Part shown: piece after piece, positions 1 through 64,000 of the stretch | How positions within the stretch are numbered: position 1 is the stretch's first letter | Layout: each line of letters opens with the position of its first letter | Made by a program: the position numbers and the translations under genes | Source of the DNA: a virus | Lineage: Duplodnaviria > Caudoviricetes | DNA length: 64,000 nucleotides | Reading direction: 5' to 3' (one strand) | IMG/VR virus record: IMGVR_UViG_3300011442_000010 | Span: 5,948-69,947 of that record | The notes under the pieces: model-generated | What the model saw: only the letters and a program-made list of their open reading frames with translations | Told to the model about the DNA's origin: nothing | The model's database searches: none

Positions 1-149
1 TCTTCAACATGCTTCGCTCCAACGGGGTAAGGGAGGTCTACTTCAACGTAGACTCCGAGGGAATGGAAGACTGGATTGCCATTCTGGAAAAACTCGGTGC
101 AGAAAAAACCACCCTCAAACCCCAATATCGTTTTAAGGTAAATCTGTGA
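1..149 (+). CDS. 3' end of a putative virion protein (position of T7 gp13-like/GNAT-like internal protein); partial
   Basis: Open frame from base 3 (FNMLRSNGVREVYFNVDSEGMEDWIAILEKLGAEKTTLKPQYRFKVNL*) ending TGA 147-149, overlapping the GTG of the next gene; function inferred from position only. Confidence 0.5.
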   Translation, partial: FNMLRSNGVREVYFNVDSEGMEDWIAILEKLGAEKTTLKPQYRFKVNL

Positions 150-847
150 GCAAAAAAACAACCAGCTCTACTCAAGGAACCCAATCCACCGCGTTTCAAT
201 TCGACCCCGGAAGTATGGCGCAGTATCAGCAAAATCTCGCAGCCTGGGGGCCACAAGCCCGCGCGTTTGCCACCAACCCCTACGGCAATCAACAGTTCCA
301 GGAAGAAAGCGCAATGGGCCAAGACAACGCTGCGAGGATGGGATCGCGCAATATGGCCAACCTTCGCGGCAACGCCGCTGCGATGGGATACTCTACTAAT
401 GGGGGGATGTTTAATTCCCTCCTGGCCCAAAGCGGTCGAGCTACCTCCGGAATGCAGGCTAATGCCTTCCGCGGAGCAGTTGGAAGCGCCAACCAACGCC
501 AAATGCAAAGCATGGGGATGTTGGCGAGCTTCCAACCTCTCATGACCGGAAGCAACTCCAACTTCTCCCAGAACTCCCAACAGCAGCAGAGTGGATTGGG
601 GACGTGGTTACCGCAGCTTATTGGAGCGGGTGTAGGTGCAGGTGTTAGCGCCTTTACCGGCGGAGGGGGAATGACTCCCTCTTCTGGCGCATCTAGCAGC
701 GGTTCAGGAGTAGGCGCTACCGGCTCTGGAATGGGTGGAATCACCGGAGGCATCGGAAACGTCTTTGGAGGAATGTCTCCCAGCGGCTATGGTTACGGAA
801 GCAGCGGAGGCCCACCGCCGCCACCTCCGGGAATGTGGGGAGCATAA
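146..847 (+). CDS. Gly/Ser/Gln-rich putative internal virion (ejection/pilot) protein, T7 gp14-like position
   Basis: 233 aa, GTG start with TAAGGT upstream, low-complexity Q/N/G/S/M composition, hydrophobic GAGVGAGVSAF segment; first of three coupled ORFs of increasing size. Confidence 0.6.
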   Translation: MSKKTTSSTQGTQSTAFQFDPGSMAQYQQNLAAWGPQARAFATNPYGNQQFQEESAMGQDNAARMGSRNMANLRGNAAAMGYSTNGGMFNSLLAQSGRATSGMQANAFRGAVGSANQRQMQSMGMLASFQPLMTGSNSNFSQNSQQQQSGLGTWLPQLIGAGVGAGVSAFTGGGGMTPSSGASSSGSGVGATGSGMGGITGGIGNVFGGMSPSGYGYGSSGGPPPPPPGMWGA

Positions 848-850
848 TCT

Positions 851-2224
851 ATGTTCGATAACGAATACGAATTCTCCCAGCAAACTTCCCAAGCTCCCAA
901 CCTGAACGATCTCGTCTATCGTCAGGGAATGGGCCAAGCCGGGGCGATCCCCAACTACACCACCGACATGGCGCAGATGCAGTATCTCCGCAACTCCATG
1001 CCAGCCAATCCAGGGAGCTACGCCCAGAACTACGAACAACATAGAGCAATACGTGGAGGCCTAATCGGCCCAGGAATCACCCCCCACAACTCCCTCCCTC
1101 GTGGTGGTCGTGGAGGCATGGTTGCCAACGGTCTTATGGGCTTCCCCCAACTCGGTGGGGGCATGGACTCCAGTAGTGTGCAAAGTAATGCTCCTGCCAA
1201 CGCTGCACTTGCGCCTTACGGGCTTCAGCTCCCCACCCATACAAACCCGTTTTTATTCTTTAACGACCAGCAGAAGGATGGATCCCCCACCTGGGCAGGG
1301 AATCATCCCAAAGTAGCGAAGGCCATTGAAGGCGCGATGATTGGAGCCACCACTCCCGGCGGAGAGACGATTGGAGAGAACATCTCCAACGTCGCGAGAA
1401 CCGTCCTGGGCATCCCCGGGATGTACCGCGATAACCAAGCCCAGCAGATGATGGCTCCCTTCGGCATGGCTCAGCAGATTGGGAAGCTTCAGGATGATAC
1501 CATCAATCGGGGTTACAAGTTAGCCGAGGCCTTCCATGCTTATGCCACCGGCAAAGCCATGCTCAACAAACCCCAGAAGGTCTATGGAACTCAAGTCTAC
1601 AGCGACGAACAAGGCCACTACAACATTGACGAAGCCACTGGGAAGAAGAACTATATCGACAACACCCCAGGGCTCACTCCCGGAACCACCAAGGTAGGTT
1701 CTCCCACCAAGCCTGGAGCTGGCCCTGGGATGTACCCCAAAGGCCTCTCTACCCTGCCGCAGAAACAGGCCTACGACGACTATCGCCAACGCGGGGACTT
1801 CGATCCAGATCATCTCCCCAACGACTGGAACTCCCTCATAGACAAACACACCTCCCGCAACGCCATACTCTCCGGCGGAGGCCATACCGCAGGCAGCAAG
1901 AGCGTGGGTCAGGGAGAATACGGCGACATCCCCCAGGAGCAACGAGAGAAGCTCGATGCCCTTAAACAAGGTGCCGCTAACGCCCGCTCTCGCGCAAAGG
2001 AAAACCTCAAAGCCAGTGACTTCGCGAATTCTCCAGACCCCCTCGCAGCTCGCAACGCCGAAAAGCAGAAGAGAGACTCCGAGGCGCAATCGGCTGAAAA
2101 GGCATATCAAGATGCTGTTGGAAGCCTTCCTTCAAGTAGAACCACCAAACAGCAGCAACCCAGCTCCCCCAAAGGACTAACCATCCACCCTGACGGTAGA
2201 ATCGAACTCCCTCCACCTAGATAA
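851..2224 (+). CDS. Putative internal virion/ejection protein (gp15-like position)
   Basis: 457 aa, tightly packed between the 233 aa and 1485 aa ORFs; Gly/Ala/Gln-rich; no catalytic motif recognised. Confidence 0.55.
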   Translation: MFDNEYEFSQQTSQAPNLNDLVYRQGMGQAGAIPNYTTDMAQMQYLRNSMPANPGSYAQNYEQHRAIRGGLIGPGITPHNSLPRGGRGGMVANGLMGFPQLGGGMDSSSVQSNAPANAALAPYGLQLPTHTNPFLFFNDQQKDGSPTWAGNHPKVAKAIEGAMIGATTPGGETIGENISNVARTVLGIPGMYRDNQAQQMMAPFGMAQQIGKLQDDTINRGYKLAEAFHAYATGKAMLNKPQKVYGTQVYSDEQGHYNIDEATGKKNYIDNTPGLTPGTTKVGSPTKPGAGPGMYPKGLSTLPQKQAYDDYRQRGDFDPDHLPNDWNSLIDKHTSRNAILSGGGHTAGSKSVGQGEYGDIPQEQREKLDALKQGAANARSRAKENLKASDFANSPDPLAARNAEKQKRDSEAQSAEKAYQDAVGSLPSSRTTKQQQPSSPKGLTIHPDGRIELPPPR

Positions 2225-5200
2225 TGGCAGATAACTCCACTAATCCATTTAGCAGCTACTCCCTCGACGAGCAAAACCAATACGCCGATCAGCTCCGCGG
2301 AGCTATGGCGAGCGGGAAGCTCAACCCCGCGCAGACGCAGGGGGTGCAGAGTGCTCTGAAGTATCTCCCTATGAGTAAAGCCGCGGCGGATCAAAATCTC
2401 TCCAACCTCGCGACGCATGGGCAGGGAACGTGGCAACCAACGCTCACTCCCAAGTATAATCCCTCTCCCGAAGGCGCACGTCAGGCCATCATAGCCCAAT
2501 ACATGAACCAACCTCAAGCTGGGCCGGAGTTTGAGGGAAGCTCGGGAGAAATGCTGCTTCACGGTCTCGGGGAGATGCACAAGCCCATCGGTGATCTCGG
2601 AGCCTCCACTGCTGAAACTCTGCTTCGCACGCAACAACGTGGAGATCAGATAGATCCAAGGGCGGTTGGCGTCGCTCGTGGGGTTGGCCGCTTTGCCGGA
2701 GAGTTTGCTGGAGACCCCACCAACCTTGCTCTCGCAAGCATGGGCACCGCTGGCAAACTCGGCCAAGCCGCTATGGGATTAGGTTTCGGAGTCCAGATGG
2801 GCAAAGGAGCCTATGAACAAGCAGGAGATGTTGGCTCGCGCTGGGATACCATGACTCCCTCTGAGAAGGCAGAAGGCGTAACCTCCCTCGGCCTAACCAC
2901 CGCTATGGCGGGTATGTCCAGCGCGCATGGGGTATCTAGCCTCCGCACCCCCGCTCCTAAACCTAGCTATCGTGCTCCGGAACCAACCCCAGTCGAACCC
3001 CTTAAGACGGAACCCCTCGACGAAGAGCTCCGCCGTGGTGGCCCTGGCTCTCCCCCTCCCACCACCCCAGACACCACCCAAACCTTCATCCGCCCCTCGC
3101 GTATGGGAACCCCCCAAGGTATCTCAGATATGCTCTCCTCCGCGAAGTCCGGCCAGAGTTCCGAAACCACCGCCAGAGTGGAGCAGCACAAGATGGAGAA
3201 GAAGGCGATTGGGGAGGAAGTACAAGCTCCCGTTCCTTCTACTCCCCAACCCCCTCCCAAAGATAACTCCACCTTCTCCCAAGCCAAGGAAGAGTGGCTG
3301 AAGTCCAATCCCGGTGCAGATGTAACCAACGCATCCGCTATGAGCTGGATCGCCCGAAGAGCTCAGGAGCTTAAAACGGGAGTAGCGGATAAAACTATTC
3401 AGCCTCTCGCATCCCCCCAACCCGACACCGGAAGCAAATGGAAGAGCATCCAGCAGCAGATAGAAGCGGGAGAGACTCCCAAGGGAGCAGGTTCGCCTCC
3501 ACTTCAACGCCCACCCGCTCAACCCATTGACTTAAGCGGTATGTCCCACGACGAACGCCACGAGTGGTTTAACAAGAACGCCCCGGTTACTCTTACAGGC
3601 TCCACGCTGGAGGAAGCCAGAGCCACCGCCAAAACCATCTTCGGCGATGAGGCAGATAACCTAAAAATCACCCCCTACCTCGACAAGGACAGCAAACTCC
3701 GTTATGGCTCACTCTATCCGGTTGCAGAGAATAAAACCTCGCTCCCTTCGCAAAGCGAAACAGCCAGTGCTAAGAAACCCCCTGCGTCGGCCCAAGCCTC
3801 CGGAGCGCCCGCCTACGTTGGAAACCCTGAGACCCAAGCGTTAGAGCAGAAGCTCCTGAAGGCCGGTGCTGGTCAGCAGATGTTGGACACCCTTCAGAAG
3901 GCCGCGAAGGACTCCGCCCCCGACGGGACTCCTCCGGAGAGTATCCAAAAAGTCTACCATCGCTCCCTCGATGCCCTATCCCGTGGTCTCGAAACCGGAG
4001 ACTCCAAACTCATGCGGAAGGCGTTCGACATAGCCAACCGAAGGCTGGAGGCTGGTCGCTTCACTCCCGCTGGTCGACCAGCGATGTCTCCCGCGCAGTC
4101 TAAGGTCTTCGAGGAATTCCACGTTACGAAGATGTTGGATAAGTGGGAGAGCTTCACCGACGAGCAGCTTAAATCTCGCGATGTGAGAAAGAAGCTAACC
4201 TCAGATGAGTTCTCCAACTCCGTAGCTGCTACCTCCAACCCCGCGTTGGAGATGCGGCATAATGCCCTGCTGGAGCGTGTGGGTCACCTTGGAGCAGACC
4301 CCATCGCAGCCTTGGGGCGTCTCTTCGGAGGCCAGCATCTCTCCGCCGGGGACATCTCCCGAGGTGTCCTTCGCGAGTCTCTTGCCACCGCAGCTCGCAG
4401 TAAAGACATGAACGCCCATGCGCTGGATACCTATATCCAACAATGGAATTCCCGTCCGGTTCACGAGACCGTTAGCTTCATCGACTCCATAGAAACCGGA
4501 AACATCGGAAGCATCCCAGATCCTCAAGACCGCATGGTAGCCCAACGCCTTCGCGATATGCTCGACGCCAAGCGCGATCAGATCAACTCCCTAGGCACCG
4601 GGAAGTTCGACACCTTCATAGAAAACTACTTCCCTCACCTGTGGAAGTTCGGCGTAACCGACATCGCCCGGCAAACCCTCCAAGGTCGTCGCCCCTTGGC
4701 AGGGGGTGCTGGATTCCTCAAACCTCGCACCTACACCTCCTTCGCAGAAGGCATTGCCAACGGCCTAGAGCCCGTCACCTACAACCCCGTGCAGATGGCT
4801 TTGCTCAAGCTCCACGAGATGGATCGCTACCTCGCTGCTCACACCGCGTTTGAGGAGTTGAAGACTCGCGGCTTGGCTGCACCCTTTATCCCCAAGGATG
4901 TCCCAGACGGCTGGGTGAAACTCAACGATCAGATGTTCCGCGCAGGAGAGCAGAGCTACTACGCCCCCGCCGACGCCGCTCGTCCAATCAACAACCACCT
5001 CTCCCCTGGGCTTCGCGGCAACGCCTTGTTCAACTCTGTCACCGCCTACAACAACCTCCTCAACCAATTCAATCTCGGCTTCTCGGTATTCCACGGCACC
5101 GAAACCGCCATCAACTCCATCGCGAGTGAGATGGGATTGGGGTTGCAGAAGCTGTCGAGGGGGGACATAAAGGGCGTAGCAAACATCGGGAAGTCCGTCG

Positions 5201-6681
5201 TAGCTCCCGCTCAACTTCTCCGCACTTACCTTCTAGGCACCCATGTGATGAGGGAGTATTTGGAGCCTGGCCGTTATGCTCAGCTCTCCTCTGTAGTGGA
5301 TGCTCTCCAATCCTCTGGTGGCCGCATCGCTATGCCTCCGGAGTTTAAAAACGCCGCGGTGGAAGCATGGGCGAATGCCTTTAAGGAATACAACTCCGCG
5401 AAGGGGTTCCAGAATATTCCGGCGTTTGGGAAGATGCAGGTGAAGAAACTCGGGGCTATTATGGAAGCTCTTTCTTCTCCTCTGATGGAGAAGTTTGTTC
5501 CCCGAATCAAACTCGGAACCTTCGCAAGGGAAGCCCAGGATATTCTCGACCGCCTGCCTCCCAACACTCCCAAGGAAGTTATGAGAGCCGAACTCGGGAA
5601 AGCCTGGGACAGCATCGACAACCGTTTCGGCCAGGTAGTCTACGATAATCTCTTCTGGAACCGCACCGCGAAGGACATCGCCCATATCGCTATTCGCTCC
5701 GTGGGCTGGAACCTCGGAACCCTTCGCGAGATCGGAGGAGGCGTTCTGAATGTCCGGGATCTTCAACAACCCCTCTCCGGAAAAGGTTTCACCACCAAGC
5801 AAGCCTACATCCTCGCGCTTGGAACCATGACTTTGGGAATGGGAGCGGTCATAAACGCCGCCTACAACCAAAAGCCCCAATCCCTAACCGACTACATCTA
5901 CCCCAAAACCGGCAAGATCGGCCCAGACGGCGAACCCGAGCGCATCATGCTCAAGACCTATATCCATGACTCCCTGGCATTTGGTCACTCCCCTGGCCAA
6001 ACTGCGGTGAATAAACTCTCCCCCGCGTGGAACCAACTCGCGAATCTCTACTCAAACTCCGACTACTATGGGACTCGTATCCATCCCATCCACTCCTCTA
6101 CCTCTGCGGCGTTGAGTGACTCCCAAACCTACACTTCCACCGCGAGCTACCTAGGGAAGTCTGCTCTCCCTTTCTCCCTGGAAAACTACAACCAACGCCG
6201 ACTCTCCGGGGAGAGCATCCTCTCCTCCCTCTCCAGCTCCGCCGCGATTCTCCCCGCTCCCAAGTGGGCCGGACAAACCCCCGCGGCGTCCATGGCATAT
6301 GAATTCTACAAAACCAAACTCTCCCGAGGCCCGAACGACCCGGACGTAACCGCCCGCCTCCAACGCTACCACCAACTCGCGAGTGGCTACGCCGCGAACC
6401 AATTCTCCGTCGCCGACATCACCAAAGCCTACAAAAACAAAGAGATCACCACTAAGCAGTTTGACGGTATCCTCGACGAGAGCGATGGGAAGCTCACCCC
6501 TCTCCAACGCCATTCCAAGCAACTCTCCCCTGTGGAGCTTCTTCAAGTTTGGCATCTCGCCTCCCCGGAAGAACGCCAATCCCTCCAGGAAATGTTCCTC
6601 CACAAATGGGATACCATCACCGACGACCCGGATCTCTCCAACAAATTCAACTCCGCATGGAAGGCCTCACGCCAACGATGA
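2224..6681 (+). CDS. Large putative DNA-ejection protein (gp16-like / large polyvalent protein)
   Basis: 1485 aa, start overlaps previous stop; Pro-rich linker then helical region with FLKPRTY motif reminiscent of large polyvalent virion proteins. Confidence 0.6.
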   Translation: MADNSTNPFSSYSLDEQNQYADQLRGAMASGKLNPAQTQGVQSALKYLPMSKAAADQNLSNLATHGQGTWQPTLTPKYNPSPEGARQAIIAQYMNQPQAGPEFEGSSGEMLLHGLGEMHKPIGDLGASTAETLLRTQQRGDQIDPRAVGVARGVGRFAGEFAGDPTNLALASMGTAGKLGQAAMGLGFGVQMGKGAYEQAGDVGSRWDTMTPSEKAEGVTSLGLTTAMAGMSSAHGVSSLRTPAPKPSYRAPEPTPVEPLKTEPLDEELRRGGPGSPPPTTPDTTQTFIRPSRMGTPQGISDMLSSAKSGQSSETTARVEQHKMEKKAIGEEVQAPVPSTPQPPPKDNSTFSQAKEEWLKSNPGADVTNASAMSWIARRAQELKTGVADKTIQPLASPQPDTGSKWKSIQQQIEAGETPKGAGSPPLQRPPAQPIDLSGMSHDERHEWFNKNAPVTLTGSTLEEARATAKTIFGDEADNLKITPYLDKDSKLRYGSLYPVAENKTSLPSQSETASAKKPPASAQASGAPAYVGNPETQALEQKLLKAGAGQQMLDTLQKAAKDSAPDGTPPESIQKVYHRSLDALSRGLETGDSKLMRKAFDIANRRLEAGRFTPAGRPAMSPAQSKVFEEFHVTKMLDKWESFTDEQLKSRDVRKKLTSDEFSNSVAATSNPALEMRHNALLERVGHLGADPIAALGRLFGGQHLSAGDISRGVLRESLATAARSKDMNAHALDTYIQQWNSRPVHETVSFIDSIETGNIGSIPDPQDRMVAQRLRDMLDAKRDQINSLGTGKFDTFIENYFPHLWKFGVTDIARQTLQGRRPLAGGAGFLKPRTYTSFAEGIANGLEPVTYNPVQMALLKLHEMDRYLAAHTAFEELKTRGLAAPFIPKDVPDGWVKLNDQMFRAGEQSYYAPADAARPINNHLSPGLRGNALFNSVTAYNNLLNQFNLGFSVFHGTETAINSIASEMGLGLQKLSRGDIKGVANIGKSVVAPAQLLRTYLLGTHVMREYLEPGRYAQLSSVVDALQSSGGRIAMPPEFKNAAVEAWANAFKEYNSAKGFQNIPAFGKMQVKKLGAIMEALSSPLMEKFVPRIKLGTFAREAQDILDRLPPNTPKEVMRAELGKAWDSIDNRFGQVVYDNLFWNRTAKDIAHIAIRSVGWNLGTLREIGGGVLNVRDLQQPLSGKGFTTKQAYILALGTMTLGMGAVINAAYNQKPQSLTDYIYPKTGKIGPDGEPERIMLKTYIHDSLAFGHSPGQTAVNKLSPAWNQLANLYSNSDYYGTRIHPIHSSTSAALSDSQTYTSTASYLGKSALPFSLENYNQRRLSGESILSSLSSSAAILPAPKWAGQTPAASMAYEFYKTKLSRGPNDPDVTARLQRYHQLASGYAANQFSVADITKAYKNKEITTKQFDGILDESDGKLTPLQRHSKQLSPVELLQVWHLASPEERQSLQEMFLHKWDTITDDPDLSNKFNSAWKASRQR

Positions 6682-7535
6682 AAATCCTCGACGCATATCT
6701 CCTCTATCGCAAAAGCTGCATCAACACCCTCGCGAAGGGAACCATCGCACGCTATACAGAGACGATGGATGAGTTTCTATCTCGCTTCAAAGACAAGAAA
6801 CTGGTAGAAGACTTCCACCGCTGGGATATAGAAGATTTCAAAGAAGCCCGGATCGCAGAGGGCTACTCCGCCGCCACCGTCAATCGCGAACTCCAAACCC
6901 TCCGAACTTGGTGGAATTGGATGCTCGCACGCGAGTATGCGGTGTATAATCCCGTAAAGAAGGTTCCGCTGTGTAAGGAAACTCCTCTAGGGGTGAGGAA
7001 GCTTACGCTGGAAGAACAGGCTACTCTCCTCCAAGCCTGCCGAACCACTCGGGAGAAACTTATCTTCCTCCTCCCCCTCACCACCGGGGTTCGCCCAATC
7101 GAGTGTGAGAGGCTGAAGTGGAGTCATGTGGAGTGGGAGAACCGCCTGCTCAACGTGGATTCCTCCGTCACCAAGGATCTCAAACCCCGCTTTCTCCCTC
7201 TACGCGATGACGTGTTGGAGCTCCTTCGCGAACACCAGAAGACCGCTACCAACGAGTTCATCTTCGCCGGGATCGAAGACAAAACCATCTCCTCTCGGTT
7301 CCGGGACATTACCATCCGCGCGGGACTCCCTAGCTCTGGACTCCATCTCCTCCGCCACACCTTCGCCACCCAGCTTCTCCGCTCTGGGGTAGATGTCTAT
7401 ACCATCAAATCCATGCTTGGGCACGGGCAGATCTCCACCACCTGTAAGTTTCTCGACGCTGCTGGGCCGGAAGAGGTTAGGGAGAGACTCGATATATTCC
7501 CTATGAGTAGGCGAGATTCTCCCACAGTTACCTAG
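6678..7535 (+). CDS. int: Tyrosine recombinase/integrase-family protein, catalytic Tyr replaced by Phe
   Basis: True start ATG 6678 (ATGA overlap with 6681 stop), 285 aa; TGVRPIE (Arg I), TKDLKPR (Lys), HLLRH, LGH; LGHGQISTTCKF has F at H+9 where the Tyr nucleophile lies. Confidence 0.9.
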   Translation: MKILDAYLLYRKSCINTLAKGTIARYTETMDEFLSRFKDKKLVEDFHRWDIEDFKEARIAEGYSAATVNRELQTLRTWWNWMLAREYAVYNPVKKVPLCKETPLGVRKLTLEEQATLLQACRTTREKLIFLLPLTTGVRPIECERLKWSHVEWENRLLNVDSSVTKDLKPRFLPLRDDVLELLREHQKTATNEFIFAGIEDKTISSRFRDITIRAGLPSSGLHLLRHTFATQLLRSGVDVYTIKSMLGHGQISTTCKFLDAAGPEEVRERLDIFPMSRRDSPTVT

Positions 7536-7550
7536 CTTCCTTGCATAGAC

Positions 7551-7596
7551 AAAAAATTACCCCCTAGGATGTCCAGTCCTAGGGGGTTTTTAGTTT
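7551..7596. terminator. Bidirectional intrinsic terminator between convergent late and early units
   Basis: AAAAAA-tt-ACCCCCTAGGA-tgtccag-TCCTAGGGGGT-TTTTAGTTT: 11-bp stem with T run on the right and A run on the left. Confidence 0.85.
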
Positions 7597-7612
7597 AGGG
7601 AGTAGCTAGAGG

Positions 7613-8020
7613 TTAACTTGCTTTCCTCGCTCGTATAATCCTCATCGCAGCTTCGTACTCCGAGACTGAGGGTTGTTGTGGCTTCCCGGCCGCGGCTTGA
7701 GCGATCTCCGCCTCCTCCGCCAAGTCCTGTCCGAGTGTGCGAGAAGGGTTCTCTTCGAGGATATCCATCTCTTCCAATGCCTTCTGGATAAACGGCACCT
7801 TGCTGAGAAGAATCTTCCAATCTTTCTTGTACATCGCAACCGGCCACCGTTCGTTTCCCACTCGTACCATCAGGGCACCCTTTCTGGTACGGAGGATACC
7901 TGCGCTTGCTTCCTCCAGTGCCCCGGCTTCTAACGCCTCCTGTACCTCACTCAACAACGCAGGATCACATCCCTGTGCTCTGAGTTTGCGGGTGATTTCA
8001 TCTATCCGTGTTACTGCCAT
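7613..8020 (-). CDS. Hypothetical protein, KGA..RWPV.MY...W family (paralogue of 50652-50939)
   Basis: Likely start ATG 8020 with GGAG SD (ORF track extends it to 8266); 135 aa. Confidence 0.7.
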   Translation of the reverse strand: MAVTRIDEITRKLRAQGCDPALLSEVQEALEAGALEEASAGILRTRKGALMVRVGNERWPVAMYKKDWKILLSKVPFIQKALEEMDILEENPSRTLGQDLAEEAEIAQAAAGKPQQPSVSEYEAAMRIIRARKAS

Positions 8021-8077
8021 ACTGATTCTCCATTTCTGCGCGTATGCGCGTATATTGGAAACGGGAAATTTTTCAAA

Positions 8078-8100
8078 AACCCGTTTGGAATCAGTGAGAT
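8078..8100 (-). promoter_or_regulatory. 23-bp pseudo-palindromic site, copy 1 of 7
   Basis: Minus strand ATCT-ca-CTGA-ttc-CAAA-cg-GGTT, matching consensus AAGT-N2-TTGA-N3-YAAA-N2-ACTT. Confidence 0.55.
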
Positions 8101-8156
8101 GCGGATTTTCGTCGGCGGGTTGCCCGGGATTTTTGCTATATACAAGGGCGGGAAGA

Positions 8157-8519
8157 TTAACCCTTATACCGATCATCGAACTCTGGTCGGTGGGTGAGAT
8201 ACCAATGAAGAAACATCGCGCAGCAGCTAAGGTGGAGGCTGTGGGGTTTGCCTGTCTCTGTATCAAAGTCTTCCCCCCGAGCTATAGCAAGCAGGTGTCT
8301 GAAGGCTGCCGCTATTACTCTGCTCCAATAGATCCCCTTCCTCCAGTTATGAGCGGCATACTTCTTAGCTCCGAAGGTGAGAATCTCTGCTACTCCGGTG
8401 ATCCAATCGCTATCAACCAGATCTAGCCTCGGCTTCTCCCCGTCCAGCTTCGTCCCTTCACTGAGTCCCGAAGTCGTTGGAGGTTGGGGCTTCACACCTA
8501 AGGCGGTAGAATCTTTCAA
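8157..8519 (-). CDS. dATP/dGTP diphosphohydrolase-like protein (DUF5664 type)
   Basis: GTKLDGEKPRLDLV...TFGAKKYAAHNWRKG...AAFRHL...DTETGKPHSLHLSCCAMFL signature; exact start uncertain. Confidence 0.85.
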   Translation of the reverse strand: MKDSTALGVKPQPPTTSGLSEGTKLDGEKPRLDLVDSDWITGVAEILTFGAKKYAAHNWRKGIYWSRVIAAAFRHLLAIARGEDFDTETGKPHSLHLSCCAMFLHWYLTHRPEFDDRYKG

Positions 8520-8991
8520 GGAAGTTCCTTTCTGCCTCTTTAGGAGACATGGTTAGCATACCGTAGCCGGTTCCGGTTGGCATGAGATAGTTTCGTTCAC
8601 GCTCGTAATCCGCTCGATCCCAGGCTTTGATCTGGGAGATGAGGGTGGAATCTAATCCAAAGCTATCAAACACCGCTTTGAGGATGTTCTGGCCACACTC
8701 TACGAAGAATGCCATTTGGGGATCATGCTTCACCGGAGCGGCGAGATCTACCAAGTAGGCCTCATCCGCATCGTGAAGCAGCCCCACCAACGCCAACTCC
8801 CTCGGGCAAGCAAAGCTCACCGCGAGGGAATGTTCGGCTACAGAGTAGAAGTCTTTCACATGGCCGGTGAAACGGCATTGGTTGCTTAGCGCATGGGCGA
8901 TGTCAATGATGTCTACATCCTCCGGTCGAGGGTCGAGTGGCCAGAACTTCTTTCCGGAGTAGCAGCGAATGTAGTTCTGGTCGGTTCTCAC
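8458..8991 (-). CDS. HD-domain phosphohydrolase (YfbR-like 5'-deoxynucleotidase family)
   Basis: DIAHALSNQCRFTGH...YSVAEHS...LLHDADEAY..D motif series. Confidence 0.85.
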   Translation of the reverse strand: MRTDQNYIRCYSGKKFWPLDPRPEDVDIIDIAHALSNQCRFTGHVKDFYSVAEHSLAVSFACPRELALVGLLHDADEAYLVDLAAPVKHDPQMAFFVECGQNILKAVFDSFGLDSTLISQIKAWDRADYERERNYLMPTGTGYGMLTMSPKEAERNFLERFYRLRCEAPTSNDFGTQ

Positions 8992-9130
8992 AAAGACTTC
9001 CGTTTCTTTTTAGGAGGCTTAACGTCTTCGTCATCTGAGCCTCCCCGTTTGAGTATAGCTTCTTCCGTATTATACCTGCTAGGGTATAGGTTATAATTTA
9101 TGGCAAAGTTAAGATCTTTAGAGTATTCGC

Positions 9131-9439
9131 TCACAATACCTCTCCGAATACCTCACCGTTTAGGTTCTTCTGCTTCTCATAAAACGGCTCAACTACCCGG
9201 CGGTGGAACTCGCTCTGCGCGTTGGCCAGTGCCCCCTCAAACGCCGCGGTGGAGTTGTAGTTTACTTCCTTGTAGGTGAGTTTGAGAACCCGCGCGACGA
9301 GTTTGAAAATGGCATATTGGACATTCCCCGCTACGCTATATTCCGCTACTCCCTCGCGGGAGTTTTTGGCGACTGCTTGGGCGAGAGCTTCGATTGATGC
9401 GTCGAGCTTCTGGCGGGTGGTGCTGTTGATATAACCCAT
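9131..9439 (-). CDS. Conserved phage protein (DUF6899-like)
   Basis: MGYI...GNVQYAI...EFHRRVVEPFYE....NGEV pattern. Confidence 0.6.
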   Translation of the reverse strand: MGYINSTTRQKLDASIEALAQAVAKNSREGVAEYSVAGNVQYAIFKLVARVLKLTYKEVNYNSTAAFEGALANAQSEFHRRVVEPFYEKQKNLNGEVFGEVL

Positions 9440-9618
9440 TATCTCGCTCCTCGAAGATCAAGCTCCAGACCAACTGCGTCTTGAACTTCTCGAAAGTCTT
9501 TCCGTTCCTGTTTAGACATTGCATGTTCCGCGTCGATGATGTGTTCGACTAAACCGCCGAGAGATTCAAAGCGGCTTAAACACACGAAGCAGAATAACCA
9601 CTTGTTACTTAGAGCCAT
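9439..9618 (-). CDS. Small C2H2 zinc-finger protein
   Basis: ATG 9618 with GGAGG SD; CFVCLSRFESLGGLVEHIIDAEH = C-x2-C-x3-F-x5-L-x2-H-x5-H. Confidence 0.7.
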   Translation of the reverse strand: MALSNKWLFCFVCLSRFESLGGLVEHIIDAEHAMSKQERKDFREVQDAVGLELDLRGAR

Positions 9619-10387
9619 AAATCTTTCCTCCATATGCAAATTTTCCATTAGAAACCACACACCCATGGATGTTGAAGTTTCCATTGGGATGGAACTCTAC
9701 AATCACCAGACCATTAACCCAGGCCGTTGGCCTATTCCGTAGGTAGGTGGGGTTAACCTCACAAGCCCCGGGAGCACATTCTGCCATCCACTTCTCAGTT
9801 TCGTCGTGAGGGAGAACCTTGGTGTAGCTCTGCGGCGAGTGAAGATGTCCGTAGAGAACTGAACTGCAATAGCTCTCAACGGCCTTCTTGGCATGATACT
9901 GACTAGCTTGATTGCCAACTCCGGTTAAAGTCTCACCATGAATAAAGGTAAGCTTCCCATGCTTATAGCTCTGACCACATTGAACTACATTCCAACCACG
10001 CTCTTCCAGACTGAGAAGCAGTGGTCTCTCTATAGTCCCCTGCAACTCTGGGTGTCTCTCTACTAATTGAAACTCCCAATCACAGTGGTTCCCTAAGATG
10101 TAGATCTTCTCTGCTTCCTTCGACAACGCGGGTTCGAGCTTTCGAAGAATGTCTCTTTCAAACCCTTCGGTGTTCTTACGATAGCTACCTGGGAGTTTGT
10201 AAATACCTTTGCCGCGATTATGCGGAGAAATTTCTTGATTGTCAAACTGATCTCCCCCAAAGAGGAACCCATCGACTTTGTTTTGGCTTAGGAAATCCAA
10301 CGCCGCGTCGAAGGTGGGTTTGTGATGGAAAGGATAATGTAAATCGTAGATGCAGAGATATGTCTCTGATTGGTTTTTCTTAGGCAA
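9605..10387 (-). CDS. Calcineurin-like metallophosphoesterase
   Basis: DLH, GGD, GNH, HG, GHLH motifs in order. Confidence 0.9.
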   Translation of the reverse strand: MPKKNQSETYLCIYDLHYPFHHKPTFDAALDFLSQNKVDGFLFGGDQFDNQEISPHNRGKGIYKLPGSYRKNTEGFERDILRKLEPALSKEAEKIYILGNHCDWEFQLVERHPELQGTIERPLLLSLEERGWNVVQCGQSYKHGKLTFIHGETLTGVGNQASQYHAKKAVESYCSSVLYGHLHSPQSYTKVLPHDETEKWMAECAPGACEVNPTYLRNRPTAWVNGLVIVEFHPNGNFNIHGCVVSNGKFAYGGKIYGSK

Positions 10388-10388
10388 C

Positions 10389-11606
10389 TTACGTCGCCTC
10401 CTTTGTTTTGAAATACCTGCCTTCGTGTAGTGCTATATCCCCACTTTGGAGCAGGGAGTCTAGGTATTTAATTACGTCTTGGGAGGTTGCTTGAGTCCTC
10501 ATCATCTGCTTGATCTGCTGCCCACTAGCCCCCACAGGGGGGATGCAATCCAGTACGGAGGTGAGTATTTTCCCTATCTGTGTTGTGGGCACAACTACCT
10601 CTTGAAGCTTCTGCTCCGCATACGAATACATGGTAATCGCTGCGTGAAGATCACTCTCTGTGATTGCATCCCTCTTGCTGCTCAGCGCGGTCAGCATAGC
10701 GAGACGTTTTACGAACTCAGGTGCGCGTGCGGCGAATGGCGCGAGTAGGCCACTCCCGGGATTGTGTTGGTTATACCACTTCGCCCAAAAATCCGCGGTG
10801 GCATAATCCGCGAACCTCACCGCTCCTTGGTGAAATCCCACCACCTCCAAGAACCCCTCCCAGACTCTCTCTCTGCGAAGAGCAGTTTCTCTCTGCGCGG
10901 AGAGGGAGATACTCATGGAAGGGTTGGCGACACGTTGCTTGCGGTGGTCTTCTTTGATGATGAAGAAGCGGGGGAGAAACCCGCCTCCGATGGCGGTGTC
11001 AGGAAGCGCGGTTTGAAGCCAGTCTTTGGTGGAGCCTCCCATAACCGTCACGGCGGGTTCTGCGATTCGTTGGAGCTGGTTGGAGCGCGTGCGGAGTTCA
11101 ACTGGATTGTAGTCGAGGAGCTCCGTGATGTAGGGGAGAAGGGGCTTCATGTAATCGGCTTTGTTGAAGAACGCCGCGAGCTCACTCGCATATATGATGG
11201 CCTGTGGCATCGGCATGAGATCTTCATGGAGCTTCTCCTTGGTGGTGGCACCGCCGAAGAACTGGGGGCGGAATTCCACTGGGAGTTTCTCAAGCAGATA
11301 TAGGCGAGACACGCTCATGCTGGAGGATTTGCCGATCCCACTGTTGCCGATTAGGAGGATATTAAGCATTGGGAACAGCGGTCGATAGTCATCCACATAC
11401 CACGTTCCTCTTCCCATCGTAGCTCCCATCATGCTCATCGCGGTGAAGAGGAGGTAGCTTGTGGGGAGTTCGGTTGCTTCCCAGCAGCGGAGCCACTCCC
11501 TAAACCAGCTCTCCTCCGGTATACTCTCCACCATCTTCTCTACTGTTATCACCGTGGTTTGGCCCTCGCCATGGGAACGACTACTTTGGAATAACACTTG
11601 GGGCAA
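10389..11606 (-). CDS. DUF3987/YfjI-like P-loop ATPase, probable replicative helicase
   Basis: Walker A GNSGIGKSS, YASELAAFF, TVMGGST, GGGFLPRF; winged-helix-like C-terminus; no primase domain seen. Confidence 0.75.
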   Translation of the reverse strand: MPQVLFQSSRSHGEGQTTVITVEKMVESIPEESWFREWLRCWEATELPTSYLLFTAMSMMGATMGRGTWYVDDYRPLFPMLNILLIGNSGIGKSSSMSVSRLYLLEKLPVEFRPQFFGGATTKEKLHEDLMPMPQAIIYASELAAFFNKADYMKPLLPYITELLDYNPVELRTRSNQLQRIAEPAVTVMGGSTKDWLQTALPDTAIGGGFLPRFFIIKEDHRKQRVANPSMSISLSAQRETALRRERVWEGFLEVVGFHQGAVRFADYATADFWAKWYNQHNPGSGLLAPFAARAPEFVKRLAMLTALSSKRDAITESDLHAAITMYSYAEQKLQEVVVPTTQIGKILTSVLDCIPPVGASGQQIKQMMRTQATSQDVIKYLDSLLQSGDIALHEGRYFKTKEAT

Positions 11607-11645
11607 AGGTTGCCCCTTCCGTCGGGAGTGTATCTAACCCCGCAA

Positions 11646-11996
11646 CTACTGCACTTCATAAGGTTCCTGCTCGAAGGAGTAGGAGGGTTTGGTGGGCTTT
11701 AGCTGCATGATCTTTTGCTGGAGTTCGGCTTGATCCGCTAGCTGCTCGTTGCGTTCTCGGCGGGTGCGTTCGCGCTTACGGGCATAGGAGTCTTCGAGGG
11801 ATTCTAGCTCCGCGGCGTGGAACCACTCCACCAGATGCTTCACCCCGTCGTTGGTCTGGGTTGGGCGGCGCACCTGAACAGCATCATCCAGCATCCCATT
11901 GGCGCGTTCGATCTCTCCGCAGTGGTTAATCTGAAGTACCCACACCTCCTCTCCGGTAATTTTATGTACCGCAACGTCATTTATTTTGATTGCCAT
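11646..11996 (-). CDS. Hypothetical protein
   Basis: 116 aa ORF with SD, in the replication operon. Confidence 0.6.
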   Translation of the reverse strand: MAIKINDVAVHKITGEEVWVLQINHCGEIERANGMLDDAVQVRRPTQTNDGVKHLVEWFHAAELESLEDSYARKRERTRRERNEQLADQAELQQKIMQLKPTKPSYSFEQEPYEVQ

Positions 11997-12150
11997 TTTT
12001 TCCCTTCTCTATGTTAGACTCACCCAAGGGGCGGTTTGTTCGCAAAAATCTTTTCAACCTGATGTTGTAGCTGGTTCCGGGAGGGCTTTTGGAGAGAACG
12101 TCGTAGAGCCGATCGAGGGCTTTATCCAAGCGAGTGTTGGTTAGCTTCAT
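11977..12150 (-). CDS. Small hypothetical protein (57 aa, not in ORF track)
   Basis: ATGA overlap with polymerase stop; MKLTNTRLDKALDRLYDVLSK... Confidence 0.45.
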   Translation of the reverse strand: MKLTNTRLDKALDRLYDVLSKSPPGTSYNIRLKRFLRTNRPLGESNIEKGKNGNQNK

Positions 12151-14570
12151 AATATCGGCCCCTTATACTTCTCTGTTTCTCCCCAGCTCTTACCTACTGC
12201 TATCCCTATAGGTAGCACTAAGCCTCCAAGTTCCTTCCAGGGCTGCTCCATCACCCTCTTCAATACCCCCACGACCTGAGGTATCAATATATCCGGAGTC
12301 TCGATAATCAAAGAATCGTGAACTTGTACCACTAGGTTCGCCGGGTGCGGCAAAGGCTCTACACAACCTACAACCTTCAACACCATCTCTAAAGGCCACG
12401 AGATGCGCTCGTACATGAGCCCTAACATCGCTCGGAATATCACGTCCGCCGCGGCTGACTGGGGTAAGAAACTCAAGGACTCTGTGTAGTAGCTGGTGGT
12501 ATAAAACCACCTCTTCCGCCCAAAGGGAGTTGTTAATACCCCCTCCCTCTTCGCCTCGTCCGCCAGACGGTTCTGCCACTGTACTGTCTTCGCTAATGCG
12601 CTTTTCCATTTGTCCAGGAGATCCTTGGTCTCTTTGAAATCCATGTCATACATCATGGAGATCTTCTTCGCCCCCATGCCATAGTTGCTACCATGGACTA
12701 TACGTTTGGCTTTACCGTAGGGGGCATCCTTATCGTTGTCCTTCTCTACCTCATCATACGGGATACCAAAGAACACCGATACCGCATGTTTGTGTTCGCT
12801 GTAGTCTGGGATCGTGAGAAATCTCTCCATCCTCTCCGTGTCGTTAGCAAAGTAAGCAGTAAGGCGATTCTCAATCCCGCTATAATCAACATCTATGATG
12901 CTCCAGCCTTCATGCCGGGGAACGTAGATAAACCGGGCGGATTCGGTGATGTTCTGGAGGTTGGGATCACTAGAAGATAATCTCCCCGACGCGGTTCCGT
13001 GAACGTTGAAGTGGGTATGGATAGTATCAACACTTAACATCTCCTCCTTGCAGAACAAGGTAAGAAGACTATTCATCTTCTTGAGATTCTTCACCGCTTT
13101 GATCGCGCGGTTCTTCGTCTTGTTGTAGTGCTTATCCAGCGCGATTTTTCCGGTGGAGGGTTTCCCCGTCTTTAGGTCTGGAATCGGCTGAAGACCAAGC
13201 TCCTCGTGGAGCCACTTGGCGATTTTGGTTGGACTGGCCCAGGGGGTTTCCTGTTCCTCAACTTCGGTGTGAATGAACTTAACAGGCTTGCCAGACTTCC
13301 CAAGCGTTCCCGGCGGAGCAGGCTGTCGTTTTCGAACCACGATGTTATGTGTTTGAAGAGATTCTGGGAGATACTTCTCCTCTGCTTGGATCTCTGCTGT
13401 GATGCGTTCACGTACTTCTCCTATGCGATTGGGGTTTACTTTAAACCCCTTCTCGCTCATGTGCTTACATATTTTGGCTAATGGAACCTGGACGTAGCGG
13501 TAGAGATCCATCAGCCCGCCCTGCTCCACCAGCGGTCGAAGTTGCCGGAAGGCTTGGAAGGTTACATCCGTATCTCTCGCGCAATACAACTCGAAGTTTT
13601 TCTTGTCCGCCTTCCACGCGGGCTTGTTGCAGAATTGACTCCCTACAAACTCTAAATCGTGCGGCAGATCTGGAAATCGCAAGTGCTGCAATAACATAGT
13701 ATCCCATAAGGTACAAGTCCCAGAAGGCTCAATTCCATTGTCTCGCAATACGGGCAAGTCAAACTGGATACTATTGTGGCCAATGACCGACTTCGCTTCT
13801 TTGAATATTCTTTTAAGTTCACTTATATAACTCCCCTGAAACGGCACCACCATAGCTTCGTAGAGCTTGCTGCTTAGCCCTACCATGGTGATCTTCCGTG
13901 CGTCGCCCCACCAGTAAGCGGTTTCTATGTCAAAAGCAAACTCAGCCGCTTTAAAAGCCTGGACATCTTGCAGCGTAGGTTGCAAGTTATATCGCTCGGG
14001 TGGCGGCTGCAAACCCTTCCGGAGGTCGTTGATAACCACCGGAAGCATGACTTGATCTCGCGCGATGTAGGCGGGGTGCAGCGTGGGCACGGCGAGTGGT
14101 TTTCCACCTCCAAGGTCTGGTACAGGAAGCGGAGATCCTCGCCACTTAAAGATTCCGTCAGTCTTACCCAAGATGTACTCAAGGGGTTTGGCCCCGAGTA
14201 TATCAATGCGATCCCAGCGTTTTTCCTGCAACAAGGGCTGTACGTGATTTCGGATACACTGGGAGATAGAAGCCTCACCATCAGCATGGGATATGTATCC
14301 TTTGGCTTCGTTATCAGTTGGGAAAACATTGTTGGGAGGTCTACATTGGATAACGTTCGTGATAGTAAGGTCATCTCGCTTCAATCCTGCTTTCTTGCAG
14401 CATATATCGAACCAAGTTCCGGCTCCACCAGTGAGAGGCTCACCTGTCTCGGCCTCGACAGAACCGGGGGCTTCCGCAATCACCAGCCGCTTCCCACTCC
14501 CCCACTTAGGAGGAACGAAAACGTTCTCAGGGAAGAGCTCCCTCATCTTACATCCCTCACACCCCGGCAT
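12147..14570 (-). CDS. polA: Family A DNA polymerase with N-terminal family-4 uracil-DNA-glycosylase-like domain and 3'-5' exonuclease
   Basis: UDG: CEGC, AEAPG..E...G.P..G.AG, TNVIQCRPP, PTLHPAY; Exo: FDIET, GHNSIQFD, YCARD; Pol: TASGRLSSSDPNLQNI, DYSGIENR, KRIVHGSNYG, VHDSL. Confidence 0.95.
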   Translation of the reverse strand: MPGCEGCKMRELFPENVFVPPKWGSGKRLVIAEAPGSVEAETGEPLTGGAGTWFDICCKKAGLKRDDLTITNVIQCRPPNNVFPTDNEAKGYISHADGEASISQCIRNHVQPLLQEKRWDRIDILGAKPLEYILGKTDGIFKWRGSPLPVPDLGGGKPLAVPTLHPAYIARDQVMLPVVINDLRKGLQPPPERYNLQPTLQDVQAFKAAEFAFDIETAYWWGDARKITMVGLSSKLYEAMVVPFQGSYISELKRIFKEAKSVIGHNSIQFDLPVLRDNGIEPSGTCTLWDTMLLQHLRFPDLPHDLEFVGSQFCNKPAWKADKKNFELYCARDTDVTFQAFRQLRPLVEQGGLMDLYRYVQVPLAKICKHMSEKGFKVNPNRIGEVRERITAEIQAEEKYLPESLQTHNIVVRKRQPAPPGTLGKSGKPVKFIHTEVEEQETPWASPTKIAKWLHEELGLQPIPDLKTGKPSTGKIALDKHYNKTKNRAIKAVKNLKKMNSLLTLFCKEEMLSVDTIHTHFNVHGTASGRLSSSDPNLQNITESARFIYVPRHEGWSIIDVDYSGIENRLTAYFANDTERMERFLTIPDYSEHKHAVSVFFGIPYDEVEKDNDKDAPYGKAKRIVHGSNYGMGAKKISMMYDMDFKETKDLLDKWKSALAKTVQWQNRLADEAKREGVLTTPFGRKRWFYTTSYYTESLSFLPQSAAADVIFRAMLGLMYERISWPLEMVLKVVGCVEPLPHPANLVVQVHDSLIIETPDILIPQVVGVLKRVMEQPWKELGGLVLPIGIAVGKSWGETEKYKGPIL

Positions 14571-14584
14571 CTCCGAAACTGTCT

Positions 14585-14827
14585 TTAGCTTTTTGTCTTC
14601 GATGGTGTCCCCCTAAAGTAGGTGCAGCAGCCTTGACTTTCTACCAAGGCGTGGCCTTCGTCGTCGTGTGGAACCGCAAGATCACTCTGAACCATGGGAT
14701 GCTCACAATGTGTGGGTGGCCCCTCGTCGAAGTGCATACATCTCGCACAATAAAACGGCCCAAGAGAAGGCGCAGCATATCCTGCTACCATGGTGCCGAT
14801 GGGGAGAATATCTGTAGCGTTACTCAT
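14585..14827 (-). CDS. Small HiPIP-like four-cysteine protein
   Basis: GY....YCARCMHF...C...V..QGCCTYF resembles the HiPIP Cys spacing. Confidence 0.5.
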   Translation of the reverse strand: MSNATDILPIGTMVAGYAAPSLGPFYCARCMHFDEGPPTHCEHPMVQSDLAVPHDDEGHALVESQGCCTYFRGTPSKTKS

Positions 14828-15378
14828 TGTTCTCCTTCTTGGGAAACAACTCTCTTGCTATCTCCACTGCTCGTTCGAGATACTTCTGTAACTCTGGAGA
14901 CACTTTCTCCTGTTCCCACAACTTCTTTATCTTCGAATCTATCTTGAAGTACTCGTACATTTCGCACCCTTGGATGTATCATTGCAATCCCTGGCCTACT
15001 CTCCCACCACCCTATCTCCGTGGTAAACTTCCCGTTCTCTTTCTTCGCTACCCTCATCACCCCAAACACATGCTCCCCGCTGGAGAAGCTGGTGTCCCAA
15101 TCCACCTGGGAGGGAGTAGCATCGGTGGAATCCGGGTGGGAGTGACATGATCCAATGTAGGCTAATCCGCTTCCGGCCTTCGCCAGAGCATCGCTTTCTT
15201 GGTATCTCACAGTGTCGGTGGTGGCGTGTTGGTGGGGGGTGTGGAGGGCTTCGATGATTACGCTACTCCCCTCAATCCTCCCCCAACAGGTTTCCATGTG
15301 CTCTTGAGGGTAGGCGGCAATGGCGCGTTTACGGAACTCCGCGATGAGTTTCTTGCTAATGAGTATTCTGGTTATCAT
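14824..15378 (-). CDS. JAB/MPN+ (JAMM) metallo-isopeptidase-like protein
   Basis: Start ATG 15378 (ATGA overlap); EHME...GSCHSHPDSTDATPSQVD = E...HSH-x-SxxD motif. Confidence 0.85.
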   Translation of the reverse strand: MITRILISKKLIAEFRKRAIAAYPQEHMETCWGRIEGSSVIIEALHTPHQHATTDTVRYQESDALAKAGSGLAYIGSCHSHPDSTDATPSQVDWDTSFSSGEHVFGVMRVAKKENGKFTTEIGWWESRPGIAMIHPRVRNVRVLQDRFEDKEVVGTGESVSRVTEVSRTSSGDSKRVVSQEGEQ

Positions 15379-15602
15379 CTTGTTGGCTGCCCCGTGTTGG
15401 TTACGATTCCGAAGTGATACAACAACCACCCCATCATGGCCCATCTAGCCCATGCGGGAATGGAGTCTCGAATCATCCAAGTGAGAGGGATGGCTCCGTG
15501 AACTCGGCGCAGGCCGATGATTTCTAGCACCACAAACCCTAGCGCCCATGCTATCCAGGCCCAGAGTGTCCAGTGAGGGTAGAGTTTGAATACATTTATC
15601 AT
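15375..15602 (-). CDS. Small membrane protein
   Basis: 75 aa, Trp-rich hydrophobic segments. Confidence 0.55.
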   Translation of the reverse strand: MINVFKLYPHWTLWAWIAWALGFVVLEIIGLRRVHGAIPLTWMIRDSIPAWARWAMMGWLLYHFGIVTNTGQPTR

Positions 15603-15633
15603 AGTCTCATCGGGAGACTACGCTCCCGAGTTA

Positions 15634-16029
15634 CTAGCTCTTTGCTGGGCTAGGGTTGAGGATGCCGAGTCGCTGCCGGTCAATCCCTTCCTTGTCCTTC
15701 ACAATCGAGACCGGGAGGGTAAAGCGAAGTCCCTGAACTCGCTGGAAGTATGCGATGGGATGCTCACCTGCTTCGAAGTCCACGCCAATGGCTACAGCTA
15801 CTCGCTTCACCGCGGTGGGGCTCCAGTCCTGCTTCGAGGGGTTCGGGAAGCTCATGAACAACCGCTTGCCGTTGAACTCCCCACCCGCCACCGCAACCGG
15901 AACATCAATCGCGTCCGGGTCGAAGGTTCCGGCTTTTGCGCCGCCCAATACTTCCACTTGGTAGTTCCCCGCGGGGAGAAGCTCTCGCCCAGTTGGGAGG
16001 TCTTTCAGGTCAATATCTGTCCAGCTCAT
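15634..16029 (-). CDS. DUF669-like single-stranded DNA-binding protein
   Basis: LLPAGNYQVEV...GEFNGKRLF pattern; lies next to Sak4-like ATPase. Confidence 0.7.
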   Translation of the reverse strand: MSWTDIDLKDLPTGRELLPAGNYQVEVLGGAKAGTFDPDAIDVPVAVAGGEFNGKRLFMSFPNPSKQDWSPTAVKRVAVAIGVDFEAGEHPIAYFQRVQGLRFTLPVSIVKDKEGIDRQRLGILNPSPAKS

Positions 16030-16231
16030 ACTTAGTTATTCTCCTTAGTTTGGTTTGTTTGATTGGTTGTTTCGTAGAATCCGTCGGCTTGGGAACGCCA
16101 GAGATGATTGTCAAAGCACTCAACACAAGGCTTGACTATGTGGCACTCACAGATACAGCTCGTTACATAATCAGGCATACTTCTTCCTCAACTGCAACCA
16201 CGCGGGTTTCGGTGGTGCCTTGCGCTTAGGC

Positions 16232-16441
16232 TTAGAGTTTGCCATCTACCATCTCCACACCCTTCTTAACCTCGGCCTTCGCCCCGCCGAACAGGGAGAG
16301 CAGCTTCTGCTCCACCTGCTTGCCAATGTCCAGTTCCAAATCCGCGAAGTTGTATTTCTTCTTATACTCCACGATGCTGCCGATCTGGAAGCCTAGGAAG
16401 GCCACGATTATTCCTGCTAATGCTTGTTCAAATCCGTTCAT
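16232..16441 (-). CDS. Small protein with N-terminal transmembrane segment
   Basis: ATG 16441 (ATGA overlap); MNGFEQALAGIIVAFLGFQIG. Confidence 0.5.
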   Translation of the reverse strand: MNGFEQALAGIIVAFLGFQIGSIVEYKKKYNFADLELDIGKQVEQKLLSLFGGAKAEVKKGVEMVDGKL

Positions 16442-17247
16442 TGTTTTGCTCCATTCGCGTAACCGCTTTTGATTTTCTCTATCATCCAAGGAAAGCTGCC
16501 TTCTCCTGTTTCGAGGTTAAACGTAACCTCAGGAGGAAGAAGGGGAACTCCTAGATTATTACTTCTGCACTTGGCAAGGGTCGATAAACCATCCGGAGAT
16601 GTCCGGAAATACCGTTCGACATATCGAGTTGAAGGATCGCGCTTGTCTCGGAAGCACTGACGTGTGCGAAGGCGAAACACGAAGTCGAACATCGCCGTGC
16701 AGGTAAGAGCTAATGCTCCGGGAAGATCTGGCACATATAACGAAGTGCCGTCGTCTTGATTGACATCTTTTTCTGTAGCTGAAATAATCAAGTGCTGGTC
16801 GCGTTCAAGAAGTTTGGCGAGTAGCCTTCGGGTGATCTCTGCCATGACTCCATAATCATCCAACTCCGGAACCCCTTGCGCGCGCTTCTCAGAGACTCCC
16901 TGCTTACGGGGGATGGCCAAGGCTGCATCCTTGATGAAACTCTTAACCATATAAGAAAGAGAATCCAAAGCAACTACCGCCTTATCTCGGAACACCGCGC
17001 CGTTACAGAAAGCTTCTAACTCTCCGAGGTTCGCAGGCTCCACATACTCCACATCCTTCTGAGCTACAGAGAGCAATCCCTTTCCATGCCCAGTCTCACA
17101 CGCCGCGATTCCGAGACTTCCGTGAGGTTGATTGGCGGTTTCTATCCAAGTCGTTTTTCCTGACCCCGGCAAACTGTACAACAACACCTTCATCTTAAAC
17201 TTCGCGGGATCAATACTATCTTTACTTCGTTTGATTGCTAAGCTCAA
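16438..17247 (-). CDS. AAA_24/Sak4-like ATPase (ssDNA-annealing recombinase)
   Basis: KVLLYSLPGSGKTT, ALDSLS, DYG, LIISATEKD, PDLPG. Confidence 0.85.
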   Translation of the reverse strand: MSLAIKRSKDSIDPAKFKMKVLLYSLPGSGKTTWIETANQPHGSLGIAACETGHGKGLLSVAQKDVEYVEPANLGELEAFCNGAVFRDKAVVALDSLSYMVKSFIKDAALAIPRKQGVSEKRAQGVPELDDYGVMAEITRRLLAKLLERDQHLIISATEKDVNQDDGTSLYVPDLPGALALTCTAMFDFVFRLRTRQCFRDKRDPSTRYVERYFRTSPDGLSTLAKCRSNNLGVPLLPPEVTFNLETGEGSFPWMIEKIKSGYANGAKQ

Positions 17248-17435
17248 TTCTCCTCCGGTTCTTCGTCATCTTCCACGCTCTCCACTCCTACTACTTCCTT
17301 CTCCACATCATCGCCTTCGTCTTCGTCCTCCAGCAACATCTGCTGGGCGATTTCCTCCGCCTCTTCCAGCGAAGATACATCCGGCAGGAAGTAGGTGTGG
17401 ATTGATTCAACCGTTAGGGTAACTACTGCGTTCAT
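17244..17435 (-). CDS. Very acidic small protein
   Basis: 63 aa, 23 Asp/Glu against 1 Lys and 0 Arg. Confidence 0.6.
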   Translation of the reverse strand: MNAVVTLTVESIHTYFLPDVSSLEEAEEIAQQMLLEDEDEGDDVEKEVVGVESVEDDEEPEEN

Positions 17436-17607
17436 CGAATTCCTCCATTAGTTTCTTAAACTTTTGATCTAGTTCTTCTCCGCATGCTGTACAATGGTTA
17501 GACTCATCGCAACTGGCTTTTGTTCCATGGTGCCAGCGAATTTCTTCACACCTGGGGCAGATGTGACGATGATTCTTGCCTGATAGATCGAGCTGATCCC
17601 AACTCAT
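17407..17607 (-). CDS. Small Cys/His-rich hypothetical protein
   Basis: HICPRC...HCTAC. Confidence 0.5.
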   Translation of the reverse strand: MSWDQLDLSGKNHRHICPRCEEIRWHHGTKASCDESNHCTACGEELDQKFKKLMEEFDERSSYPNG

Positions 17608-18115
17608 TTAACCTCGCTTTCGCACGCTGGGTATTCTCGTGCTGTTCTTTAATCGTAGCCCACCTCACATTACCTTTCTCATAGTGACCATCTACGTCAA
17701 TCCGATCTACCGAGTGCTCAGAAGATGGACGGAAACCGAGAGCGTCAAAGAACTCTTGAAAATCACGGAAACGAAATTCTATCCCACGCCCGCCATACCA
17801 CTTCCACTGCCTACAACGCGCATTTGTGCAACGGTTTAATGCACCTTGGTAAGCTTTATACTCTGGGGTATCAGCCATACCATGTTTACGTTTCCATGGT
17901 TTCTTGCCTTGCTGGAACTCCCGATTCTTGCAGCCACAAGATACTTTAGCCTTGCGCTTCAAGGCTCTTGACTGTGCCAGACATTCGTTTCCACAATCAC
18001 ACTTACATCGCCACATCCTGTTGTAGTGGTTATCGACACCTGCAAATTCTAAGACGGAGAGCCGTTCAAACTTTAAACCTACAAGATTATAACGATCAGA
18101 TACGGCTCGAATCAT
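17546..18115 (-). CDS. HNH homing endonuclease-like protein
   Basis: WRCKCDCGN...SCGC...HG...YGGRGI...HSVDRIDVDGHYEKGNVRWAT. Confidence 0.9.
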   Translation of the reverse strand: MIRAVSDRYNLVGLKFERLSVLEFAGVDNHYNRMWRCKCDCGNECLAQSRALKRKAKVSCGCKNREFQQGKKPWKRKHGMADTPEYKAYQGALNRCTNARCRQWKWYGGRGIEFRFRDFQEFFDALGFRPSSEHSVDRIDVDGHYEKGNVRWATIKEQHENTQRAKARLNELGSARSIRQESSSHLPQV

Positions 18116-18300
18116 ACCTGCTTCCTCCGGAACTCCTTACAAGGGCAGTGGACATCCCAGCTCCCCCCATATCTCCCCTCCACTTCCACTTCCACCTCAC
18201 ACCATCCTCTTCGATGGTTCCAGCGGGAATGCCCGCATTGGCACTCCATGTTGAGTTGGCGTTTGCTATAGGCCACTGAGGTAGGGTTCGGCTTCTTCAT
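18112..18300 (-). CDS. Small CxCGH...H...C...CxC protein
   Basis: CQCGHSRWNH...WC...CPCKEF. Confidence 0.5.
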   Translation of the reverse strand: MKKPNPTSVAYSKRQLNMECQCGHSRWNHRRGWCEVEVEVEGRYGGSWDVHCPCKEFRRKQV

Positions 18301-18312
18301 CTATACACTCCT

Positions 18313-18555
18313 TTAATAACCGTCATAGCCATAATCCCGATCCTGCTCTTTTGCGTATTCGTAGTCTACTTCATATTCTACATAATGATGTTGGCGTAGA
18401 GACTTACAACCACAAGCATATAAGTCTCCAGGAGTAATTCCATCTACCCTCACATCGCAGTAGCCTTTAGTGTGTAGGCTAAGTAAGTGTTTACACTTCT
18501 TGCATTTAGAGTCCAGAGAGATACGGCTCTGCTTCTTTAAACTTAATCCTGACAA
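18313..18555 (-). CDS. Small Cys/His-rich protein, similar motif to 18112-18300
   Basis: CKKCKHLLSLH...YC...CGCKSL. Confidence 0.5.
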   Translation of the reverse strand: MSGLSLKKQSRISLDSKCKKCKHLLSLHTKGYCDVRVDGITPGDLYACGCKSLRQHHYVEYEVDYEYAKEQDRDYGYDGY

Positions 18556-19489
18556 GCTCCTCGCTCCTTTCTTCCGTGGAATGCAGTGGGAAGTAGTCGC
18601 ACTTCCACCCCCACGGACTCACGCAGTTGTTTCGGTTGGTCGGGAAGAACCCTTCTCTAGTACAATGCTCAATTTGATCTGCAACCCAGACAAGATTCCG
18701 GACAGCTTCGCGCATTTGTCCTGAAGTTCTAACAAGGTTGTCTCGACGGAAGCTAGGTCTCTCCTGGCCTTTAGGAGACTGTCGGGTAATGATATTAAGT
18801 AGTATTCCTTCAAACTCTTCTCCATAAACCTCCTGTGCGGCCCAGAGATATAACCCCACCTGACTTTTCTGCTGCCAACCCTCTGGGTGGTTGTCTTTGC
18901 CTCCGCGCTTTTCTGTTTTAGTCTCCAGCAGCCAAAGTCGCCCGGAGTCTTTCATGCGAACGATGGCGTCGAATTCCCCGCAGTAGATGTGCCAAGTGCT
19001 GGGAGACACAGCATGTTTACCTCTACAAGGAGTAAGTTGCCCGGGATTATCTTGACATTCGAGGCATTGGACTGACACCTCAAAATACCTCTCCACCCCC
19101 ACGACCTCAAACGGCTCTTCGGGGTAGTATGCCTCATATGCGGCGAAGGTTAGTTGGGCTTCGGCTTCCAATGCCATATCAGGCAGAACCGGAAACTCTT
19201 GTGCTTCCCGTCCTTGAAGTCCTCGATGCCTATTTTCGAGCAACTGGTGCATACGTGTACCAAAAGCCAGAGCATCACTACTCCGATCCCTAGGCTCAAG
19301 ATTATTCCCATATCTCTCCTTCCATCCAAGCGGGCAGTGCCAAAAGGCCCGGGCTTGGGAGTTGTCCAGTTTCATACGCCAAGGGTCTCCCGGCAGCCAA
19401 GGTACTTTACCTTCCCACACCTCTGGCAAGCCTTCAGATGAAACCAATCGTGGAATCCTAGAAAACAAAGTATCTTCATACGCGCACAA
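18506..19489 (-). CDS. PD-(D/E)XK exonuclease (Cas4/RecB-like)
   Basis: HCP, FGTRMHQLLE, VERYF, GEFDAIV, LLETKT, QVGLY, C-terminal C...CDY. Confidence 0.85.
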   Translation of the reverse strand: MCAYEDTLFSRIPRLVSSEGLPEVWEGKVPWLPGDPWRMKLDNSQARAFWHCPLGWKERYGNNLEPRDRSSDALAFGTRMHQLLENRHRGLQGREAQEFPVLPDMALEAEAQLTFAAYEAYYPEEPFEVVGVERYFEVSVQCLECQDNPGQLTPCRGKHAVSPSTWHIYCGEFDAIVRMKDSGRLWLLETKTEKRGGKDNHPEGWQQKSQVGLYLWAAQEVYGEEFEGILLNIITRQSPKGQERPSFRRDNLVRTSGQMREAVRNLVWVADQIEHCTREGFFPTNRNNCVSPWGWKCDYFPLHSTEERSEELVRIKFKEAEPYLSGL

Positions 19490-19555
19490 ATCCTTTAGCT
19501 ATGTAGGGGCGCAAAATCGCCGGGTTGGGGGAACCAATAAGGTTGTTAGGGGGTA

Positions 19556-19657
19556 CTACTTGCCGCGTTTACAACCGGAGCAATAGTAGTAACTATAAGG
19601 ATTTACTGTCTTACACTTGCTACACTTCCAACAATAATATGCGTCTACCAGCTTCAT
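19556..19657 (-). CDS. 33-aa RanBP2/NZF-type zinc-finger peptide (not in ORF track)
   Basis: ATGA overlap with upstream stop; WKCSKCKTVNPYSYYYCSGC = W-x-C-x2-C-x3-N-x6-C-x2-C. Confidence 0.7.
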   Translation of the reverse strand: MKLVDAYYCWKCSKCKTVNPYSYYYCSGCKRGK

Positions 19658-20004
19658 CCTACATCCACATACGCAACGCCAGAAGAGATGGTGAGCCTGC
19701 CAACGCATTCAAACCAGTTGTGATAATAGGTTGCATCATCTGCCTTAACTCTTCTACTGGCAATAGGGACATTGCAATAAATTTCATCTGTATGATATAT
19801 CGTACCACTTTCAACCTCCACACTATTCATTCGAAGCTTGAGCGTCTGCACCGGCTCGTAGATCTCCGCGGGGCCATGAGAAAACACCTGCTCTTGATTC
19901 TTGTAACGTTCTTGAAACTCCTTGTCGTGCAAAGGGCAAGGATGAATCTCATCGCAGCACACCCCACTTCCATCAGGAAGTTCCCGAGGAATCTCTATAT
20001 CCAT
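19654..20004 (-). CDS. Hypothetical protein
   Basis: 116 aa ORF in a tightly packed operon. Confidence 0.5.
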   Translation of the reverse strand: MDIEIPRELPDGSGVCCDEIHPCPLHDKEFQERYKNQEQVFSHGPAEIYEPVQTLKLRMNSVEVESGTIYHTDEIYCNVPIASRRVKADDATYYHNWFECVGRLTISSGVAYVDVG

Positions 20005-20233
20005 TACAATGCTCCTCCCACTCCTCTGTTTCTTTGTTATACTTCATCCCACCCGCTTCATTAAACCCATACGCCTCACACTCCTGGGGGATGTACCCTT
20101 CTTTGGTAACCTCCGTATAAGCGGGGTTCATCACGATTCCTAGATGGTGATGCTCCCATTTGCACCCGCAAACGCAGATTCCACTTCTGCCTTCTCCACT
20201 ATATCGGGGTTTCCAATTATCCTTCATACGCAA
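19973..20233 (-). CDS. Small Cys/His-rich protein
   Basis: CVCGCKWEHHH...C...HCNGY. Confidence 0.55.
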   Translation of the reverse strand: MRMKDNWKPRYSGEGRSGICVCGCKWEHHHLGIVMNPAYTEVTKEGYIPQECEAYGFNEAGGMKYNKETEEWEEHCNGYRDSSGTS

Positions 20234-20353
20234 CCCTTACAAGCATAGTCCCAATAGGTATTCTCGCCGTCAAATACGGAAATTCTCTTCCACCCCTTAG
20301 GTTTTAGCTTGCTCCATATCTCTTCTTCGCACATCGCACAGATCCATTTCTTT

Positions 20354-20620
20354 CTACTCCCCATTCCGGTTCCACTCATCTCCCATCTCCTCCACCCTCA
20401 CAATACAACTCCACGGAATAGATAGCGGCGCAATGCAACTCCACTGGTCATTAATGCTCCCACTCACCGCGATGGCACCTCCATTATTATCCACCACCCA
20501 CCCAATCGTCACGATCTTCCCCGCTTGGGCCTTCGCGTCCGTATGCCATCCCTCTGCCAAGGCAGAGTCCTCCCACAAAATGCGAACCGCTTTACCAAGA
20601 CAAAAATCCTGGCTTGTCAT
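20354..20620 (-). CDS. Conserved small phage protein (W.DS...GW...IP..CI type)
   Basis: VRILWEDSALAEGW...TIGWV...SIPWSCIVRV; GGAG SD. Confidence 0.65.
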   Translation of the reverse strand: MTSQDFCLGKAVRILWEDSALAEGWHTDAKAQAGKIVTIGWVVDNNGGAIAVSGSINDQWSCIAPLSIPWSCIVRVEEMGDEWNRNGE

Positions 20621-20925
20621 TGAGCTCCTTTGGTTGTTTGGGATTGTGTTGCAAAGATTGGCGGACTATCGTGCCGCCCTAGGGTCGAGCCATGTCCCTA
20701 ACGCCTACCACCGGGCTTGTAGTGCTCTGCCGCTAGCGCACCGTGAAGCGGACAGACATCGGTGGCACGGGCAAACGATGCACCTGTGCTCGGTTCTTCC
20801 ATCAAGGAAATGCCGCAGCAGACAGATCATCAAACGGAACCATTTAAGATTCTACTCATTCTCCCTGCTGCTGCGGCGCTTTAAGAGGAGGAGTTTCCTG
20901 CCCTCTTAACGTCGAGATCCGAAAT

Positions 20926-21639
20926 TTATTTTTCGCCTCTTGCTTGGGTGGGCCGCACATATTTTGCTTCAGAGAATTTAACTATCAAGTCGTAAATGAT
21001 TCGCGCGCTTTCACCGAAAGGACGATTAACAATACCGTGTTCTAAGAATTTGGCGACCGTCCCAAGCAATGCGGGCTTTGGGTTTTTTAAGCCCGCTAAT
21101 TGCCTCTCCACATCTATTAACTCGTCGTGACGCTCAAGCGAAAGATATATTCCAGTCGTAGTTACGAGCGGCTCAATCTTGGGCGCGGATGGCTCAGGAC
21201 GAGAAGAAACCGCGTTCCACAAAGCGGGATTGATCCTTTCAAAGTTCTTGTCATCCAATACATCTTCAAGGTGATTTAAGAGAATAATCACTTTATCCGC
21301 ATAGGATGGCCCAGAGGGACGCGCTGGATCGGGATGATGTGAATGGTCGGGCGAGTCATGGCAATAAGGCGCACCATGACCTTTAAGCAGTGAAGGAATA
21401 ACCCATAGTCCCAAATCAAGGTAAATTTCTGAACGGCAGAATTCACATATCATCGGCGGCTGCTCCCCTGTGGATGCTCCTGAGATGGGCTCGGCTTCAA
21501 AATCGTGCGCGCCGAACTCTCCCGGTAAGCCGTGAATTCTGTCTTGCCTCACGAATCCGCAATGCCTACACCTGCTGTTATTCTCCACGGGCTGCGCTTT
21601 TCTAGTCGTCACTGCTTCTCCCATCCACAATAAATACAA
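20926..21639 (-). CDS. Hypothetical protein with two CxxC/His motifs
   Basis: 237 aa; CRHC...H, CEFC...CH. Confidence 0.55.
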   Translation of the reverse strand: MYLLWMGEAVTTRKAQPVENNSRCRHCGFVRQDRIHGLPGEFGAHDFEAEPISGASTGEQPPMICEFCRSEIYLDLGLWVIPSLLKGHGAPYCHDSPDHSHHPDPARPSGPSYADKVIILLNHLEDVLDDKNFERINPALWNAVSSRPEPSAPKIEPLVTTTGIYLSLERHDELIDVERQLAGLKNPKPALLGTVAKFLEHGIVNRPFGESARIIYDLIVKFSEAKYVRPTQARGEK

Positions 21640-21869
21640 CTCTTATCTTTATGGCCAGATCTCTTCTCCAACATCGGCCCTTCAAACCTCTTCGTCCATC
21701 CGAAGTTGTTCTCTACCTTAGAGACCCACGCCAAAAACTCACAGTAATCTTCCGTTAACTTCCAATGAAGATTATAATAATCCGGTTCAGCCCTTTGTGC
21801 CCGAACAAGGCTAGGAGCCAAACGAGCAGCTAGGATTGGAAGCTCCATAATGGAGATCACTTCTCCCAC
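21609..21869 (-). CDS. Hypothetical protein
   Basis: 86 aa ORF, operon-packed. Confidence 0.5.
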   Translation of the reverse strand: MGEVISIMELPILAARLAPSLVRAQRAEPDYYNLHWKLTEDYCEFLAWVSKVENNFGWTKRFEGPMLEKRSGHKDKSCIYCGWEKQ

Positions 21870-22255
21870 CCTCTCTCAGCCAAAAACCTCTCCAGTCCCT
21901 GCCAGTCCCCGTCCTCTAGCATCTTCGCGGTTCTCTTCTTCTGCTCCCCGTGCAACCTCTCAAACGCCTCTCCCTTGATCTTCACGAGCTTGTCGAATAT
22001 TCCCTCCAAAATCTCCCACGCCTCCATCCCTCTCTTCTGCTCTGCGGGGATTCTCGGGCGACCAAGCGGGCGAGGAGCAGCTTTGGGCTTCGGGCGACTA
22101 CGCTCAACATGGAACAGACGGGTAGCCTCCTCATGAGCCAATGCAGAGATGTACTGCTCCGGGGTCTTCCCAAGGGAGGTTGCCTCCCTATCAATATAAG
22201 GATACATCTCCGGCGACATCGTAATAACTACTTCTCTAAACTCCGGCTGGCTCAT
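21857..22255 (-). CDS. Ribbon-helix-helix-like DNA-binding protein with AT-hook-like GRP motif
   Basis: Start ATG 22255 (ATGA overlap); VVITMSPEMYPYIDREATSLGKTPEQYISAL; RPLGRPR. Confidence 0.55.
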   Translation of the reverse strand: MSQPEFREVVITMSPEMYPYIDREATSLGKTPEQYISALAHEEATRLFHVERSRPKPKAAPRPLGRPRIPAEQKRGMEAWEILEGIFDKLVKIKGEAFERLHGEQKKRTAKMLEDGDWQGLERFLAERGWEK

Positions 22256-22734
22256 GCAGCTTCCTTTCTTTTGTGGGGGCAAACACCACCCTTTCGGGTG
22301 CTCCAGTTGCAGTTCATACAAAGGATTTGATAGCGATCGGGGTAGTTTTGGCTGACTATTCGGATGTAGAATTTGGAAGTGTCACATCCATAACGCTTAC
22401 GCTCGGCAGCGCCGTCATTATTAACGTGATCTATGGTTAGGAACGCAGGATCTGCTTCTCCACAACAGTTACACTTATTCCCGTAATGGGCATACACTTG
22501 AGCTTTGAAGTGAGGCGAGGCTTCTTTCCTCCGCTTGAACTGCTGTCGAGCAGTGTTTGTTCTTCGACAGAAATAACACTCATCTACATAAACAGGCGGC
22601 TTTCTTAGCCTCGGACGACCTCTGCCAAGGAAGAATTTTTCTTCATAGTCTATAGCACAAGTCTTGCATGTTCTCATACTTGTTAGACTCATGAAGAGGG
22701 GGTTTTGTTCGCGGGAGGGAAAAGATTCTTCCAC
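22252..22734 (-). CDS. HNH endonuclease
   Basis: YGNKCNCCGE...LTIDHVNNDG...YQILCMNCN. Confidence 0.85.
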   Translation of the reverse strand: MEESFPSREQNPLFMSLTSMRTCKTCAIDYEEKFFLGRGRPRLRKPPVYVDECYFCRRTNTARQQFKRRKEASPHFKAQVYAHYGNKCNCCGEADPAFLTIDHVNNDGAAERKRYGCDTSKFYIRIVSQNYPDRYQILCMNCNWSTRKGGVCPHKRKEAA

Positions 22735-22758
22735 CCCACCCCCTACAAGGGTTTTCCT

Positions 22759-22816
22759 CTATATACAATATCTATATACTGTCTCTCCCTCATCCCCTAC
22801 TTTATTATCATGTACA
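22759..22816 (-). promoter_or_regulatory. Candidate phage-sigma promoter pair TGTACAT-N42-TGTATATAG
   Basis: AT-rich gap upstream of the leftward replication operon; same bipartite motif at 51166-51222 and 51657-51712. Confidence 0.55.
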
Positions 22817-22867
22817 TAGAACCCCCCAACTCCCAAGAAGCCAGAGTAGCATAGACTGCCAACTCCC

Positions 22868-23119
22868 CTACCTCTCAATCCTTCCATTATCCACCCTCAC
22901 CACATCTCCGCGGAACTTCCAGCACTCCGGAGTGGGGCGAATTACTCCGTGAACTCCATTCCAAACCACTCCGCCCTTTCCGTCTGGGTGCCCGGGGCGG
23001 TCGAAGTGCACAATCTCGATGCAGCCGGGAGGCACCAGTTGGATGTTCTCTCTACGCGCCTCCAACGGGAGGCCTCCCAAACCCATCAACCCCAACAGCG
23101 CCAAAACTCGCAGGTGCAT
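22868..23119 (-). CDS. Small putative secreted protein
   Basis: ATG 23119 with GGAGG SD; signal-peptide-like MHLRVLALLGLMGLGGLPLEA; two Cys. Confidence 0.55.
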   Translation of the reverse strand: MHLRVLALLGLMGLGGLPLEARRENIQLVPPGCIEIVHFDRPGHPDGKGGVVWNGVHGVIRPTPECWKFRGDVVRVDNGRIER

Positions 23120-23360
23120 TTTTCCTCCTATGCCCCACATGCCAATGATTTCCGCATGGGTAGCAGACCAGTCGATCCCGGTCGTAGACGTTGGGCTTCA
23201 AAAGAAGCTCCAGAAGCTGCTGACGAGCACCGGCTGGGGGCAAATCAGTTGCCTCCCCGGGGGAGTAGTAGTGGGGGTTCTTCCTCCAGCAGCGTTTGTA
23301 AGCCTCTGCTGGTTGGGTAAGTTGGAGTCTGGGGCGTTGTATGGCTCGGCGATTCATCAT
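23052..23360 (-). CDS. Hypothetical protein
   Basis: ATGA overlap with deformylase stop; overlaps next gene by about 70 nt. Confidence 0.4.
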   Translation of the reverse strand: MMNRRAIQRPRLQLTQPAEAYKRCWRKNPHYYSPGEATDLPPAGARQQLLELLLKPNVYDRDRLVCYPCGNHWHVGHRRKNAPASFGAVGVDGFGRPPVGGA

Positions 23361-23899
23361 ATTCTCTTATCGGTAATTAAAATTCCGAGGTTGTGATCTA
23401 TCTCATGTTGGATAGTAAACCCGTGATTCTGGCGCGTGAAGCGTTCCTGTCGCGTTCTACCATCTATATCCCACCAACGAACCTCCACCCAGTCGTATCG
23501 TGGAACGCGAATTGCTTGTGGGAGACGGATTGACCCGCAGTTAGAGAGGGTTTCAGTTATCTCCGTCGAGCGGGCACGAATATAAGGGTTTATCATAATA
23601 TGACAAACTTCCCCCGGTTTGCCCCGTTGCAAAACTACTCCAATAATGTTAAACGGAATCGCCAAATTCGCCCCGCTCATTCCAAAGGGTTTGGAGTAGC
23701 CGTCGAGGGAAGCAAGTGCCATCTCGCGGATGTAGTTACAGCACTGTTCCACAATCTTCTTGTATTGAGGCGAGGAGTGAAACAGCCGCATGTTCACATC
23801 AAGCAAACGTGTACGGAGATGCGGAATATCCTCCGTGTTGTTGATCCAGGTTAGAAAGTTATTTACGTTTCTATTCACACACCGCTCCCAAATGCGCAC
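23357..23899 (-). CDS. def: Divergent peptide deformylase
   Basis: IMINP, SNCGS (for EGCLS), RVPRYDWVEV, QHEIDHNLGILITD. Confidence 0.85.
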   Translation of the reverse strand: MRIWERCVNRNVNNFLTWINNTEDIPHLRTRLLDVNMRLFHSSPQYKKIVEQCCNYIREMALASLDGYSKPFGMSGANLAIPFNIIGVVLQRGKPGEVCHIMINPYIRARSTEITETLSNCGSIRLPQAIRVPRYDWVEVRWWDIDGRTRQERFTRQNHGFTIQHEIDHNLGILITDKRI

Positions 23900-24046
23900 T
23901 CGGATCTCTCGGGGCCATCAGCAATCTCCCCCCACCCATCGGGCAACAACTGTCTTCCACCGCGCGGATTACCCGACAGTAGGGGCATTGGATAGTCTCC
24001 ACTACCTCCACCGCGTCGAAGAACCTTACTGGGAAATATACCTTAC

Positions 24047-24508
24047 TCATAAATGAATCTCACTCAAAACTACCGTATGCTTCGTTCTTGGATTGAGAAA
24101 CTTCAACAAATGGCTCCATCTGTTCGTGTTTAGAATACACCGTTCTGGAACATTTGTATCTACGAACGTACACAGCATCATGCCGTAACCCAGTTCGCGA
24201 GCCAACTCTATCCGAAGTTGATTCAATAAACTTCCTATTCCCTGCTTTTGCCATTCAGGCATGACCTTAGAATGCGTACTTACACAAGCACCTGCACATC
24301 CGGGGAGCTGGTGAATCTCAAACTCTGCAACTTGCGAGAGAGTTTCCCCGCGTTGCCACACCTCATAAAATACAGGAGGCATCTTCGAGTAATACGCGAC
24401 TCCTGTCCTCTTATAGAGCGCCCAACGTGGAAATCTTTGGTTTAACTCTTCCGCAATGGCTTTTGGAATTTTAGCCGAATCTTGTATCATACCCCAAGCT
24501 CCCCCCAC
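24047..24508 (-). CDS. GNAT-like acyltransferase, CCG family copy 1
   Basis: QLPGCAG...WQKQGIGSLL (QxxGxG loop)...NPRTKH. Confidence 0.75.
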   Translation of the reverse strand: MGGAWGMIQDSAKIPKAIAEELNQRFPRWALYKRTGVAYYSKMPPVFYEVWQRGETLSQVAEFEIHQLPGCAGACVSTHSKVMPEWQKQGIGSLLNQLRIELARELGYGMMLCTFVDTNVPERCILNTNRWSHLLKFLNPRTKHTVVLSEIHL

Positions 24509-25485
24509 TTCTCCTTAAAATCCACATCCGGGTCAAACTGCAACCCCTTCACGCTATGATCTGCCAACAACCTCTCACACGCGCGGCGAGCATTACTGTC
24601 CTTCGCCTTGAAATACCCAAAGAACCTCTCAAGATTCCCCCACGCATTACCCGTGGTCTGTAGCGTCTCCAACGCCGTAGCGGGTGATACCGCTGCGAGC
24701 TTCGCCCCAGTGAGGCAGATATACGCTACCTTGGGATGAAACAACCAACTCGCCATAGTGCGGTATTCCATTCTGGTGCGTTGGCCCTCGCGCTCTCCTC
24801 CAGCAGTGCGAACGTCGCCGAATTGGCCATAACCGTTTCTCCTCGCCGTGGGATCATTCCTCCGCGTCTGGCACTCCCGACTAGGGAGGATGTCGAGGTG
24901 TTCGAGTTGCCGTGTTATGCGATCCAGCGCCTCCACCCTCTGCTCATGAGCCGCGGGATCACCTCCGTGGTCTCCCGGGGGCATATCGAGATGAACGTGC
25001 CCGCCCAGCGTCAATAGTCTCTGCCCCTGCGCATCCGCCAATCCATCCCCCGCCCTCACCCTCGCCCTAAGCGCCGCGCCCGCTCTCCACTTGTGCCCTT
25101 TGATCTCCGCCAGAGTTTTATTCCCCAAAATCTCCCTCTGAAGTCTCTTCACCACCGCATACGTCCCATGCGCGGGCTCAGGGCGAATCTCCACCACATG
25201 CCCATTGTGATCCCATCCCACCACGCCCCGTTGTCCCATCACTCCCGCGACGTTGAAGATGCTCCCATCCTTCGCCACCACCACAAATTCCGGATCACAC
25301 CCCACCAACCAGGTGTTTACTAGTCTCGCCGCCATAACAGTCTCATCCTCCAACGGAGGGAGGTTTCTCTCCCGCTCCCGTGCTTGTTGCTCCAAGAAAT
25401 CCCTATACTCCCCCATCGCGGAGTGATACCGCTCGGGGTTCCGTGCAATCGCGATGTCCCAAAATTCATTCCCTGGGCCTGGCAT
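24487..25485 (-). CDS. phiEco32-like COOH-NH2 ligase type 2, paralogue A
   Basis: VGCDPEF, EIRPEP, GGHVH, GYGQFGDVR, MEYRTMASW; likely start ATG 25485 (GGAG SD), ORF track start 25587. Confidence 0.9.
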   Translation of the reverse strand: MPGPGNEFWDIAIARNPERYHSAMGEYRDFLEQQARERERNLPPLEDETVMAARLVNTWLVGCDPEFVVVAKDGSIFNVAGVMGQRGVVGWDHNGHVVEIRPEPAHGTYAVVKRLQREILGNKTLAEIKGHKWRAGAALRARVRAGDGLADAQGQRLLTLGGHVHLDMPPGDHGGDPAAHEQRVEALDRITRQLEHLDILPSRECQTRRNDPTARRNGYGQFGDVRTAGGEREGQRTRMEYRTMASWLFHPKVAYICLTGAKLAAVSPATALETLQTTGNAWGNLERFFGYFKAKDSNARRACERLLADHSVKGLQFDPDVDFKEKWGELGV

Positions 25486-25495
25486 CCATTCTCTC

Positions 25496-25702
25496 CTAAG
25501 CGCACCCGGCCCAACAAACCGGGCCGCTTTCAATATGATCTCCACAGTGGTTACAAAATCCAACCCCGCACTTGCAAGAGGATACATCGGTGGATTTGCA
25601 ATCTGGGCATCTTGGCTCTGAGTGCCACCAGCCCCTAAACCACCAATGGTGGATTGGAGGATAGATCTTCCAGTTCCATAACCGAAGTAGATGTAGCTTC
25701 AT
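25496..25702 (-). CDS. Small Trp/Cys-rich protein
   Basis: ATGA overlap; CPDC...CKC...CNHC. Confidence 0.45.
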   Translation of the reverse strand: MKLHLLRLWNWKIYPPIHHWWFRGWWHSEPRCPDCKSTDVSSCKCGVGFCNHCGDHIESGPVCWAGCA

Positions 25703-25887
25703 TGTTTCCTCACAATAATCCTTCCACAAAAACTCCTCCCGGGGTGGCTAGATTCGATATGGGCATGTAGCTGTCCCATGCTCTCGCCCTCCCACCCGCA
25801 CCAAACACACCCTACCCGAGTGCTGCTTGGATTTTTCGCTTTATCCTGTGCCACCGACCTCTTACGCCAGAAAGAGATAATCCCCAT
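25699..25887 (-). CDS. Small C2H2 zinc-finger protein
   Basis: CVWCGWEGESMGQLHAHIESSH = C-x2-C-x12-H-x4-H. Confidence 0.6.
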   Translation of the reverse strand: MGIISFWRKRSVAQDKAKNPSSTRVGCVWCGWEGESMGQLHAHIESSHPGRSFCGRIIVRKQ

Positions 25888-26387
25888 TTCGCTGCCACCT
25901 CTGCATCGCGCAGGGAGTGGAGCATATCATCCATGAAGTCGCGTTCACCGGGAGTCAGCACATTCCACGCCTTGCGAAATGCAGTATCGGTGGAGGATTG
26001 AGAGAACTCACAGTAGAGATCAAGCACTTCCTTGGTGCTTAAGGATACAAACTTCTCCTTCTCTCTCGTCTCCCTCGCCCCATGAGCCTTACACACGTTT
26101 AGCACAATCCGGTGAAACCAGGTGGAGAACCTACTCCTCCCTTGAAACTTCTCCAAACTCCCCCACGCCCTCATCAGCGCCTCATTCACCACATCGGGCC
26201 TGCGATGCCCAAACACACTACTGGTTATGGCGTAGGCGTGAGATTCCATAGCTTTGAGAAGCATGTTATCCAGAGTAACATGACTTACTCCCCCCAACAC
26301 TCCCACAGTTTCTATGAAGAGCTTCCACGATTTATCGAGCCTATCCCCCGGGCGATCTCCAATCACCCTCGTGTGTTTGTTATTCAC
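25812..26387 (-). CDS. ECF-like RNA polymerase sigma factor
   Basis: GTG 26387 with GGAGG SD; region 2 DVVNEALMRAWGSLEKFQGRSRFSTWFHRIVLN; region 4 LTPGERD...EVAAKWGLSLSGVRGRWHRIKRKI. Confidence 0.9.
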   Translation of the reverse strand: MNNKHTRVIGDRPGDRLDKSWKLFIETVGVLGGVSHVTLDNMLLKAMESHAYAITSSVFGHRRPDVVNEALMRAWGSLEKFQGRSRFSTWFHRIVLNVCKAHGARETREKEKFVSLSTKEVLDLYCEFSQSSTDTAFRKAWNVLTPGERDFMDDMLHSLRDAEVAAKWGLSLSGVRGRWHRIKRKIQAALG

Positions 26388-26704
26388 CAATTCCTCCCCA
26401 TCGCGCCACAACAGTAGACACACTGCGTATCATCGTTCTTGTTCATACACCCCTTGCAGAATAGTTGGTTGCACCCTCGACAGTTGACCTCCCCTGGTTC
26501 CTGACAGGAAGAACATAACCTCGCGGCCTTCACCCCCGGCTTTGCCTCCGTGAGATCTCCCTTAAGGCACTCCGGACACGCCAGATAATTCTTCCCATCC
26601 ATCCTCACGCGCTTGAGCTCCGCGGGGAGAATCTGCGTTTGGCAGAGGAGGCAAAACAGCCCCGGGACTTCCCCTCGACGAGTGAGGTTCCTAACGCTCT
26701 GCAC
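26384..26704 (-). CDS. Cys-rich zinc-finger protein
   Basis: Multiple CxxC pairs (CLLC, CPEC, CSSC, CRGC, CKGC, CVYC). Confidence 0.6.
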   Translation of the reverse strand: MQSVRNLTRRGEVPGLFCLLCQTQILPAELKRVRMDGKNYLACPECLKGDLTEAKPGVKAARLCSSCQEPGEVNCRGCNQLFCKGCMNKNDDTQCVYCCGAMGRNW

Positions 26705-27134
26705 GGGGAACCTCCTGGCCTATGTCTCTCCAACCGGGTGTCTCTGCATCCACAAAAAGCCCGTTTCGGAAAGTTCCTGTTCTAAATCGTATCTGATGGC
26801 CTTCCTGCACAGGAAGTGGTGCAGTTCTTCTTCCTCCTCTTGCTACCCTACGCGCCATCTCTTCTCCTGTTGCGGTAGGCCGCGCAACTACCACCCTTCT
26901 CCTCCTCCCCCTCTTCTCCCTCCAAATCTTCAACTTCGCCTCTTGGGGCCAATCCGGGACACTCTCCACAATCTTAACAAGCTGCTGCCACATAGGGAGT
27001 CCAGCCAGACCTTTTGGGGTAAAATATCTCCCCGTGTTCTGTCGATAAAGGCTTGCCGCTAACCCAATCGCCTGACGAAGAGTAGCATATCTCATCCCTC
27101 CGAAGTTCAGGCTAACCCTAACTCTACTACTCAC
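26691..27134 (-). CDS. Hypothetical basic protein
   Basis: 147 aa ORF packed in operon. Confidence 0.55.
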   Translation of the reverse strand: MSSRVRVSLNFGGMRYATLRQAIGLAASLYRQNTGRYFTPKGLAGLPMWQQLVKIVESVPDWPQEAKLKIWREKRGRRRRVVVARPTATGEEMARRVARGGRRTAPLPVQEGHQIRFRTGTFRNGLFVDAETPGWRDIGQEVPRAER

Positions 27135-27867
27135 TCTTCTCCCCCTTTCTCCCCGGACACCCTTTCTCCACCCACCGAGTTATATGTTTCGCAAGTAGCT
27201 GAATACACTGTCTTCCCTCACCTTCAACTCCGGGAGCGGAGTTCGACTCCAGCACATAATACTCCCCATCCCTTCCGTGGATAATGTCAACCGCCCCAAA
27301 GTCAAGCCCCAAAGCTCCAATCGCCTTGCAAGCGACTGCCACTGCTTCCCGCGGAACGTTCTCTGCATGGACAAGTTCAAAGGCATATCCATTTCCATGG
27401 TTTCGTCCCACCATTCCTGGCCGCTTTGGAGCGTGCCGGAGAACCTTCTCATACGTACCAAGATGAGAGTTTCGATATACCCAGACTCGATACTCCCGAT
27501 CGCTATCAATGAATCTTGTGAAGAAATCACGTCGTTGGCTCCAGAATGCTACCGCCCGAAGTGTGCCACATAACCTGATATCAGTCCCGCCACGGTGATT
27601 AAAGCGCCGAGCCAGGACAGGAAGTGGGAGTTTAACCCCAATAGTAGAACCACTGCGCCAATACTGGGGCACCAAGATGCCAGCTTTAGCCAACCTTTCC
27701 AGCTCCTCATACTTATTTCCTCCCCCAGCCATCGCATTCAACACATTCTTCTGGGGACTCAACCTCACCCCATAGCTCACCGTGGCGTCTCCGGATACTC
27801 CCGAGAGCATACTCTGGAGAAGTTGTCCGGTGAGTCTACTTCCGCGAGCTACTATTACTCTAATCAT
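27127..27867 (-). CDS. ATP-grasp amide ligase (phiEco32/RimK-like)
   Basis: NKY...L..AGILVP, HRGGTDI, EYRVWV, RNHGNG, LDFGAVDII, VLESNSAPG. Confidence 0.9.
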   Translation of the reverse strand: MIRVIVARGSRLTGQLLQSMLSGVSGDATVSYGVRLSPQKNVLNAMAGGGNKYEELERLAKAGILVPQYWRSGSTIGVKLPLPVLARRFNHRGGTDIRLCGTLRAVAFWSQRRDFFTRFIDSDREYRVWVYRNSHLGTYEKVLRHAPKRPGMVGRNHGNGYAFELVHAENVPREAVAVACKAIGALGLDFGAVDIIHGRDGEYYVLESNSAPGVEGEGRQCIQLLAKHITRWVEKGCPGRKGEKSE

Positions 27868-28100
27868 ATACCCCTGACCTCCCCTAACGCATCAGGCGCG
27901 AGGAGTACCCAGCTCCCTTGTGGCGGGTTCTCTTGTCTCACCTCTTTGATCTCCCAATCCGGCCAGTTCTTCTTGCAGAAGTCCTCCGCGCCTTTGCCTT
28001 GTGCTGCCAAGACGTAGATATGTTCGGTGAGGTCTCGATAGATTAGGGCGCTTTTTACCCGCTTTTCTATCCTTACAGTCCAGTTTCTTCCTTGTTGCAT
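27864..28100 (-). CDS. Hypothetical protein
   Basis: 78 aa, start overlaps GATase stop. Confidence 0.55.
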   Translation of the reverse strand: MQQGRNWTVRIEKRVKSALIYRDLTEHIYVLAAQGKGAEDFCKKNWPDWEIKEVRQENPPQGSWVLLAPDALGEVRGI

Positions 28101-29140
28101 CAGTTCCCCCTCTCCCCCAGCAACCTCTTACAATGCCCACACTCGATCTCCCAAAGCTCCAACTTCTTCAACTCTCCGTCGATGATATTGCGCCCCTTAC
28201 AACTCGGCGCAGGACAAACCACCACATCAGGTTGCTCCACCACGGGAGCAGTTGCTGTCTCCAGCTTCTTCTCCTCCCTCCCCTGCTTCACCGTCTCCTT
28301 ATTCCTGTCCTGCCTCCGCTCCCTCTGCTTCCTCTCCCAATCCCGGTGGATGTTATACTGCACTTGGCTTCTCACTCCTCCTGCCGCCGAGAACCCATCC
28401 GCAAACTGCACCCCTTCGCTGGTGATGATAAACGCGCTTTCCTTCTCCACGGTGTTGAATTTGAGATCCATCCGGTTGGCTTTGAACGGGAATCCCCACT
28501 TCTTCACCCACACCCGGGAGGCGGCATGTATCGCTTCCTTCTCACTCGCCCACATAAGTTGGTTGTTGTGTTCCAGCATGGCGATCACGAGCGGAGAGCC
28601 GCTCCTCGCAAGTAGCAGAGTATCCGGCTGCTTCGGAGTCACCGCTGCAATCGCAGCACTCCCTCCGAGCTTATTCAACACCCTGATCCCCTCCTTCGTC
28701 AAGCCCTCCGCATCCAAGATGGCGCGGATAATATCCGTATCCACCTCCGCCTTGCGCTCCAACTTCAGGTCGTCGAAGAGCCACCGATGGTTATGGATCA
28801 TCCCATTATGGGTAACCGCCACTCCCCCTGCATAAACCGGGTGGTTGTTTTCGTTCTTATCGGGACTTCCAAGGGTAGCCAATCGGGTATGGAGCAACAC
28901 CGTCATGGTGTCCTCGCCCAAATGCTCCTCCAAAAACCTCGCAAACACCCTATCGCTAAGGATCTTCCACGCGATCTCCGGGCCTTTGCAAACCCTCACA
29001 CTCCCATCCCGCTTCTGCACCGCGATGCCCGTGGCATCCCCGCCACGGTGTTGAATCTTGATGAGCAGTGTTCTCACCTGTGTAACATCAATGGGAGCAC
29101 TGTCTTCTCCCATTCGCTTCAATCCCGCAATGCCGCAGAT
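28100..29140 (-). CDS. Class II (Ntn) glutamine amidotransferase
   Basis: Frame reads ATC-TGC-GGC-ATT-GCG-GGA (x-C-G-I-A-G) from 29140; HRGGDATG, HTRLAT, NNHP, HNGMIHN, VDTD; needs ATC start to keep Cys1. Confidence 0.9.
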   Translation of the reverse strand: MCGIAGLKRMGEDSAPIDVTQVRTLLIKIQHRGGDATGIAVQKRDGSVRVCKGPEIAWKILSDRVFARFLEEHLGEDTMTVLLHTRLATLGSPDKNENNHPVYAGGVAVTHNGMIHNHRWLFDDLKLERKAEVDTDIIRAILDAEGLTKEGIRVLNKLGGSAAIAAVTPKQPDTLLLARSGSPLVIAMLEHNNQLMWASEKEAIHAASRVWVKKWGFPFKANRMDLKFNTVEKESAFIITSEGVQFADGFSAAGGVRSQVQYNIHRDWERKQRERRQDRNKETVKQGREEKKLETATAPVVEQPDVVVCPAPSCKGRNIIDGELKKLELWEIECGHCKRLLGERGN

Positions 29141-29172
29141 ATAGCTACCCTCTTCTCTCGGACAAACCGAGG

Positions 29173-30549
29173 TTACTGCTGAATTTGACTACCCTTCTCG
29201 AACAAAACCTTCCGCCCATCGTTCTGGGGTTCCCTCACCCTCCCCGCCATCACATCCTCCAACTTCCATACCCCGATGCTTCCATCACAGAGAAGCTCCT
29301 TGAAGACGGAGAGTTTACGCTTCAGGGCATAACTGCTGAGAACGAAGTTATAGGAGGGCTTCGACTTCACCTTCAACCCCAGCCTCGCGATCTTCACTCT
29401 TTGTCTCTGCGCCCACCAAGTTGGGGCTTCCATCTCGGATTCATGAAGCCTCGCGGCCACCACGTTAGAGTGTTCCCCTATATGCAGCGTCCCCCTAAAC
29501 ACCATCGGAACCATTCCAACGGGTTTCCAACCCTTGGGGATCTCCACCATGAGGCTCTCATATCCCCCAATCACTGGAATGGGAGTATTCTCCACCAACG
29601 CCGCCCAGATCTTCGCCTGAATTCCCTTGGGAGCCTCCGCCGCTACCACTCCAATTCCCTTCCGCTCCACCTTGGGGAGAAACGTGATCCCCCAAGCAGT
29701 GTTCATCCCACGCGGTTTCTTCGGAAGCCCGTGCCTTCGAATCATCTCCCAGCAAAGCTCCGCATCATCGTCTAGGCCACGAAAGTAGGCAAGGAACATC
29801 TTGATTCTGTGAGTAGCATATTCCGGGGAATCCCCATTGGTGCGGTTGAGCATAATCAAATCCGGCCTCACCACCGCTAACTTCGTCAACGTCAACACCA
29901 ACATCGCCTGAGCGGGAGACTCCACAAAGCTCGGGAACCCCCTATACTCCCATCCCCAACTCTGCTTCTTCCAATCCCCCAGCAACCCCACCGGAGCCAT
30001 AGGCCAGGTATTCCGTAGCTTCTGCTCCTCCCGGCTAAACACCCCCGCAGAGATCAACAACTCCATAACCTCATCCAGCGCCACAACTTCCCGTAGGCGG
30101 TTCTCCGTTCGCAATCGGGCAAACCCCACTCTCCCACTCAGCGGAAATCCCTCCTTCAACCACCCACCACTCTCCCAAGAGTAGGCTCCGGAATGGGTAC
30201 TCAACACATCCGCTCCCTGCAACCCAAACGCTAGATTCCCCACCACCTCCAACACTCTCCTACTCCCTTTGGCCGTAACCATCACCGAGCGGGTAGCTTG
30301 ATGGAGCCGGGCAAATCCCCCGAGAACCGTCGCGCTTGCTCTCAGCTCCCCCTCTCTCCTCGCCCCCACCATCACCCTCGCGCCGATGGTGAAACGATTA
30401 ACCAACCGGGGAATCTCCCGATACCTCACCCTCCACTGCCTCTCCAATCCCTTCACCCATTCGTTGGAAATCGGCCCGGTGGCTACACTTCTCCCCTGCC
30501 GGACGCTCTCTTCCACTATTCTGCGCTTGATGTCTCGGAATTCTGCCAT
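29173..30549 (-). CDS. Degenerate COOH-NH2 ligase type 2, paralogue B
   Basis: ATG 30549 with GGAG SD; keeps GLLGDWKKQSWGWEYRGFPSF..SP..A.LVLTLTKLAV but FTIGARV replaces GxDPE and SGRVGF replaces GGHxH. Confidence 0.7.
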   Translation of the reverse strand: MAEFRDIKRRIVEESVRQGRSVATGPISNEWVKGLERQWRVRYREIPRLVNRFTIGARVMVGARREGELRASATVLGGFARLHQATRSVMVTAKGSRRVLEVVGNLAFGLQGADVLSTHSGAYSWESGGWLKEGFPLSGRVGFARLRTENRLREVVALDEVMELLISAGVFSREEQKLRNTWPMAPVGLLGDWKKQSWGWEYRGFPSFVESPAQAMLVLTLTKLAVVRPDLIMLNRTNGDSPEYATHRIKMFLAYFRGLDDDAELCWEMIRRHGLPKKPRGMNTAWGITFLPKVERKGIGVVAAEAPKGIQAKIWAALVENTPIPVIGGYESLMVEIPKGWKPVGMVPMVFRGTLHIGEHSNVVAARLHESEMEAPTWWAQRQRVKIARLGLKVKSKPSYNFVLSSYALKRKLSVFKELLCDGSIGVWKLEDVMAGRVREPQNDGRKVLFEKGSQIQQ

Positions 30550-30550
30550 G

Positions 30551-31378
30551 TTACTCCACCACCCATCTATCCATCCATGCATGTCTCCGCCGAGGTTGAG
30601 GCGCTTCCTGCTCCACTTGCTGCCTCGCTCGACGCAATCTCTCTTGTTCCAACACCAACATCGCTGGCCAAGTGGTGGTAGCTGTTTGTTGAGGTTGCGT
30701 AGGTGGCGGTGTTTGGGCTTGTTGGTGAAGCTCTTGTGCTATTTCAACTTGTCGAGGCGTTACAGGCCACGCAAAGTCAGGAGCGGTAGCCGCTCTTACC
30801 TCCATATCTCCATAATCCGCCCACTGCGTTGGAGCTGCTTTTTTCTTCTTCTGCGGCTGCTGGCCTACCACATTCACCCTTCGCCGGTAGTCCGTGATGT
30901 AGATCGCCCCAATCTCCGGACTCACCCCATACACCCTCGCGTTCGCCCCCAGCGCACAATCAATCCTATGCACCCAAACTCCACCCCTCATCCACGCCGT
31001 CGCAGCCGCACGAAGGTCATGCCACGGGTGATACACCGTCCAGAGCCAGGGAGAAACCACTTGAAGTGGGATGCTGGTAACCTGCCCTCTTCTGGTGGGT
31101 TGATCCCATCCAAGAATAGTCTTCGCCACCATCCACGCTCGATCCCACTCCATAACCGCCAGAAGCCTTATTCCTCCCCTATCCGCTTCCTTCTCAAACC
31201 TCTTCGCCGCAATCGCATTGGGCTTCCCCACATATCTCCAAATCCCATGCTCTCCCCCTCTCTCCCACTCCACCATCATCCTCACCCGGGTGGGATACTT
31301 CCCCGGAAACGGAGCGGGAATCGCAAAATCCCCCGCCTTCGGAAGCTTCATCGCCCTTGTCATGCTAAGTCGTAGCAT
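30551..31378 (-). CDS. Hypothetical protein
   Basis: 275 aa, Gln/Pro/Thr-rich C-terminal linker. Confidence 0.6.
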   Translation of the reverse strand: MLRLSMTRAMKLPKAGDFAIPAPFPGKYPTRVRMMVEWERGGEHGIWRYVGKPNAIAAKRFEKEADRGGIRLLAVMEWDRAWMVAKTILGWDQPTRRGQVTSIPLQVVSPWLWTVYHPWHDLRAAATAWMRGGVWVHRIDCALGANARVYGVSPEIGAIYITDYRRRVNVVGQQPQKKKKAAPTQWADYGDMEVRAATAPDFAWPVTPRQVEIAQELHQQAQTPPPTQPQQTATTTWPAMLVLEQERLRRARQQVEQEAPQPRRRHAWMDRWVVE

Positions 31379-32090
31379 TATTATTCATCCTCTCCCAGGT
31401 CTCCTTCGCACTGCGGAGTCTCCCCTGCATCTCCGGGGTGTTGGTCTTCGCCATTGCCTCAAACAGTAGCGGATAGGTCGGGTCATCAAACATCCAACGA
31501 TGTTGGCATTCTGTGGAGCACAACGGCACCCCCCACTTCCCCCCGGTGCATTTCTTCTCACAAACCACACACTTCTTCTGCGCCAGGAGATATCCGTATG
31601 CCGCGGTCAAATGCACACTACATTTGTAGCGATCCATGTGAACCTTCATCCTCACCGCCCGCAGGCTCTCACACACCACCCAACGACAGGCTCTGCACCT
31701 GGCCCACTGGCTTACCGCCAACTCCCCTCCCTGCCAGAAGCGGTATTCCTCTACCTGGAGATTCCCCTCTCCGGAGAAGTCCAGGCGCTTTGGAGGAGTA
31801 ACATCCCGTTGCCACATCTTCTGCTTCCTCACCGGCCCATAGATCGCATGCTGCTCCCACTCCCCTTTGATACGTGATGGCGCAGTCCACACCTTCTTCC
31901 CGCGCTTGAGCAGCGGCCAGCGAGTGCCATCAGGCATCACGCTTTGCATGAGGAGCTTTATTGGGGGGTGGAATTTTTCTTCTGCCATACCCATATCCAG
32001 TGATTTAGAACCATCTTCAAGTCCCAAATCGCAGTTGCGATGCGCCCGAAGTTGATTGCAGCAACTAATGCGATTACCGCATAAAGCCAT
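31365..32090 (-). CDS. Hypothetical protein with Cys-rich zinc motifs
   Basis: CRAC...C...H..C..H and CVVC...PLCSTEC; true start probably downstream of 32090. Confidence 0.55.
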   Translation of the reverse strand: MALCGNRISCCNQLRAHRNCDLGLEDGSKSLDMGMAEEKFHPPIKLLMQSVMPDGTRWPLLKRGKKVWTAPSRIKGEWEQHAIYGPVRKQKMWQRDVTPPKRLDFSGEGNLQVEEYRFWQGGELAVSQWARCRACRWVVCESLRAVRMKVHMDRYKCSVHLTAAYGYLLAQKKCVVCEKKCTGGKWGVPLCSTECQHRWMFDDPTYPLLFEAMAKTNTPEMQGRLRSAKETWERMNNNATT

Positions 32091-32185
32091 TGCAACACGT
32101 CGAATTGTAGTTTCACTTCCATATCTTCATGCCCCACTCCCCACATACAAACACCCACTCGGAACCACCGCGCGCTTCCAAACAT
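31958..32185 (-). CDS. Small membrane protein
   Basis: Hydrophobic WLYAVIALVAAINF segment. Confidence 0.4.
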   Translation of the reverse strand: MFGSARWFRVGVCMWGVGHEDMEVKLQFDVLQWLYAVIALVAAINFGRIATAIWDLKMVLNHWIWVWQKKNSTPQ

Positions 32186-32492
32186 ATGCCGTTACGGGGA
32201 ATTCCGTACTGTCCCGATGCCCAAAACTGGTAAATCCCACCTCTTCCCTCATAAACCCTCCCTGCTCACCCCCACTCAACCTATCCACCCCCATAATCAC
32301 CTCCGGGGGAACTACCCAGAGTTCCCCAAACACCCGAGAGGCTCCGGGTTTGATGAGGTGAAAATCCCCCTGCCGGTACAAATCCATATTCCACACACAC
32401 CCTCGGGTGATAAACGTCGCGCCCCAGTTATAGAGGAGGGGGTTGAAGCGTTTCCCTCGTGTGAGACTCCCGTAGACGAATAGCTTTTCCAC
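32127..32492 (-). CDS. Gamma-glutamylcyclotransferase (AIG2-like) family protein
   Basis: LFVYGSL..G, VFGELW, DRLSG (for DxLEG), AYVW. Confidence 0.85.
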   Translation of the reverse strand: MEKLFVYGSLTRGKRFNPLLYNWGATFITRGCVWNMDLYRQGDFHLIKPGASRVFGELWVVPPEVIMGVDRLSGGEQGGFMREEVGFTSFGHRDSTEFPVTAYVWKRAVVPSGCLYVGSGA

Positions 32493-32493
32493 C

Positions 32494-32724
32494 TTAGAAC
32501 CTCAGTGTAATTGTCCCATGAAGCACACGGAATATCCCGGCTTTGTTGAAATGCCGTTCTTCGAAGTGTTTGAATTCAGGTTGTTGGGTATCAATACAAA
32601 TCACCTCGCACTGTTGCTTTATATAGACAAGATGTTTCAGGCCATCATGACGCTGGAAGAACTGCCCATTCTCCAACTGCTCAAAGCCCTTGAGATCTTC
32701 TCGGAGCTTCACATCAATTTCCAT
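32494..32724 (-). CDS. Hypothetical protein
   Basis: 76 aa, GGAGG SD. Confidence 0.6.
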   Translation of the reverse strand: MEIDVKLREDLKGFEQLENGQFFQRHDGLKHLVYIKQQCEVICIDTQQPEFKHFEERHFNKAGIFRVLHGTITLRF

Positions 32725-33071
32725 CTCTCCACCTCCAAAATATTAACGGGGCCAGTTGCCGATCCTCCGGTCTGGCCCCTTGTCCGGGGACGTTATTTAA
32801 AGACGCACAACAAGAGTCTCCCCCTGTCCTCCCTGCGAGCGTTTCCGCTCTCGGCATAGCCCCTATCCCTGCTAACAAGGTCTTAGGCTCATTGCGTCTA
32901 TAGCAGAAGCGATGGTGCAGCTTCCGCGCTGATTGGGAAAGAGCTACACATGATCTCCTTCCCTGTGAGGGTTAGATTATATCCCCCGGCCCCTCTCCGT
33001 GGTTTGGAGAGCTGAGTGTATCCCCTCTCTCCTGGGCTTAGTGGGGAGGAAATCAACTCCCCGGCCCGTGC

Positions 33072-33605
33072 TCAGGCGTTAGTTTCCGTCCGAGAGCGGC
33101 TGGATGAAGATCCCCTCCCATGAGTACTCCTTTTCGTCTGAGACTTCTTCCCCGCTGGTTGGCGGGAAACTTGCGATGCCATCTTCTTCAGGTGAGCGGC
33201 ATTCACTTTCTTGGCCGCTGCCCATACTGCCTTACACCAAGGGCAAAGAACCTGTTTTTCTTCAACGTCCGGGTTGCAGGTACACCCCGGCTTCTCCTGC
33301 TTCATATTCCCCTTCGCCCCTGCGAGAGGCTTCCAGTTTCTCCCGCGCGCCCAAAGATGGAGCTGGGTATTTCCATTCCCCGTAAACTCCAACACCTGCT
33401 CAAACCCCCGGCTCTCCAATGCCTTCACCACGGATTTGTTATTGTGTTGGGTTGGACTGGTAATCGCCACGGTAAAGTAGTGAAACTCCGTCTCCGCGGG
33501 CATGTTGGAAGCTTTTTGCTGCTCCGTGGCTCCCGCTTGATCTCCATATAGTCCCGTTAAAATCTGCGCCCCACAACACGCGGGGAACCCTTGCAACTGC
33601 GCCAT
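33072..33605 (-). CDS. GNAT-like protein, CCG family copy 2 (lacks QxxGxG loop)
   Basis: QGFPACCGAQIL...ALESRGFEQVLEF...LHLWAR. Confidence 0.6.
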   Translation of the reverse strand: MAQLQGFPACCGAQILTGLYGDQAGATEQQKASNMPAETEFHYFTVAITSPTQHNNKSVVKALESRGFEQVLEFTGNGNTQLHLWARGRNWKPLAGAKGNMKQEKPGCTCNPDVEEKQVLCPWCKAVWAAAKKVNAAHLKKMASQVSRQPAGKKSQTKRSTHGRGSSSSRSRTETNA

Positions 33606-33625
33606 AACTTTCTTCTCCTTCGCCC

Positions 33626-34258
33626 TTATAGGGCTATTGTCAAATCCTTCTGCCCGGTAACCACCATATTTCCACTCCGCCTATTTCTCCACTCCTCCAC
33701 CACCTTCCACCCACTCCTATCCCAGAGCTTCTTCTCCGCAGTCATGGAGGGGAGAATCAACGTCCCCATCAACCGAGTATATCCTGCCTCCCTCGCGATC
33801 TTCTCCTTCAACTCCATCACCAACGCGCCGATCCCCTTCTTCTGCCACTCACTCCTCACCATCGTGGTGTAGCTCAACAGCAACCCGCAGCACGAGGGAA
33901 ACTGGGTGAGGTTGAACTGCGCGATATTTCCACTCAAGTAGAAACTCTCCCCTCCTGGAGCTATATGTCTCAAACACCTCCCTTGCTCCGGCTGGGTACT
34001 CTTCAACGCTTCTTCTTCCTTCATGAGGTAGAAACCCGCTCCCATGGGATAGTAGCTTGTAACAAAAGCCGGGTGCGCCTTCGCCCTATTATACGCCTCC
34101 AACGTATCCCCCCACCCCTCCACCAACGTCACCTTCCCTCCCACGATCTTCTCCAACCTCTCCCGGCCTTCCTGCCACCCATCCCACACGGATTTGGCCT
34201 TCGAGGGGTACGGAAATGTATCATATGTCCTTGCCATCTCTTCTTCTCTCCTCCCCAA
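33626..34258 (-). CDS. GNAT-like acyltransferase, CCG family copy 3
   Basis: TQFPSCCG...WQKKGIGALV...AREAGYTRL...RNRRSGN. Confidence 0.75.
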   Translation of the reverse strand: MGRREEEMARTYDTFPYPSKAKSVWDGWQEGRERLEKIVGGKVTLVEGWGDTLEAYNRAKAHPAFVTSYYPMGAGFYLMKEEEALKSTQPEQGRCLRHIAPGGESFYLSGNIAQFNLTQFPSCCGLLLSYTTMVRSEWQKKGIGALVMELKEKIAREAGYTRLMGTLILPSMTAEKKLWDRSGWKVVEEWRNRRSGNMVVTGQKDLTIAL

Positions 34259-34365
34259 AACCGCAAGGTGGCTAAAGCTAACAGAGCGGGATTACCCACA
34301 TTCCCCTGCTGCCTCACCTACCGATTTTGGGGGCGAGAGAAGAATCTCTCTTCGCCCAACCTCCC

Positions 34366-34737
34366 CTACCGCGTGTTCTTCTTCATCAACAACGCGATCT
34401 GGTGTCCGTGGTGTTCTCCTGGGAACCGCGTGATCTCGGAGAAACCCAGGGCCAGCAACGCCGCCAACGCCTTACTCTGGCTCTGCACATCCACCGTGGC
34501 GAGGGTGACTTTTCCCGCCTCGCCGATGTGGTTCTGCGCGGCTTGCTTCGTGGGCTTGCCGTCTTCGCTGAGATCATTGTCGTAAGGGAAGTCGCTCAAC
34601 ACTTCCACCCCACAACATCCGGGGAAATCCTTATCAATCTGCACCGCGGAGATGTCGTTCTCATCCCCCACAATAGCCCGGAAATCCACCGCCGTTGTGG
34701 GAGTTCTCCGTGCCGTAGTCCTTCGTCTCGTAGCCAT
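34366..34737 (-). CDS. GNAT-like protein, CCG family copy 4
   Basis: KDFPGCCGVEVL...ALLALGFSEITRF...GHQIALLMK; Arg/Thr-rich N-terminal tail. Confidence 0.6.
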   Translation of the reverse strand: MATRRRTTARRTPTTAVDFRAIVGDENDISAVQIDKDFPGCCGVEVLSDFPYDNDLSEDGKPTKQAAQNHIGEAGKVTLATVDVQSQSKALAALLALGFSEITRFPGEHHGHQIALLMKKNTR

Positions 34738-34783
34738 ATAGGCCCTCCTGTTAAAATTAAACTTGTGTTACCTCTGCTCCCCG

Positions 34784-35221
34784 CTACTTCCCAAACAACT
34801 CCAAAATCTTCTGAAGCGCGAAGTATTCAGGGTTCACGAATCGCATAAGCGCATCGCTGAGATTCGCGAAGAACCCAATCGTAGTACCAATCAACGCGAG
34901 GAAGCTAAAAACGGTACTAAAACCCGCCCCATCGTCGTTCCAATTGCACTCTTTCACAGCCGCGTAAGACTTCTTAAACCACCACAACGCGACGAGGAAG
35001 AGCGCCCCAAAGCAGAGTGCCCAGATTAGCCACTGCACCCCCTCCGCAATTCCCTGTCTCACCAACACCCCCCACAAATGCCCCGCGGCCACCCCCAGCT
35101 TCTCACTCAACGCATCGAGCCGTTTGAAAATCTCCGCTTTCCAATCCGTATCGAAAAGCACCGCCATGATATAGTTCATCATGAACATTCCAAGTAGTTT
35201 CATCTGCAACATATTACACAC
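34784..35221 (-). CDS. Phage membrane protein
   Basis: LDALSEKLGVAAGHLWGVLVRQ followed by two TM helices and NPEY. Confidence 0.65.
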   Translation of the reverse strand: MCNMLQMKLLGMFMMNYIMAVLFDTDWKAEIFKRLDALSEKLGVAAGHLWGVLVRQGIAEGVQWLIWALCFGALFLVALWWFKKSYAAVKECNWNDDGAGFSTVFSFLALIGTTIGFFANLSDALMRFVNPEYFALQKILELFGK

Positions 35222-35501
35222 TCCTCACTTCCCAATCCGTCCCACTCCAAATATGCCGGTAGTTGTGCCGCTTATGCCAACCCCTCCACGGGAGTTTCCC
35301 CCACCTCGGAGCCAAGTACCTCCACCCGGGAAGGCTGGAGTGGATCTCGGGAGAAGGCTTCGCGTGTCTTATCGCTCTGTCTCTTGCCCACGCTCCCCAC
35401 AACAACCACAGGTCTAGCAAGACCAGCGCAATCAGCAAGAACCAAATACCTCTTCCCTTCCTCATGATTCCTCCTCGCCACACTCCGCATATCCGCGTCA
35501 A
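35214..35501 (-). CDS. Small membrane-anchored protein
   Basis: WFLLIALVLLDLWLLWG TM segment. Confidence 0.45.
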   Translation of the reverse strand: MTRICGVWRGGIMRKGRGIWFLLIALVLLDLWLLWGAWARDRAIRHAKPSPEIHSSLPGWRYLAPRWGKLPWRGWHKRHNYRHIWSGTDWEVRSV

Positions 35502-35548
35502 AACTAAAAGTCATCACCTCTGGCCCACTCCCAAGGGCATCGAGCCCG

Positions 35549-35662
35549 CTACTTGCCGCGCTTTTCTAAACGATCCACTCGCGCACTCAATTTTAAAACG
35601 GCCGAGCTGAGACTATTTATCGCAGAAGTTAATGCTTCTATCATCTTCAACACTTCTTTCAT
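35549..35662 (-). CDS. 37-aa coiled-coil peptide (not in ORF track)
   Basis: GGAG SD; MKEVLKMIEALTSAINSLSSAVLKLSARVDRLEKRGK with heptad periodicity. Confidence 0.55.
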   Translation of the reverse strand: MKEVLKMIEALTSAINSLSSAVLKLSARVDRLEKRGK

Positions 35663-36198
35663 TGCTTCTCCTTTTTTCTTCTAACGCATCAGAGGAAGAA
35701 GCGAGGTCTCCATCATGGAGCCTCTACTCCCTCCCCCTCTGCTATCTTCCCCCATCCCACCATCGAAAGGCGTATCCCTACCAGTTACTCTGTAGCAGAA
35801 CATATCCATAGATAACCGCGCTTGTTTTAAATCGGAAGGCCCGAAGATGGAATCCCATGGTTGCCCACGTTCAACCTCGAAGAAGTCTAAGATGGAGTAT
35901 CGGGCCGAAACCTTCCACTCCGCTCCAGATCATAGACGCAACCTCGCGGAAGCATCTCCCTGGCAATCTCTCTTCTTCTCTTCTCCTCTACCTCACCCAC
36001 AGAGGCGCGATTGTTTCTCTAGCACACTCTCTACACCAGAATTCAAACCCCGGATATGTGAACAAGAAGCAAAGGATGTTACTCCTCCACTCCCCGCAGG
36101 CCCACACGGGCCAACCACCCTCTCCAAAGTTCCTCCCGGTTGTGTGTCGCCTTTATAGCGGTTTGGGGGAAGAATCCCCAAAACTTCCTGCCCACCCC

Positions 36199-36462
36199 CT
36201 AGGTGGTAATAATCACTTGTGTTCCTTCTGGGAGAACGCGGTAATCACTCCCCCCGAAGTTTTTGGCATTATGGACGCTGTGATATCCTTTAGACAAACC
36301 GAAAGCCGAATCAACCCCTGTTTTATAATACAGGACGTGCTCGTCTGTTCCAATTTGAAATACCCGTAGCAAGGGAATGTCTGCAAATGGCACACCCCGC
36401 GATACCGGATCACGTTTTACTTCTATCTTCAATCCCCACCTCCCATCCAGCCTTCGCTCCAA
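36199..36462 (-). CDS. Hypothetical protein
   Basis: 87 aa ORF. Confidence 0.5.
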   Translation of the reverse strand: MERRLDGRWGLKIEVKRDPVSRGVPFADIPLLRVFQIGTDEHVLYYKTGVDSAFGLSKGYHSVHNAKNFGGSDYRVLPEGTQVIITT

Positions 36463-36794
36463 CCCCCTATGACTGGAAATCTTCTAAAATCTCTCACATT
36501 AATCGCCCCTCCCTGATACCCACTCCACGTCCAAACCTTCTCCCCTCGAACTTCCTTCCTCTTCTCCAGATGCTCCCTGCATTCCTTCTTCCCACAGCAA
36601 AATATCCCCGCTTCTTCCACCCACCCGTACTCATCAAACCTCCTCGGCCTCCCACACCTACACGGCTCCAACGCCACCATCTTCAGCCCAAAGCAGAGTT
36701 GGCATACTCCATCCTGCTTCCGGAGTCTGGGATTCACCTCCACCCCATATCCCTCACACGCGGGACACACCGCGAACCTTTCACTGGACGCCAT
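36429..36794 (-). CDS. Zinc-finger protein with CxxCxGxG-like repeats
   Basis: CPACEGYG...CQLCFGLK...CRCG...CCGKKEC. Confidence 0.55.
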   Translation of the reverse strand: MASSERFAVCPACEGYGVEVNPRLRKQDGVCQLCFGLKMVALEPCRCGRPRRFDEYGWVEEAGIFCCGKKECREHLEKRKEVRGEKVWTWSGYQGGAINVRDFRRFPVIGGWSEGWMGGGD

Positions 36795-38169
36795 AACTAT
36801 AGTTCCCCCAGGTGCATTTAGGAGAACCGGAGTGCTCTACCCAAATCTCCCCCATCCTCCAATTCTTCTCCACCTCACTCCAACTCGGAACCACCGCCCC
36901 CAACCCTTCCATAATCATCTTCATCCCCAACTTCGCCCCACTCACTCCCCAACACGTCTGCATAATGGTGTTGAACTGCTTCTCATTACGCTGAACATAC
37001 TCCCTCGCCCCCTGCACATCCCCATACTGAATAGTCTGAATCACCTCCTGCTCACACCCATCCATCACGCCCCTCAATCTCTCCCTCCCCATCGTAAGGC
37101 TCTTCCGAGTAAGCCCCAAAACGAAGTGTGCCACCGCAGGATGACACATCCAACCGTTGGAGAGGACACGGTACTCTACCCCGTGGGAGGGTAAGCGGTG
37201 TTCTCCGGGAAGTCCATAGTAGCGCCTCCTCACCGGATTATCCACCTCCGCGAAAATCCCCACACTCGCCATCCCCACAATCGCATCGGCGCACTTCACC
37301 ATCTCCCGGGCATCCTCGGGATTGAGGGTTCCGATTCCGTAGTGATAATGGCCTCCCGCAAACCTCACTCCAAGCTCCCGAGGGTTCTCCACCGGCATTC
37401 CCATCAACCCATACGCATTCACACTCGGCTTACACCCCAACTCCACAAACTCCTGCTTCGCCCCCATCAGCATCTCCTGGGGAATTTCCACCACCGTCTT
37501 GGCCGATAGCCTGCTCCCCGGATACTGCTTCGTGGTTTTCTTCCAGAGACTCTCCAATCCCTCCCGGATACTATCTACCTGATACGCGAGGCAGGTATCC
37601 GCCTGTGTAGCGATCTCCGCCTGGAATCCATCCCAGTAGCAGAAGCCTCCGATGCGAAGGGGGGAGGGCTGTTGTGCGCCTCCGTTCCATATCTGGAGCT
37701 TCCTCTCCTTCGCCGCTATGTCCTTATGTGGCAAAAACTCCCACGCTGGAATCACCCCACCTTCCTTGCTCTCCACAAATATCTCGGGATCACTCCCAGA
37801 GAACGCCCCGCCAGTGCCCATGTTCTGGAGCGCCCCCAGCAGGTTTTTCCTCTGCCAGTTCGCTACGCTCGCACGGAGTTCCTGCGCCACATCTCCGGAT
37901 ACCCTCTTAAACTTCACATCCTTCGGAACATAGAGCCAGTTCTCTCTCCACTGCCCAGGGCCAACTTCCGCTCGAAGGTAGAGGTAATCATGCCCCACCC
38001 TCCCATAAACATCCGGCGTGGCTCTCAACGCCTCCACCTTCCCACTGGCGTTGGGATAGTAGCGTTTGAGCCAATCCCCAAGCTCTACTTCTGCCCACTC
38101 CCTCAATGGGAGTCCTGCTTGTTGTGTCTCCACTGTTCTCCTCCTGCATCGTGCGGGAAGGGAGAACAT
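36781..38169 (-). CDS. phiEco32-like COOH-NH2 ligase type 2, paralogue C
   Basis: GSDPEIF, WDGFQAE, LGCKPSVNAY, RFAGGHYH, RRRYYG..GEHR...HGVEYRVLSN.W. Confidence 0.9.
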   Translation of the reverse strand: MFSLPARCRRRTVETQQAGLPLREWAEVELGDWLKRYYPNASGKVEALRATPDVYGRVGHDYLYLRAEVGPGQWRENWLYVPKDVKFKRVSGDVAQELRASVANWQRKNLLGALQNMGTGGAFSGSDPEIFVESKEGGVIPAWEFLPHKDIAAKERKLQIWNGGAQQPSPLRIGGFCYWDGFQAEIATQADTCLAYQVDSIREGLESLWKKTTKQYPGSRLSAKTVVEIPQEMLMGAKQEFVELGCKPSVNAYGLMGMPVENPRELGVRFAGGHYHYGIGTLNPEDAREMVKCADAIVGMASVGIFAEVDNPVRRRYYGLPGEHRLPSHGVEYRVLSNGWMCHPAVAHFVLGLTRKSLTMGRERLRGVMDGCEQEVIQTIQYGDVQGAREYVQRNEKQFNTIMQTCWGVSGAKLGMKMIMEGLGAVVPSWSEVEKNWRMGEIWVEHSGSPKCTWGNYSYGVQ

Positions 38170-38247
38170 ATTACCGGATACTAACGATTCTTACAAGCTC
38201 AACAACAATCAAACAGCCAATTACAATCAGTAAAATTATAGCTCCTA

Positions 38248-39396
38248 TCACACTCTCCCCCCTTCCCACCCCTTCTTCTGCTCCATTCTCCCCTTCACCA
38301 CCGCCCAAACTCTCTCCTCCGGATCTCTCCCGTACATCATATCCGCTAGGATGGGGCGAAGCTCCGTTTTGCTCATAGTAAGCCTCAGCATCTGATCCCA
38401 AACCTTATCTCTCCCCTGCGCAGTGTCCAACCTTCTCCACACCGCCTTCGCGTCTATCTCCACATCCCAAGCATCTCTCCGCAGCATCGAGCATTGTCCG
38501 CGAATCCACGCCCGGAAACCCTCCGGCAGCTCATCCCCCTCCAACGGCCCAAGCTCCGCACCCTGTCTCAGTAGATCACACAACCCCGAGGGAGTCACAG
38601 TGCGGAGGAGATTCCGGAGTTTCTCATACCCCTCATCACGAAGAATTACCCGAAACGGAGGCTCTCCCTTCCTCACCCACCTCAACACCCACCCTCTTCC
38701 CCTACACTCCATCCCGGAGAGTTCCCCGATCTCCTTCACCTTCACCCTCGGCACCGGCAGCATATCATTCCACCCACACCACTGTTGCATAGTGTCGTAG
38801 GAGAGTTCGCTCCCATCACTCTTCCGGACAAGAGCCACCACATAAATCTGCTCCTCCGTATAGCTTCTCACCCTTCTCCATCTATCCCCCACCACCTGTA
38901 CCACCGGGGTAACTCCCCCAGGCCAAGTCGCCTCCTTCTCCCGGGTTCTCATCCTATGGCTCCCCCACCCAATCGCGGGAGAGACGAATCCGTAGCGGTT
39001 GGCCAGCGCGGGCTTCCCATCACTCCCTTCATACACCACACACTGCTCTCCATCCAGCATCTCGGTGATTTCCGGCATCTCCGAGGAGAAATTCTCCACC
39101 TTCGTCTCCGGAAGTCCCTTCGTATCCTCCTGAAAAAACTTCCCCCATGGCCTAGCGATGATCTTCCCTTCCCTCGCCACGATCCCCCTGCACGTCATCG
39201 TTTCCCTGTCCCACAACCTCTCCCTCGCGCATTTCTCCGTATAGGTGAACAGATGTGTCTTCCCATCCGGATGGCTCACCTGCCGGATATTCCCCTGAGC
39301 GATGTGCCAGACGATCTTCTCCGCGTCAAGGCAATCTCGTATCTCGGGGTTCTCCACCCTCTGGGAGAGATTAAGTTGGATCAGTCCGGATTGCAT
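38248..39396 (-). CDS. T4 RNA ligase 1-like protein with degenerate catalytic motifs
   Basis: LFTY...WD...CRGIV...IIARPWGKFF N-domain; motif I reads EMLDG (K to M). Confidence 0.8.
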   Translation of the reverse strand: MQSGLIQLNLSQRVENPEIRDCLDAEKIVWHIAQGNIRQVSHPDGKTHLFTYTEKCARERLWDRETMTCRGIVAREGKIIARPWGKFFQEDTKGLPETKVENFSSEMPEITEMLDGEQCVVYEGSDGKPALANRYGFVSPAIGWGSHRMRTREKEATWPGGVTPVVQVVGDRWRRVRSYTEEQIYVVALVRKSDGSELSYDTMQQWCGWNDMLPVPRVKVKEIGELSGMECRGRGWVLRWVRKGEPPFRVILRDEGYEKLRNLLRTVTPSGLCDLLRQGAELGPLEGDELPEGFRAWIRGQCSMLRRDAWDVEIDAKAVWRRLDTAQGRDKVWDQMLRLTMSKTELRPILADMMYGRDPEERVWAVVKGRMEQKKGWEGGRV

Positions 39397-39635
39397 TAAA
39401 GGGAATACCTCACTCCCGTGATCTCTCCGAAGTTGCCTATTATTCCGGTGCAGAATCCCACCACCAGAGGCATCCCGGGCTTCAGTAGTGGGCGGGTAGC
39501 GAGGATCGCTGCATGTCTCTCCTCCACCCTCCCAAGCGCATCCACACTGGAAAACCTCACCCCCACTACTTCGGAGGAGAATTCATATTGCCGCCCGCCT
39601 TCAACCGTTACTCTCGCTTTCATTTCTGCCCCCAA
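39396..39635 (-). CDS. Hypothetical protein
   Basis: 79 aa, stop overlaps next start. Confidence 0.5.
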   Translation of the reverse strand: MGAEMKARVTVEGGRQYEFSSEVVGVRFSSVDALGRVEERHAAILATRPLLKPGMPLVVGFCTGIIGNFGEITGVRYSL

Positions 39636-39950
39636 AACTCTGCAAGCTCGCTGACAATTCCATTGAATATTACCGGACTTACGCCGTCTATAGCCATTCT
39701 CTTGTTAATAGCTTCGTCTGAATTACAGTTACACTCTCCCTCACAATCACACTCTACTATCCATCTCTTGTAGGGATGGGGGCCATCTATCCAACTCACA
39801 ACCTCTCCTTCACAGCTTCGTAGACTTCACGAAGGATATTAATCTCAGCCTCTGGCACCTTATACATCTTCTCCCCATGCACATACCCAAACGTAGAAGC
39901 TTCCAATATCCGCTCAATCGCCTTCTTTAACTCCAATCTCTTCCGCTCGT

Positions 39951-40250
39951 TCACTCTTCTCTCCTCCTCCCTCTCACCGGAGCCTTGTCTGCGTTGGTAG
40001 CCTCTGGGGGGAGAATCTCCAAATTCTCCGACAATATCCTTCGTTGTTGCTCCTCCTCCACCTCTTCCTCATCCCTCGGAGCCGTTAGAGCCTCCTCCAG
40101 CGCAGTCTTCCACTCCCCCAGTTCCCACACCGGAACTCCTGTGCTTTGGGTGGTCACGACGGCAAACTCCACTAGCTTGAGGAGATCACGGAGCTCCAAC
40201 TCTCCCTCAAACAACACCCCAAACTCCCCTCCCTCAATTACCTGTGCCAT
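39951..40250 (-). CDS. Acidic hypothetical protein
   Basis: 99 aa ORF, operon-packed. Confidence 0.5.
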   Translation of the reverse strand: MAQVIEGGEFGVLFEGELELRDLLKLVEFAVVTTQSTGVPVWELGEWKTALEEALTAPRDEEEVEEEQQRRILSENLEILPPEATNADKAPVRGRRREE

Positions 40251-40509
40251 GGTTATCTACCTCATCCACCTCATCGCAAACCGAGATGTAGGTTTCAAGT
40301 GCAACGCGTAATCTTTCTGCCATTTCATAAGGAATGGTCTTAATGTTCCGACTTTTACGATGTCCAGCCGGTATCCAGTTGTAAATCTCATCCAACACTA
40401 CTTGTGCCATATCCCCATCCACTCCCTTACCCTCGTCCAGAGCCTTTGCCATGTTCCATGACTCCGCTTGTGCCCCGCGAGCGCAAACGAGAAAAACTCC
40501 CTCCCACAA
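40234..40509 (-). CDS. Hypothetical protein
   Basis: 91 aa ORF; true start probably MAKALD. Confidence 0.5.
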   Translation of the reverse strand: MWEGVFLVCARGAQAESWNMAKALDEGKGVDGDMAQVVLDEIYNWIPAGHRKSRNIKTIPYEMAERLRVALETYISVCDEVDEVDNHGTGN

Positions 40510-40512
40510 TGT

Positions 40513-40980
40513 CTACACCTCTTCAGCCCGATAGTCATGATCGCCTCTCACCCTTCCTTGGGGGTTCCACTCTTCTCTCGCACAATGTGCCCACAAATAG
40601 AGTATTTTCTTCCAAGCCCACTGCCAAGGCCGCTTGGTAAGCCTCACAGGTTTCTTCCCCTCGCTCAAATCCCTCACCCAAAGAGTGATCTGGTTCCCTG
40701 TTTTGGGATTGGGGGTGGTAAGCACCGGATAAAACTCATGCGCTTGTAGATGCCGGATGCTTTCCGCGTTGTTCCCCTCGTTGCTGGTAGTAGCAAACGC
40801 AATCCCTGCCATGTGATCCTTTAGCAGAAAGGGAATGGTATCCGCTTGGGAGCGCCCGGATTTCCATTCATGGTGATACCCTCCGTTGCCATCTGGCATC
40901 CACTCCCAATGGCCATTCCCGTCCAAATCCCAAACCTCAATCATCCCACAGCATCCGTGGGTTCGAGTGCTACGTTGCAT
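40513..40980 (-). CDS. GNAT-like protein, CCG family copy 5
   Basis: THGCCGMIEV...AFATTS...HLQAHEFYPVLTTPNPKTGNQITLWVRDL. Confidence 0.6.
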   Translation of the reverse strand: MQRSTRTHGCCGMIEVWDLDGNGHWEWMPDGNGGYHHEWKSGRSQADTIPFLLKDHMAGIAFATTSNEGNNAESIRHLQAHEFYPVLTTPNPKTGNQITLWVRDLSEGKKPVRLTKRPWQWAWKKILYLWAHCAREEWNPQGRVRGDHDYRAEEV

Positions 40981-41415
40981 ACAGCTCCCCCTACCCCTCC
41001 AACAAAATGTTAACCAACCGAAGAAGAAGCCCTATATGTACAGCTTCCAAGTCTCCTTGCTGGGTGCCTAGCTTCTTCAGCTTGACCACAGCTTCTTCCA
41101 GTTCCTGTTTGAACTTTACCAGTCTTATGGTTTTCATCATCTCTCCCATGTTCCTTCGCAGCAGGAGGAAGGTGGAATCAGCCGCGATCAGCTAAGGCTC
41201 ATGCCAAAGGTTGCGTCTGGTCACCTTCTCGGGGAGCGTTGGGAGAGACATCTCCCCGTCCCTCTATCCCCCGGCTGCGAAGAAGCATTGAAGCCTCTAC
41301 CGTGGCCAATCTTCTGCCTTCGGCTTAATCCACCACACCATAAGAATTGCAAATACCAAGCATAGAAATAAAATCCAACCTACGCTCACATACCCTCCTT
41401 GCTATTCGCAGACAC

Positions 41416-41456
41416 AAAAATAGCGGGGGAGCAGCCCATGCTGCTCCACACCGCTA
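41416..41456 (-). terminator. Intrinsic terminator
   Basis: Minus strand TAGCGG-tgt-GGAGCAGC-atgg-GCTGCTCC-c-CCGCTA-TTTTT. Confidence 0.7.
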
Positions 41457-41474
41457 GGTTGATCGCCGGTTGAA

Positions 41475-41555
41475 CTACTTCGCCAGGTTGGTGCTCTTCT
41501 TGCTCGTTACCGCTTTCTTCGTGCTTTTCTTAATGGTTTTCTTCGTCGTTGCCAT
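41475..41555 (-). CDS. 26-aa Lys/Thr-rich basic peptide (not in ORF track)
   Basis: GGAGG SD; MATTKKTIKKSTKKAVTSKKSTNLAK; followed directly by a terminator. Confidence 0.6.
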   Translation of the reverse strand: MATTKKTIKKSTKKAVTSKKSTNLAK

Positions 41556-41790
41556 AATCAGCTTCCTCCCTTCATCAGTAATACCGCGAGTTTCCCATGT
41601 CCAACCGCAACACGGACTCCACGGAGATCAAAGTAGAACTTCATCCCCATGCCGTTGGTGATACTATGCGTGGTGCGCATCGGGAGGCTTCGATGAGGAT
41701 AGTCCCCCCGTAGGCTCCAAAGCATCGGGCGATGGTGGATGGGATGGATTCTCCTTCCTCCTATCGTGCCATTTCCTGTAGGGTCGTAGC

Positions 41791-42159
41791 TCACAGCTTC
41801 CCCTGCACTCTCTGCTGCTCCAAGCTCAACCACTTGCTCGGATTCGGCACCACATTCCCCTGCTGCTCCGCTACCCTGTTCTGCTCCCGCTGGTAGCGTT
41901 TGGGAATCCTATCCGCACTTATAAGCTCCTCCACCATCTCCACAAACAACTCCACATGACTCACGTCGATTTTGTAGATTTTGCTGAGGCCCACGAGATA
42001 CGGGCGATCCTTCGCCAACTCCCTCATCTGCATCTTGCGGAGACGGGAGATGGTAGCCCGAGCACACTGTCGGGCATATACCTCCTCCGCATGATGCTGG
42101 GAGATCTTCTCCATATACATCTGAGAGGCCGCACTGCGTTCCATGATTGTGGGGTTCAT
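41791..42159 (-). CDS. Hypothetical protein
   Basis: 122 aa ORF. Confidence 0.55.
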   Translation of the reverse strand: MNPTIMERSAASQMYMEKISQHHAEEVYARQCARATISRLRKMQMRELAKDRPYLVGLSKIYKIDVSHVELFVEMVEELISADRIPKRYQREQNRVAEQQGNVVPNPSKWLSLEQQRVQGKL

Positions 42160-42162
42160 AGT

Positions 42163-42363
42163 CTATGCCTCCCCGTGATTTATCGCGTCCCAATTCAAAA
42201 GGGACATACTATAGGCTTCAGTTGGATTCATCTGCCGCCACCAATGAAGCCCTTCTACATCATGCCGAGCCTCTTGGTGCTGCCTTGCTGCTTTCTTCGT
42301 CCGGAACTTCCTCGCCGGTCTACACAACGTACAACGCTTCTTTTTTGCCCTGTGGATGCTCAT
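42163..42363 (-). CDS. Small basic C2H2 zinc-finger protein
   Basis: CTLCRPARKFRTKKAARQHQEARH = C-x2-C-x14-H-x4-H. Confidence 0.6.
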   Translation of the reverse strand: MSIHRAKKKRCTLCRPARKFRTKKAARQHQEARHDVEGLHWWRQMNPTEAYSMSLLNWDAINHGEA

Positions 42364-42559
42364 GCTCTCCCCTTATGCGCGTGAATCCATCTCCGCCTCA
42401 ATGTAACCGAAGCAAAGTCCGATTGGCATGGCCAAAACTACACCCCACCAACCAATCAACAGTGTTAAAGCCACTGATACTCCTATTGAAGACAACGTCA
42501 TCAAACACCAATATTTACCCATAAGATACTTCTCCCTTTCTCGATCTCTACTCCCTCAC

Positions 42560-42586
42560 AAAAAAGGGGAGCATTTCTGCTCCCCT
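42560..42586 (-). terminator. Intrinsic terminator
   Basis: Minus strand AGGGGAGCA-gaaa-TGCTCCCCT-TTTTT. Confidence 0.75.
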
Positions 42587-42805
42587 CTACTGTTCCCCAA
42601 AAGCCGATAGTCGGTAAATAATCAACCCACCAACCACTCAACAACCAACCACCAAAGACCAAGAATGCTAGATAATCAACAATCTGCCAAGAGCACCTAG
42701 CACGCTCTACGGACTTCAGCAGTGTTCGGTGTATTTAGTTTATCGTCGAGTTTTCCAAACGGTTCTCTCGACTAGACTACCCCCATCCTTTGGAGATACA
42801 ATCCC

Positions 42806-43108
42806 TTACTGCAATTCTCCCAACACCGCATCATCCCACTGGTAATTCTCCAGCGTGGTCTGCGCATTGGCGCGTTTGATTGCCGCTTCACAGAGCCGAA
42901 GCTCCCTGGCAATCCGGGTGATTTGTTTATCCAGAGCCTTCGCGTCATACTCCGGTTTCTGAACCTCGCGCGGAGCGGTTTCATTGCCATAGAAGCGTTG
43001 AACCTCTCGCGCATTTCCATTCCGCAGCGCGATTAACTCCGCTGCACGTGCCTTGAGGGTCTTCATCACCCCCAAAGCCTCACTTATGGTAACTCTTTGA
43101 GCTGCCAT
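42806..43108 (-). CDS. Coiled-coil hypothetical protein (DIP1984-like pattern)
   Basis: TISEAL...L..R...L...AI.RAN.QT pattern; GGAGG SD. Confidence 0.6.
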   Translation of the reverse strand: MAAQRVTISEALGVMKTLKARAAELIALRNGNAREVQRFYGNETAPREVQKPEYDAKALDKQITRIARELRLCEAAIKRANAQTTLENYQWDDAVLGELQ

Positions 43109-43129
43109 TTACACCTCCTCAAACTTTAC

Positions 43130-43162
43130 AAAAGGGGAGAGCCTCAACCTCAAGCCCTCCCC
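43130..43162 (-). terminator. Intrinsic terminator
   Basis: Minus strand GGGGAGGGC-loop-GCTCTCCCC-TTTT. Confidence 0.65.
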
Positions 43163-43198
43163 AAAGGAGCCACCCTCATGACTACCTGAACAAACTAC

Positions 43199-43636
43199 CT
43201 AGAAACTTATCACCCAAACATTATCCGGAAGAATTGGAGCAATAACCCCCCTCACATCCTCCCACCGGAGCCTTCCATTCCCACACCCTGGTCTCGGTAG
43301 CACGAACGTATAGATAGGCTTTGCCGGATGTCGAGCAATCTCTGCCAACTCCTCCGCACTACGCCGTATCAGCTCTAAATCCGCCATTTCATACCAGTTG
43401 TGCTTCACTGGAAAGAAAAACAACGGCAATTCCCTTGATGCCCAACACACATTTCCATGCTCTCGGATATGCTGTCCGAGAATCTTTGGAACCTCAGGAT
43501 ACCGTTGCGAAGCCTCAAACGCACACCCCCGTCCCATTACACAAGCGCCGTTGGTCTTGACTGTTCCATTGGTAGTGATCCCCAACAAAAACATAGGACG
43601 AAGATAGTCCCACAAGTTTCCTTTGATTTCCTTCAT
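43199..43636 (-). CDS. Macrodomain (ADP-ribose-binding/hydrolase, DarG/Poa1-like)
   Basis: IKGNLW...TTN...G..VMGRGCA...YP...FPVKHNW...LPRPGCGNGRLRW. Confidence 0.85.
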   Translation of the reverse strand: MKEIKGNLWDYLRPMFLLGITTNGTVKTNGACVMGRGCAFEASQRYPEVPKILGQHIREHGNVCWASRELPLFFFPVKHNWYEMADLELIRRSAEELAEIARHPAKPIYTFVLPRPGCGNGRLRWEDVRGVIAPILPDNVWVISF

Positions 43637-43917
43637 ATCTCTCCAATCTTCCCAAATGGGAGCAGCAGAAGGGGCAGGGGATCAAGGGGATGCTGTCCCA
43701 TTACGGCAGCTTACTTCCACCTGTCTCAACCCACTCTCCCCCTCTGCTGTCACACCCGAGGCAGTCGGGTGTGAAGACTAATATCGCCGTTCAAAATATA
43801 AGCACACGCAAGCACATATGAAGCAGAAAATCCCGCTTGCGATGTTAGCTGGTTCATGCCCAGCAAACCATGCTACGATATTGATCAGCACCATTAACAG
43901 GCAAATAATTGTTCCCA

Positions 43918-44100
43918 TCACATCCCCCCAATAACCTTATAATCTGCCAAAAACACCCCGATCATCAAGAGATACACCCACCACGGGAAACCCTCTCGGT
44001 GCTTCAAATCATACCCCATGCACCCCACCGCACACAACGTCATCCCCAACCACACCCCCTGCGCGAGTATCATTCCTGCACCCTCCCATCCCCCGGGCAA
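43918..44100 (-). CDS. Small membrane protein
   Basis: Two hydrophobic segments. Confidence 0.4.
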   Translation of the reverse strand: MPGGWEGAGMILAQGVWLGMTLCAVGCMGYDLKHREGFPWWVYLLMIGVFLADYKVIGGM

Positions 44101-44285
44101 ACCCTTAACACATTAGCTTCATCTGCACAGATAATCTCTCCTGCCTTAAACTCTCCTGTGCAATATGCGCAATCACCGTACTCATCCTGATAGGTATATC
44201 CACTCCCTTGATCCTCATGGCAATAGCAACGAATATGATGGGTATGCCCACAATCGTTCTCAATTGCGCCGCATGGCTCGCTCAT
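44070..44285 (-). CDS. Small Cys/His-rich protein
   Basis: CG...CGH..H..CYCH...CAYC. Confidence 0.5.
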   Translation of the reverse strand: MSEPCGAIENDCGHTHHIRCYCHEDQGSGYTYQDEYGDCAYCTGEFKAGEIICADEANVLRVCPGDGRVQE

Positions 44286-44953
44286 TCTTGAATCCTCCCA
44301 TCCTCAAACACATACCCCGGCGGATAAGGCCAGCTCTCCTCTGGAGCCTCCAGCAACCACTCATCCCTCGTAACCGCCTCCTCGGGAGTCTCCGCGGGGA
44401 AGAATGCCATCCCCCCTCTTCTCACAATCTCCAACCCCTGAGCCTTGGTCACGCGCCGTTGGGGGTTTTCCCTCTCAAGCTGCTCCAGAAACGTCTCCGG
44501 GGGCTTCCCCTTTCCCCTGCTCCCCCTCCCCTGCTCCAGCAACGTTACCCCCTGCGCGCGAAGGTTGTAGAGCTTCGCCACAGTCGTGGGTACGAACCTA
44601 TTATTCCACCCCTGCCACTTACACAGAATCGGCTTCCCATCCCTCCGGGTGGAGATAATATGCTCCACCGGCTTCCCCGCGGCATCCTGCACCTGCGCCC
44701 CAATCACCCACGCGAAGAGTTTGCTCTTCCCCATCTTCTGCCTATCCTCGATCACCAATCTCGTGATGGCTAATTTGGCCTTATAGGCCTTCTCCATGTT
44801 ATCGAGTCTGCGGGCCATCTCCCTATACTGCATGGGATCAATCTCATGCGCGATGAGCATCCGGGCTAACACCGCCGCTCTCTCCCCTATGTCACGGAGA
44901 TCTTCCTCATACTCCTGCCTAGTATATAGTGCCATCTGCTGCTTCTCTCCCAA
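44282..44953 (-). CDS. Hypothetical protein
   Basis: 223 aa ORF, stop overlaps next start. Confidence 0.6.
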   Translation of the reverse strand: MGEKQQMALYTRQEYEEDLRDIGERAAVLARMLIAHEIDPMQYREMARRLDNMEKAYKAKLAITRLVIEDRQKMGKSKLFAWVIGAQVQDAAGKPVEHIISTRRDGKPILCKWQGWNNRFVPTTVAKLYNLRAQGVTLLEQGRGSRGKGKPPETFLEQLERENPQRRVTKAQGLEIVRRGGMAFFPAETPEEAVTRDEWLLEAPEESWPYPPGYVFEDGRIQE

Positions 44954-44983
44954 ACAGAATTAAAAATAGCTACTACACAAGTC

Positions 44984-45397
44984 TTACAACCGCTTCATGT
45001 TCTCCCAATCATACTCCACCCTCGTACCGCACTCAAGACACCTCACATAATCCCCATCATCATCATGCATCACCCTAGTATGTCGCTTGTGGTGGCACGA
45101 AAAAAGGCGAGATAGCCTCTTCAGCCATCCCGCCCTTTGGGGTGCAGCGGAGAGAGGGGGTGTCCTCTCCTCCACTGCTGGGCAAACCATTACACCATCT
45201 CTGGTAATCTCTACTACCTCCGCAACCGCTTCTGCTTCTCCTCCTCGCGTGCCAGTTGCTCTCCCAGTTTGGTGATCTTCTTCACTTCTCTGCATCCTAG
45301 GCACTTTACATTCACCAACCTTCCCGCGAGGGTTCGAGTCTCCGTCCTCCACACACTCCCACACATGGTTCCGGTAGGAGTATTGCGATTGCGACAT
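44984..45397 (-). CDS. Hypothetical protein; C-terminal part (CHHKRH...CLECG) most credible
   Basis: Overlaps 45214-45609 in its 5' part; real start likely internal. Confidence 0.4.
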   Translation of the reverse strand: MSQSQYSYRNHVWECVEDGDSNPRGKVGECKVPRMQRSEEDHQTGRATGTRGGEAEAVAEVVEITRDGVMVCPAVEERTPPLSAAPQRAGWLKRLSRLFSCHHKRHTRVMHDDDGDYVRCLECGTRVEYDWENMKRL

Positions 45398-45609
45398 GCG
45401 TTCTTCCTCAGGTTCCCATGTACCAGCCTGATCTGAGTCACAAGGATATGGGGTTTCTTCTTAGCTTTCTTCTTCCCCTTGCCCTTCTTTCCACCCTTCG
45501 CCGCCATCACAATCCTAACCGCTTCGGAGGTGGATTCCCCTATCCTATGCCCGGGGTCTTTAATCATCACAGGGGCTGCACTCATACTATCACCCCCACA
45601 AAGGAGCAA
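45214..45609 (-). CDS. Basic protein with Lys-rich tract and Cys motif
   Basis: AAKGGKKGKGKKKAKKKPH...C...C...CLGC; overlaps 44984-45397, so starts are uncertain. Confidence 0.45.
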   Translation of the reverse strand: MLLCGGDSMSAAPVMIKDPGHRIGESTSEAVRIVMAAKGGKKGKGKKKAKKKPHILVTQIRLVHGNLRKNACRNRNTPTGTMCGSVWRTETRTLAGRLVNVKCLGCREVKKITKLGEQLAREEEKQKRLRR

Positions 45610-45703
45610 ACCATCGCCATCGCGGCAATCGCTACTCCCACGATTATAAGTATTCTGCCTAGATTCATTTCTGCCTTAACCTCCCAAGTTTGATCTTATA
45701 CTT

Positions 45704-45970
45704 CTACTCCCACTCAACTGGTTTATAACGCTTGCATCCACTCTTCTTGCACTCTCCCATAGCTTGCTCTCCGCTATGGGAGCCTTTAAGCTCCCCACAC
45801 TTGCACATGTTTCCATAGAGGGTATTCTTCGCATCTTGGATGGCTTGCATAAGCCCCGCGCCTCGGGTAGCTCTCCAACGCTCCCCTAACTCCACGCTGG
45901 CCATCGTTCCCTCCACTTCCAGCGCGATTAGAAGTTGTTTAACAGTCATAACCCCTCCCTCTCCATCCAT
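45704..45970 (-). CDS. Small protein with CxCG...H...C...GC motif
   Basis: CKCGELKGSH...C...GCKRY. Confidence 0.5.
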   Translation of the reverse strand: MDGEGGVMTVKQLLIALEVEGTMASVELGERWRATRGAGLMQAIQDAKNTLYGNMCKCGELKGSHSGEQAMGECKKSGCKRYKPVEWE

Positions 45971-46242
45971 CTCTCACACGCATGAAGAAGAATCTTCTCC
46001 TCCGAGGATAGATGTAGATTATTGCTTTTGGCCTTCGCCATCAAATCCCCATATATCTTCTGCACCAACTCCCTTAGAGCTTCAGGTGCTACTTGTTCTG
46101 CCATAATCTCTCCCATCTCCCTGCATGTCGCAATACCTTCATGCTTCATCGAGAACACGCGATAACACTCTACGCTCATGCATCTCCCTCGGGAGCCTCC
46201 CCACAGGAGTGTACCAAGGATACGAGTCACTCTTCTTGCCAC
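45946..46242 (-). CDS. Hypothetical protein
   Basis: 98 aa ORF; start uncertain. Confidence 0.4.
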   Translation of the reverse strand: MARRVTRILGTLLWGGSRGRCMSVECYRVFSMKHEGIATCREMGEIMAEQVAPEALRELVQKIYGDLMAKAKSNNLHLSSEEKILLHACERWMEREGL

Positions 46243-46581
46243 GGCCTCCCTAGTTCTTTGCTATGGATTCAGCTCCCACCCAAGGGAGAGCGATAGGAAT
46301 TTCTCGCACCCAGAGACATATGCGCTTATGTCTCAGATACTTCTTGGTAACTCCTCTAGCTCTGTTGTCTCTCCCTTGGGTAGAGGCCGAAGCCCCTACC
46401 ATGTCCTGTCGTTTCGCCAACGTGGGCGATTAGTTGCGGTCGCGTTTCTGCATCCTGCCTCCCTCCTTGGCGTTTAACCCCGCCAGAGTAGAATAAAACA
46501 TCGGGGGAGAGTTAGCATAAGGGCTACCCTCCAACGCGCCTTATGTCCCTGCGTTGTGCTATCCGCACCCCGAACCTCGTG

Positions 46582-46773
46582 CTACTTCTCCAAAGTAACA
46601 ATCTCACACTTCGTAATCACCACCTCATGCCCACCATGAGGCTTATCGCCCGATCTAAAGTGTATATCCGCACTATGCATCGCAGCCTCCCGTGTAGGTC
46701 TCGTCTCCCCAATCTGCTGATGACACTGCATACAACAAACCACAAAACCTTTGGTTACCTTTAACTTTGCCAT
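46582..46773 (-). CDS. Small Cys/His-rich protein downstream of the structured RNA
   Basis: ATG with AAGGGAG SD; CCMQC...H....H. Confidence 0.6.
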   Translation of the reverse strand: MAKLKVTKGFVVCCMQCHQQIGETRPTREAAMHSADIHFRSGDKPHGGHEVVITKCEIVTLEK

Positions 46774-46803
46774 AACTATGCTCTCCCTTTCTTTGACATC
46801 CTC

Positions 46804-46962
46804 ACGGCAGCAGCGGGTTTTACACCCGAAGGAAACCGCAGTTAATATAGAGTGCAGGGGTTTTCGTTATTAACCCTGTCTGTAGGCTTTCGTTCGCCAC
46901 TCTCCCGGTTAGCTTAACTGGCCCTTACGGAACTCACAAGCTATTCCCATTGCTGCTGCCGT
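46804..46962 (-). ncRNA. Candidate structured RNA (multi-branch, 159 nt)
   Basis: 11-bp closing helix ACGGCAGCAGC/GCTGCTGCCGT, nested CAGTTAA/TTAACTG and AGAGTG/CACTCT helices, GUAA and cUUCGg tetraloops on the minus strand; no credible ORF. Confidence 0.65.
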
Positions 46963-47205
46963 CAAAATGCCAAAATCGCGGTCGAATCGGAAGATTCTTT
47001 GCGTTAAAACCCGTTTTCCCGCGCCGGAAACCGCCCAAATTCGCGCCGGAAAAATTTCCATGTGGGGTACTGCCAAAAAATCGCCCAATCGCGCTTAAAA
47101 CCGATTCTCGCGTGTTTTGCGTACAAAAAGCGAAACTCCCACTCAAAACAAAAGGGGAGAAGGTTTCCCCTCTCCCCATGTCTATTCTCCCTTGCTTGGT
47201 TCGGC

Positions 47206-47913
47206 CTATGCTCCCGGTTGAGTTTGCGTTCCAGCGTGCTGCTGCTGACTCGCCACACTGCTCCGTTCCGCCTGAAGATACTGCAACTCCTGCGGACACT
47301 CGAACGGGATGTTCTTCCTCCGAGCATTCTCCATGAGCGTCTTAAGCATCAACTCATCGAACTGCCTCTGCTCCAACTTCGCAGGGTCAATTCTCGTAGC
47401 CGTTGCCTGAGTCCTTGCAGCTCCCGCAGCAGCTCTGCTGGCGAGGAACTCACTGGGTAGCTGAGGGTTATTAGCCTTCACATCCACCCGAATCGCCCGC
47501 ATCTTCCCATCCGGCCAAACGATCTCAGAGTTCAGCACCTTCAATCGCTTGCTAGTTTTGCTACTCGCTTGCTTGGGAATCGCAATCGCGGTAGCTTTGA
47601 GCGTCCTGCCATCCGGCAACCACGGGTCAGTGGTCAGCGTCATGTCACGGTTGACATAAAGCTGCTCCCCGGAAGGATTGGTGAGAAGATCCTGCTCCTC
47701 GTAATCCTCCGCCGTGACATCGTACAGCGTCGCGCCATCCAGGCTGCGAGCCTTGAGCGGGATGTCATACTTATTCCCCTCAGACTCCTTTGGGAAGTCT
47801 TCAAAGAACAGCACCCCCTGTGCCCGCATCCCAACCACAATCGCCCTACCCTGCACCGTCATAACTTCCGGCACAAAGGTAAAATCACTCAACTGCTTTT
47901 TCGCTTTCGGCAT
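47206..47913 (-). CDS. Hypothetical early protein
   Basis: 235 aa, GAGGG SD. Confidence 0.65.
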   Translation of the reverse strand: MPKAKKQLSDFTFVPEVMTVQGRAIVVGMRAQGVLFFEDFPKESEGNKYDIPLKARSLDGATLYDVTAEDYEEQDLLTNPSGEQLYVNRDMTLTTDPWLPDGRTLKATAIAIPKQASSKTSKRLKVLNSEIVWPDGKMRAIRVDVKANNPQLPSEFLASRAAAGAARTQATATRIDPAKLEQRQFDELMLKTLMENARRKNIPFECPQELQYLQAERSSVASQQQHAGTQTQPGA

Positions 47914-48083
47914 ATTGCCCTCGTGTTTAACGTCCAGTGGACATATACCGTGTGCTCTAGGGAGTAGAGAAATCGCTTCCCCTCTCCCCAGCCTCCCAAA
48001 ACGGCGAATATATTGCTATTATGCAAGTCTCTAGATGCTCCTATGCGGGGACTACCAAAGTCCCTCGCATTCGTTGCGCTGGC

Positions 48084-48290
48084 TTACTTCTCCACCCCAC
48101 AACTCACCGCCAGTTCATTCTTGGCGGTATTGCCCGTGCTGGCAACGGTGGGGTCAGCCCCATTATCGCACGTCACCACAAAACCACTCAGGCTTGTTTG
48201 GTGGATGTGAAAGTGGCGATGGAATCCCTGCGCCATTGCCAGAGTTCCCAACACCAACACCACACACGCGAACCATTTCCGTTGTTTCAT
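48084..48290 (-). CDS. Small putative secreted protein
   Basis: ATG 48290 with GGAG SD; signal peptide MKQRKWFACVVLVLGTLAMA; mature part has two Cys. Confidence 0.6.
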   Translation of the reverse strand: MKQRKWFACVVLVLGTLAMAQGFHRHFHIHQTSLSGFVVTCDNGADPTVASTGNTAKNELAVSCGVEK

Positions 48291-48745
48291 GTCATTCTCC
48301 CAAGGGGTAGTCACCCCACAGGAGCATCATGCTACTTGCTAATTGTCAAATATCGCCGTTTCCTAGTGCCTGAGCACATCGGGGAGATGTAATCTCCAAG
48401 CATGGTAGCAGTCTAAACCCCGGTAGCCTTAGAATTGCTCCAAGGCGTATTTATTCCACTACCATGCTTGCAAACTACATCCAAGGGAAACCCAACGGTG
48501 TGACTACTACCCTGCCCACGCTATCAGGTGGGCAATCGCCTATTGGACTTCCCCAAGCAGCAGAGACACTCGGAAATGGGAGACCATACTCTATTCCTAT
48601 CCCCATGATGGGGGTTTCTCTGCTGCTTGCGGAGTTCCAATTCTTATCCGCTCTGCAAGGTATATTATAACCAAACTCTACAGCTTTCCCGACTTCCGCC
48701 GTTTCCGACCGCCGAATTCAGTTGCAACCAAGCGGCCAAACCGCT

Positions 48746-48855
48746 AAGTTGTTGAAAACAAAGGACTTCGCCGTTTTTTCGGTGTGTAAAATTTATACGG
48801 CGAATCGCCGGATTTTCGCTTTTTTTGCCGCCAAATCGCTGAAAACAAACGAGTT
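48746..48855 (+). promoter_or_regulatory. 23-bp pseudo-palindromic sites, copies 2 and 3
   Basis: 48746-48768 AAGT-tg-TTGA-aaa-CAAA-gg-ACTT; 48833-48855 AAAT-cg-CTGA-aaa-CAAA-cg-AGTT. Confidence 0.6.
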
Positions 48856-49127
48856 GCAATTTTTTCCCAGCAGCGAGTATTTTTTACCGGGGTCGCAACC
48901 TACACGCGCTCACACACCTTGCAAACCTCGCCATACTTCCCGTGAGATGAGGGAGTAAAGCACCCACACTTGGGACATGGTTTATCACAATCAGGGCCAT
49001 CAAGCCTATTCCACATCTCAAGCCATTGTTTATAAGGCATCCCGAGTATAGACATATTCTACTCCCTTGTGATTCACTCCCACATCCAAGCCCACCTGTC
49101 ACATGGGTTTGATCTAAGGTGACCCCG

Positions 49128-49832
49128 CTATACCCTCACCATCGTAATCAAGGGATCAACCAGAGTGGGATTACCGTTGAAAAACTGTTCCACCTTAACC
49201 AATCCCACCCCTATCCCCAAATACCACTTCTCCACCACACACTGCGCCACTGGGCTACAGAACCCCTCGCTCTGCTTTGACACCATAGCCCACCCGGTAT
49301 ATCTTGGTGTCTCCACCCACTCCACCCAGGTCTCTGTCTTCCAAGGTGTATTAGGCGCAAAGTCTGGAAACGTAGTATCCACAGCCACAGTGGGAGTGTT
49401 ACTCGCTATTGCTGGAATGATAAGATACGGTCTAGGCTTCCCAGCATCTCCGCTCACAGTATAGCTAAAGTCCTGTGGCGTAGCATCCCATGGTGCGCCA
49501 AAGGGAAACTTAATATGCCCACCTGTGGAATACCATGCCCCTCCCTGTACCTGCGCTAGGTTGAACCACAACTCCGCATCCCTAGCTCCCGGTGTCCAAT
49601 ACGCTCGGGGGTTGTTTTTGGTGTAATGCCAAATGGTTGATCCATCCCCCTGAGGCATCACATCAATCCATGTTAAGTCCCCATATCCGTTCTGAAACGT
49701 CCAAGTCTCAGCACGATTGAGAAACACTTGCCCAGCACTAAGAGTTATGGGAGATGGATTCATTCGCCCTCTCCCCCCACACCCTGTAGCTGCTGCCATG
49801 AGCATAAGCTTCAACATCTCACGTCTTTGCAT
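49128..49832 (-). CDS. Putative Tat-exported lipoprotein
   Basis: ATG 49832 with GGAG SD; MQRREMLK twin-arginine motif, AAATG-C lipobox-like site; beta-rich Trp/Gly/Thr mature domain. Confidence 0.65.
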   Translation of the reverse strand: MQRREMLKLMLMAAATGCGGRGRMNPSPITLSAGQVFLNRAETWTFQNGYGDLTWIDVMPQGDGSTIWHYTKNNPRAYWTPGARDAELWFNLAQVQGGAWYSTGGHIKFPFGAPWDATPQDFSYTVSGDAGKPRPYLIIPAIASNTPTVAVDTTFPDFAPNTPWKTETWVEWVETPRYTGWAMVSKQSEGFCSPVAQCVVEKWYLGIGVGLVKVEQFFNGNPTLVDPLITMVRV

Positions 49833-50045
49833 AAGTAATCTCCTATCCACTGCACCAGAGTAGCATCCTCTGGTGCAGTGGGAGAGAGACTAGATTCTCC
49901 CAATCATAAGCCTCTTCAACTCCCTCATCTCCCACCTAAGCAGCATATACTCAGGGGCATAGGTATACCCCATCTGTTCCGCCAACATCATCACCACCGC
50001 TCGGGAGCTAATAGCATAGAGCAACTCCGTGTAGGTTAGCATAAA

Positions 50046-50267
50046 CTACACCTCCGGCCAGACTTCATTCCGTGATTGCCAACACGGTTTGCTATCCAAA
50101 AACGCCATAAACACCCCACAAGCGTCGAAGTAGTTCATGGGGATAGTCTTAGTTGCTGCAATCATACAATCTATCCTGAGATTTTCAATATAAGCATCAT
50201 GGCCTTTCCAAAATCTCGCGTTGTAGTCCATCGTAACACCTCCAACCCGTGGCAATGTCACACTCAT
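50046..50267 (-). CDS. Hypothetical protein
   Basis: 73 aa ORF. Confidence 0.4.
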   Translation of the reverse strand: MSVTLPRVGGVTMDYNARFWKGHDAYIENLRIDCMIAATKTIPMNYFDACGVFMAFLDSKPCWQSRNEVWPEV

Positions 50268-50651
50268 TGCCCTAGGTTCGGGGGATTACTCCCAAGAGTC
50301 AATCGCCCAAGAATCACACTCAATAGCCTTGGCAATCCTGCTGGCCTGAGCAGAAGCAATCTCCCTTGTCTGAGCAGACAATTTCGCCACCATAACAAGC
50401 TGGTCTTGTTCGTAGAAGCTGATTGTGAATTTCATCGCGTAGTCTTACCCCTTTCGCGTCAGTTCTAGCTTTTGACTCTCCAGAAAATAGTCAAGCTGAC
50501 TGGTAACATAACTCTGCACGGTTGCGTTGTTGGTTTTAATCAACCCCATAGCTGCGAGTTGACCACAAAGATAAAGCGCCATGTCTTTTGTCATGGTAAT
50601 CCTCCTAGCCAGAGCCAGAGTCACACTCTCTGGCCTAAGCTAGAGGGATTA

Positions 50652-50939
50652 CTAGTTAACCCCTTGGCTCTCCCCCTTGGCCGGTTTCACCGCCAGCTTC
50701 GCCTTGTTCGCTTCGATAAACGCGATAATCTCCGGCAGCTTATCCGCCAACGCCAGCCACTGAGAGCCATACAGCGTGACCGGGAACCGCCCCAGCCCGT
50801 AGAGGGATACTGCCCCCTTGGCGCTGATCTTCAACCCTCCCTCGGTCTTGGTTGTCTCTGCTGCCTGTTTCCTCACCTCCGCCAACATCGCCACTATCTC
50901 TGCTTCCGACTTGCCGATGAAATCCTGTGCTGTGTACAT
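50652..50939 (-). CDS. Conserved small protein, KGAVSLYGLGRFPVTLY..QW family
   Basis: ATG 50939 with GGAG SD; 95 aa; first leftward gene after the divergent control region. Confidence 0.75.
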   Translation of the reverse strand: MYTAQDFIGKSEAEIVAMLAEVRKQAAETTKTEGGLKISAKGAVSLYGLGRFPVTLYGSQWLALADKLPEIIAFIEANKAKLAVKPAKGESQGVN

Positions 50940-51027
50940 GATACCACTCCTAGGGGCTAAGCAGACCGTGGTCAGATGCCACTCGCTTGCCACGGCCACT
51001 ACCAGTGCAACCGGGTTGCCAAACTCC

Positions 51028-51050
51028 AAGTGATTGAAAACAAACGAGTT
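51028..51050 (+). promoter_or_regulatory. 23-bp pseudo-palindromic site, copy 4
   Basis: AAGT-ga-TTGA-aaa-CAAA-cg-AGTT. Confidence 0.6.
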
Positions 51051-51062
51051 ACCAAAAATCAT

Positions 51063-51091
51063 AGTATATAAAATTTACCCAAGTGGGTAAA
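51063..51091 (-). promoter_or_regulatory. Candidate leftward sigma70 promoter overlapped by a 7-bp-arm inverted repeat
   Basis: Minus strand TTTACC-N17-TATACT; TTTACCC-aagt-GGGTAAA at 51074-51091. Confidence 0.5.
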
Positions 51092-51165
51092 AATTACCGG
51101 CAGTTTTTACTCGGCTGCTAGCTGGGAGGCTGGGGGAGATGGCTGTCTCCGCTACTGCTGGGGGT

Positions 51166-51222
51166 CTATATACAATATATAAATACCCTATCAGGGAGAG
51201 AGAGATTTATATATGATGTACA
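51166..51222 (-). promoter_or_regulatory. Candidate phage-sigma promoter pair TGTACAT-N41-TGTATATAG (leftward)
   Basis: Same bipartite motif as 22759-22816 and 51657-51712. Confidence 0.55.
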
Positions 51223-51349
51223 GAGAAGAATAGAGAGAACAGCTCGTAGCGTGGTACCGTTCAATCCAACACTTCGCCATTCTCCATCACCATGACTAGC
51301 CTATGCCATCACCCCATGCTCATGCGCTCACGAGCACGCGCTCACTGCT

Positions 51350-51559
51350 AAACCCTTTAGAATCAACAACATACGAGCATACGCCATGCAACTGCCTGTA
51401 AACCACTGATTCTAAAGCACTTAGCGGTGTTGGCCATATCACGCGATCTCTACTTGTTTTAAGCTACCGTCTCGCCTAGCCCGCGAGGGAGAAGAATCCT
51501 TCAGCACCAGTCGACTATGAGAATTGGGAATATCCTATGTTGTTGAAAACAAACGGTTT
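51350..51559. promoter_or_regulatory. 23-bp pseudo-palindromic sites, copies 5-7
   Basis: 51350-51372 (minus) ATGT-tg-TTGA-ttc-TAAA-gg-GTTT; 51400-51422 AAAC-ca-CTGA-ttc-TAAA-gc-ACTT; 51537-51559 ATGT-tg-TTGA-aaa-CAAA-cg-GTTT. Confidence 0.6.
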
Positions 51560-51656
51560 TGGCTATGGAAATGGGTGCGCTTCCGATGGGGGTGGCCTTG
51601 GCTCCCAGGGTGGTCGGGAAGGTGGGGAGGTTGGGCGTTGGTTTTCAGGTTCTCTA

Positions 51657-51712
51657 TGTACATAATATCTATTTCCCTCTCTCCCACACCCCCCTTTTAT
51701 ATATGTATATAG
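51657..51712 (+). promoter_or_regulatory. Candidate phage-sigma promoter pair TGTACAT-N40-TGTATATAG (rightward, late operon)
   Basis: Lies about 110 nt upstream of the terminase small subunit. Confidence 0.55.
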
Positions 51713-51823
51713 AGCTGGACGCAGAAATGGAGTGTGCAGGTTGCGGACTAGAAGTTTCAAGAGGCTGCGAACATTTGAGCCATTACTAGAGTCTAACATA
51801 GTAGAAGAAGAGATCTCCCTTTT

Positions 51824-52267
51824 ATGGCAAAAGCCCCCGAAACCTCCTGGATGCACCAAGCCGCGAAGAAAATGGCGCGGGAGGGCAAAAACCTCCCAGT
51901 GGTGGTGGATGAGTTGGGGATTCCGGGGATGAGGCCGCAAGAGATTGAGCAGGTATTCCGCTCTGATATGTTCCAGCAGATCCTCCGGGCGGAGAAAAAC
52001 CGCTATGCGCTGGAGATTGCGAATGATCCGACGTTGCAGAAGCAGACCGCGATTGGGTTTATGGCGATTGCGATACAGAATCTCATGGCGGAAGGGGAGT
52101 GGGATAAGGCACTGGAGGGGTGGCAGAAGCTCGCAAAGTTGGCTGGATGGCAGGGGAGTGATGCCGTAAACATCTTCGCAGAGCTAAAACCCCGGGATTT
52201 CGAGGAATTGAGGAAAAAGATTGGCACTGGAGCAGGCTTGGCAGGAGCTCCAAAGACTAACGCCTGA
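51824..52267 (+). CDS. terS: Putative terminase small subunit
   Basis: 147 aa helical protein overlapping the large terminase start; HTH-like N-terminus; positional inference. Confidence 0.65.
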   Translation: MAKAPETSWMHQAAKKMAREGKNLPVVVDELGIPGMRPQEIEQVFRSDMFQQILRAEKNRYALEIANDPTLQKQTAIGFMAIAIQNLMAEGEWDKALEGWQKLAKLAGWQGSDAVNIFAELKPRDFEELRKKIGTGAGLAGAPKTNA

Positions 52268-53729
52268 GCAGCAGCGGGAGTTTTTGGCAAAATACGAGGT
52301 AAAACGGGCTAAGGAGAGATTTATCGCCTATTGGGAGCCTACCAAGCCTCAGGTGGAGGCATTTCGAGGCTTCCACAAGGGAATAAAGACCTATGTGGTG
52401 CTTGGGGGGAATCGAAGCGGCAAAACCGAGATGGGAGCCGCCGCGGTTGTGGCCTGGGCGATGGGGAAGAAGTTTTTTGAGGGAGAAAAGGCATGGGAGT
52501 GGGTGAAGGATCTGCCGATTCCGGAACCCCCGAGTAATATTTGGATTGTGGGACTGGATTTCCCTACGCTTCGGGATGTGATTTGGAGGGAGAAGTTGCT
52601 TCAGGGCAGGAATCACCCTGCGTTGGTGCCTAAGGAGGCGCTGGATAAGCCCCCCAACAACACTGATTTTCAGATGTTTTTTGCCAACGGGAGTGTGATT
52701 ACCGGCAAATCGGCTGACTCCGGGAGAGAGAAGTTCCAATCCGCCAGTGTGGATCTCATCTGGATTGATGAAGAGCCTGAGAAAGCCATCTACGACGAGT
52801 GCTACCAACGTACCGCAGACTGCGCGGGCAAAATCCTTGTGACTCTTACACCATTGGTGGACATCGCGAGCGGGATTCGGGAGCCTTGGGTGTATGACTT
52901 GCATGATGACATGCGCAAGGGAGTACCTGATATCGCATTCGCGAAGCTAAGCGTGCTGGATAATCCCTATGTTCCAGAGGATGAGAAGCAGAAGCTGAAG
53001 CAGAAGTGGAGCGGGCATCCAGAAGAGGCCGCACGCCTATTTGGAGACTTCGTTCAGAGGAGTGGACTTGTATACAATCTTTGGACACCAGAGAAACATC
53101 TGGTTAAACCGCGACCGATTCCCCGGGAGTGGACAAGAATCGTCTCCCTCGATCCAGCCAACACGGGTACAACAGCAGCATTATGGGGGGCTGTTGAGCC
53201 AGGGACAAACGACCTCTACCTCTATCGGGAATACTACGAAAAAAACCTCACCATAAGCGAGCACGCGAAGAACATCCTCATGATGAATCGCGGGGAGAAT
53301 ATAGATTTTTGGCTTATAGACAAGAAATGGGGCAGCCAACGAGAGGGGCAGCAGCATAAAACCGGACAGCAAATCTATCGGGAGAATGGGCTTCCGGTAA
53401 GGTTGGCGGATGTAGATGCGGATTATGGCTTGCAAATCAGCAAAGAGTATGTTCAGGCGACGTTGGAACCCACCTCCCGCCATCCGAAGCTGTATGTGTT
53501 TAGTGATATGGGGAACTTCAAGCATGAGATCAGCCATTATGCCTGGGCGACGTTTGCACGAGGAGATATGAAGGGACTCAGCAAGGAGAAACCCCTAAAA
53601 CGGGGGGATCACCTGCTGAATGCCTTCCAATACATGGCTAGTGGTAGGTTCAAAGGCCGCGGGGTATCCCGCCTGGGGGAAGGGGAGAAAACCCTCCAAG
53701 CCACCCTCAACAGCTACTTTCAATCATAA
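52221..53729 (+). CDS. terL: Terminase large subunit
   Basis: Walker A GGNRSGKT, WIVG, Walker B WIDEEP, TLTP coupling motif, nuclease SLDPA, C-terminal DHLLNAFQY. Confidence 0.95.
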   Translation: MALEQAWQELQRLTPEQQREFLAKYEVKRAKERFIAYWEPTKPQVEAFRGFHKGIKTYVVLGGNRSGKTEMGAAAVVAWAMGKKFFEGEKAWEWVKDLPIPEPPSNIWIVGLDFPTLRDVIWREKLLQGRNHPALVPKEALDKPPNNTDFQMFFANGSVITGKSADSGREKFQSASVDLIWIDEEPEKAIYDECYQRTADCAGKILVTLTPLVDIASGIREPWVYDLHDDMRKGVPDIAFAKLSVLDNPYVPEDEKQKLKQKWSGHPEEAARLFGDFVQRSGLVYNLWTPEKHLVKPRPIPREWTRIVSLDPANTGTTAALWGAVEPGTNDLYLYREYYEKNLTISEHAKNILMMNRGENIDFWLIDKKWGSQREGQQHKTGQQIYRENGLPVRLADVDADYGLQISKEYVQATLEPTSRHPKLYVFSDMGNFKHEISHYAWATFARGDMKGLSKEKPLKRGDHLLNAFQYMASGRFKGRGVSRLGEGEKTLQATLNSYFQS

Positions 53730-53743
53730 AAAGGAAACACAAC

Positions 53744-53905
53744 ATGCCAAGACCTGTTAAGAAAAACGAAACCCCCGGAGTGCATGGAAATGCCCCCGTG
53801 AAGTCCCCGGTGGGGGATAGCATCATAGTCTATGCCGACAACGCCGTGTGGAACGAGACCAAGGGGAAGTTTACCCTCCCCGAAGATGTTGTAAGAAAAA
53901 ACTAA
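53744..53905 (+). CDS. Small hypothetical protein (53 aa, not in ORF track)
   Basis: AAGGAAA SD like other late genes; MPRPVKKNETPG... Confidence 0.5.
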   Translation: MPRPVKKNETPGVHGNAPVKSPVGDSIIVYADNAVWNETKGKFTLPEDVVRKN

Positions 53906-53929
53906 AAATAGAAACGAGAACAACCCAAA

Positions 53930-54601
53930 ATGGCTTTTAACTTCATTCAAGTCCCCCCGCAGTCTACTGGCCTAAAGGTAGACACCGCGGAACTCACAAA
54001 CGGTGCAAATACCGTAGAACGACAGATCATCACCCTGGGAGATGCAATCACCGCTGCGAACGTCGCGGGAGTCACCGCCGCGGGTGCGGTTAATGTCAAC
54101 GTAGAAGGTCAGAAGGCCACATATAGCGCCTCTGCGACCTTCGCGGTAGCTGCTTCTGCTACTCTGGTGTGGACTCTCACCGGAAGCGCCTCCAAGACCA
54201 TCCGACTGGTGGAATTGGGCTTCTCCAGCACCACCGCAACTGCTGCGCAGTATCTGGATATTCAGGGAATCAAATATTCCACCGCCGCGACAGGTGGAAC
54301 CCCAGTAGCAGAAACGGTGGTTCCACTTGATAGTGGCTTCGCCGCAGGCACTGCAACCGTCAACCACTACACCGCGAACGGCACCCCCGGAACTCCCGTA
54401 GGCACTGTGAAGATGGTTCGATACTTCTCTGCACTGACTGGCACCGCTGCTCCCACCACCTGGATTGTGTGGCGGTTTGGCAACGGCCCAGATAGTGGAT
54501 TGGTGCTTCGTGGCGTCGCCCAGCAGTTTGGGATCTCCCAAGCCACTGGTGGCGCGAACGCGGGAACCGCGGATGTTTATGCCGTTTGGACAGAAGAATA
54601 A
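53930..54601 (+). CDS. Thr/Ala/Gly-rich virion structural protein
   Basis: 223 aa beta-rich composition typical of fibre/decoration proteins. Confidence 0.65.
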   Translation: MAFNFIQVPPQSTGLKVDTAELTNGANTVERQIITLGDAITAANVAGVTAAGAVNVNVEGQKATYSASATFAVAASATLVWTLTGSASKTIRLVELGFSSTTATAAQYLDIQGIKYSTAATGGTPVAETVVPLDSGFAAGTATVNHYTANGTPGTPVGTVKMVRYFSALTGTAAPTTWIVWRFGNGPDSGLVLRGVAQQFGISQATGGANAGTADVYAVWTEE

Positions 54602-54619
54602 TAGGGAGATAATCTAACT

Positions 54620-54910
54620 ATGCTACTCGCTATTGAAGATCTCTCCTTCGCCAATGGGGTGAGTTTGGTTCAACCAAGCACCCCCTTGGGGGGAAGTGGT
54701 AATCGAGCTACCCCCAACGTGCAGAATTTCTCCACCTTCTCCACTAGTAATGGAATTGTTACGGTGGCTAAGGGAGGGAGTAATATCGTCGCGGGGATGC
54801 CGGTGGTGGTATATGCAGACTACTCTTGCTGGGTGCCACTTATCCAAAGCTTCGTTCCTCCTGAAAACACCAACATCGCTTCCAAGCTAGAACTCGGCTC
54901 GGGGAGCTAG
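54620..54910 (+). CDS. Small virion-like protein
   Basis: 96 aa, GGGAG SD. Confidence 0.55.
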   Translation: MLLAIEDLSFANGVSLVQPSTPLGGSGNRATPNVQNFSTFSTSNGIVTVAKGGSNIVAGMPVVVYADYSCWVPLIQSFVPPENTNIASKLELGSGS

Positions 54911-54944
54911 CACCAACCATCTCAACTAAAAAGGAAACCAAAAC

Positions 54945-55295
54945 ATGGCTATCACGACCGTAAACGCTACTTATCTCCCTTCCGGCCCCACAGCGACACT
55001 GCAAATCCTCGCTGCTGGCCCCGGGAGTTCCCAGGAAATCGCCTACATCGGAATCGCCACCTTCACAGGTGATGCGGCATCGAGCTCGGCTACACTCAAC
55101 TACATCGACGGAACCGCTGCGCTTAGCTTTACCCCCAGTGCTATTTTAGCCTGTCGCGTGGGTGGAGCTGCCACCGCCACAATCGGAGTGGTTAGTGTGG
55201 TGGATGCAGGTAATGCCAACAAAACCGCCACGGTGCAGTTTACCGGCACCGTAAACGCCGCGACCATTATCGTGGGATTCATCATCCTAAAGTAA
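54945..55295 (+). CDS. Thr/Ala-rich virion structural protein
   Basis: 116 aa, AAGGAAA SD. Confidence 0.6.
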   Translation: MAITTVNATYLPSGPTATLQILAAGPGSSQEIAYIGIATFTGDAASSSATLNYIDGTAALSFTPSAILACRVGGAATATIGVVSVVDAGNANKTATVQFTGTVNAATIIVGFIILK

Positions 55296-55305
55296 GGGAG
55301 CCTCT

Positions 55306-55560
55306 ATGAGTGCTATTGGGCAGGGACTATACAAAGTTGGCGAGGGAACCAAACCTCGCCAATCCACCAACTGTTCGGGAGAACATCGCTACTTCGTCGC
55401 GTGCGAGGCGATTGTGGAAGAGGAAGGGAAGGTCAGCCTTCTCGGACTTTGCCTGCACTGCAAAGATCCTCTCCAGCTCGATTTTAAAGTAGCCTCTCCC
55501 TTCAACTCTATTAGACTTGAAAAAGTAAAGGAAAAATCCGATGTCAACAGTTCGTTTTGA
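55306..55560 (+). CDS. Small Cys/His-containing protein
   Basis: C.GEH...C...CLHC. Confidence 0.5.
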   Translation: MSAIGQGLYKVGEGTKPRQSTNCSGEHRYFVACEAIVEEEGKVSLLGLCLHCKDPLQLDFKVASPFNSIRLEKVKEKSDVNSSF

Positions 55561-56209
55561 GAAAGTCTTCGGAGGCCAATGTGCCTTTGAACAAGTACCA
55601 ACGCCCAGTGCGTTTCAGCTCCAGGAAGGACATTTCTGGAACGACGTAACGCAGAAGAACATCCTAGCCAGGCTTAATGGTGCGACCGGAAGTTTGGTGC
55701 AGGGAATCAATATCAACGTCACTCCTGTAACCCAGGCTGATCCCAATACCACAGCGAAGAATTTAATGAGCATCGCCCTTCCCGCAGGGTATCAGAACGT
55801 CGCGGGGAAAACCCTCCGTGTATGGGGAGAGGGAACTTATGTAACAGCAGGCGGGCAGAGCCCCACGGTTACCATCGCGTTGACCTTAGGTGGTGTTACC
55901 CCCGTAACGTGGACAAGCACCGCGACCACCGCTTCTATGACTAAGACTTGGCATTTTGAAGCATATATCACCACCGTGACTGCGGGAGCTACCGGGACGC
56001 TGGAAGCCCATGGAGCGTTGGATATTGAACTTGGTGGCACAGGAGCAGGAGCCGTTGCGGTGTCGAAATTCAACGACGCGGTGATAGCAGTATCCAGCAC
56101 GCTAGATCTCACTGCGGCCAATACTCTTCAGGTTACTGGATTGATGAGTAGCGCCAATGCGGGAAACAGCCTAGTACAGCGCCAGATGGTGGTAGAGGTG
56201 TTGAACTAA
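55541..56209 (+). CDS. Thr/Ala/Gly-rich virion structural protein
   Basis: 222 aa, beta-sandwich-like composition. Confidence 0.65.
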   Translation: MSTVRFEKVFGGQCAFEQVPTPSAFQLQEGHFWNDVTQKNILARLNGATGSLVQGININVTPVTQADPNTTAKNLMSIALPAGYQNVAGKTLRVWGEGTYVTAGGQSPTVTIALTLGGVTPVTWTSTATTASMTKTWHFEAYITTVTAGATGTLEAHGALDIELGGTGAGAVAVSKFNDAVIAVSSTLDLTAANTLQVTGLMSSANAGNSLVQRQMVVEVLN

Positions 56210-56376
56210 TGAAGAAGAAGCTGCAAATGACTCAACTTGGTTGGGATGGGAGTTTTGTAGGCCATCGCCCCACGCAGGTGAATTCCCAGGACGGGGATAA
56301 TGTGATAAGTAGCAATCCCGCCCCGGGGCCAAACGATTATACCCAGATGAATGACAACGACTCCGATGACCAATGA
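56209..56376 (+). CDS. Small hypothetical protein (55 aa, not in ORF track)
   Basis: Start overlaps upstream TAA; stop forms ATGA overlap with next gene. Confidence 0.5.
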   Translation: MKKKLQMTQLGWDGSFVGHRPTQVNSQDGDNVISSNPAPGPNDYTQMNDNDSDDQ

Positions 56377-56648
56377 CGCTCTTGTGGATTGCAGTAGCTC
56401 TAGCGGTGGTAGATTCTCTTGTAACATGGAAGAGAATCAAGCTGCATCCATCGTTGGAGTTGAACCCGCTGGTGAGGTGGTTGGAATCACACCTGGGTGC
56501 GACTATCGCCTCGCTTACAGGAGTATTCCTAGTGCAATGTGTTCTGGCTTCGATCCTATCCACTTGCACTTCAATAGGACTTGCCCTCTTTGTGGGGGCG
56601 GGCCTCTATCGAACCTACACCCAAATCCTAAGCCTTAAATACTTCTAG
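56373..56648 (+). CDS. DUF5658-like membrane protein
   Basis: VVDSLVT...ELNPLV followed by TM helices. Confidence 0.6.
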   Translation: MTLLWIAVALAVVDSLVTWKRIKLHPSLELNPLVRWLESHLGATIASLTGVFLVQCVLASILSTCTSIGLALFVGAGLYRTYTQILSLKYF

Positions 56649-56692
56649 CTTGGGGCCAGAACAACACCCCAGTCCCCCCTGCCCTCGCTTGG

Positions 56693-57004
56693 GTGCTGGC
56701 CCCAGAAAGACATTACTCCATGGAAGCATTAAAACAGCGCGCCACTAACGAAGAACTTATCCACATCAAATGCCCGATTCACAACTACTTCGGGATAGGG
56801 CAGAGCACCACTCCAACTCAGGGGTGTGTTCTGTGTGCAAAGGTTCAGATTCTCACCATCCTCGTGACAAAGAAGGGCGATATGAACGAGAATCTCTCCC
56901 AACTGGAGAGTATCCTTCACGCGGCGTGCGAGCTATCCGAGGAGGGTAAGTTTGACTACCTCCCCTCCAAACCCAAATTCACCATTGAAAAAGGAAAATC
57001 CTAA
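56693..57004 (+). CDS. Small Cys-containing hypothetical protein
   Basis: CPIH...CVLC; start probably MEALK. Confidence 0.5.
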   Translation: MLAPERHYSMEALKQRATNEELIHIKCPIHNYFGIGQSTTPTQGCVLCAKVQILTILVTKKGDMNENLSQLESILHAACELSEEGKFDYLPSKPKFTIEKGKS

Positions 57005-57345
57005 TGGCACTTATTAGTGGAATCCTCCAACCCCATGAAGTGGACGGAACCACCTTCTCCGTGGCAGCAGCTACAGCTAGCCCCCTCCAAACCGCCTTCA
57101 ACAACGCATTACTCTACATTAGCAACAACGGAGCATTTAGCACCACAGGTGGCACCGGAGTAACCGTGACGTTTGGCAGCAGCACCGGCAAAGCCCCAAC
57201 CGTCCCTTCCGCTACCAACGGCTTCCTCATCCCCCCAGGTCAGGCGATCCAATTCTACCTCGGAGCCAACCGTGATAGCTTCCGGGTATTCAACCTCGAT
57301 GCGGCCAACGCCGTAAAAGTCAGCTTCCAAGCAATGAGTGTATAG
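57004..57345 (+). CDS. Small virion-like protein
   Basis: 113 aa, Thr/Ala-rich, AAGGAAA SD. Confidence 0.55.
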   Translation: MALISGILQPHEVDGTTFSVAAATASPLQTAFNNALLYISNNGAFSTTGGTGVTVTFGSSTGKAPTVPSATNGFLIPPGQAIQFYLGANRDSFRVFNLDAANAVKVSFQAMSV

Positions 57346-57358
57346 AAGAGAGGGTTAG

Positions 57359-59476
57359 TTGGAAAACGGGAATCCCCAAAACACCGGACAAGTAGAGCAG
57401 GTACCCAATAAGAGGGAGATAATCGCCGCGGCGCAGAATCCCCCACCGCCACCCCCTGCGATTTCGCTCCAGCAACCAATGACGCCTCAAGGGAGTCAAG
57501 CAGAGGCTCTCTCCACCCAAGTGGCGAAACATCTCTATCGGATGCGGAATTTCCGCAGGCAGTTCGACCAACGATGGTTACAATACTACCGGCAATATCT
57601 CAGCGTCCGCGACCAACAGCTTTATCCAGATAACATCACCCGGAGAAGCAACACCACGGTTCCCTATCCCCTAAGCAACGTCGAAACCGTAGTCTCCCGC
57701 TCCCTGGATGCATTTTTCTCTTTCGAGCCTTGGTTCGATTGCAAGGGACGGGTGATGAAGGACGACCCCGCCGCGGAGAAGATGCAAATTGTATTGGAGG
57801 CAAAGCTCAAGCAGGCGAAGCTCGTCCCCGCGTTTGAGACTCTCCTCCGCAACATCGCCATATATGGATTCTCCGCCATCAAGGTAGACTGGGACTTCGG
57901 TTATGACCACATCGTAAGCGCGGAGCAGATCCTTGCGATGCAGAACACCCCTATGGGGCCACAGCCGATTTTGAATCCCATGACCGGGCAGCCAATCGTA
58001 ATCGGCTATCGCCCAGTAGACACCAAAGTTCCCCGTAATCGCCCGCGCTTCACCCCCATCGACGTATTTGACCTCCTCATCGACCCCGACGGCAACTACA
58101 TCGCCCACATGACAGAGAAGCCGTTCAGTGAGATGAAAAAAGAATGGGAGATGAATCCCACGCTCTACTCCCCCCAGGCGATGGTTGAGTTGGAGCAGAA
58201 GATCCGCGCGAGTGAGCCCGACACCGATAGTATAATCGTCCGCATGGCGGAGTTCTGGGACGAAGTAAACAACACCGTTACGCTGATGACTTATGGAGAA
58301 GATGCAGACGCCATCGCGCTTAAAGACCAACGATTCGCCAATCGCGTAGGAGCAGCCTACCAAGCCTATCGTAGGAAGGTATATGGGGGAACTCCAATTC
58401 TCCTCTACCACGGAGAGAACCCTTTCATGCACAAGCGGGCTCCGATTCTCTCCACCAGCTACATCAAACTCCCTAATGAAATGTACGGCATCGGAGCGGT
58501 GGAGGTGGTCTCCAACCTCAACGAATCTCTCAATAAATTCGTCAACATGGTCGCGGATAACTGGAACCTCGGAATCAACCGTCGGTATGCTTATGATTCC
58601 AACGCCGATATAGACCACACTGCACTTAACAACGCCAATGTCCCAGGTGGAAAGGTGGCGGTTAATGGCGATCCCACCAAGGTGATTCTCCCTCTTCCCC
58701 TCTTCACCCCCGCCGCGGGAGATTATCAAATCCTCGACACCTACAAGGGAATGATCGAGATGGGAAGCGGCATCAGCGACTTCTATGCCAAAGGCATGGG
58801 CAGCCCGAGCGGGAACAAAACCGCCACGGGAATCAACTCCATCATCAACGAGAGTAACTTCCGGTTTAAGATGTTTATACGAAACCTGGAAGTGGATGTA
58901 TTGCAACCTCTCCTCCGCATGTGCGCGATCATGACTCAGCAGTTTATCACCGATGATGAGGAGGTCCTCATCACCAAGGAAGCCCCGGGGTTGCCGAAAT
59001 ATTATCAGGTCAAACCCGCGGAGCTTATCGGGAGCTTCGACTTCGACCTAGTGGCCGCTAACTACAGCGAGAATAAGGTAATCCGTCAGCGTAACATCCT
59101 CGCGTTTGCCAACCTCGCCGCGCAGTCTCCATTTCTCAACGAATACCCCGCTCTCATTGAGCTCGCCAAGCTCTTTGAGATACGCAACGCTGAGCGGATG
59201 CTTAAAACACCTCAACAAGTCGCGATGGAGCAGCAGCAGCAGCTACAACAGCAGATGCAAATGATGGTGTTTGAGGCGATGTTACAGACGGAGAGCAAAG
59301 CGCGGCTTGGGCAGAGTAAGCCAATGCCAGGAGGCAAAGACGAACGTGGTCGCCCACGCAAGCCCATGATGCCTGAAGGAAAGATCCCCGGCGCGGGATT
59401 AACAGGTGCTATCCGCTCCATGGCACAAAGCTTTGGGGTTAACGGGATGGGTCTTGAGAACCTAAATGGCCAATAG
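57359..59476 (+). CDS. Portal protein (podovirus/P22-like)
   Basis: 705 aa; LLRNIAIYGFSAIKVDWD, PIDVFDLLIDP, LPNEMYGIGAVE, TATGINSI, Gln-rich C-terminal coiled coil. Confidence 0.9.
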   Translation: MENGNPQNTGQVEQVPNKREIIAAAQNPPPPPPAISLQQPMTPQGSQAEALSTQVAKHLYRMRNFRRQFDQRWLQYYRQYLSVRDQQLYPDNITRRSNTTVPYPLSNVETVVSRSLDAFFSFEPWFDCKGRVMKDDPAAEKMQIVLEAKLKQAKLVPAFETLLRNIAIYGFSAIKVDWDFGYDHIVSAEQILAMQNTPMGPQPILNPMTGQPIVIGYRPVDTKVPRNRPRFTPIDVFDLLIDPDGNYIAHMTEKPFSEMKKEWEMNPTLYSPQAMVELEQKIRASEPDTDSIIVRMAEFWDEVNNTVTLMTYGEDADAIALKDQRFANRVGAAYQAYRRKVYGGTPILLYHGENPFMHKRAPILSTSYIKLPNEMYGIGAVEVVSNLNESLNKFVNMVADNWNLGINRRYAYDSNADIDHTALNNANVPGGKVAVNGDPTKVILPLPLFTPAAGDYQILDTYKGMIEMGSGISDFYAKGMGSPSGNKTATGINSIINESNFRFKMFIRNLEVDVLQPLLRMCAIMTQQFITDDEEVLITKEAPGLPKYYQVKPAELIGSFDFDLVAANYSENKVIRQRNILAFANLAAQSPFLNEYPALIELAKLFEIRNAERMLKTPQQVAMEQQQQLQQQMQMMVFEAMLQTESKARLGQSKPMPGGKDERGRPRKPMMPEGKIPGAGLTGAIRSMAQSFGVNGMGLENLNGQ

Positions 59477-60062
59477 ACTCTACATCGTAAGGCATGGAGA
59501 AACCGACTCCAACTCCGGCTCCGGCCCAGACAAGGGAGAGAAATTCCGCGGCTGGGCCAACATCCCCCTCAACGACGAAGGGATAAACAGTGCCCACCAA
59601 GCGGGAACCAAGTTGGAAAACTCCGGAATCACCCACATCTTCGCCAGCGACCTCGATCGCACCCAACACACAGCGCAGATTATCTCCCAATACACCAACG
59701 CGCAGGTAGTCCCCACCCATGGACTCCGCCCTTGGAACGTAGGAAACCTCTCCGGCCAGCCGGTGGAAGGCAACACCGAAACCTTCCGCCGCTACCACGA
59801 TAATCCCAACGAGCAAATCCCTGGAGGAGAAACCTACAACACCTTCTACCAACGGTGGAAGACCACCCTCGGGCACCTCATGGATCACACCGCACAGAGT
59901 GGCCACCCAGCCGCTATCGTAACCCACACCCGGAACATCAACTCTCTCCAAAACATCCTCTCCGGAGGCAAAGCAAAGATCCCCGCGAAGGGAATCGTAG
60001 AACCCGGTGATATCCTCGCGCTGGATTTCGACCACAAGGGAGCAAAGGTCACCGAGTTGTGA
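59466..60062 (+). CDS. Histidine phosphatase (phosphoglycerate-mutase-like) family protein
   Basis: LYIVRHGET, PLNDEG, ASDLDRTQHTA, GGET, IVTH. Confidence 0.9.
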   Translation: MANRLYIVRHGETDSNSGSGPDKGEKFRGWANIPLNDEGINSAHQAGTKLENSGITHIFASDLDRTQHTAQIISQYTNAQVVPTHGLRPWNVGNLSGQPVEGNTETFRRYHDNPNEQIPGGETYNTFYQRWKTTLGHLMDHTAQSGHPAAIVTHTRNINSLQNILSGGKAKIPAKGIVEPGDILALDFDHKGAKVTEL

Positions 60063-60241
60063 ATACCCCAATGCCACTTCTCTCCAAGGAATTTCTGGCT
60101 CTCTGGGACGACCCAGGTGAACATGTGCAGATAGTATTTCGGAGACTCGATACTCAGTGTGAGATTTCCGTGGTGGTAGATGCCCCGGATTGCCCTCGGT
60201 TGGAAATTGAACTCGACAGCTTAAAAGTAGGAGAAGCCTAA
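60059..60241 (+). CDS. Small hypothetical protein
   Basis: Overlap-coupled on both sides. Confidence 0.45.
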   Translation: MNTPMPLLSKEFLALWDDPGEHVQIVFRRLDTQCEISVVVDAPDCPRLEIELDSLKVGEA

Positions 60242-60624
60242 TGAATTGGTTTAGCAGGGAACCAAAACAGAAAGTAGCGGAGAAGTTTACTGTGGTGGAG
60301 TTGGAAAAACCCACTCCGTTGGAAGAAAGCGCAGATTCCATCTCCGCTGTAGCCTCCCTCCAATCCCACGCGGGATTTATCTGGCTCACACGGAAGCTCG
60401 CAATCCAAGCCTCCAAACTCAAAGCGGAGTTGGAAAACACCAAACAAGACAAGCTCGAAGACTACTACTTCCTCCAAAGCGGAGTGCATTGGTGTAAGTG
60501 GCTTCAGCAGCAAGTGGACTTCGCCCACTCGCGATATCTCTCCATGCGACCAGCCTCCACCCAAGAGGCCATGCACCTCCAAGACATAAGTTCGTCCATA
60601 GAGATTGTGGGACGCGAAACATAG
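60241..60624 (+). CDS. Hypothetical head-module protein
   Basis: 127 aa helical protein between portal and scaffold. Confidence 0.6.
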   Translation: MNWFSREPKQKVAEKFTVVELEKPTPLEESADSISAVASLQSHAGFIWLTRKLAIQASKLKAELENTKQDKLEDYYFLQSGVHWCKWLQQQVDFAHSRYLSMRPASTQEAMHLQDISSSIEIVGRET

Positions 60625-60680
60625 CAATCTCACCCCCTAGCCACAAGCTAGGAATCCCATCCTTCACAAGAGGAACCTAA

Positions 60681-61652
60681 ATGCCCGATCCAAATCCGTC
60701 AACTACCCCATCCCCTACCTCCACAAACTGGTTATCGGATGCTCCGGGAGCTGACATTCCATTCTCCGAGTTATTTGGCAACGACCCGGAAGTTACTGCC
60801 ACCACGACACCGACAACGGCTGCCCCGGCAGCGGCGAGTGAGCCACAAGCCACAACCGAGCCTGCAAAGACCACCCCGGAACCTGCCTCTGCTTCCTTTA
60901 GGATTCAGACCAAAACCGGCACCGTCTATGACAGTCTCGAAGCCGCAACCTCAGGTATAGAGGAAAAAGATACCGTAATCGAACAACTTCGCCAGAGATT
61001 CATCGCCACAACTGGTGTAGACCCACTTAAGAAGACCTCCCAATCAGCTCCCCCCGTCGAAACTCCCAACTACCTCCAAGATCCCAACCGTTACGCTTCG
61101 GATCTCTACGAGGCGGCTAAGAAAAACGACGCCAAAGGCTACCAGCGCACTCAGCTCCAACTCTTCGAACAATACCTCGGCCCGGCACTTCCGATGTTCC
61201 AGGAGTTCGTAAAAGAGCGCGCGCAGGATGGAGTTGCCGCCAAGTCTCTCCCCCCGGAGGCTAAGAACTTCCGCGAGTTTCGTGGAAGCGAAGCCTTCAA
61301 GAGAGTCATGACGGAGAACGAAGTGTTGGCCCAAGCCATCACCAACGCGGAGAGTAACTTCCAATACGCCTCCCAACTCCCGGGTCTCTATAAACTGGCC
61401 TACAACAGCTACGTGGCTAGTAATCTCCCCGAAGTCATTCAAGCGGCACCCGCCGTAGCCGCACCCTCTGCCCCAACCATTTCTCGCCCAACAGCCTCCA
61501 CCTCCACCCTCTCTCCGACTGCTCCCCAGTCCTCACAAAACGACCAGGAGCTCCTTCGTACCCGCGAGGGTAGAGCCGAACTCAAACGCAGATATGAAGC
61601 ATCCGGTTTGGCAAACCAGAACTGGGATGCAATTCCCTGGGGCAGACAATAA
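60681..61652 (+). CDS. Putative capsid scaffolding protein
   Basis: 323 aa, Pro/Thr/Ala-rich ends and helical core, directly upstream of the major capsid gene. Confidence 0.7.
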   Translation: MPDPNPSTTPSPTSTNWLSDAPGADIPFSELFGNDPEVTATTTPTTAAPAAASEPQATTEPAKTTPEPASASFRIQTKTGTVYDSLEAATSGIEEKDTVIEQLRQRFIATTGVDPLKKTSQSAPPVETPNYLQDPNRYASDLYEAAKKNDAKGYQRTQLQLFEQYLGPALPMFQEFVKERAQDGVAAKSLPPEAKNFREFRGSEAFKRVMTENEVLAQAITNAESNFQYASQLPGLYKLAYNSYVASNLPEVIQAAPAVAAPSAPTISRPTASTSTLSPTAPQSSQNDQELLRTREGRAELKRRYEASGLANQNWDAIPWGRQ

Positions 61653-61679
61653 AACTCCACCCAAGGAAAACACCACCCT

Positions 61680-62696
61680 ATGAAGTCTCTCTTCAAACTT
61701 AGCCAGTATCTTCTGGCTCTCCTTGGATTCGGTAGCGATGTCATCTCAGTAACCAGCGGAACTGCTGGTAACGCCGGTAACGTCGCTGCGAGTCTAATCA
61801 CCTATCTCGCCGCGCAGCTTCTGGAAGTGGCGGAACTCAACATGGTATTGGATCAGTTCGGTGATAAGGTTCCGATTCCATCCAATAACTCCAAAACCAT
61901 CCGCTTTGTGAGGGAAGAGAAGTTCTCAGTAGCTACCACCCCCACCCAGCTCACGGAAGGTATTCCCCCGGATGCCACGGGCGTCACGCTTAACCAGTTT
62001 GAAGCCGTGGCGGAGCAGTATGGATTCCTTGTCCGTATCTCCGACCTCGCGGAACTCACGGCCAAACACCCTGTAGTCCAACGCACTATCTACCTCCTGG
62101 GCTTGCAGAGTGCAGAAACCTACGATCAGCTTATCTTCAACGTGTTGGATGCGGCTACGAACAACTACCGTCCCAACAACCGCGCCGCGGATACCAACCT
62201 CATCGGCTCGGATCGCCCGACGTTCTTCGACCTAACCTCGCTCATGGCGTTGCTCCAGGATCAAGGCGCGAGGCCGTTTGATGGTGGAAGCTACGTATTC
62301 ATCACTCCCCCGCAGGTTCACGCAGCTATGTTGCAAGATCCTGACTTCAAAGCCAGCGTGCAGTTGGCTGCTCCCGACCGCATGTGGAGGGGTGAAGTCC
62401 AGCAGCTTGGTGGATTCAAAATCGTCCGCACCAACGCTCCGGGATTTGCCGCAACCGCCCAGGCCGGTGGAGGTCAGTCGAGTAAGGTATACAGCAGCTT
62501 CGCTCTCGCGAGGTTCGCATATCAGATCTCGGATTTGCAGAATCTCCAACTCTACGTTGTGCAGCCGGGTGGTCAGCTTGACCCCTTGCAGCAGAGCCGG
62601 AAGTTGGGCTGGAAGTTTGCGTTTAAGGCTATAATCACCAACCAGTCGTGGATCCGGCGTGTCCGGAGCTCGGGGCTTAATTCGATCACGAATTAA
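61680..62696 (+). CDS. Major capsid protein (N4-gp56-like family)
   Basis: KTIRF, LTEG..P, EQYG....SD, DPL.Q...GWK motifs; followed by a terminator. Confidence 0.9.
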   Translation: MKSLFKLSQYLLALLGFGSDVISVTSGTAGNAGNVAASLITYLAAQLLEVAELNMVLDQFGDKVPIPSNNSKTIRFVREEKFSVATTPTQLTEGIPPDATGVTLNQFEAVAEQYGFLVRISDLAELTAKHPVVQRTIYLLGLQSAETYDQLIFNVLDAATNNYRPNNRAADTNLIGSDRPTFFDLTSLMALLQDQGARPFDGGSYVFITPPQVHAAMLQDPDFKASVQLAAPDRMWRGEVQQLGGFKIVRTNAPGFAATAQAGGGQSSKVYSSFALARFAYQISDLQNLQLYVVQPGGQLDPLQQSRKLGWKFAFKAIITNQSWIRRVRSSGLNSITN

Positions 62697-62717
62697 AACC
62701 TGTTAACAATTTAACCC

Positions 62718-62747
62718 AAGCGGGGGAGACACAATCTCCCCCTTCTT
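62718..62747 (+). terminator. Intrinsic terminator after capsid gene
   Basis: GGGGGAGA-cacaa-TCTCCCCC-TTCTT. Confidence 0.7.
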
Positions 62748-62758
62748 GAAAGGAATCT

Positions 62759-63148
62759 ATGGCAAAAAACGAAGCATTCATCGACACCACACCGCAGGAA
62801 GTAGAGACACAATCCCTTGCTCCCGAGTGGCAGTGGGTCAACATCCCTGAGAGGGATTTGCTGGATCAGCCATTTGGTGGAATCGGCCTCAACCTCCTCC
62901 ACTTTGGCCCCAGTCGCCCGGGTACTCCCTGCAACTGCCTCAACTACCCAACCTGCATGACTTCCCAGCAGCACAAAATTCCCCTCGCCTATGCGAAGGA
63001 AGTGCAGGAGCGACTCCGCATTGCCCAAGTCGCGGATCTCCGGGTCTTCAGCGGCAGACGGGATATGAAAGCGCTTATGGAGCTGGTATCCAAAGGCCTC
63101 AACACCCCCGGTGGCCAGTTCAAAGACCCCCAGGAGCCGGGAGCATAG
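62759..63148 (+). CDS. Hypothetical protein
   Basis: 129 aa, AAGGA SD. Confidence 0.6.
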   Translation: MAKNEAFIDTTPQEVETQSLAPEWQWVNIPERDLLDQPFGGIGLNLLHFGPSRPGTPCNCLNYPTCMTSQQHKIPLAYAKEVQERLRIAQVADLRVFSGRRDMKALMELVSKGLNTPGGQFKDPQEPGA

Positions 63149-63149
63149 C

Positions 63150-63560
63150 ATGACTCTTGAGGAGCAGCTAATTCGTGACGAAGGGCTTCGGTTGAAGCCC
63201 TATCGCGATTCGGTAGGGAAGCTTACCATTGGGGTTGGGCGAAACCTCGATGATGAAGGTATCACCAAGGAGGAAGCTTTCTTTCTGGAAAATACCGATA
63301 TCTCCCGACATGATGCAGCGTTATATGCGGCGCTCCCCTGGGTGAAGGATCTCGACGACGCGAGACAGGGGGTTCTTCGTAATATGTCATTCAACATTGG
63401 CGTGCCCGGGCTTCTTGGTTTCCGTCAAACCCTCGCGTTGATACAGCAGGGGAAGTATGCGGAGGCTGCGACGGAGATGTTGAACTCCAAATGGGCCTCA
63501 CAAGTAGGCGCACGCGCGCAGAGATTAGCCAAGCAGCTAGAGGAGGGAGTATGGGTATAA
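63150..63560 (+). CDS. Endolysin, glycoside hydrolase family 24 (T4-like lysozyme)
   Basis: Start ATG 63150; DEGLRLKPYRDSVGKLTIGVGRNL, NMSFNIG, SKWASQVG.RA.RL. Confidence 0.95.
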   Translation: MTLEEQLIRDEGLRLKPYRDSVGKLTIGVGRNLDDEGITKEEAFFLENTDISRHDAALYAALPWVKDLDDARQGVLRNMSFNIGVPGLLGFRQTLALIQQGKYAEAATEMLNSKWASQVGARAQRLAKQLEEGVWV

Positions 63561-63973
63561 GTATCGCTGACATCTTCGGCGGAAGTGTAATCGGGGGAGT
63601 AAAGGATCTCATCTCCCAATTCCACGCCTCGCCGGAAGACAAGCTCAAAATGCAGGAGATGATCGACGTCAACGCTGCGGTAGTTGCTCAAGCTCAGATC
63701 TCCTATGATGAGAAGCTAAACGACATCGCTGGACAGAATATCCGCTCAGAGACAGGTAGCAGTGATAAATTTACCTCCCGAGCGAGGCCGTTTTTTCTCT
63801 ACGTCATGGCCCTTGCGATTGGCTTTAACATCTTCCTCCCACTCGCAAGTCAGATCTTCGGCGGCCACATCCAGCCCCTCCCTATCGACGCAGGCTACAT
63901 CAGCCTCTTCAGCACAGCGTTTTTAGGATACACCGCAGCAAGATCTTATGAAAAATCGAAAGGCGTAGCATAA
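63551..63973 (+). CDS. Holin (3TM/GTA-type)
   Basis: Start ATG 63551; SDKFTSRARPF, two TM helices, FLGYTAARSYEK. Confidence 0.85.
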   Translation: MGISIADIFGGSVIGGVKDLISQFHASPEDKLKMQEMIDVNAAVVAQAQISYDEKLNDIAGQNIRSETGSSDKFTSRARPFFLYVMALAIGFNIFLPLASQIFGGHIQPLPIDAGYISLFSTAFLGYTAARSYEKSKGVA

Positions 63974-64000
63974 GTTGAAACATTTCTTTTCAGTAGTTCA

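Follow-up and report, generated by a model that had tools for sequence, protein, structure and literature searches.

A gene island in an uncultured 70-kb phage is best read as an enlarged, clade-specific form of the phiEco32-type amidoligase cassette that acts through glutamate-type amide chemistry; we give this reading a probability of roughly 55%. The enlarged layout, which is clade-wide, is new, while the underlying cassette is already known: the phiEco32-type phage amidoligase cassette, with its ligase family (Pfam PF14395), was reportedly described by Iyer, Abhiman, Burroughs and Aravind in 2009 (Mol Biosyst).

The island is a co-directional block of tightly overlapping genes on the minus strand (23357-40980; positions refer to the window, the whole 64,000-nt stretch that was analysed). 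It codes for three PF14395 ligases, a RimK-like ATP-grasp ligase, a class-II amidotransferase (GATase) and a GGACT, besides a deformylase, a sigma factor and an Rnl1-like protein; five further genes are paralogs of a family with a Cys-Cys-Gly (CCG) motif. A sequence-only reading had assigned these genes and their positions correctly; each lies on the minus strand where it had been placed, and the family matches agree.

23357-23899, minus strand: peptide deformylase at the island edge (PF01327, 7e-15; Cys and HEIDH metal ligands present)
24047-24508, minus strand: CCG-family GNAT, 153 aa (motif CAG; QKQGIG CoA loop; weak Acetyltransf_1 match, 1e-3)
24487-25587, minus strand: ligase 1, PF14395 COOH-NH2 ligase (Pfam E 1e-17; all invariant motifs intact)
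25812-26423, minus strand: sigma-70 family factor (PF04542, Sigma70_r2, 4e-9; region 2 only)
26384-27134, minus strand: two small proteins, 106 aa (Cys-rich) and 147 aa (basic), lineage-specific (weak B-box match below cut-off)
27127-27867, minus strand: RimK-like ATP-grasp ligase, 246 aa (phrog_2599, 5e-23; Pfam 4e-4, below the curated cut-off)
28100-29140, minus strand: class-II (Ntn) glutamine amidotransferase (GATase_6, 3e-16, 28100-29122; C-terminal Cys-rich tail)
29173-30582, minus strand: ligase 2, PF14395 paralog (Pfam E 1e-9; DPE, E and HxH motifs lost)
30551-31378, minus strand: p275 (conserved N-terminal PFPGKYPTR...Y-GKP...EFDR...YHP domain, low-complexity tail)
31365-32090, minus strand: p241 (conserved C-terminal multi-Cys/His zinc domain)
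32127-32492, minus strand: GGACT/AIG2-like gamma-glutamyl cyclotransferase (PF06094, 1e-8)
33072-33605, minus strand: mini-CCG protein, 177 aa (half-GNAT without CoA loop)
33626-34258, minus strand: CCG-GNAT, 210 aa (CCG at the beta3-beta4 turn; QKKGIG CoA loop)
34366-34737, minus strand: mini-CCG protein, 123 aa (half-GNAT without CoA loop)
34784-35501, minus strand: two small membrane proteins, 145 and 95 aa, lineage-specific (34784-35221: phrog_1486, 4e-19)
36429-36794, minus strand: Zn121, small Cys-rich protein (overlaps the ligase 3 stop)
36781-38169, minus strand: ligase 3, PF14395 COOH-NH2 ligase (Pfam E 2e-8; all invariant motifs intact)
38248-39396, minus strand: Rnl1-like protein (phrog_562, 3e-11)
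40513-40980, minus strand: mini-CCG protein, 155 aa (half-GNAT, N-terminal CCG, without CoA loop)

The distribution of the island was analyzed in 50 IMG/VR records with a ligase 3 homolog (12 of which contain three PF14395 genes), in 69 unique loci and in 12 fetched islands. The JGI contig L010/L011 and 10 of the 12 fetched islands have the order ligase 3, Zn121, (CCG/GGACT), p241, p275, ligase 2, GATase, ATP-grasp, sigma factor, ligase 1. It is shared by most of about 12 independent IMG/VR genomes, whose proteins are 25-50% identical. A conserved same-strand gene order is common to a clade of uncultured phages of roughly 58-125 kb, and linkage of the ligases is maintained among related phages, as the sequence-only reading would require. 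Because adjacent genes overlap by 1-40 nt and the order recurs across independent IMG/VR genomes, the island is not a chance grouping. This order is conserved inside one clade, and shared descent alone could therefore explain the adjacency, keeping unrelated early genes side by side. Independent genes would then be held together only by the inherited genome architecture, with no common pathway. That L010/L011 is syntenic with this phage genome-wide (including polymerase, JAB and AAA_24) is consistent with such a view, as is the lack of an evident chemical tie to the ligases for the sigma factor, the deformylase, the membrane proteins and several small ORFs. However, the core of ligase, GATase and ATP-grasp, at times with GGACT or CCG genes, recurs across unrelated phage types (phiEco32-like phages, jumbo UViGs and many records of 40-125 kb). 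In addition, CCG genes are nearer to ligases than random placement predicts (16% versus 1% within 50 nt or less in the 69 unique IMG/VR loci). We thus consider it improbable that the genes share no pathway. In these 69 loci, a GATase is found 50 times, an ATP-grasp 52 times and a GGACT 27 times.

The three ligases, the third of which has 212 homologs, fall into three ortholog clades, one per paralog, so that the triplication is old. The three paralogs had been recognized correctly, but the active set had been overstated, as ligase 2 lacks every family-invariant catalytic motif. The corresponding columns read R-V-M / M / R-G, a loss restricted to this phage and L005, and the protein forms a long branch within its clade. 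Its dN/dS of 0.13 is similar to that of live island genes and indicates purifying selection. Ligase 2 is thus predicted to be a pseudo-enzyme, catalytically dead in this phage and retained under selection.

The ATP-grasp ligase retains the RimK metal (Mg) motif D...E-x-N. Its best match among solved structures is RimK (PDB 5zct/4iwx, E 1e-3), the ribosomal protein S6 L-glutamate ligase, which adds Glu to the C-terminus of S6. Only the C-terminal third aligns, however; the phage protein is shorter (246 versus about 300 aa), and no S6-like substrate is indicated. The amidotransferase (dN/dS 0.04) has a problem with its start codon assignment. The listed TTG start excludes Cys1, which is encoded at 29137-29135. 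Relatives begin with GTG or ATG, followed by Cys-Gly-Ile-Ala-Gly. Translation probably starts from the ATC at 29140-29138, immediately ahead of the Cys1 codon; compared with L005, this region also has a 1-nt deletion, and an assembly error is possible.

The five CCG proteins (lower coordinates 24047, 33072, 33626, 34366 and 40513) are assigned, from profile and model comparisons, to a single new acetyltransferase-like family. The family profile matches GNATs in the PDB (4mbu, 1.6e-4). For the 210-aa protein, which has 727 relatives, the AF2 model (pLDDT 78.8) has a GNAT fold, and all Foldseek matches are GNATs. The three short proteins match the long ones over the C-terminal half of the latter (hhalign probability 98.6, E 7e-16), and only two of the five are full GNATs with the CoA loop Q/RxxGxG/A. 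The 153-aa gene shares 22 nt with the end of the ligase 1 gene and has an ortholog in L011 (34% identity); orthologs of the 155-aa protein occur in L005 and L006. The description as five CCG GNAT-like genes is thus valid as to the family, but the 153-aa member has CAG instead of CCG and, as three proteins lack the CoA loop, a role of the GNATs in acylation is doubtful. The predicted co-occurrence with the ligases is borne out: CCG genes occur together with ligases in 33 of the 69 unique IMG/VR loci, in every case sharing their strand. Compared with characterized GNATs (PDB 4mbu, 2r7h, NatD), the 210-aa protein shares the fold and the CoA loop. The family differs by a near-invariant P-x-C-C-G at the beta3-beta4 turn, and many members, the three short ones of this island included, are only half as long and no longer have the loop.

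The sequence-only reading had proposed a full write/erase system for protein tagging. The deformylase was given the task of exposing amines and the three ligases that of adding residues; amidation fell to the GATase, acylation to the five GNATs and erasure to the GGCT, all under a private sigma factor. Such a logic is chemically plausible. All named families are present, CCG genes do co-occur with the ligases, and the island of one distant genome (G028) also includes a deformylase. However, the deformylase is missing from 67 of the 69 loci and from 18 of 19 multi-ligase genomes; it is an accessory gene at the island edge and not a pathway member. In 10 of the 12 fetched islands, the sigma factor has ATP-grasp on one side and ligase 1 on the other, but a promoter scan gave matches no higher than for shuffled sequences and revealed no tie to island promoters. 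Most simply, it is the phage's own transcription factor, situated inside the block, and not a pathway step; no homolog was found in cultured phages. With ligase 2 predicted to be dead and three CCG proteins devoid of the CoA loop, we regard the full scheme as highly improbable.

The Rnl1-like protein belongs to the RNA ligase-like family assigned previously but lacks the catalytic lysine: motif I reads EMLDG and motif IV is gone when aligned with L010 and L076, relatives whose copies have the K. It is probably catalytically dead, and its dN/dS of 0.07, like that of live genes, indicates purifying selection. Such genes bear on the idea that the ligases put amino acid-type groups on tRNA or DNA bases, as an accessory to modification or repair. 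Ligase 3 homologs are near Rnl1-type genes in this phage, L005, L006, L010 and L076, and near RtcB and a deaminase in L008; in L012, a CCG-GNAT adjoins RlaP and Ro60/TROVE. Against this, an Rnl1-like gene is close to a ligase in only one of the 69 IMG/VR loci, and the copy in this phage is predicted to be dead. Pfam detected no hydroxymethylase, base-kinase or deazaguanine gene among 40 ORFs (most minus-strand ORFs at 8.4-50 kb of the window, leaving out the plus-strand structural region). Nucleic acid modification is thus very improbable.

Three new partner families, Zn121, p241 and p275, belong to the enlarged layout; searches found no recognizable family or fold match for them. Zn121 is characteristic of islands with several ligases, being present at 19 of 25 multi-ligase loci but at only 1 of 47 single-ligase loci, and invariably follows ligase 3 immediately. 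Both p241 (19 of 25) and p275 (11 of 25) are confined to multi-ligase loci, and neither matches Pfam. The start of p241 is probably near Met35. Its invariant residues are C132, R133, C135, H151, C174, C177, P189 and C195, and the AF2 domain (pLDDT >90) has no Foldseek match at E<=0.001. Relatives of the two small membrane proteins were found in close kin only, and none of the 106-aa and 147-aa proteins across the fetched loci.

In the preferred reading, that of an enlarged amidoligase cassette, the genes would be expressed from an early/middle region that is situated upstream of the replication genes. The active set would be the two intact GCS/GS-like carboxylate-amine ligases (1 and 3), the RimK-like ATP-grasp, the Ntn amidotransferase and GGACT. 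The ligases would use ATP to activate carboxylates, which would be coupled to amines, most likely through glutamate-type amide bonds (gamma-glutamyl or C-terminal Glu). The amidotransferase would use glutamine-derived ammonia to convert an activated carboxylate into a carboxamide, and GGACT, whose substrates are gamma-glutamyl amines, would cyclize the gamma-glutamyl group off. The predicted dead ligase 2, Zn121, p241, p275 and the CCG proteins are conserved along with these enzymes, as non-catalytic or uncharacterized partners. If the deformylase is linked at all, its simplest role would be to help expose the N-terminal Cys of the amidotransferase. It is tempting to speculate that a multi-protein machine acts on a macromolecule or peptide, such as a host or phage protein or the cell-wall peptide stem. 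Such a target fits better than a free metabolite because of the many Zn-finger and dead-but-conserved partners. For the phiEco32-type cassette, PMC10580990 cites the cell-wall modification idea of Iyer et al. 2009. A literature search found no experimental paper on cassette activity, product or target.

Alternatively, the island enzymes might assemble a short peptide-like metabolite (an antimetabolite or protected intermediate). The ligases would add residues serially, the amidotransferase would form a carboxamide, a GNAT would cap and GGACT would remove a gamma-glutamyl protecting group. The enzyme set is of the same kind as in the butirosin and dapdiamide routes. In the former, ATP-grasp BtrJ adds a gamma-Glu protecting group that GGCT-like BtrG takes off; in the latter, the DdaG ligase, the AsnB-like amidotransferase DdaH and the ATP-grasp DdaF work in turn. 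The likeness is one of logic (residue addition, AsnB-type amidation, gamma-glutamyl removal). Both routes are encoded by natural-product gene clusters of bacteria, which include carrier proteins. Linked peptide ligases often work successively in metabolite synthesis (PMC4431377), which also favors this option. However, Pfam scans of island-region ORFs recognized no carrier protein, exporter or self-resistance gene, and dead-yet-conserved partners and several Zn-finger proteins would be unusual. We consider such a pathway unlikely.

In pupylation, a carboxylate-amine ligase (PafA) links the side-chain carboxylate of Glu in Pup to a protein amine, and a paralog (Dop) reverses this. PafA/Dop are of the same broad superfamily, but PF14395 is another family. 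Reading the C-termini of the translated island proteins revealed no small Pup-like protein ending in GGQ/GGE, nor any shared tail that would mark a candidate tag or substrate protein.

The closest comparison for the amidoligase cassette is Escherichia phage SU7 (MZ342906). As had been stated for phiEco32-like phages, SU7 has exactly the smaller set (PF14395 ligase, RimK-like ATP-grasp, class-II GATase and GGCT/GGACT, co-directional). It is in the same place, between early genes and primase/polymerase and upstream of the latter. In the SU7 GATase, an ATT directly precedes Cys1, a rare ATH start comparable to the ATC here. The major capsid protein of the present phage is, however, unrelated to that of phiEco32-like phages. 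The island had been called greatly expanded. It is larger than the SU7 set, but the term is relative since SU7 already codes for three ATP-dependent ligases: a PF14395-like one, an "amidoligase enzyme" (as named by the depositors) and the ATP-grasp, versus three PF14395 paralogs plus ATP-grasp here. Self-built profiles for CCG, p241, p275 and Zn121 had no match in the SU7 locus. That no described system has the full composition is true for the literature and the cultured phages searched; in IMG/VR, by contrast, the layout is common. Relative to SU7, it is distinguished by Zn121, p241, p275, the five-member CCG family, the embedded sigma factor and one ligase that is probably dead.

The island (the co-directional minus-strand block at 23357-40980) contains every gene family that the sequence-only reading had named in it, as found by family matches (Pfam, PHROG). 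These genes, together with three partner proteins without an assigned family, are as follows.

23357-23899, minus strand: peptide deformylase (PF01327, 7e-15)
24487-25587, minus strand: PF14395 COOH-NH2 ligase, lig1 (family match)
25812-26423, minus strand: sigma-70 region-2 protein (family match)
27127-27867, minus strand: RimK-like ATP-grasp protein (phrog_2599, 5e-23; RimK in PDB, 1e-3)
28100-29122 as listed, minus strand: class-II glutamine amidotransferase, GATase (domain match, 3e-16)
29173-30582, minus strand: PF14395 COOH-NH2 ligase, lig2 (family match)
30551-31378, minus strand: partner protein p275
31365-32090, minus strand: partner protein p241
32127-32492, minus strand: GGACT, a linked GGCT/AIG2-like cyclotransferase (PF06094, 1e-8)
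34784-35221, minus strand: membrane protein (family match)
36429-36794, minus strand: partner protein Zn121
36781-38169, minus strand: PF14395 COOH-NH2 ligase, lig3 (family match)
38248-39396, minus strand: Rnl1-like protein (family match)

Five further genes (at 24047, 33072, 33626, 34366 and 40513) code for GNAT-like paralogs with a Cys-Cys-Gly motif (CCG proteins; 153, 177, 210, 123 and 155 aa, respectively). Along the island, adjacent genes overlap by 1-40 nt. The ATP-grasp protein keeps the RimK metal-binding residues (D...E-x-N), and its Pfam RimK score of 20.4 bits is slightly below the cut-off of 21. The three ligases match PF14395 only. A second amidoligase of the PF12224 type (Amidoligase_2) is not encoded in the island; such genes are present in two relatives (L008 and L009).

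The parent IMG/VR record has 69,947 bp and is rated complete by CheckV; the window covers its bases 5948-69947. The plus strand carries the structural genes (terminase, portal, major head protein). On the minus-strand arm, small early genes are followed by the island and then by replication genes (exonuclease, Sak4-like annealing protein, JAB protein, PolA-type DNA polymerase and primase). The JAB protein is a stand-alone Prok-JAB (PF14464, 2e-8; 14824-15444) that adjoins the polymerase, and this pair is also found in the 43%-identity relative L011 (17245-20063), where the polymerase ortholog is called a UDG-fused PolA. The phage has no close cultured relative, its capsid protein being at most 30% identical to any entry in the phage collection. 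PF14395 is absent from the cultured phages that are nearest by capsid protein (StenR_269, DES1 and Rollin), cultured phages yielded no megablast match to the island, and a cultured-phage homolog of the sigma factor was not found. A promoter and terminator scan gave a signal no higher than that of shuffled sequence.

The layout of the island characterizes an uncultured clade and is not a quirk of one genome. The metagenome relative L005 (87% identical) is collinear with it, and the more distant L006 (52%) retains the order Rnl1-like-lig3-Zn121-CCG-CCG-GGACT. In the JGI contig that includes L010 and L011 (43%, 61.6 kb), the order is lig3-Zn121-CCG-CCG-GGACT-p241-p275-lig2-GATase-ATP-grasp-CCG/GNAT-sigma-lig1, followed by AAA_24, JAB and polymerase. 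There are 212 homologs of lig3 in a large protein collection. A scan of IMG/VR with a single-protein pattern gave no matches, so that a profile was needed; the profile scan returned 73 loci. Three PF14395 genes are present in 12 of 50 whole IMG/VR records, and two in about seven. The same order, including sigma between ATP-grasp and lig1, was found in 10 of the 12 triple-ligase islands that were fetched; in the other two, G013 and G026 (records of 106-110 kb), the arrangement is shorter. The ligase tree (FastTree) has three ortholog clades with one member per genome, so the triplication is probably old. The lig2 of this phage is on a long branch in the tree.

For 69 unique IMG/VR loci, genes no further than 10 kb from a lig3 homolog were counted with self-built profiles. 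The ATP-grasp protein is present in 52/69 loci, GATase in 50/69, the CCG family in 33/69, GGACT in 27/69, Zn121 in 19/69, p241 in 18/69 and p275 in 11/69. The sigma factor was counted in 6/69 loci, where most locus windows end short of its position, the deformylase in 2/69 and the Rnl1-like protein in 1/69. The sequence-only reading had expected linkage in related phages, and gene-neighborhood analysis across IMG/VR bears this out for the ligases. It also does so for the GNAT-like genes: each of the 43 CCG genes shares its strand with the closest ligase, the median distance being 1.1 kb (3.0 kb upon random placement), and 16% of them are within 50 nt of a ligase (versus 1%). For the deformylase, the expected linkage breaks down. 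Of 19 multi-ligase genomes, only one encodes a deformylase, and the 14 with a completeness of 90% or more all lack it.

Some of the loci differ in their composition. Three jumbo-phage records of 432-452 kb in IMG/VR (L014, L016 and L017) have two or three tandem lig3 paralogs, followed by a GGACT-containing protein of 324-351 aa; after this protein, L016 has one CCG-GNAT gene and L017 has three. In L008 (8158-11395), a lig3 homolog (40% identical) directly follows a cytidine/tRNA-type deaminase and an RtcB RNA ligase, with two PF12224 amidoligases and a GATase close by on the other strand.

The catalytic residues were compared in an alignment with the full ligase complement of 12 other multi-ligase phages. 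The residues D-P-E, E, H-x-H, D, R, R and E-x-R are present in nearly every ligase; a few copies depart from them at a single position. This set is retained by lig1 and lig3 but not by lig2. Only lig2 and its ortholog from L005 (86% identical) have R-V-M, M and R-G at catalytic columns. The dN/dS of this pair (0.13) is like that of the live, intact lig3 (0.15), and we thus predict that lig2 is a conserved pseudo-enzyme, not a gene in decay. In the Rnl1-like protein, the motif I lysine is replaced by methionine (EMLDG in the phage and in L005, LMLDG in L006), and GRGWVL is found at motif IV, a change common to the orthologs in L005 and L006. Distant relatives retain the lysine (DKLDG in L010, EKLDG in L076). 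As its dN/dS is 0.07, this protein is taken to be a conserved non-ligase. Neither lig1 nor the Rnl1-like protein had a phmmer match in PDB.

The GATase poses a start codon problem. The listed ORF starts six codons past the catalytic cysteine, and the relatives start with GTG-Cys or ATG-Cys. In the phage, the in-frame codon ahead of the Cys1 codon (TGC, 29137-29135) is ATC (29140-29138). The annotated start in SU7, a phiEco32-like Escherichia phage, also removes the cysteine, and the DNA reads stop-AAA-ATT-TGT (L004, 11594-11599). Given this pattern of ATC and ATT starts, we dropped the idea that the GATase is a pseudo-enzyme devoid of Cys1. With a dN/dS of 0.04, we read the GATase as active and putatively initiated at ATC. 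The start region has a 1-nt difference from L005, which may be an assembly error. In its C-terminal region (28100-28250), the GATase has a Cys-rich tail (C-x4-C ... C-x2-C) that resembles a zinc ribbon.

Zn121 has no Pfam match, and neither a significant family nor a significant fold was found for p241 and p275 (Pfam on alignments, ESM Atlas). The AF2 model of p241 has no significant Foldseek match in PDB. FCS/MYND-type zinc fingers were the sole, weak leads in the searches with p241 and p275, and p241 carries an invariant multi-Cys/His domain. The true start of p241 is probably near Met35 (about 31988), where the alignment of relatives and the Atlas record begin, and therefore the listed 241-aa ORF is likely overlong by about 35 residues. 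Because Zn121, p241 and the GATase tail are all Cys-rich, several island proteins may bind metal. The three partners follow ligase number: among all 72 loci, those with two or more ligases have p241 in 19/25, p275 in 11/25 and Zn121 in 19/25 cases, and those with fewer ligases have each of them in 0-1 of 47. A graspetide/microviridin-type precursor between GATase and ATP-grasp was considered and rejected, because conservation is lacking for the local 78-aa ORF; the two genes lie side by side (0-16 nt apart) in 5 of 11 relatives. No shared C-terminal tail was seen among the small proteins of the island.

With the 210-aa CCG protein as query, exhaustive searching by HMMER gave 727 cluster representatives. 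No match was found in 50,697 cultured phage records (tblastn, with two members as probes). Most members have about 155 aa, with the consensus PGCCG...R-x-KGIG...GYT...N-x-RTGN, in which Cys-Cys-Gly is nearly invariant. The family profile matches solved GNAT structures. For the AF2 model of the 210-aa protein (pLDDT 78.8), Foldseek gave 436 matches with E<=0.001, those listed being GNATs without exception. Members are often cut to a half domain without the CoA site. The short proteins of the island (123, 155 and 177 aa) correspond in profile-profile alignment (prob 98.6, E 7e-16) to the C-terminal half of the long members and lack the acyl-CoA loop (Q/RxxGxG/A, after beta4), which is present only in the 153-aa and 210-aa members. 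We also considered that the cysteines may be a stand-in for the CoA thioester. This was rejected, since the AF2 model has them in the turn between beta3 and beta4, which precedes by about eight residues what we take to be the acetyl-holding site of GNATs. Another phage contig (L012, 2396-7109) has a typical CCG-GNAT of 163 aa that is flanked on one side by a weak PRPP-synthetase-like gene and on the other by RlaP and Ro60/TROVE, an RNA-repair neighborhood.

Two further genes had been given a place in the island's pathway. The sigma factor had been taken as the island's own. It is inside the conserved gene order, yet the whole genome is syntenic in the clade, and we treat it as a transcription factor of the phage. 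The deformylase has its metal ligands (NCGS with the cysteine, and HEIDH, compared to the motifs EGCLS and HExxH), and its motif 1 is degenerate. An Ntn nucleophile requires removal of the initiator formyl-Met, so the simplest link of the deformylase to the cassette, if any, would be amidotransferase maturation. Among the multi-ligase genomes, a deformylase is otherwise present only in G028 (a 125-kb record), where it is inside the island, between lig2 and p275 (L097, 13005-13646), which suggests repeated recruitment near the cassette. Both genes are eye-catching neighbors that should be kept out of a pathway model.

Judging from the enzyme families, the ligases would form glutamate-type amide bonds in an ATP-dependent manner, an activated carboxylate would be amidated with glutamine-derived ammonia, and a gamma-glutamyl group would be removed through cyclization. 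A small-molecule pathway is a serious rival for the product of such reactions, as their logic resembles that of the butirosin and dapdiamide pathways. On the other side, conservation together with the ligases extends to the predicted dead lig2, Zn121, p241, p275 and the half-GNAT CCG proteins. This points weakly to a multi-protein machine that would recognize a protein or peptide, and not a free metabolite, as its substrate. A role on nucleic acids draws scattered support from Rnl1, RtcB, RlaP and Ro60 neighbors in a few loci; against it, no base-hypermodification genes are among the minus-strand ORFs scanned with Pfam. It is tempting to speculate further that the CCG proteins are GNAT-derived partners dedicated to the PF14395 ligases, acting not as ordinary acetyltransferases but as thiol carrier or acceptor or as metal-bridged adaptor, and that with Zn121, p241, p275 and the dead lig2 they would form a new, phage-only protein/peptide-conjugation machine. 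We give this full proposal a probability of only about 0.12.

The partners and the presumably dead enzymes that are retained provide handles for finding the target of the cassette. According to PMC10580990, which refers to Iyer et al. (2009), the sole published reading is a cell-wall modification that blocks superinfection. Among phage enzyme sets without an experimental study that we could find, the phiEco32-type cassette is one of the most widespread.

The base cassette is already known. SU7 has the same core (GS/GCS-like ligases, RimK-like ATP-grasp, Ntn amidotransferase and GGACT) at the equivalent genome position. The cassette of the clade described here is richer, with three anciently duplicated ligases and three partner families without known relatives. 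Compared to the known cassette, the three-PF14395 architecture is novel as a clade trait, and Zn121, p241 and p275 are novel hallmark families. Also novel are the putative lineage-specific pseudo-enzymes, which are retained under selection, and the CCG family with its tie to the ligases, which it tracks from 60-kb to jumbo phages.

Follow-up and report, generated by a model that had tools for sequence, protein, structure and literature searches.

Five related genes and an amidoligase cassette in an uncultured phage

The window analysed here is a stretch of 64,000 nucleotides from the 70-kb genome of an uncultured phage (IMG/VR record IMGVR_UViG_3300011442_000010, positions 5,948 to 69,947), and it carries five genes of one family, O1 to O5. 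The original prediction had placed five open reading frames with a shared cysteine motif here, three of them in tandem; all five are present at the predicted coordinates on the minus strand with the motifs quoted, and O2, O3 and O4 do lie in tandem.

O1, 24047..24508, minus strand: long form (A-type), QLPGCAG, motif degenerate (PGCAGAC), CoA loop WQKQGIG
O2, 33072..33605, minus strand: short form (B-type), GFPACCG, without CoA loop
O3, 33626..34258, minus strand: long form (A-type), apparently complete GNAT, QFPSCCG, CoA loop WQKKGIG
O4, 34366..34737, minus strand: short form (B-type), DFPGCCG, without CoA loop
O5, 40513..40980, minus strand: short form (B-type), THGCCG, without CoA loop

The probable start of O1, which lacks the second Cys of the motif, is the ATG at 24490, overlapping the stop of COOH-NH2 ligase #1 (ATGA), and the gene caller starts O3 at the ATG at 34237. 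O2 begins only 6 residues ahead of FPACCG, with a Shine-Dalgarno sequence (AAGGAG) preceding its ATG, and its C-terminal half contains CxC..CxxC and a basic, Ser-rich tail; O5 begins 8 residues ahead of GCCG and ends in a basic, Trp-rich tail. The bare tripeptide CCG is found at 10 places in the six-frame ORFs, and the extended context [FLH][PG]xC[CA]G is confined to four of the five family genes, THGCCG of O5 being the one that does not match. The C-terminal pattern once proposed for all copies, G(W/F)..V..(F/W).N..(T/S)G..(I/V).L, holds approximately and not exactly, since in O1 the two G of the pattern are replaced by R and K, and O5 reads E-F.

Six further genes on the same strand make up an amidoligase cassette:

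COOH-NH2 ligase #1, 24487..25587, minus strand: PF14395, 64.7 bits, translationally coupled to O1
RimK-like ATP-grasp ligase, 27127..27867, minus strand: PF08443, 20.4 bits, just under the cut-off of 21
Glutamine amidotransferase, 28100..29122, minus strand: PF13522, 60.2 bits, with GATase_6/7 matches
COOH-NH2 ligase #2, 29173..30582, minus strand: PF14395, 38.1 bits
Gamma-glutamyl cyclotransferase (GGCT; AIG2-like), 32127..32492, minus strand: PF06094, 36 bits, two genes downstream of O2
COOH-NH2 ligase #3, 36781..38169, minus strand: PF14395, 34 bits; phrog_3815, E 2.7e-23

Homology and age of the five copies

The five ORFs are one homologous family of paralogues. Pairwise Smith-Waterman scores against 300 shuffles joined O1 to O3 (z 25) and O2 to O4 (z 9.8), with lower values for O2 and O5 (z 3.7) and for O4 and O5 (z 3.2), and the long and short sets were linked weakly (best z 2.8). 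An HMM built from O2, O4, O5 and 95 distant relatives, with O1 and O3 left out, was then searched against all stop-to-stop ORFs of the window and recovered exactly O1 to O5: O3 at E 3.5e-7 and O1 at 7.8e-6, together with O2 at 1.2e-20 and O5 at 2.6e-25, and no sixth ORF of the window at E < 0.5. Comparison of non-overlapping long-form and short-form alignments in hhalign likewise joined the two forms (99.6% probability, E 2.7e-24, 89 columns), so that the predicted kinship of the five proteins is upheld.

The proposed arms-race expansion was not borne out. Relatives in other metagenomes share 72% identity with O2, 83% with O3, 56% with O5, 44% with O1 and 40% with O4, whereas the copies within the window share only 18-32% with one another. 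Because every copy is closer to its metagenome relatives than to the other copies of its own genome, the paralogues, judged by these identities, are anciently diverged and not recently expanded.

Structural relationship to GNAT acetyltransferases

The anticipated GNAT-like fold is supported by structural models for O3 and O4 and by profiles only for O1, O2 and O5. The AF2 model of O3 (pLDDT 78.5) gave 422 PDB matches at E<=1e-3, and the best 50 of these 422 were without exception full-length GNAT acetyltransferases, with alignments of about 150-225 columns. Foldseek comparison of the O4 model (pLDDT 85, pTM 0.76) with the PDB likewise returned GNATs throughout the best 50 rows, and the match to VIA has a Z of 8.8 with an rmsd of 2.6 A over 94 residues. 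O4 corresponds to the beta3/4-alpha3-beta5-alpha4-beta6-beta7 part of a GNAT, its residues 23-123 aligning with about residues 55-165 of GNATs, and the GNAT core (beta4-alpha3-beta5-alpha4-beta6-beta7, with a parallel beta4/beta5 pair) was found in both models. As to the N-terminal arm (beta1-alpha1-alpha2-beta2-beta3), beta3 is preceded by helices and strands in the O3 model, with pLDDT of 40-60 in places, and the O4 model retains merely a short beta3 remnant; O2 and O5 cannot have such an arm, since they start only 6-8 residues ahead of the motif.

The CoA loop (Q/R-x-x-G-x-G/A after beta4) was expected in the first and third copies only, and Q-x-x-G-x-G is indeed restricted to O1 (QKQGIG) and O3 (QKKGIG), while O2, O4 and O5 carry a variable acidic linker in its stead. 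These short forms are reduced to a core of ~90 residues that keeps the CCG turn, 'ATT..Q' and the 'N.xTGN..TLW' hairpin.

Pfam Acetyltransf_1 (PF00583) scored O1 at 19.5 and O3 at 17.1 bits, below the gathering cut-off of 20.7, and did not match O2, O4 or O5; among 25 long forms, 8 matched it at E<=0.01 (best 7.3e-6). The nearest known systems are GNAT amino-acid N-acetyltransferases of the phosphinothricin/arsinothricin/YncA type (1yr0, 2bl1/PA4866, 5jtf ArsN; NF040503). Both models have them among their top fold matches, and the long-form profile finds its highest-scoring sequence matches in them (phosphinothricin acetyltransferase 1yr0, E 7.7e-6; 4mbu, 9e-6; PA4866, 4.4e-5), spanning beta4-beta6 only. 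NCBIfam ArsN1a matched 5 of the 25 long forms at E>=3e-4, O3 itself not being one of them. The long forms share with these enzymes the Q/R-x-x-G-x-G loop and motif B, 'N..A...L...GF'; unlike them, the phage family has its own (F)PxCCG turn and NPxTGN hairpin, scores under the Pfam cut-off, and in three of the five copies lacks the N-terminal half and the CoA loop. In our own mapping through the profile alignment, moreover, the column of the conserved Glu of PA4866 (strand V-E-H-S-V-Y-V) is Ser in O3. If this beta4 Glu is the general base of the PA4866 clade, as we assume, the catalytic machinery of O3 would differ from that of the clade.

The family in other phages and its linkage to amidoligase genes

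Among 1.8 billion representatives, 98 relatives were found at E<=1e-3, most of them 90-140 aa long with the Cys at about residue 11. The conservation claimed for the cysteine motif extends to these distant relatives, 96 of which have CC[GA]; the second Cys is the sole invariant column of alignment A3, and the first is absent from P0003 and P0006. Within the 35 residues that follow the Cys motif, a loose [QRKH]xxGx[GASK] pattern is matched by only 6 of the 96 motif-bearing relatives. Linkers downstream of the CCG strand are acidic and variable, and of the 56 relatives whose tail is 8 residues or longer, 22 have at least 30% Lys/Arg in it. Long and short forms occur together in four contigs (G002, G005, G006, G007). 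No Pfam model covers the family, whose members are called 'hypothetical protein' in current records; the sole PHROG match, phrog_8299 (unknown function), is partial, with O2 aligned to profile positions 4-40 of 137 (E 0.007) and 3 of the 98 relatives matching (best 2.5e-6).

The family had been pictured as free-standing, which does not agree with its gene neighbourhoods: it recurs as an accessory to amidoligase cassettes of the phiEco32/LUZ24 type (COOH-NH2 ligase, ATP-grasp, GATase, GGCT). In a sample of 9 contigs retrieved by family motifs alone, PF14395 scored above its cut-off in 6 (G002, G003, G004, G007, G008, L028), about 0.2-3 kb from the member; the remaining three comprise one with a weak PF14395 match and two fragments without a match. 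Members lie between or adjoining ligase genes in the window and in PQ867842, G004, G007, G008 and L028, the PQ867842 member being placed between GATase and an aminotransferase, and in or adjoining the cassette in phages ZRK32 and phiM6, the latter by a weak match. By tblastn, 304 of the 50,697 phage records contain a match to ligase #3; TC6, SU7 and Slicky01 have the cassette and no detectable family member.

LUZ24 gp12 (YP_001671885) and tf_13 of phage tf (YP_006382473) are previously unannotated members of the family. The family HMM matched tf_13 at E 1.1e-7 and gp12 with 21.7 bits, and their Cys motifs are FPSVCT and FPSCCT. If the BFVD entries of 125 aa and 219 aa, identified by protein length, are indeed tf_13 and gp12, the two hold ranks 1 and 3 among the structural matches to O4 in that database. 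In both phages the member closes the early genes, about 0.6-1 kb upstream of the cassette and not within it. They differ from the window in having one copy per genome instead of five, with Thr for Gly after the Cys, and gp12 carries an 80-residue N-terminal extension.

The phiEco32-type cassette, as described by Iyer et al. 2009 in the account given in PMC4431377 and PMC11318856, contains a COOH-NH2 ligase (PF14395), Amidoligase_2, ATP-grasp, GATase-II and GGCT; the window resembles it in having three PF14395 ligases, ATP-grasp, GATase and GGCT. According to PMC4431377, COOH-NH2 ligases had already been found in operons together with ligase domains of the GNAT superfamily.

Discussion

In one rival reading, the conserved cysteine ahead of beta4 would serve as a nucleophile or acyl carrier, taking an acyl group from acyl-CoA in the long forms (ping-pong) and, in the short forms, being loaded from the acyl-phosphate of the neighbouring ATP-dependent COOH-NH2 or ATP-grasp ligases, so that a protein thiol would substitute for CoA or pantetheine. 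The near-universal CC[GA], the invariant second Cys, its persistence as CCT or VCT in the members of LUZ24, ZRK32, PQ867842 and tf, and its retention in short forms that have lost the CoA loop all favour such a role, as does the tight linkage with acyl-phosphate-forming ligases and a BtrG-like GGCT; we take the logic of ACP, ATP-grasp and gamma-glutamyl cyclotransferase in butirosin biosynthesis (BtrI/BtrJ/BtrG) to be a possible analogy. However, our own mapping by profile alignment places the Cys some 5 residues N-terminal to the PA4866 beta4 Glu column and thus in the beta3-beta4 turn, not in the classical catalytic position, the second Cys is lost in O1 and the first in P0003 and P0006, and no precedent was found in the literature searched. 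We consider thioester chemistry unlikely. Acetyltransf_CG proteins (PF14542; Arabidopsis At1g77540) are minimal GNATs with conserved Gly and Cys for which an acetyl-Cys intermediate has been proposed, and they retain CoA binding. By this description the phage proteins resemble them in small size and in conserved Gly and Cys, and differ in that the short forms lack the CoA loop; PF14542 matched none of 123 relatives at E<=0.01, O1 scoring 15.7 bits against a cut-off of 30.

Equally doubtful is a reading in which the short forms work independently as early proteins, binding host nucleic acid or host protein as decoys, inhibitors or anti-defence factors without a part in the ligase chemistry, with the GNAT remnant as a scaffold and the ligases linked through shared early/middle timing only. 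The basic tails of O2, O5 and many relatives, the acidic, variable linkers and the position of the member at the end of the early-gene block in LUZ24 and tf are consistent with this reading. On the other hand, members stand among the ligase genes in the five records named above and in the window, O1 is translationally coupled to a ligase, and the strongest conservation falls on the would-be GNAT active-site side and not on a surface patch. Four of 13 tested LUZ24 early genes were growth-inhibitory and gp12 was not one of the four, the main text being silent on whether it was among the 13 (PMC4635203).

Binding of a metal or Fe-S cluster by the Cys pair across a dimer, with the short forms then serving as subunits for redox or metal sensing, seems very improbable: the invariant cysteines do stand side by side, O2 has an extra CxC..CxxC knuckle and 1 of the 98 relatives grazes the Pfam CCG Cys-rich domain (PF02754, HdrB-like; E 0.0033), but none of the five window copies matches that domain, each core domain has only two Cys, O1, P0003, P0006, tf_13 and phiM6 have a single one, and the alignments show no partner His or Cys column. 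Just as improbable is phage DNA tailoring by the family and ligases (base hypermodification), in which a modified base would be acylated at an amino group by the GNAT copies. The basic tails of the short forms could speak for it, but a non-systematic look found no marker enzyme among the island ORFs scanned, the phage tf record annotates nicks and no modified bases, and nothing in the present data links the cassette to DNA.

The reading that we prefer, and to which we give roughly even chances, is that an old GNAT-derived phage family, with the (F)PxCCG turn immediately ahead of strand beta4 as its hallmark, combines acyl-CoA N-acyltransferases (O1, O3) with CoA-independent partners (O2, O4, O5) in what would be, from gene linkage only, the service of the amidoligase pathway. 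Homology, fold, loop loss, linkage and the age of the paralogues are shown by the data above; CoA use, substrate class and the part played by the short forms are inferred. O1 and O3, as apparently complete GNATs with an intact pyrophosphate loop, would most likely bind acetyl- or acyl-CoA. Their predicted role is N-acylation within that pathway, the acceptor being an intermediate, either a peptide or amino-acid-like (Glu/Gln-type), or else a target of the pathway; the enzymes most closely related to them acetylate glutamate analogues on the alpha-amino group. The short forms, reduced to beta4-(alpha3)-beta5-alpha4-beta6-beta7, most likely use CoA no longer, because the CoA loop is gone and they retain conserved motifs that would lie on the acceptor side in the usual GNAT topology: the CCG turn, ATT..Q where beta5 ends and NPxTGN in the beta6-beta7 hairpin. 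Working alongside the ligases and the catalytic copies, they would probably bind ligands or targets as partner proteins, or serve as carriers that depend on the Cys. The family is an old and undescribed branch of the GNAT acetyltransferase fold, apparently confined to phages.

Results

Genome setting

The source record (69,947 bp; the window is its bases 5948-69947) is rated complete by CheckV, and the window carries genes for terminase, portal, major head protein, DNA polymerase and primase. A minus-strand island from about 23 to about 41 kb holds the amidoligase cassette genes. Five ORFs (O1-O5) had been predicted there to encode GNAT-like proteins with a CCG motif, and their coordinates and motifs were verified in the window.

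Features of the island (window coordinates; long forms keep the CoA loop Q-x-x-G-x-G, short forms lack it)
24047-24508, minus, O1, long form, QLPGCAG
33072-33605, minus, O2, short form, GFPACCG
33626-34258, minus, O3, long form, QFPSCCG
34366-34737, minus, O4, short form, DFPGCCG
40513-40980, minus, O5, short form, THGCCG
about 23-41 kb, minus, peptide deformylase
about 23-41 kb, minus, ECF-like sigma factor
about 23-41 kb, minus, three phiEco32-type COOH-NH2 ligases (PF14395)
about 23-41 kb, minus, RimK-like ATP-grasp
about 23-41 kb, minus, glutamine amidotransferase (GATase)
about 23-41 kb, minus, AIG2-like gamma-glutamyl cyclotransferase
26384-26704, 31365-32090 and 36429-36794, small Cys-rich ORFs scattered among the ligases
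38248-39396, 382-aa ORF between ligase #3 and O5, no Pfam match at E<=0.01

One of the interleaved Cys-rich ORFs gave a B-box-like zinc-finger match below threshold (22.2 bits, cut-off 27), and no family was matched by the others. O1 probably starts at an ATG that shares bases with the TGA of ligase #1 (ATGA; gggGTATGAtac; 24487-24490), which implies translational coupling and a true start six codons within the longest ORF. An AAGGAG site precedes the ATG of O2, indicating that this protein truly starts six residues upstream of FPACCG. The C-terminal half of O2 (33072-33300) has an additional CxC-x13-CxxC knuckle (PGCTCNP...LCPWCK), and behind it comes a basic tail rich in Ser; the knuckle cysteines are present in one relative (P0012) and absent in another (P0005).

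Relationship of the five proteins

Smith-Waterman-type comparison against shuffles split the five proteins pairwise into O1/O3 (z 25; BLASTP E 9e-17) and O2/O4/O5 (z 9.8 for O2 and O4, with O5 weaker at 3.2-3.7), and the pairwise link between the two sets was slight (best z 2.8). Profiles nevertheless indicate that all five belong to one family. The O2/O4/O5 core profile, run exhaustively against 1.84 billion representatives (hmmsearch, E<=1e-3), matched 98 proteins, the majority 90-140 residues long, with CC[GA] in 96 of them at a median position of 11 and a common C-terminal signature, 'ATT..SQ..AI.ALK..GF..V..F.NP.TGN.VTLW'. Searched with an HMM of these sequences, from which O1 and O3 were left out, the full set of stop-to-stop ORFs in the window gave O5, O4 and O2 first, then O3 (3.5e-7) and O1 (7.8e-6), and no other ORF fell below E 0.5. 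A word-indexed search with the long-form alignment added 17 proteins of 138-194 residues, nearly all of which pair FPGCCG with a canonical (R/H/K)xKG(I/Y)G loop, and hhalign joined the long-form set to a non-overlapping short-form set with 99.6% probability (E 2.7e-24).

The short forms are not covered by any Pfam family, and only phrog_8299, of unassigned function, touches their motif. On Pfam profile scores, assignment to Acetyltransf_CG or to the HdrB CCG domain was rejected. Names in the sequence clusters were uninformative (one 'hypothetical protein' only), and ESM Atlas feature matches, all below 0.9, serve as leads only. Two MAG contigs in which the N-terminal motif alone matches (E about 4e-3 to the HMM) were not counted. 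O3 or O4 as single queries found no related IMG/VR loci, and tblastn with O3, O4, the typical relative P0045 and ligase #1 gave no match in 50,697 phage records.

The original prediction had also read the copies as a phage-expanded family, noting that such expansion often marks an arms race with host targets. A recent expansion of the arms-race type is not borne out: identity to the nearest outside relative is 83% for O3, 72% for O2, 56% for O5, 44% for O1 and 40% for O4, whereas the window copies share only 18-32% with each other, each being closer to a relative elsewhere. Judged by these identities, the copies represent old subfunctionalisation, not a recent burst.

Fold and reduction of the short forms

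The predicted GNAT-like fold is supported by AlphaFold2 models and structure matches for O3 and O4, to which the profiles join the other three. The O4 model (98-row alignment; pLDDT 85, pTM 0.76) has a short strand and then beta4, the latter directly after CCG; next come a helix, beta5, another helix and finally a beta hairpin. Its best 50 Foldseek matches in PDB were GNAT acetyltransferases without exception (E 2e-3 to 2e-2 at a probability of about 1.0). With an aligner independent of Foldseek, Z reached 8.8, at an rmsd of 2.6 A over 94 residues, with model residues 23-123 superposed on GNAT residues ~55-165, that is, from beta3/beta4 to the C-terminus. At E<=1e-3, the O3 model (pLDDT 78.5, above 88 from residue 111 onward) had 422 matches in PDB; all 50 listed were GNAT acetyltransferases. 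By sequence, the long-form profile matches phosphinothricin acetyltransferases (1yr0, 7.7e-6; 4mbu; PA4866), the commonest family match of long forms is NCBIfam ArsN1a, and O1 and O3 fall slightly below the Pfam GNAT cut-off.

O2, O5 and most relatives start at the motif, so that beta1-alpha1-alpha2-beta2-beta3 is absent, and an acidic linker of varying length takes the place of the Q-x-x-G-x-G loop. The CCG turn, ATT..Q (end of beta5/start of alpha4) and the NPxTGN beta6-beta7 hairpin are retained. In the profile alignment, the conserved beta4 Glu of PA4866 falls on a position about five residues downstream of the Cys pair, which places the pair in the beta3-beta4 turn; judging from the usual GNAT topology, this would be the end of beta4 that points away from the pyrophosphate loop and lies on the side of the acceptor.

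Linkage to the amidoligase cassette

IMG/VR and JGI metagenomes were scanned by family motif, blind to neighbours, and nine contigs with family members were recovered. In six of the nine, a PF14395 ligase scoring above cut-off lies at about 0.2-3 kb from the member; in one the ligase match is weak, and completeness is 24% and 62% for the two without a match. For a rough comparison, ligase #3 matches only 304 of the 50,697 phage records by tblastn. In the reverse check, five of eight cassette-bearing GenBank phages have a member, and none was detected in TC6, SU7 or Slicky01, which also carry the cassette.

Family members beside cassette genes
G008, member 21301-21624, ligase frame from 21833
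G004, ligases on both sides of the member
G002, G003 and G007, PF14395 ligase near the member, above cut-off
L028 (55-kb JGI metagenome contig), 3202-15449, GATase, RimK-like ATP-grasp, COOH-NH2 ligase, 285-aa ORF and CCG member, in this order
L028, other genes, PD-(D/E)XK nuclease, two metallophosphatases, and an ECF sigma factor ~4.5 kb beyond the member
PQ867842, ORF12, member between GATase and aminotransferase
Poriferisphaera phage ZRK32, has a member
phiM6, gp81, member, weak match
Phage tf (L034), tf_13, NC_017971 4390-4767, FPSVCT, annotated hypothetical, just upstream of the cassette
LUZ24 (L035), gp12, NC_010325 4164-4823, FPSCCT, annotated hypothetical, just upstream of the cassette

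The gene layout of L028 mirrors that of the window's phage. Members in cultured phages read CCT, VCT or TCT, which makes the second Cys the constant residue, O1 excepted. Long and short forms occur together in four of eight IMG/VR records.

Discussion

The CCG family is a real, GNAT-derived and previously undescribed family that belongs with the amidoligase cassette. From the fold, the motif loss and the gene linkage, we favour a mechanism in which the long forms O1 and O3 would act as acyl-CoA N-acyltransferases on a Glu/Gln-like or peptide intermediate, and the short forms O2, O4 and O5 may be CoA-independent partners for binding or carrying. It is improbable, though worth stating, that the short forms are protein-thiol acyl carriers, GNAT remnants in which the invariant Cys replaces the CoA thiol. 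The neighbouring ATP-dependent COOH-NH2/ATP-grasp ligases would then load them, and either the full-length CCG-GNATs or the cyclotransferase would unload them; on this reading the phage cassette would be a hitherto undescribed type of assembly line based on carrier proteins.

For the cassette of phiEco32-, LUZ24- and Zobellviridae-type phages, it was predicted in 2009 that it alters the cell surface or yields a peptide-like product, and modification of cell-wall receptors has been predicted as well (Iyer 2009, as relayed in PMC11318856). Linkage between COOH-NH2 ligases and GNAT-superfamily ligases was already seen earlier (PMC4431377), and no experimentally defined cassette product was found in the literature searched. 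When 13 small early genes of LUZ24 were expressed, only gp4, gp6, gp9 and gp11 were growth-inhibitory (PMC4635203); gp12 is not among these four, hence no toxicity is known for it, and the main text does not state if it belonged to the 13. In yeast two-hybrid assays, the toxic gp9 interacted with the glutamylpolyamine synthetase SpuB (PMC4635203), a curious echo of gamma-glutamyl chemistry beside the same cassette.

The presence of members in cultured, tractable phages (LUZ24 gp12, tf_13) makes the cassette link experimentally testable. The short forms are a natural example of a GNAT fold trimmed to ~90 residues, which bears on fold evolution and on the annotation of phage 'dark matter'. With a GNAT-derived fold, one nearly invariant Cys, and both catalytic-looking and CoA-loop-less forms, this unannotated family of small proteins is now linked to the cassette and offers a new handle on it.
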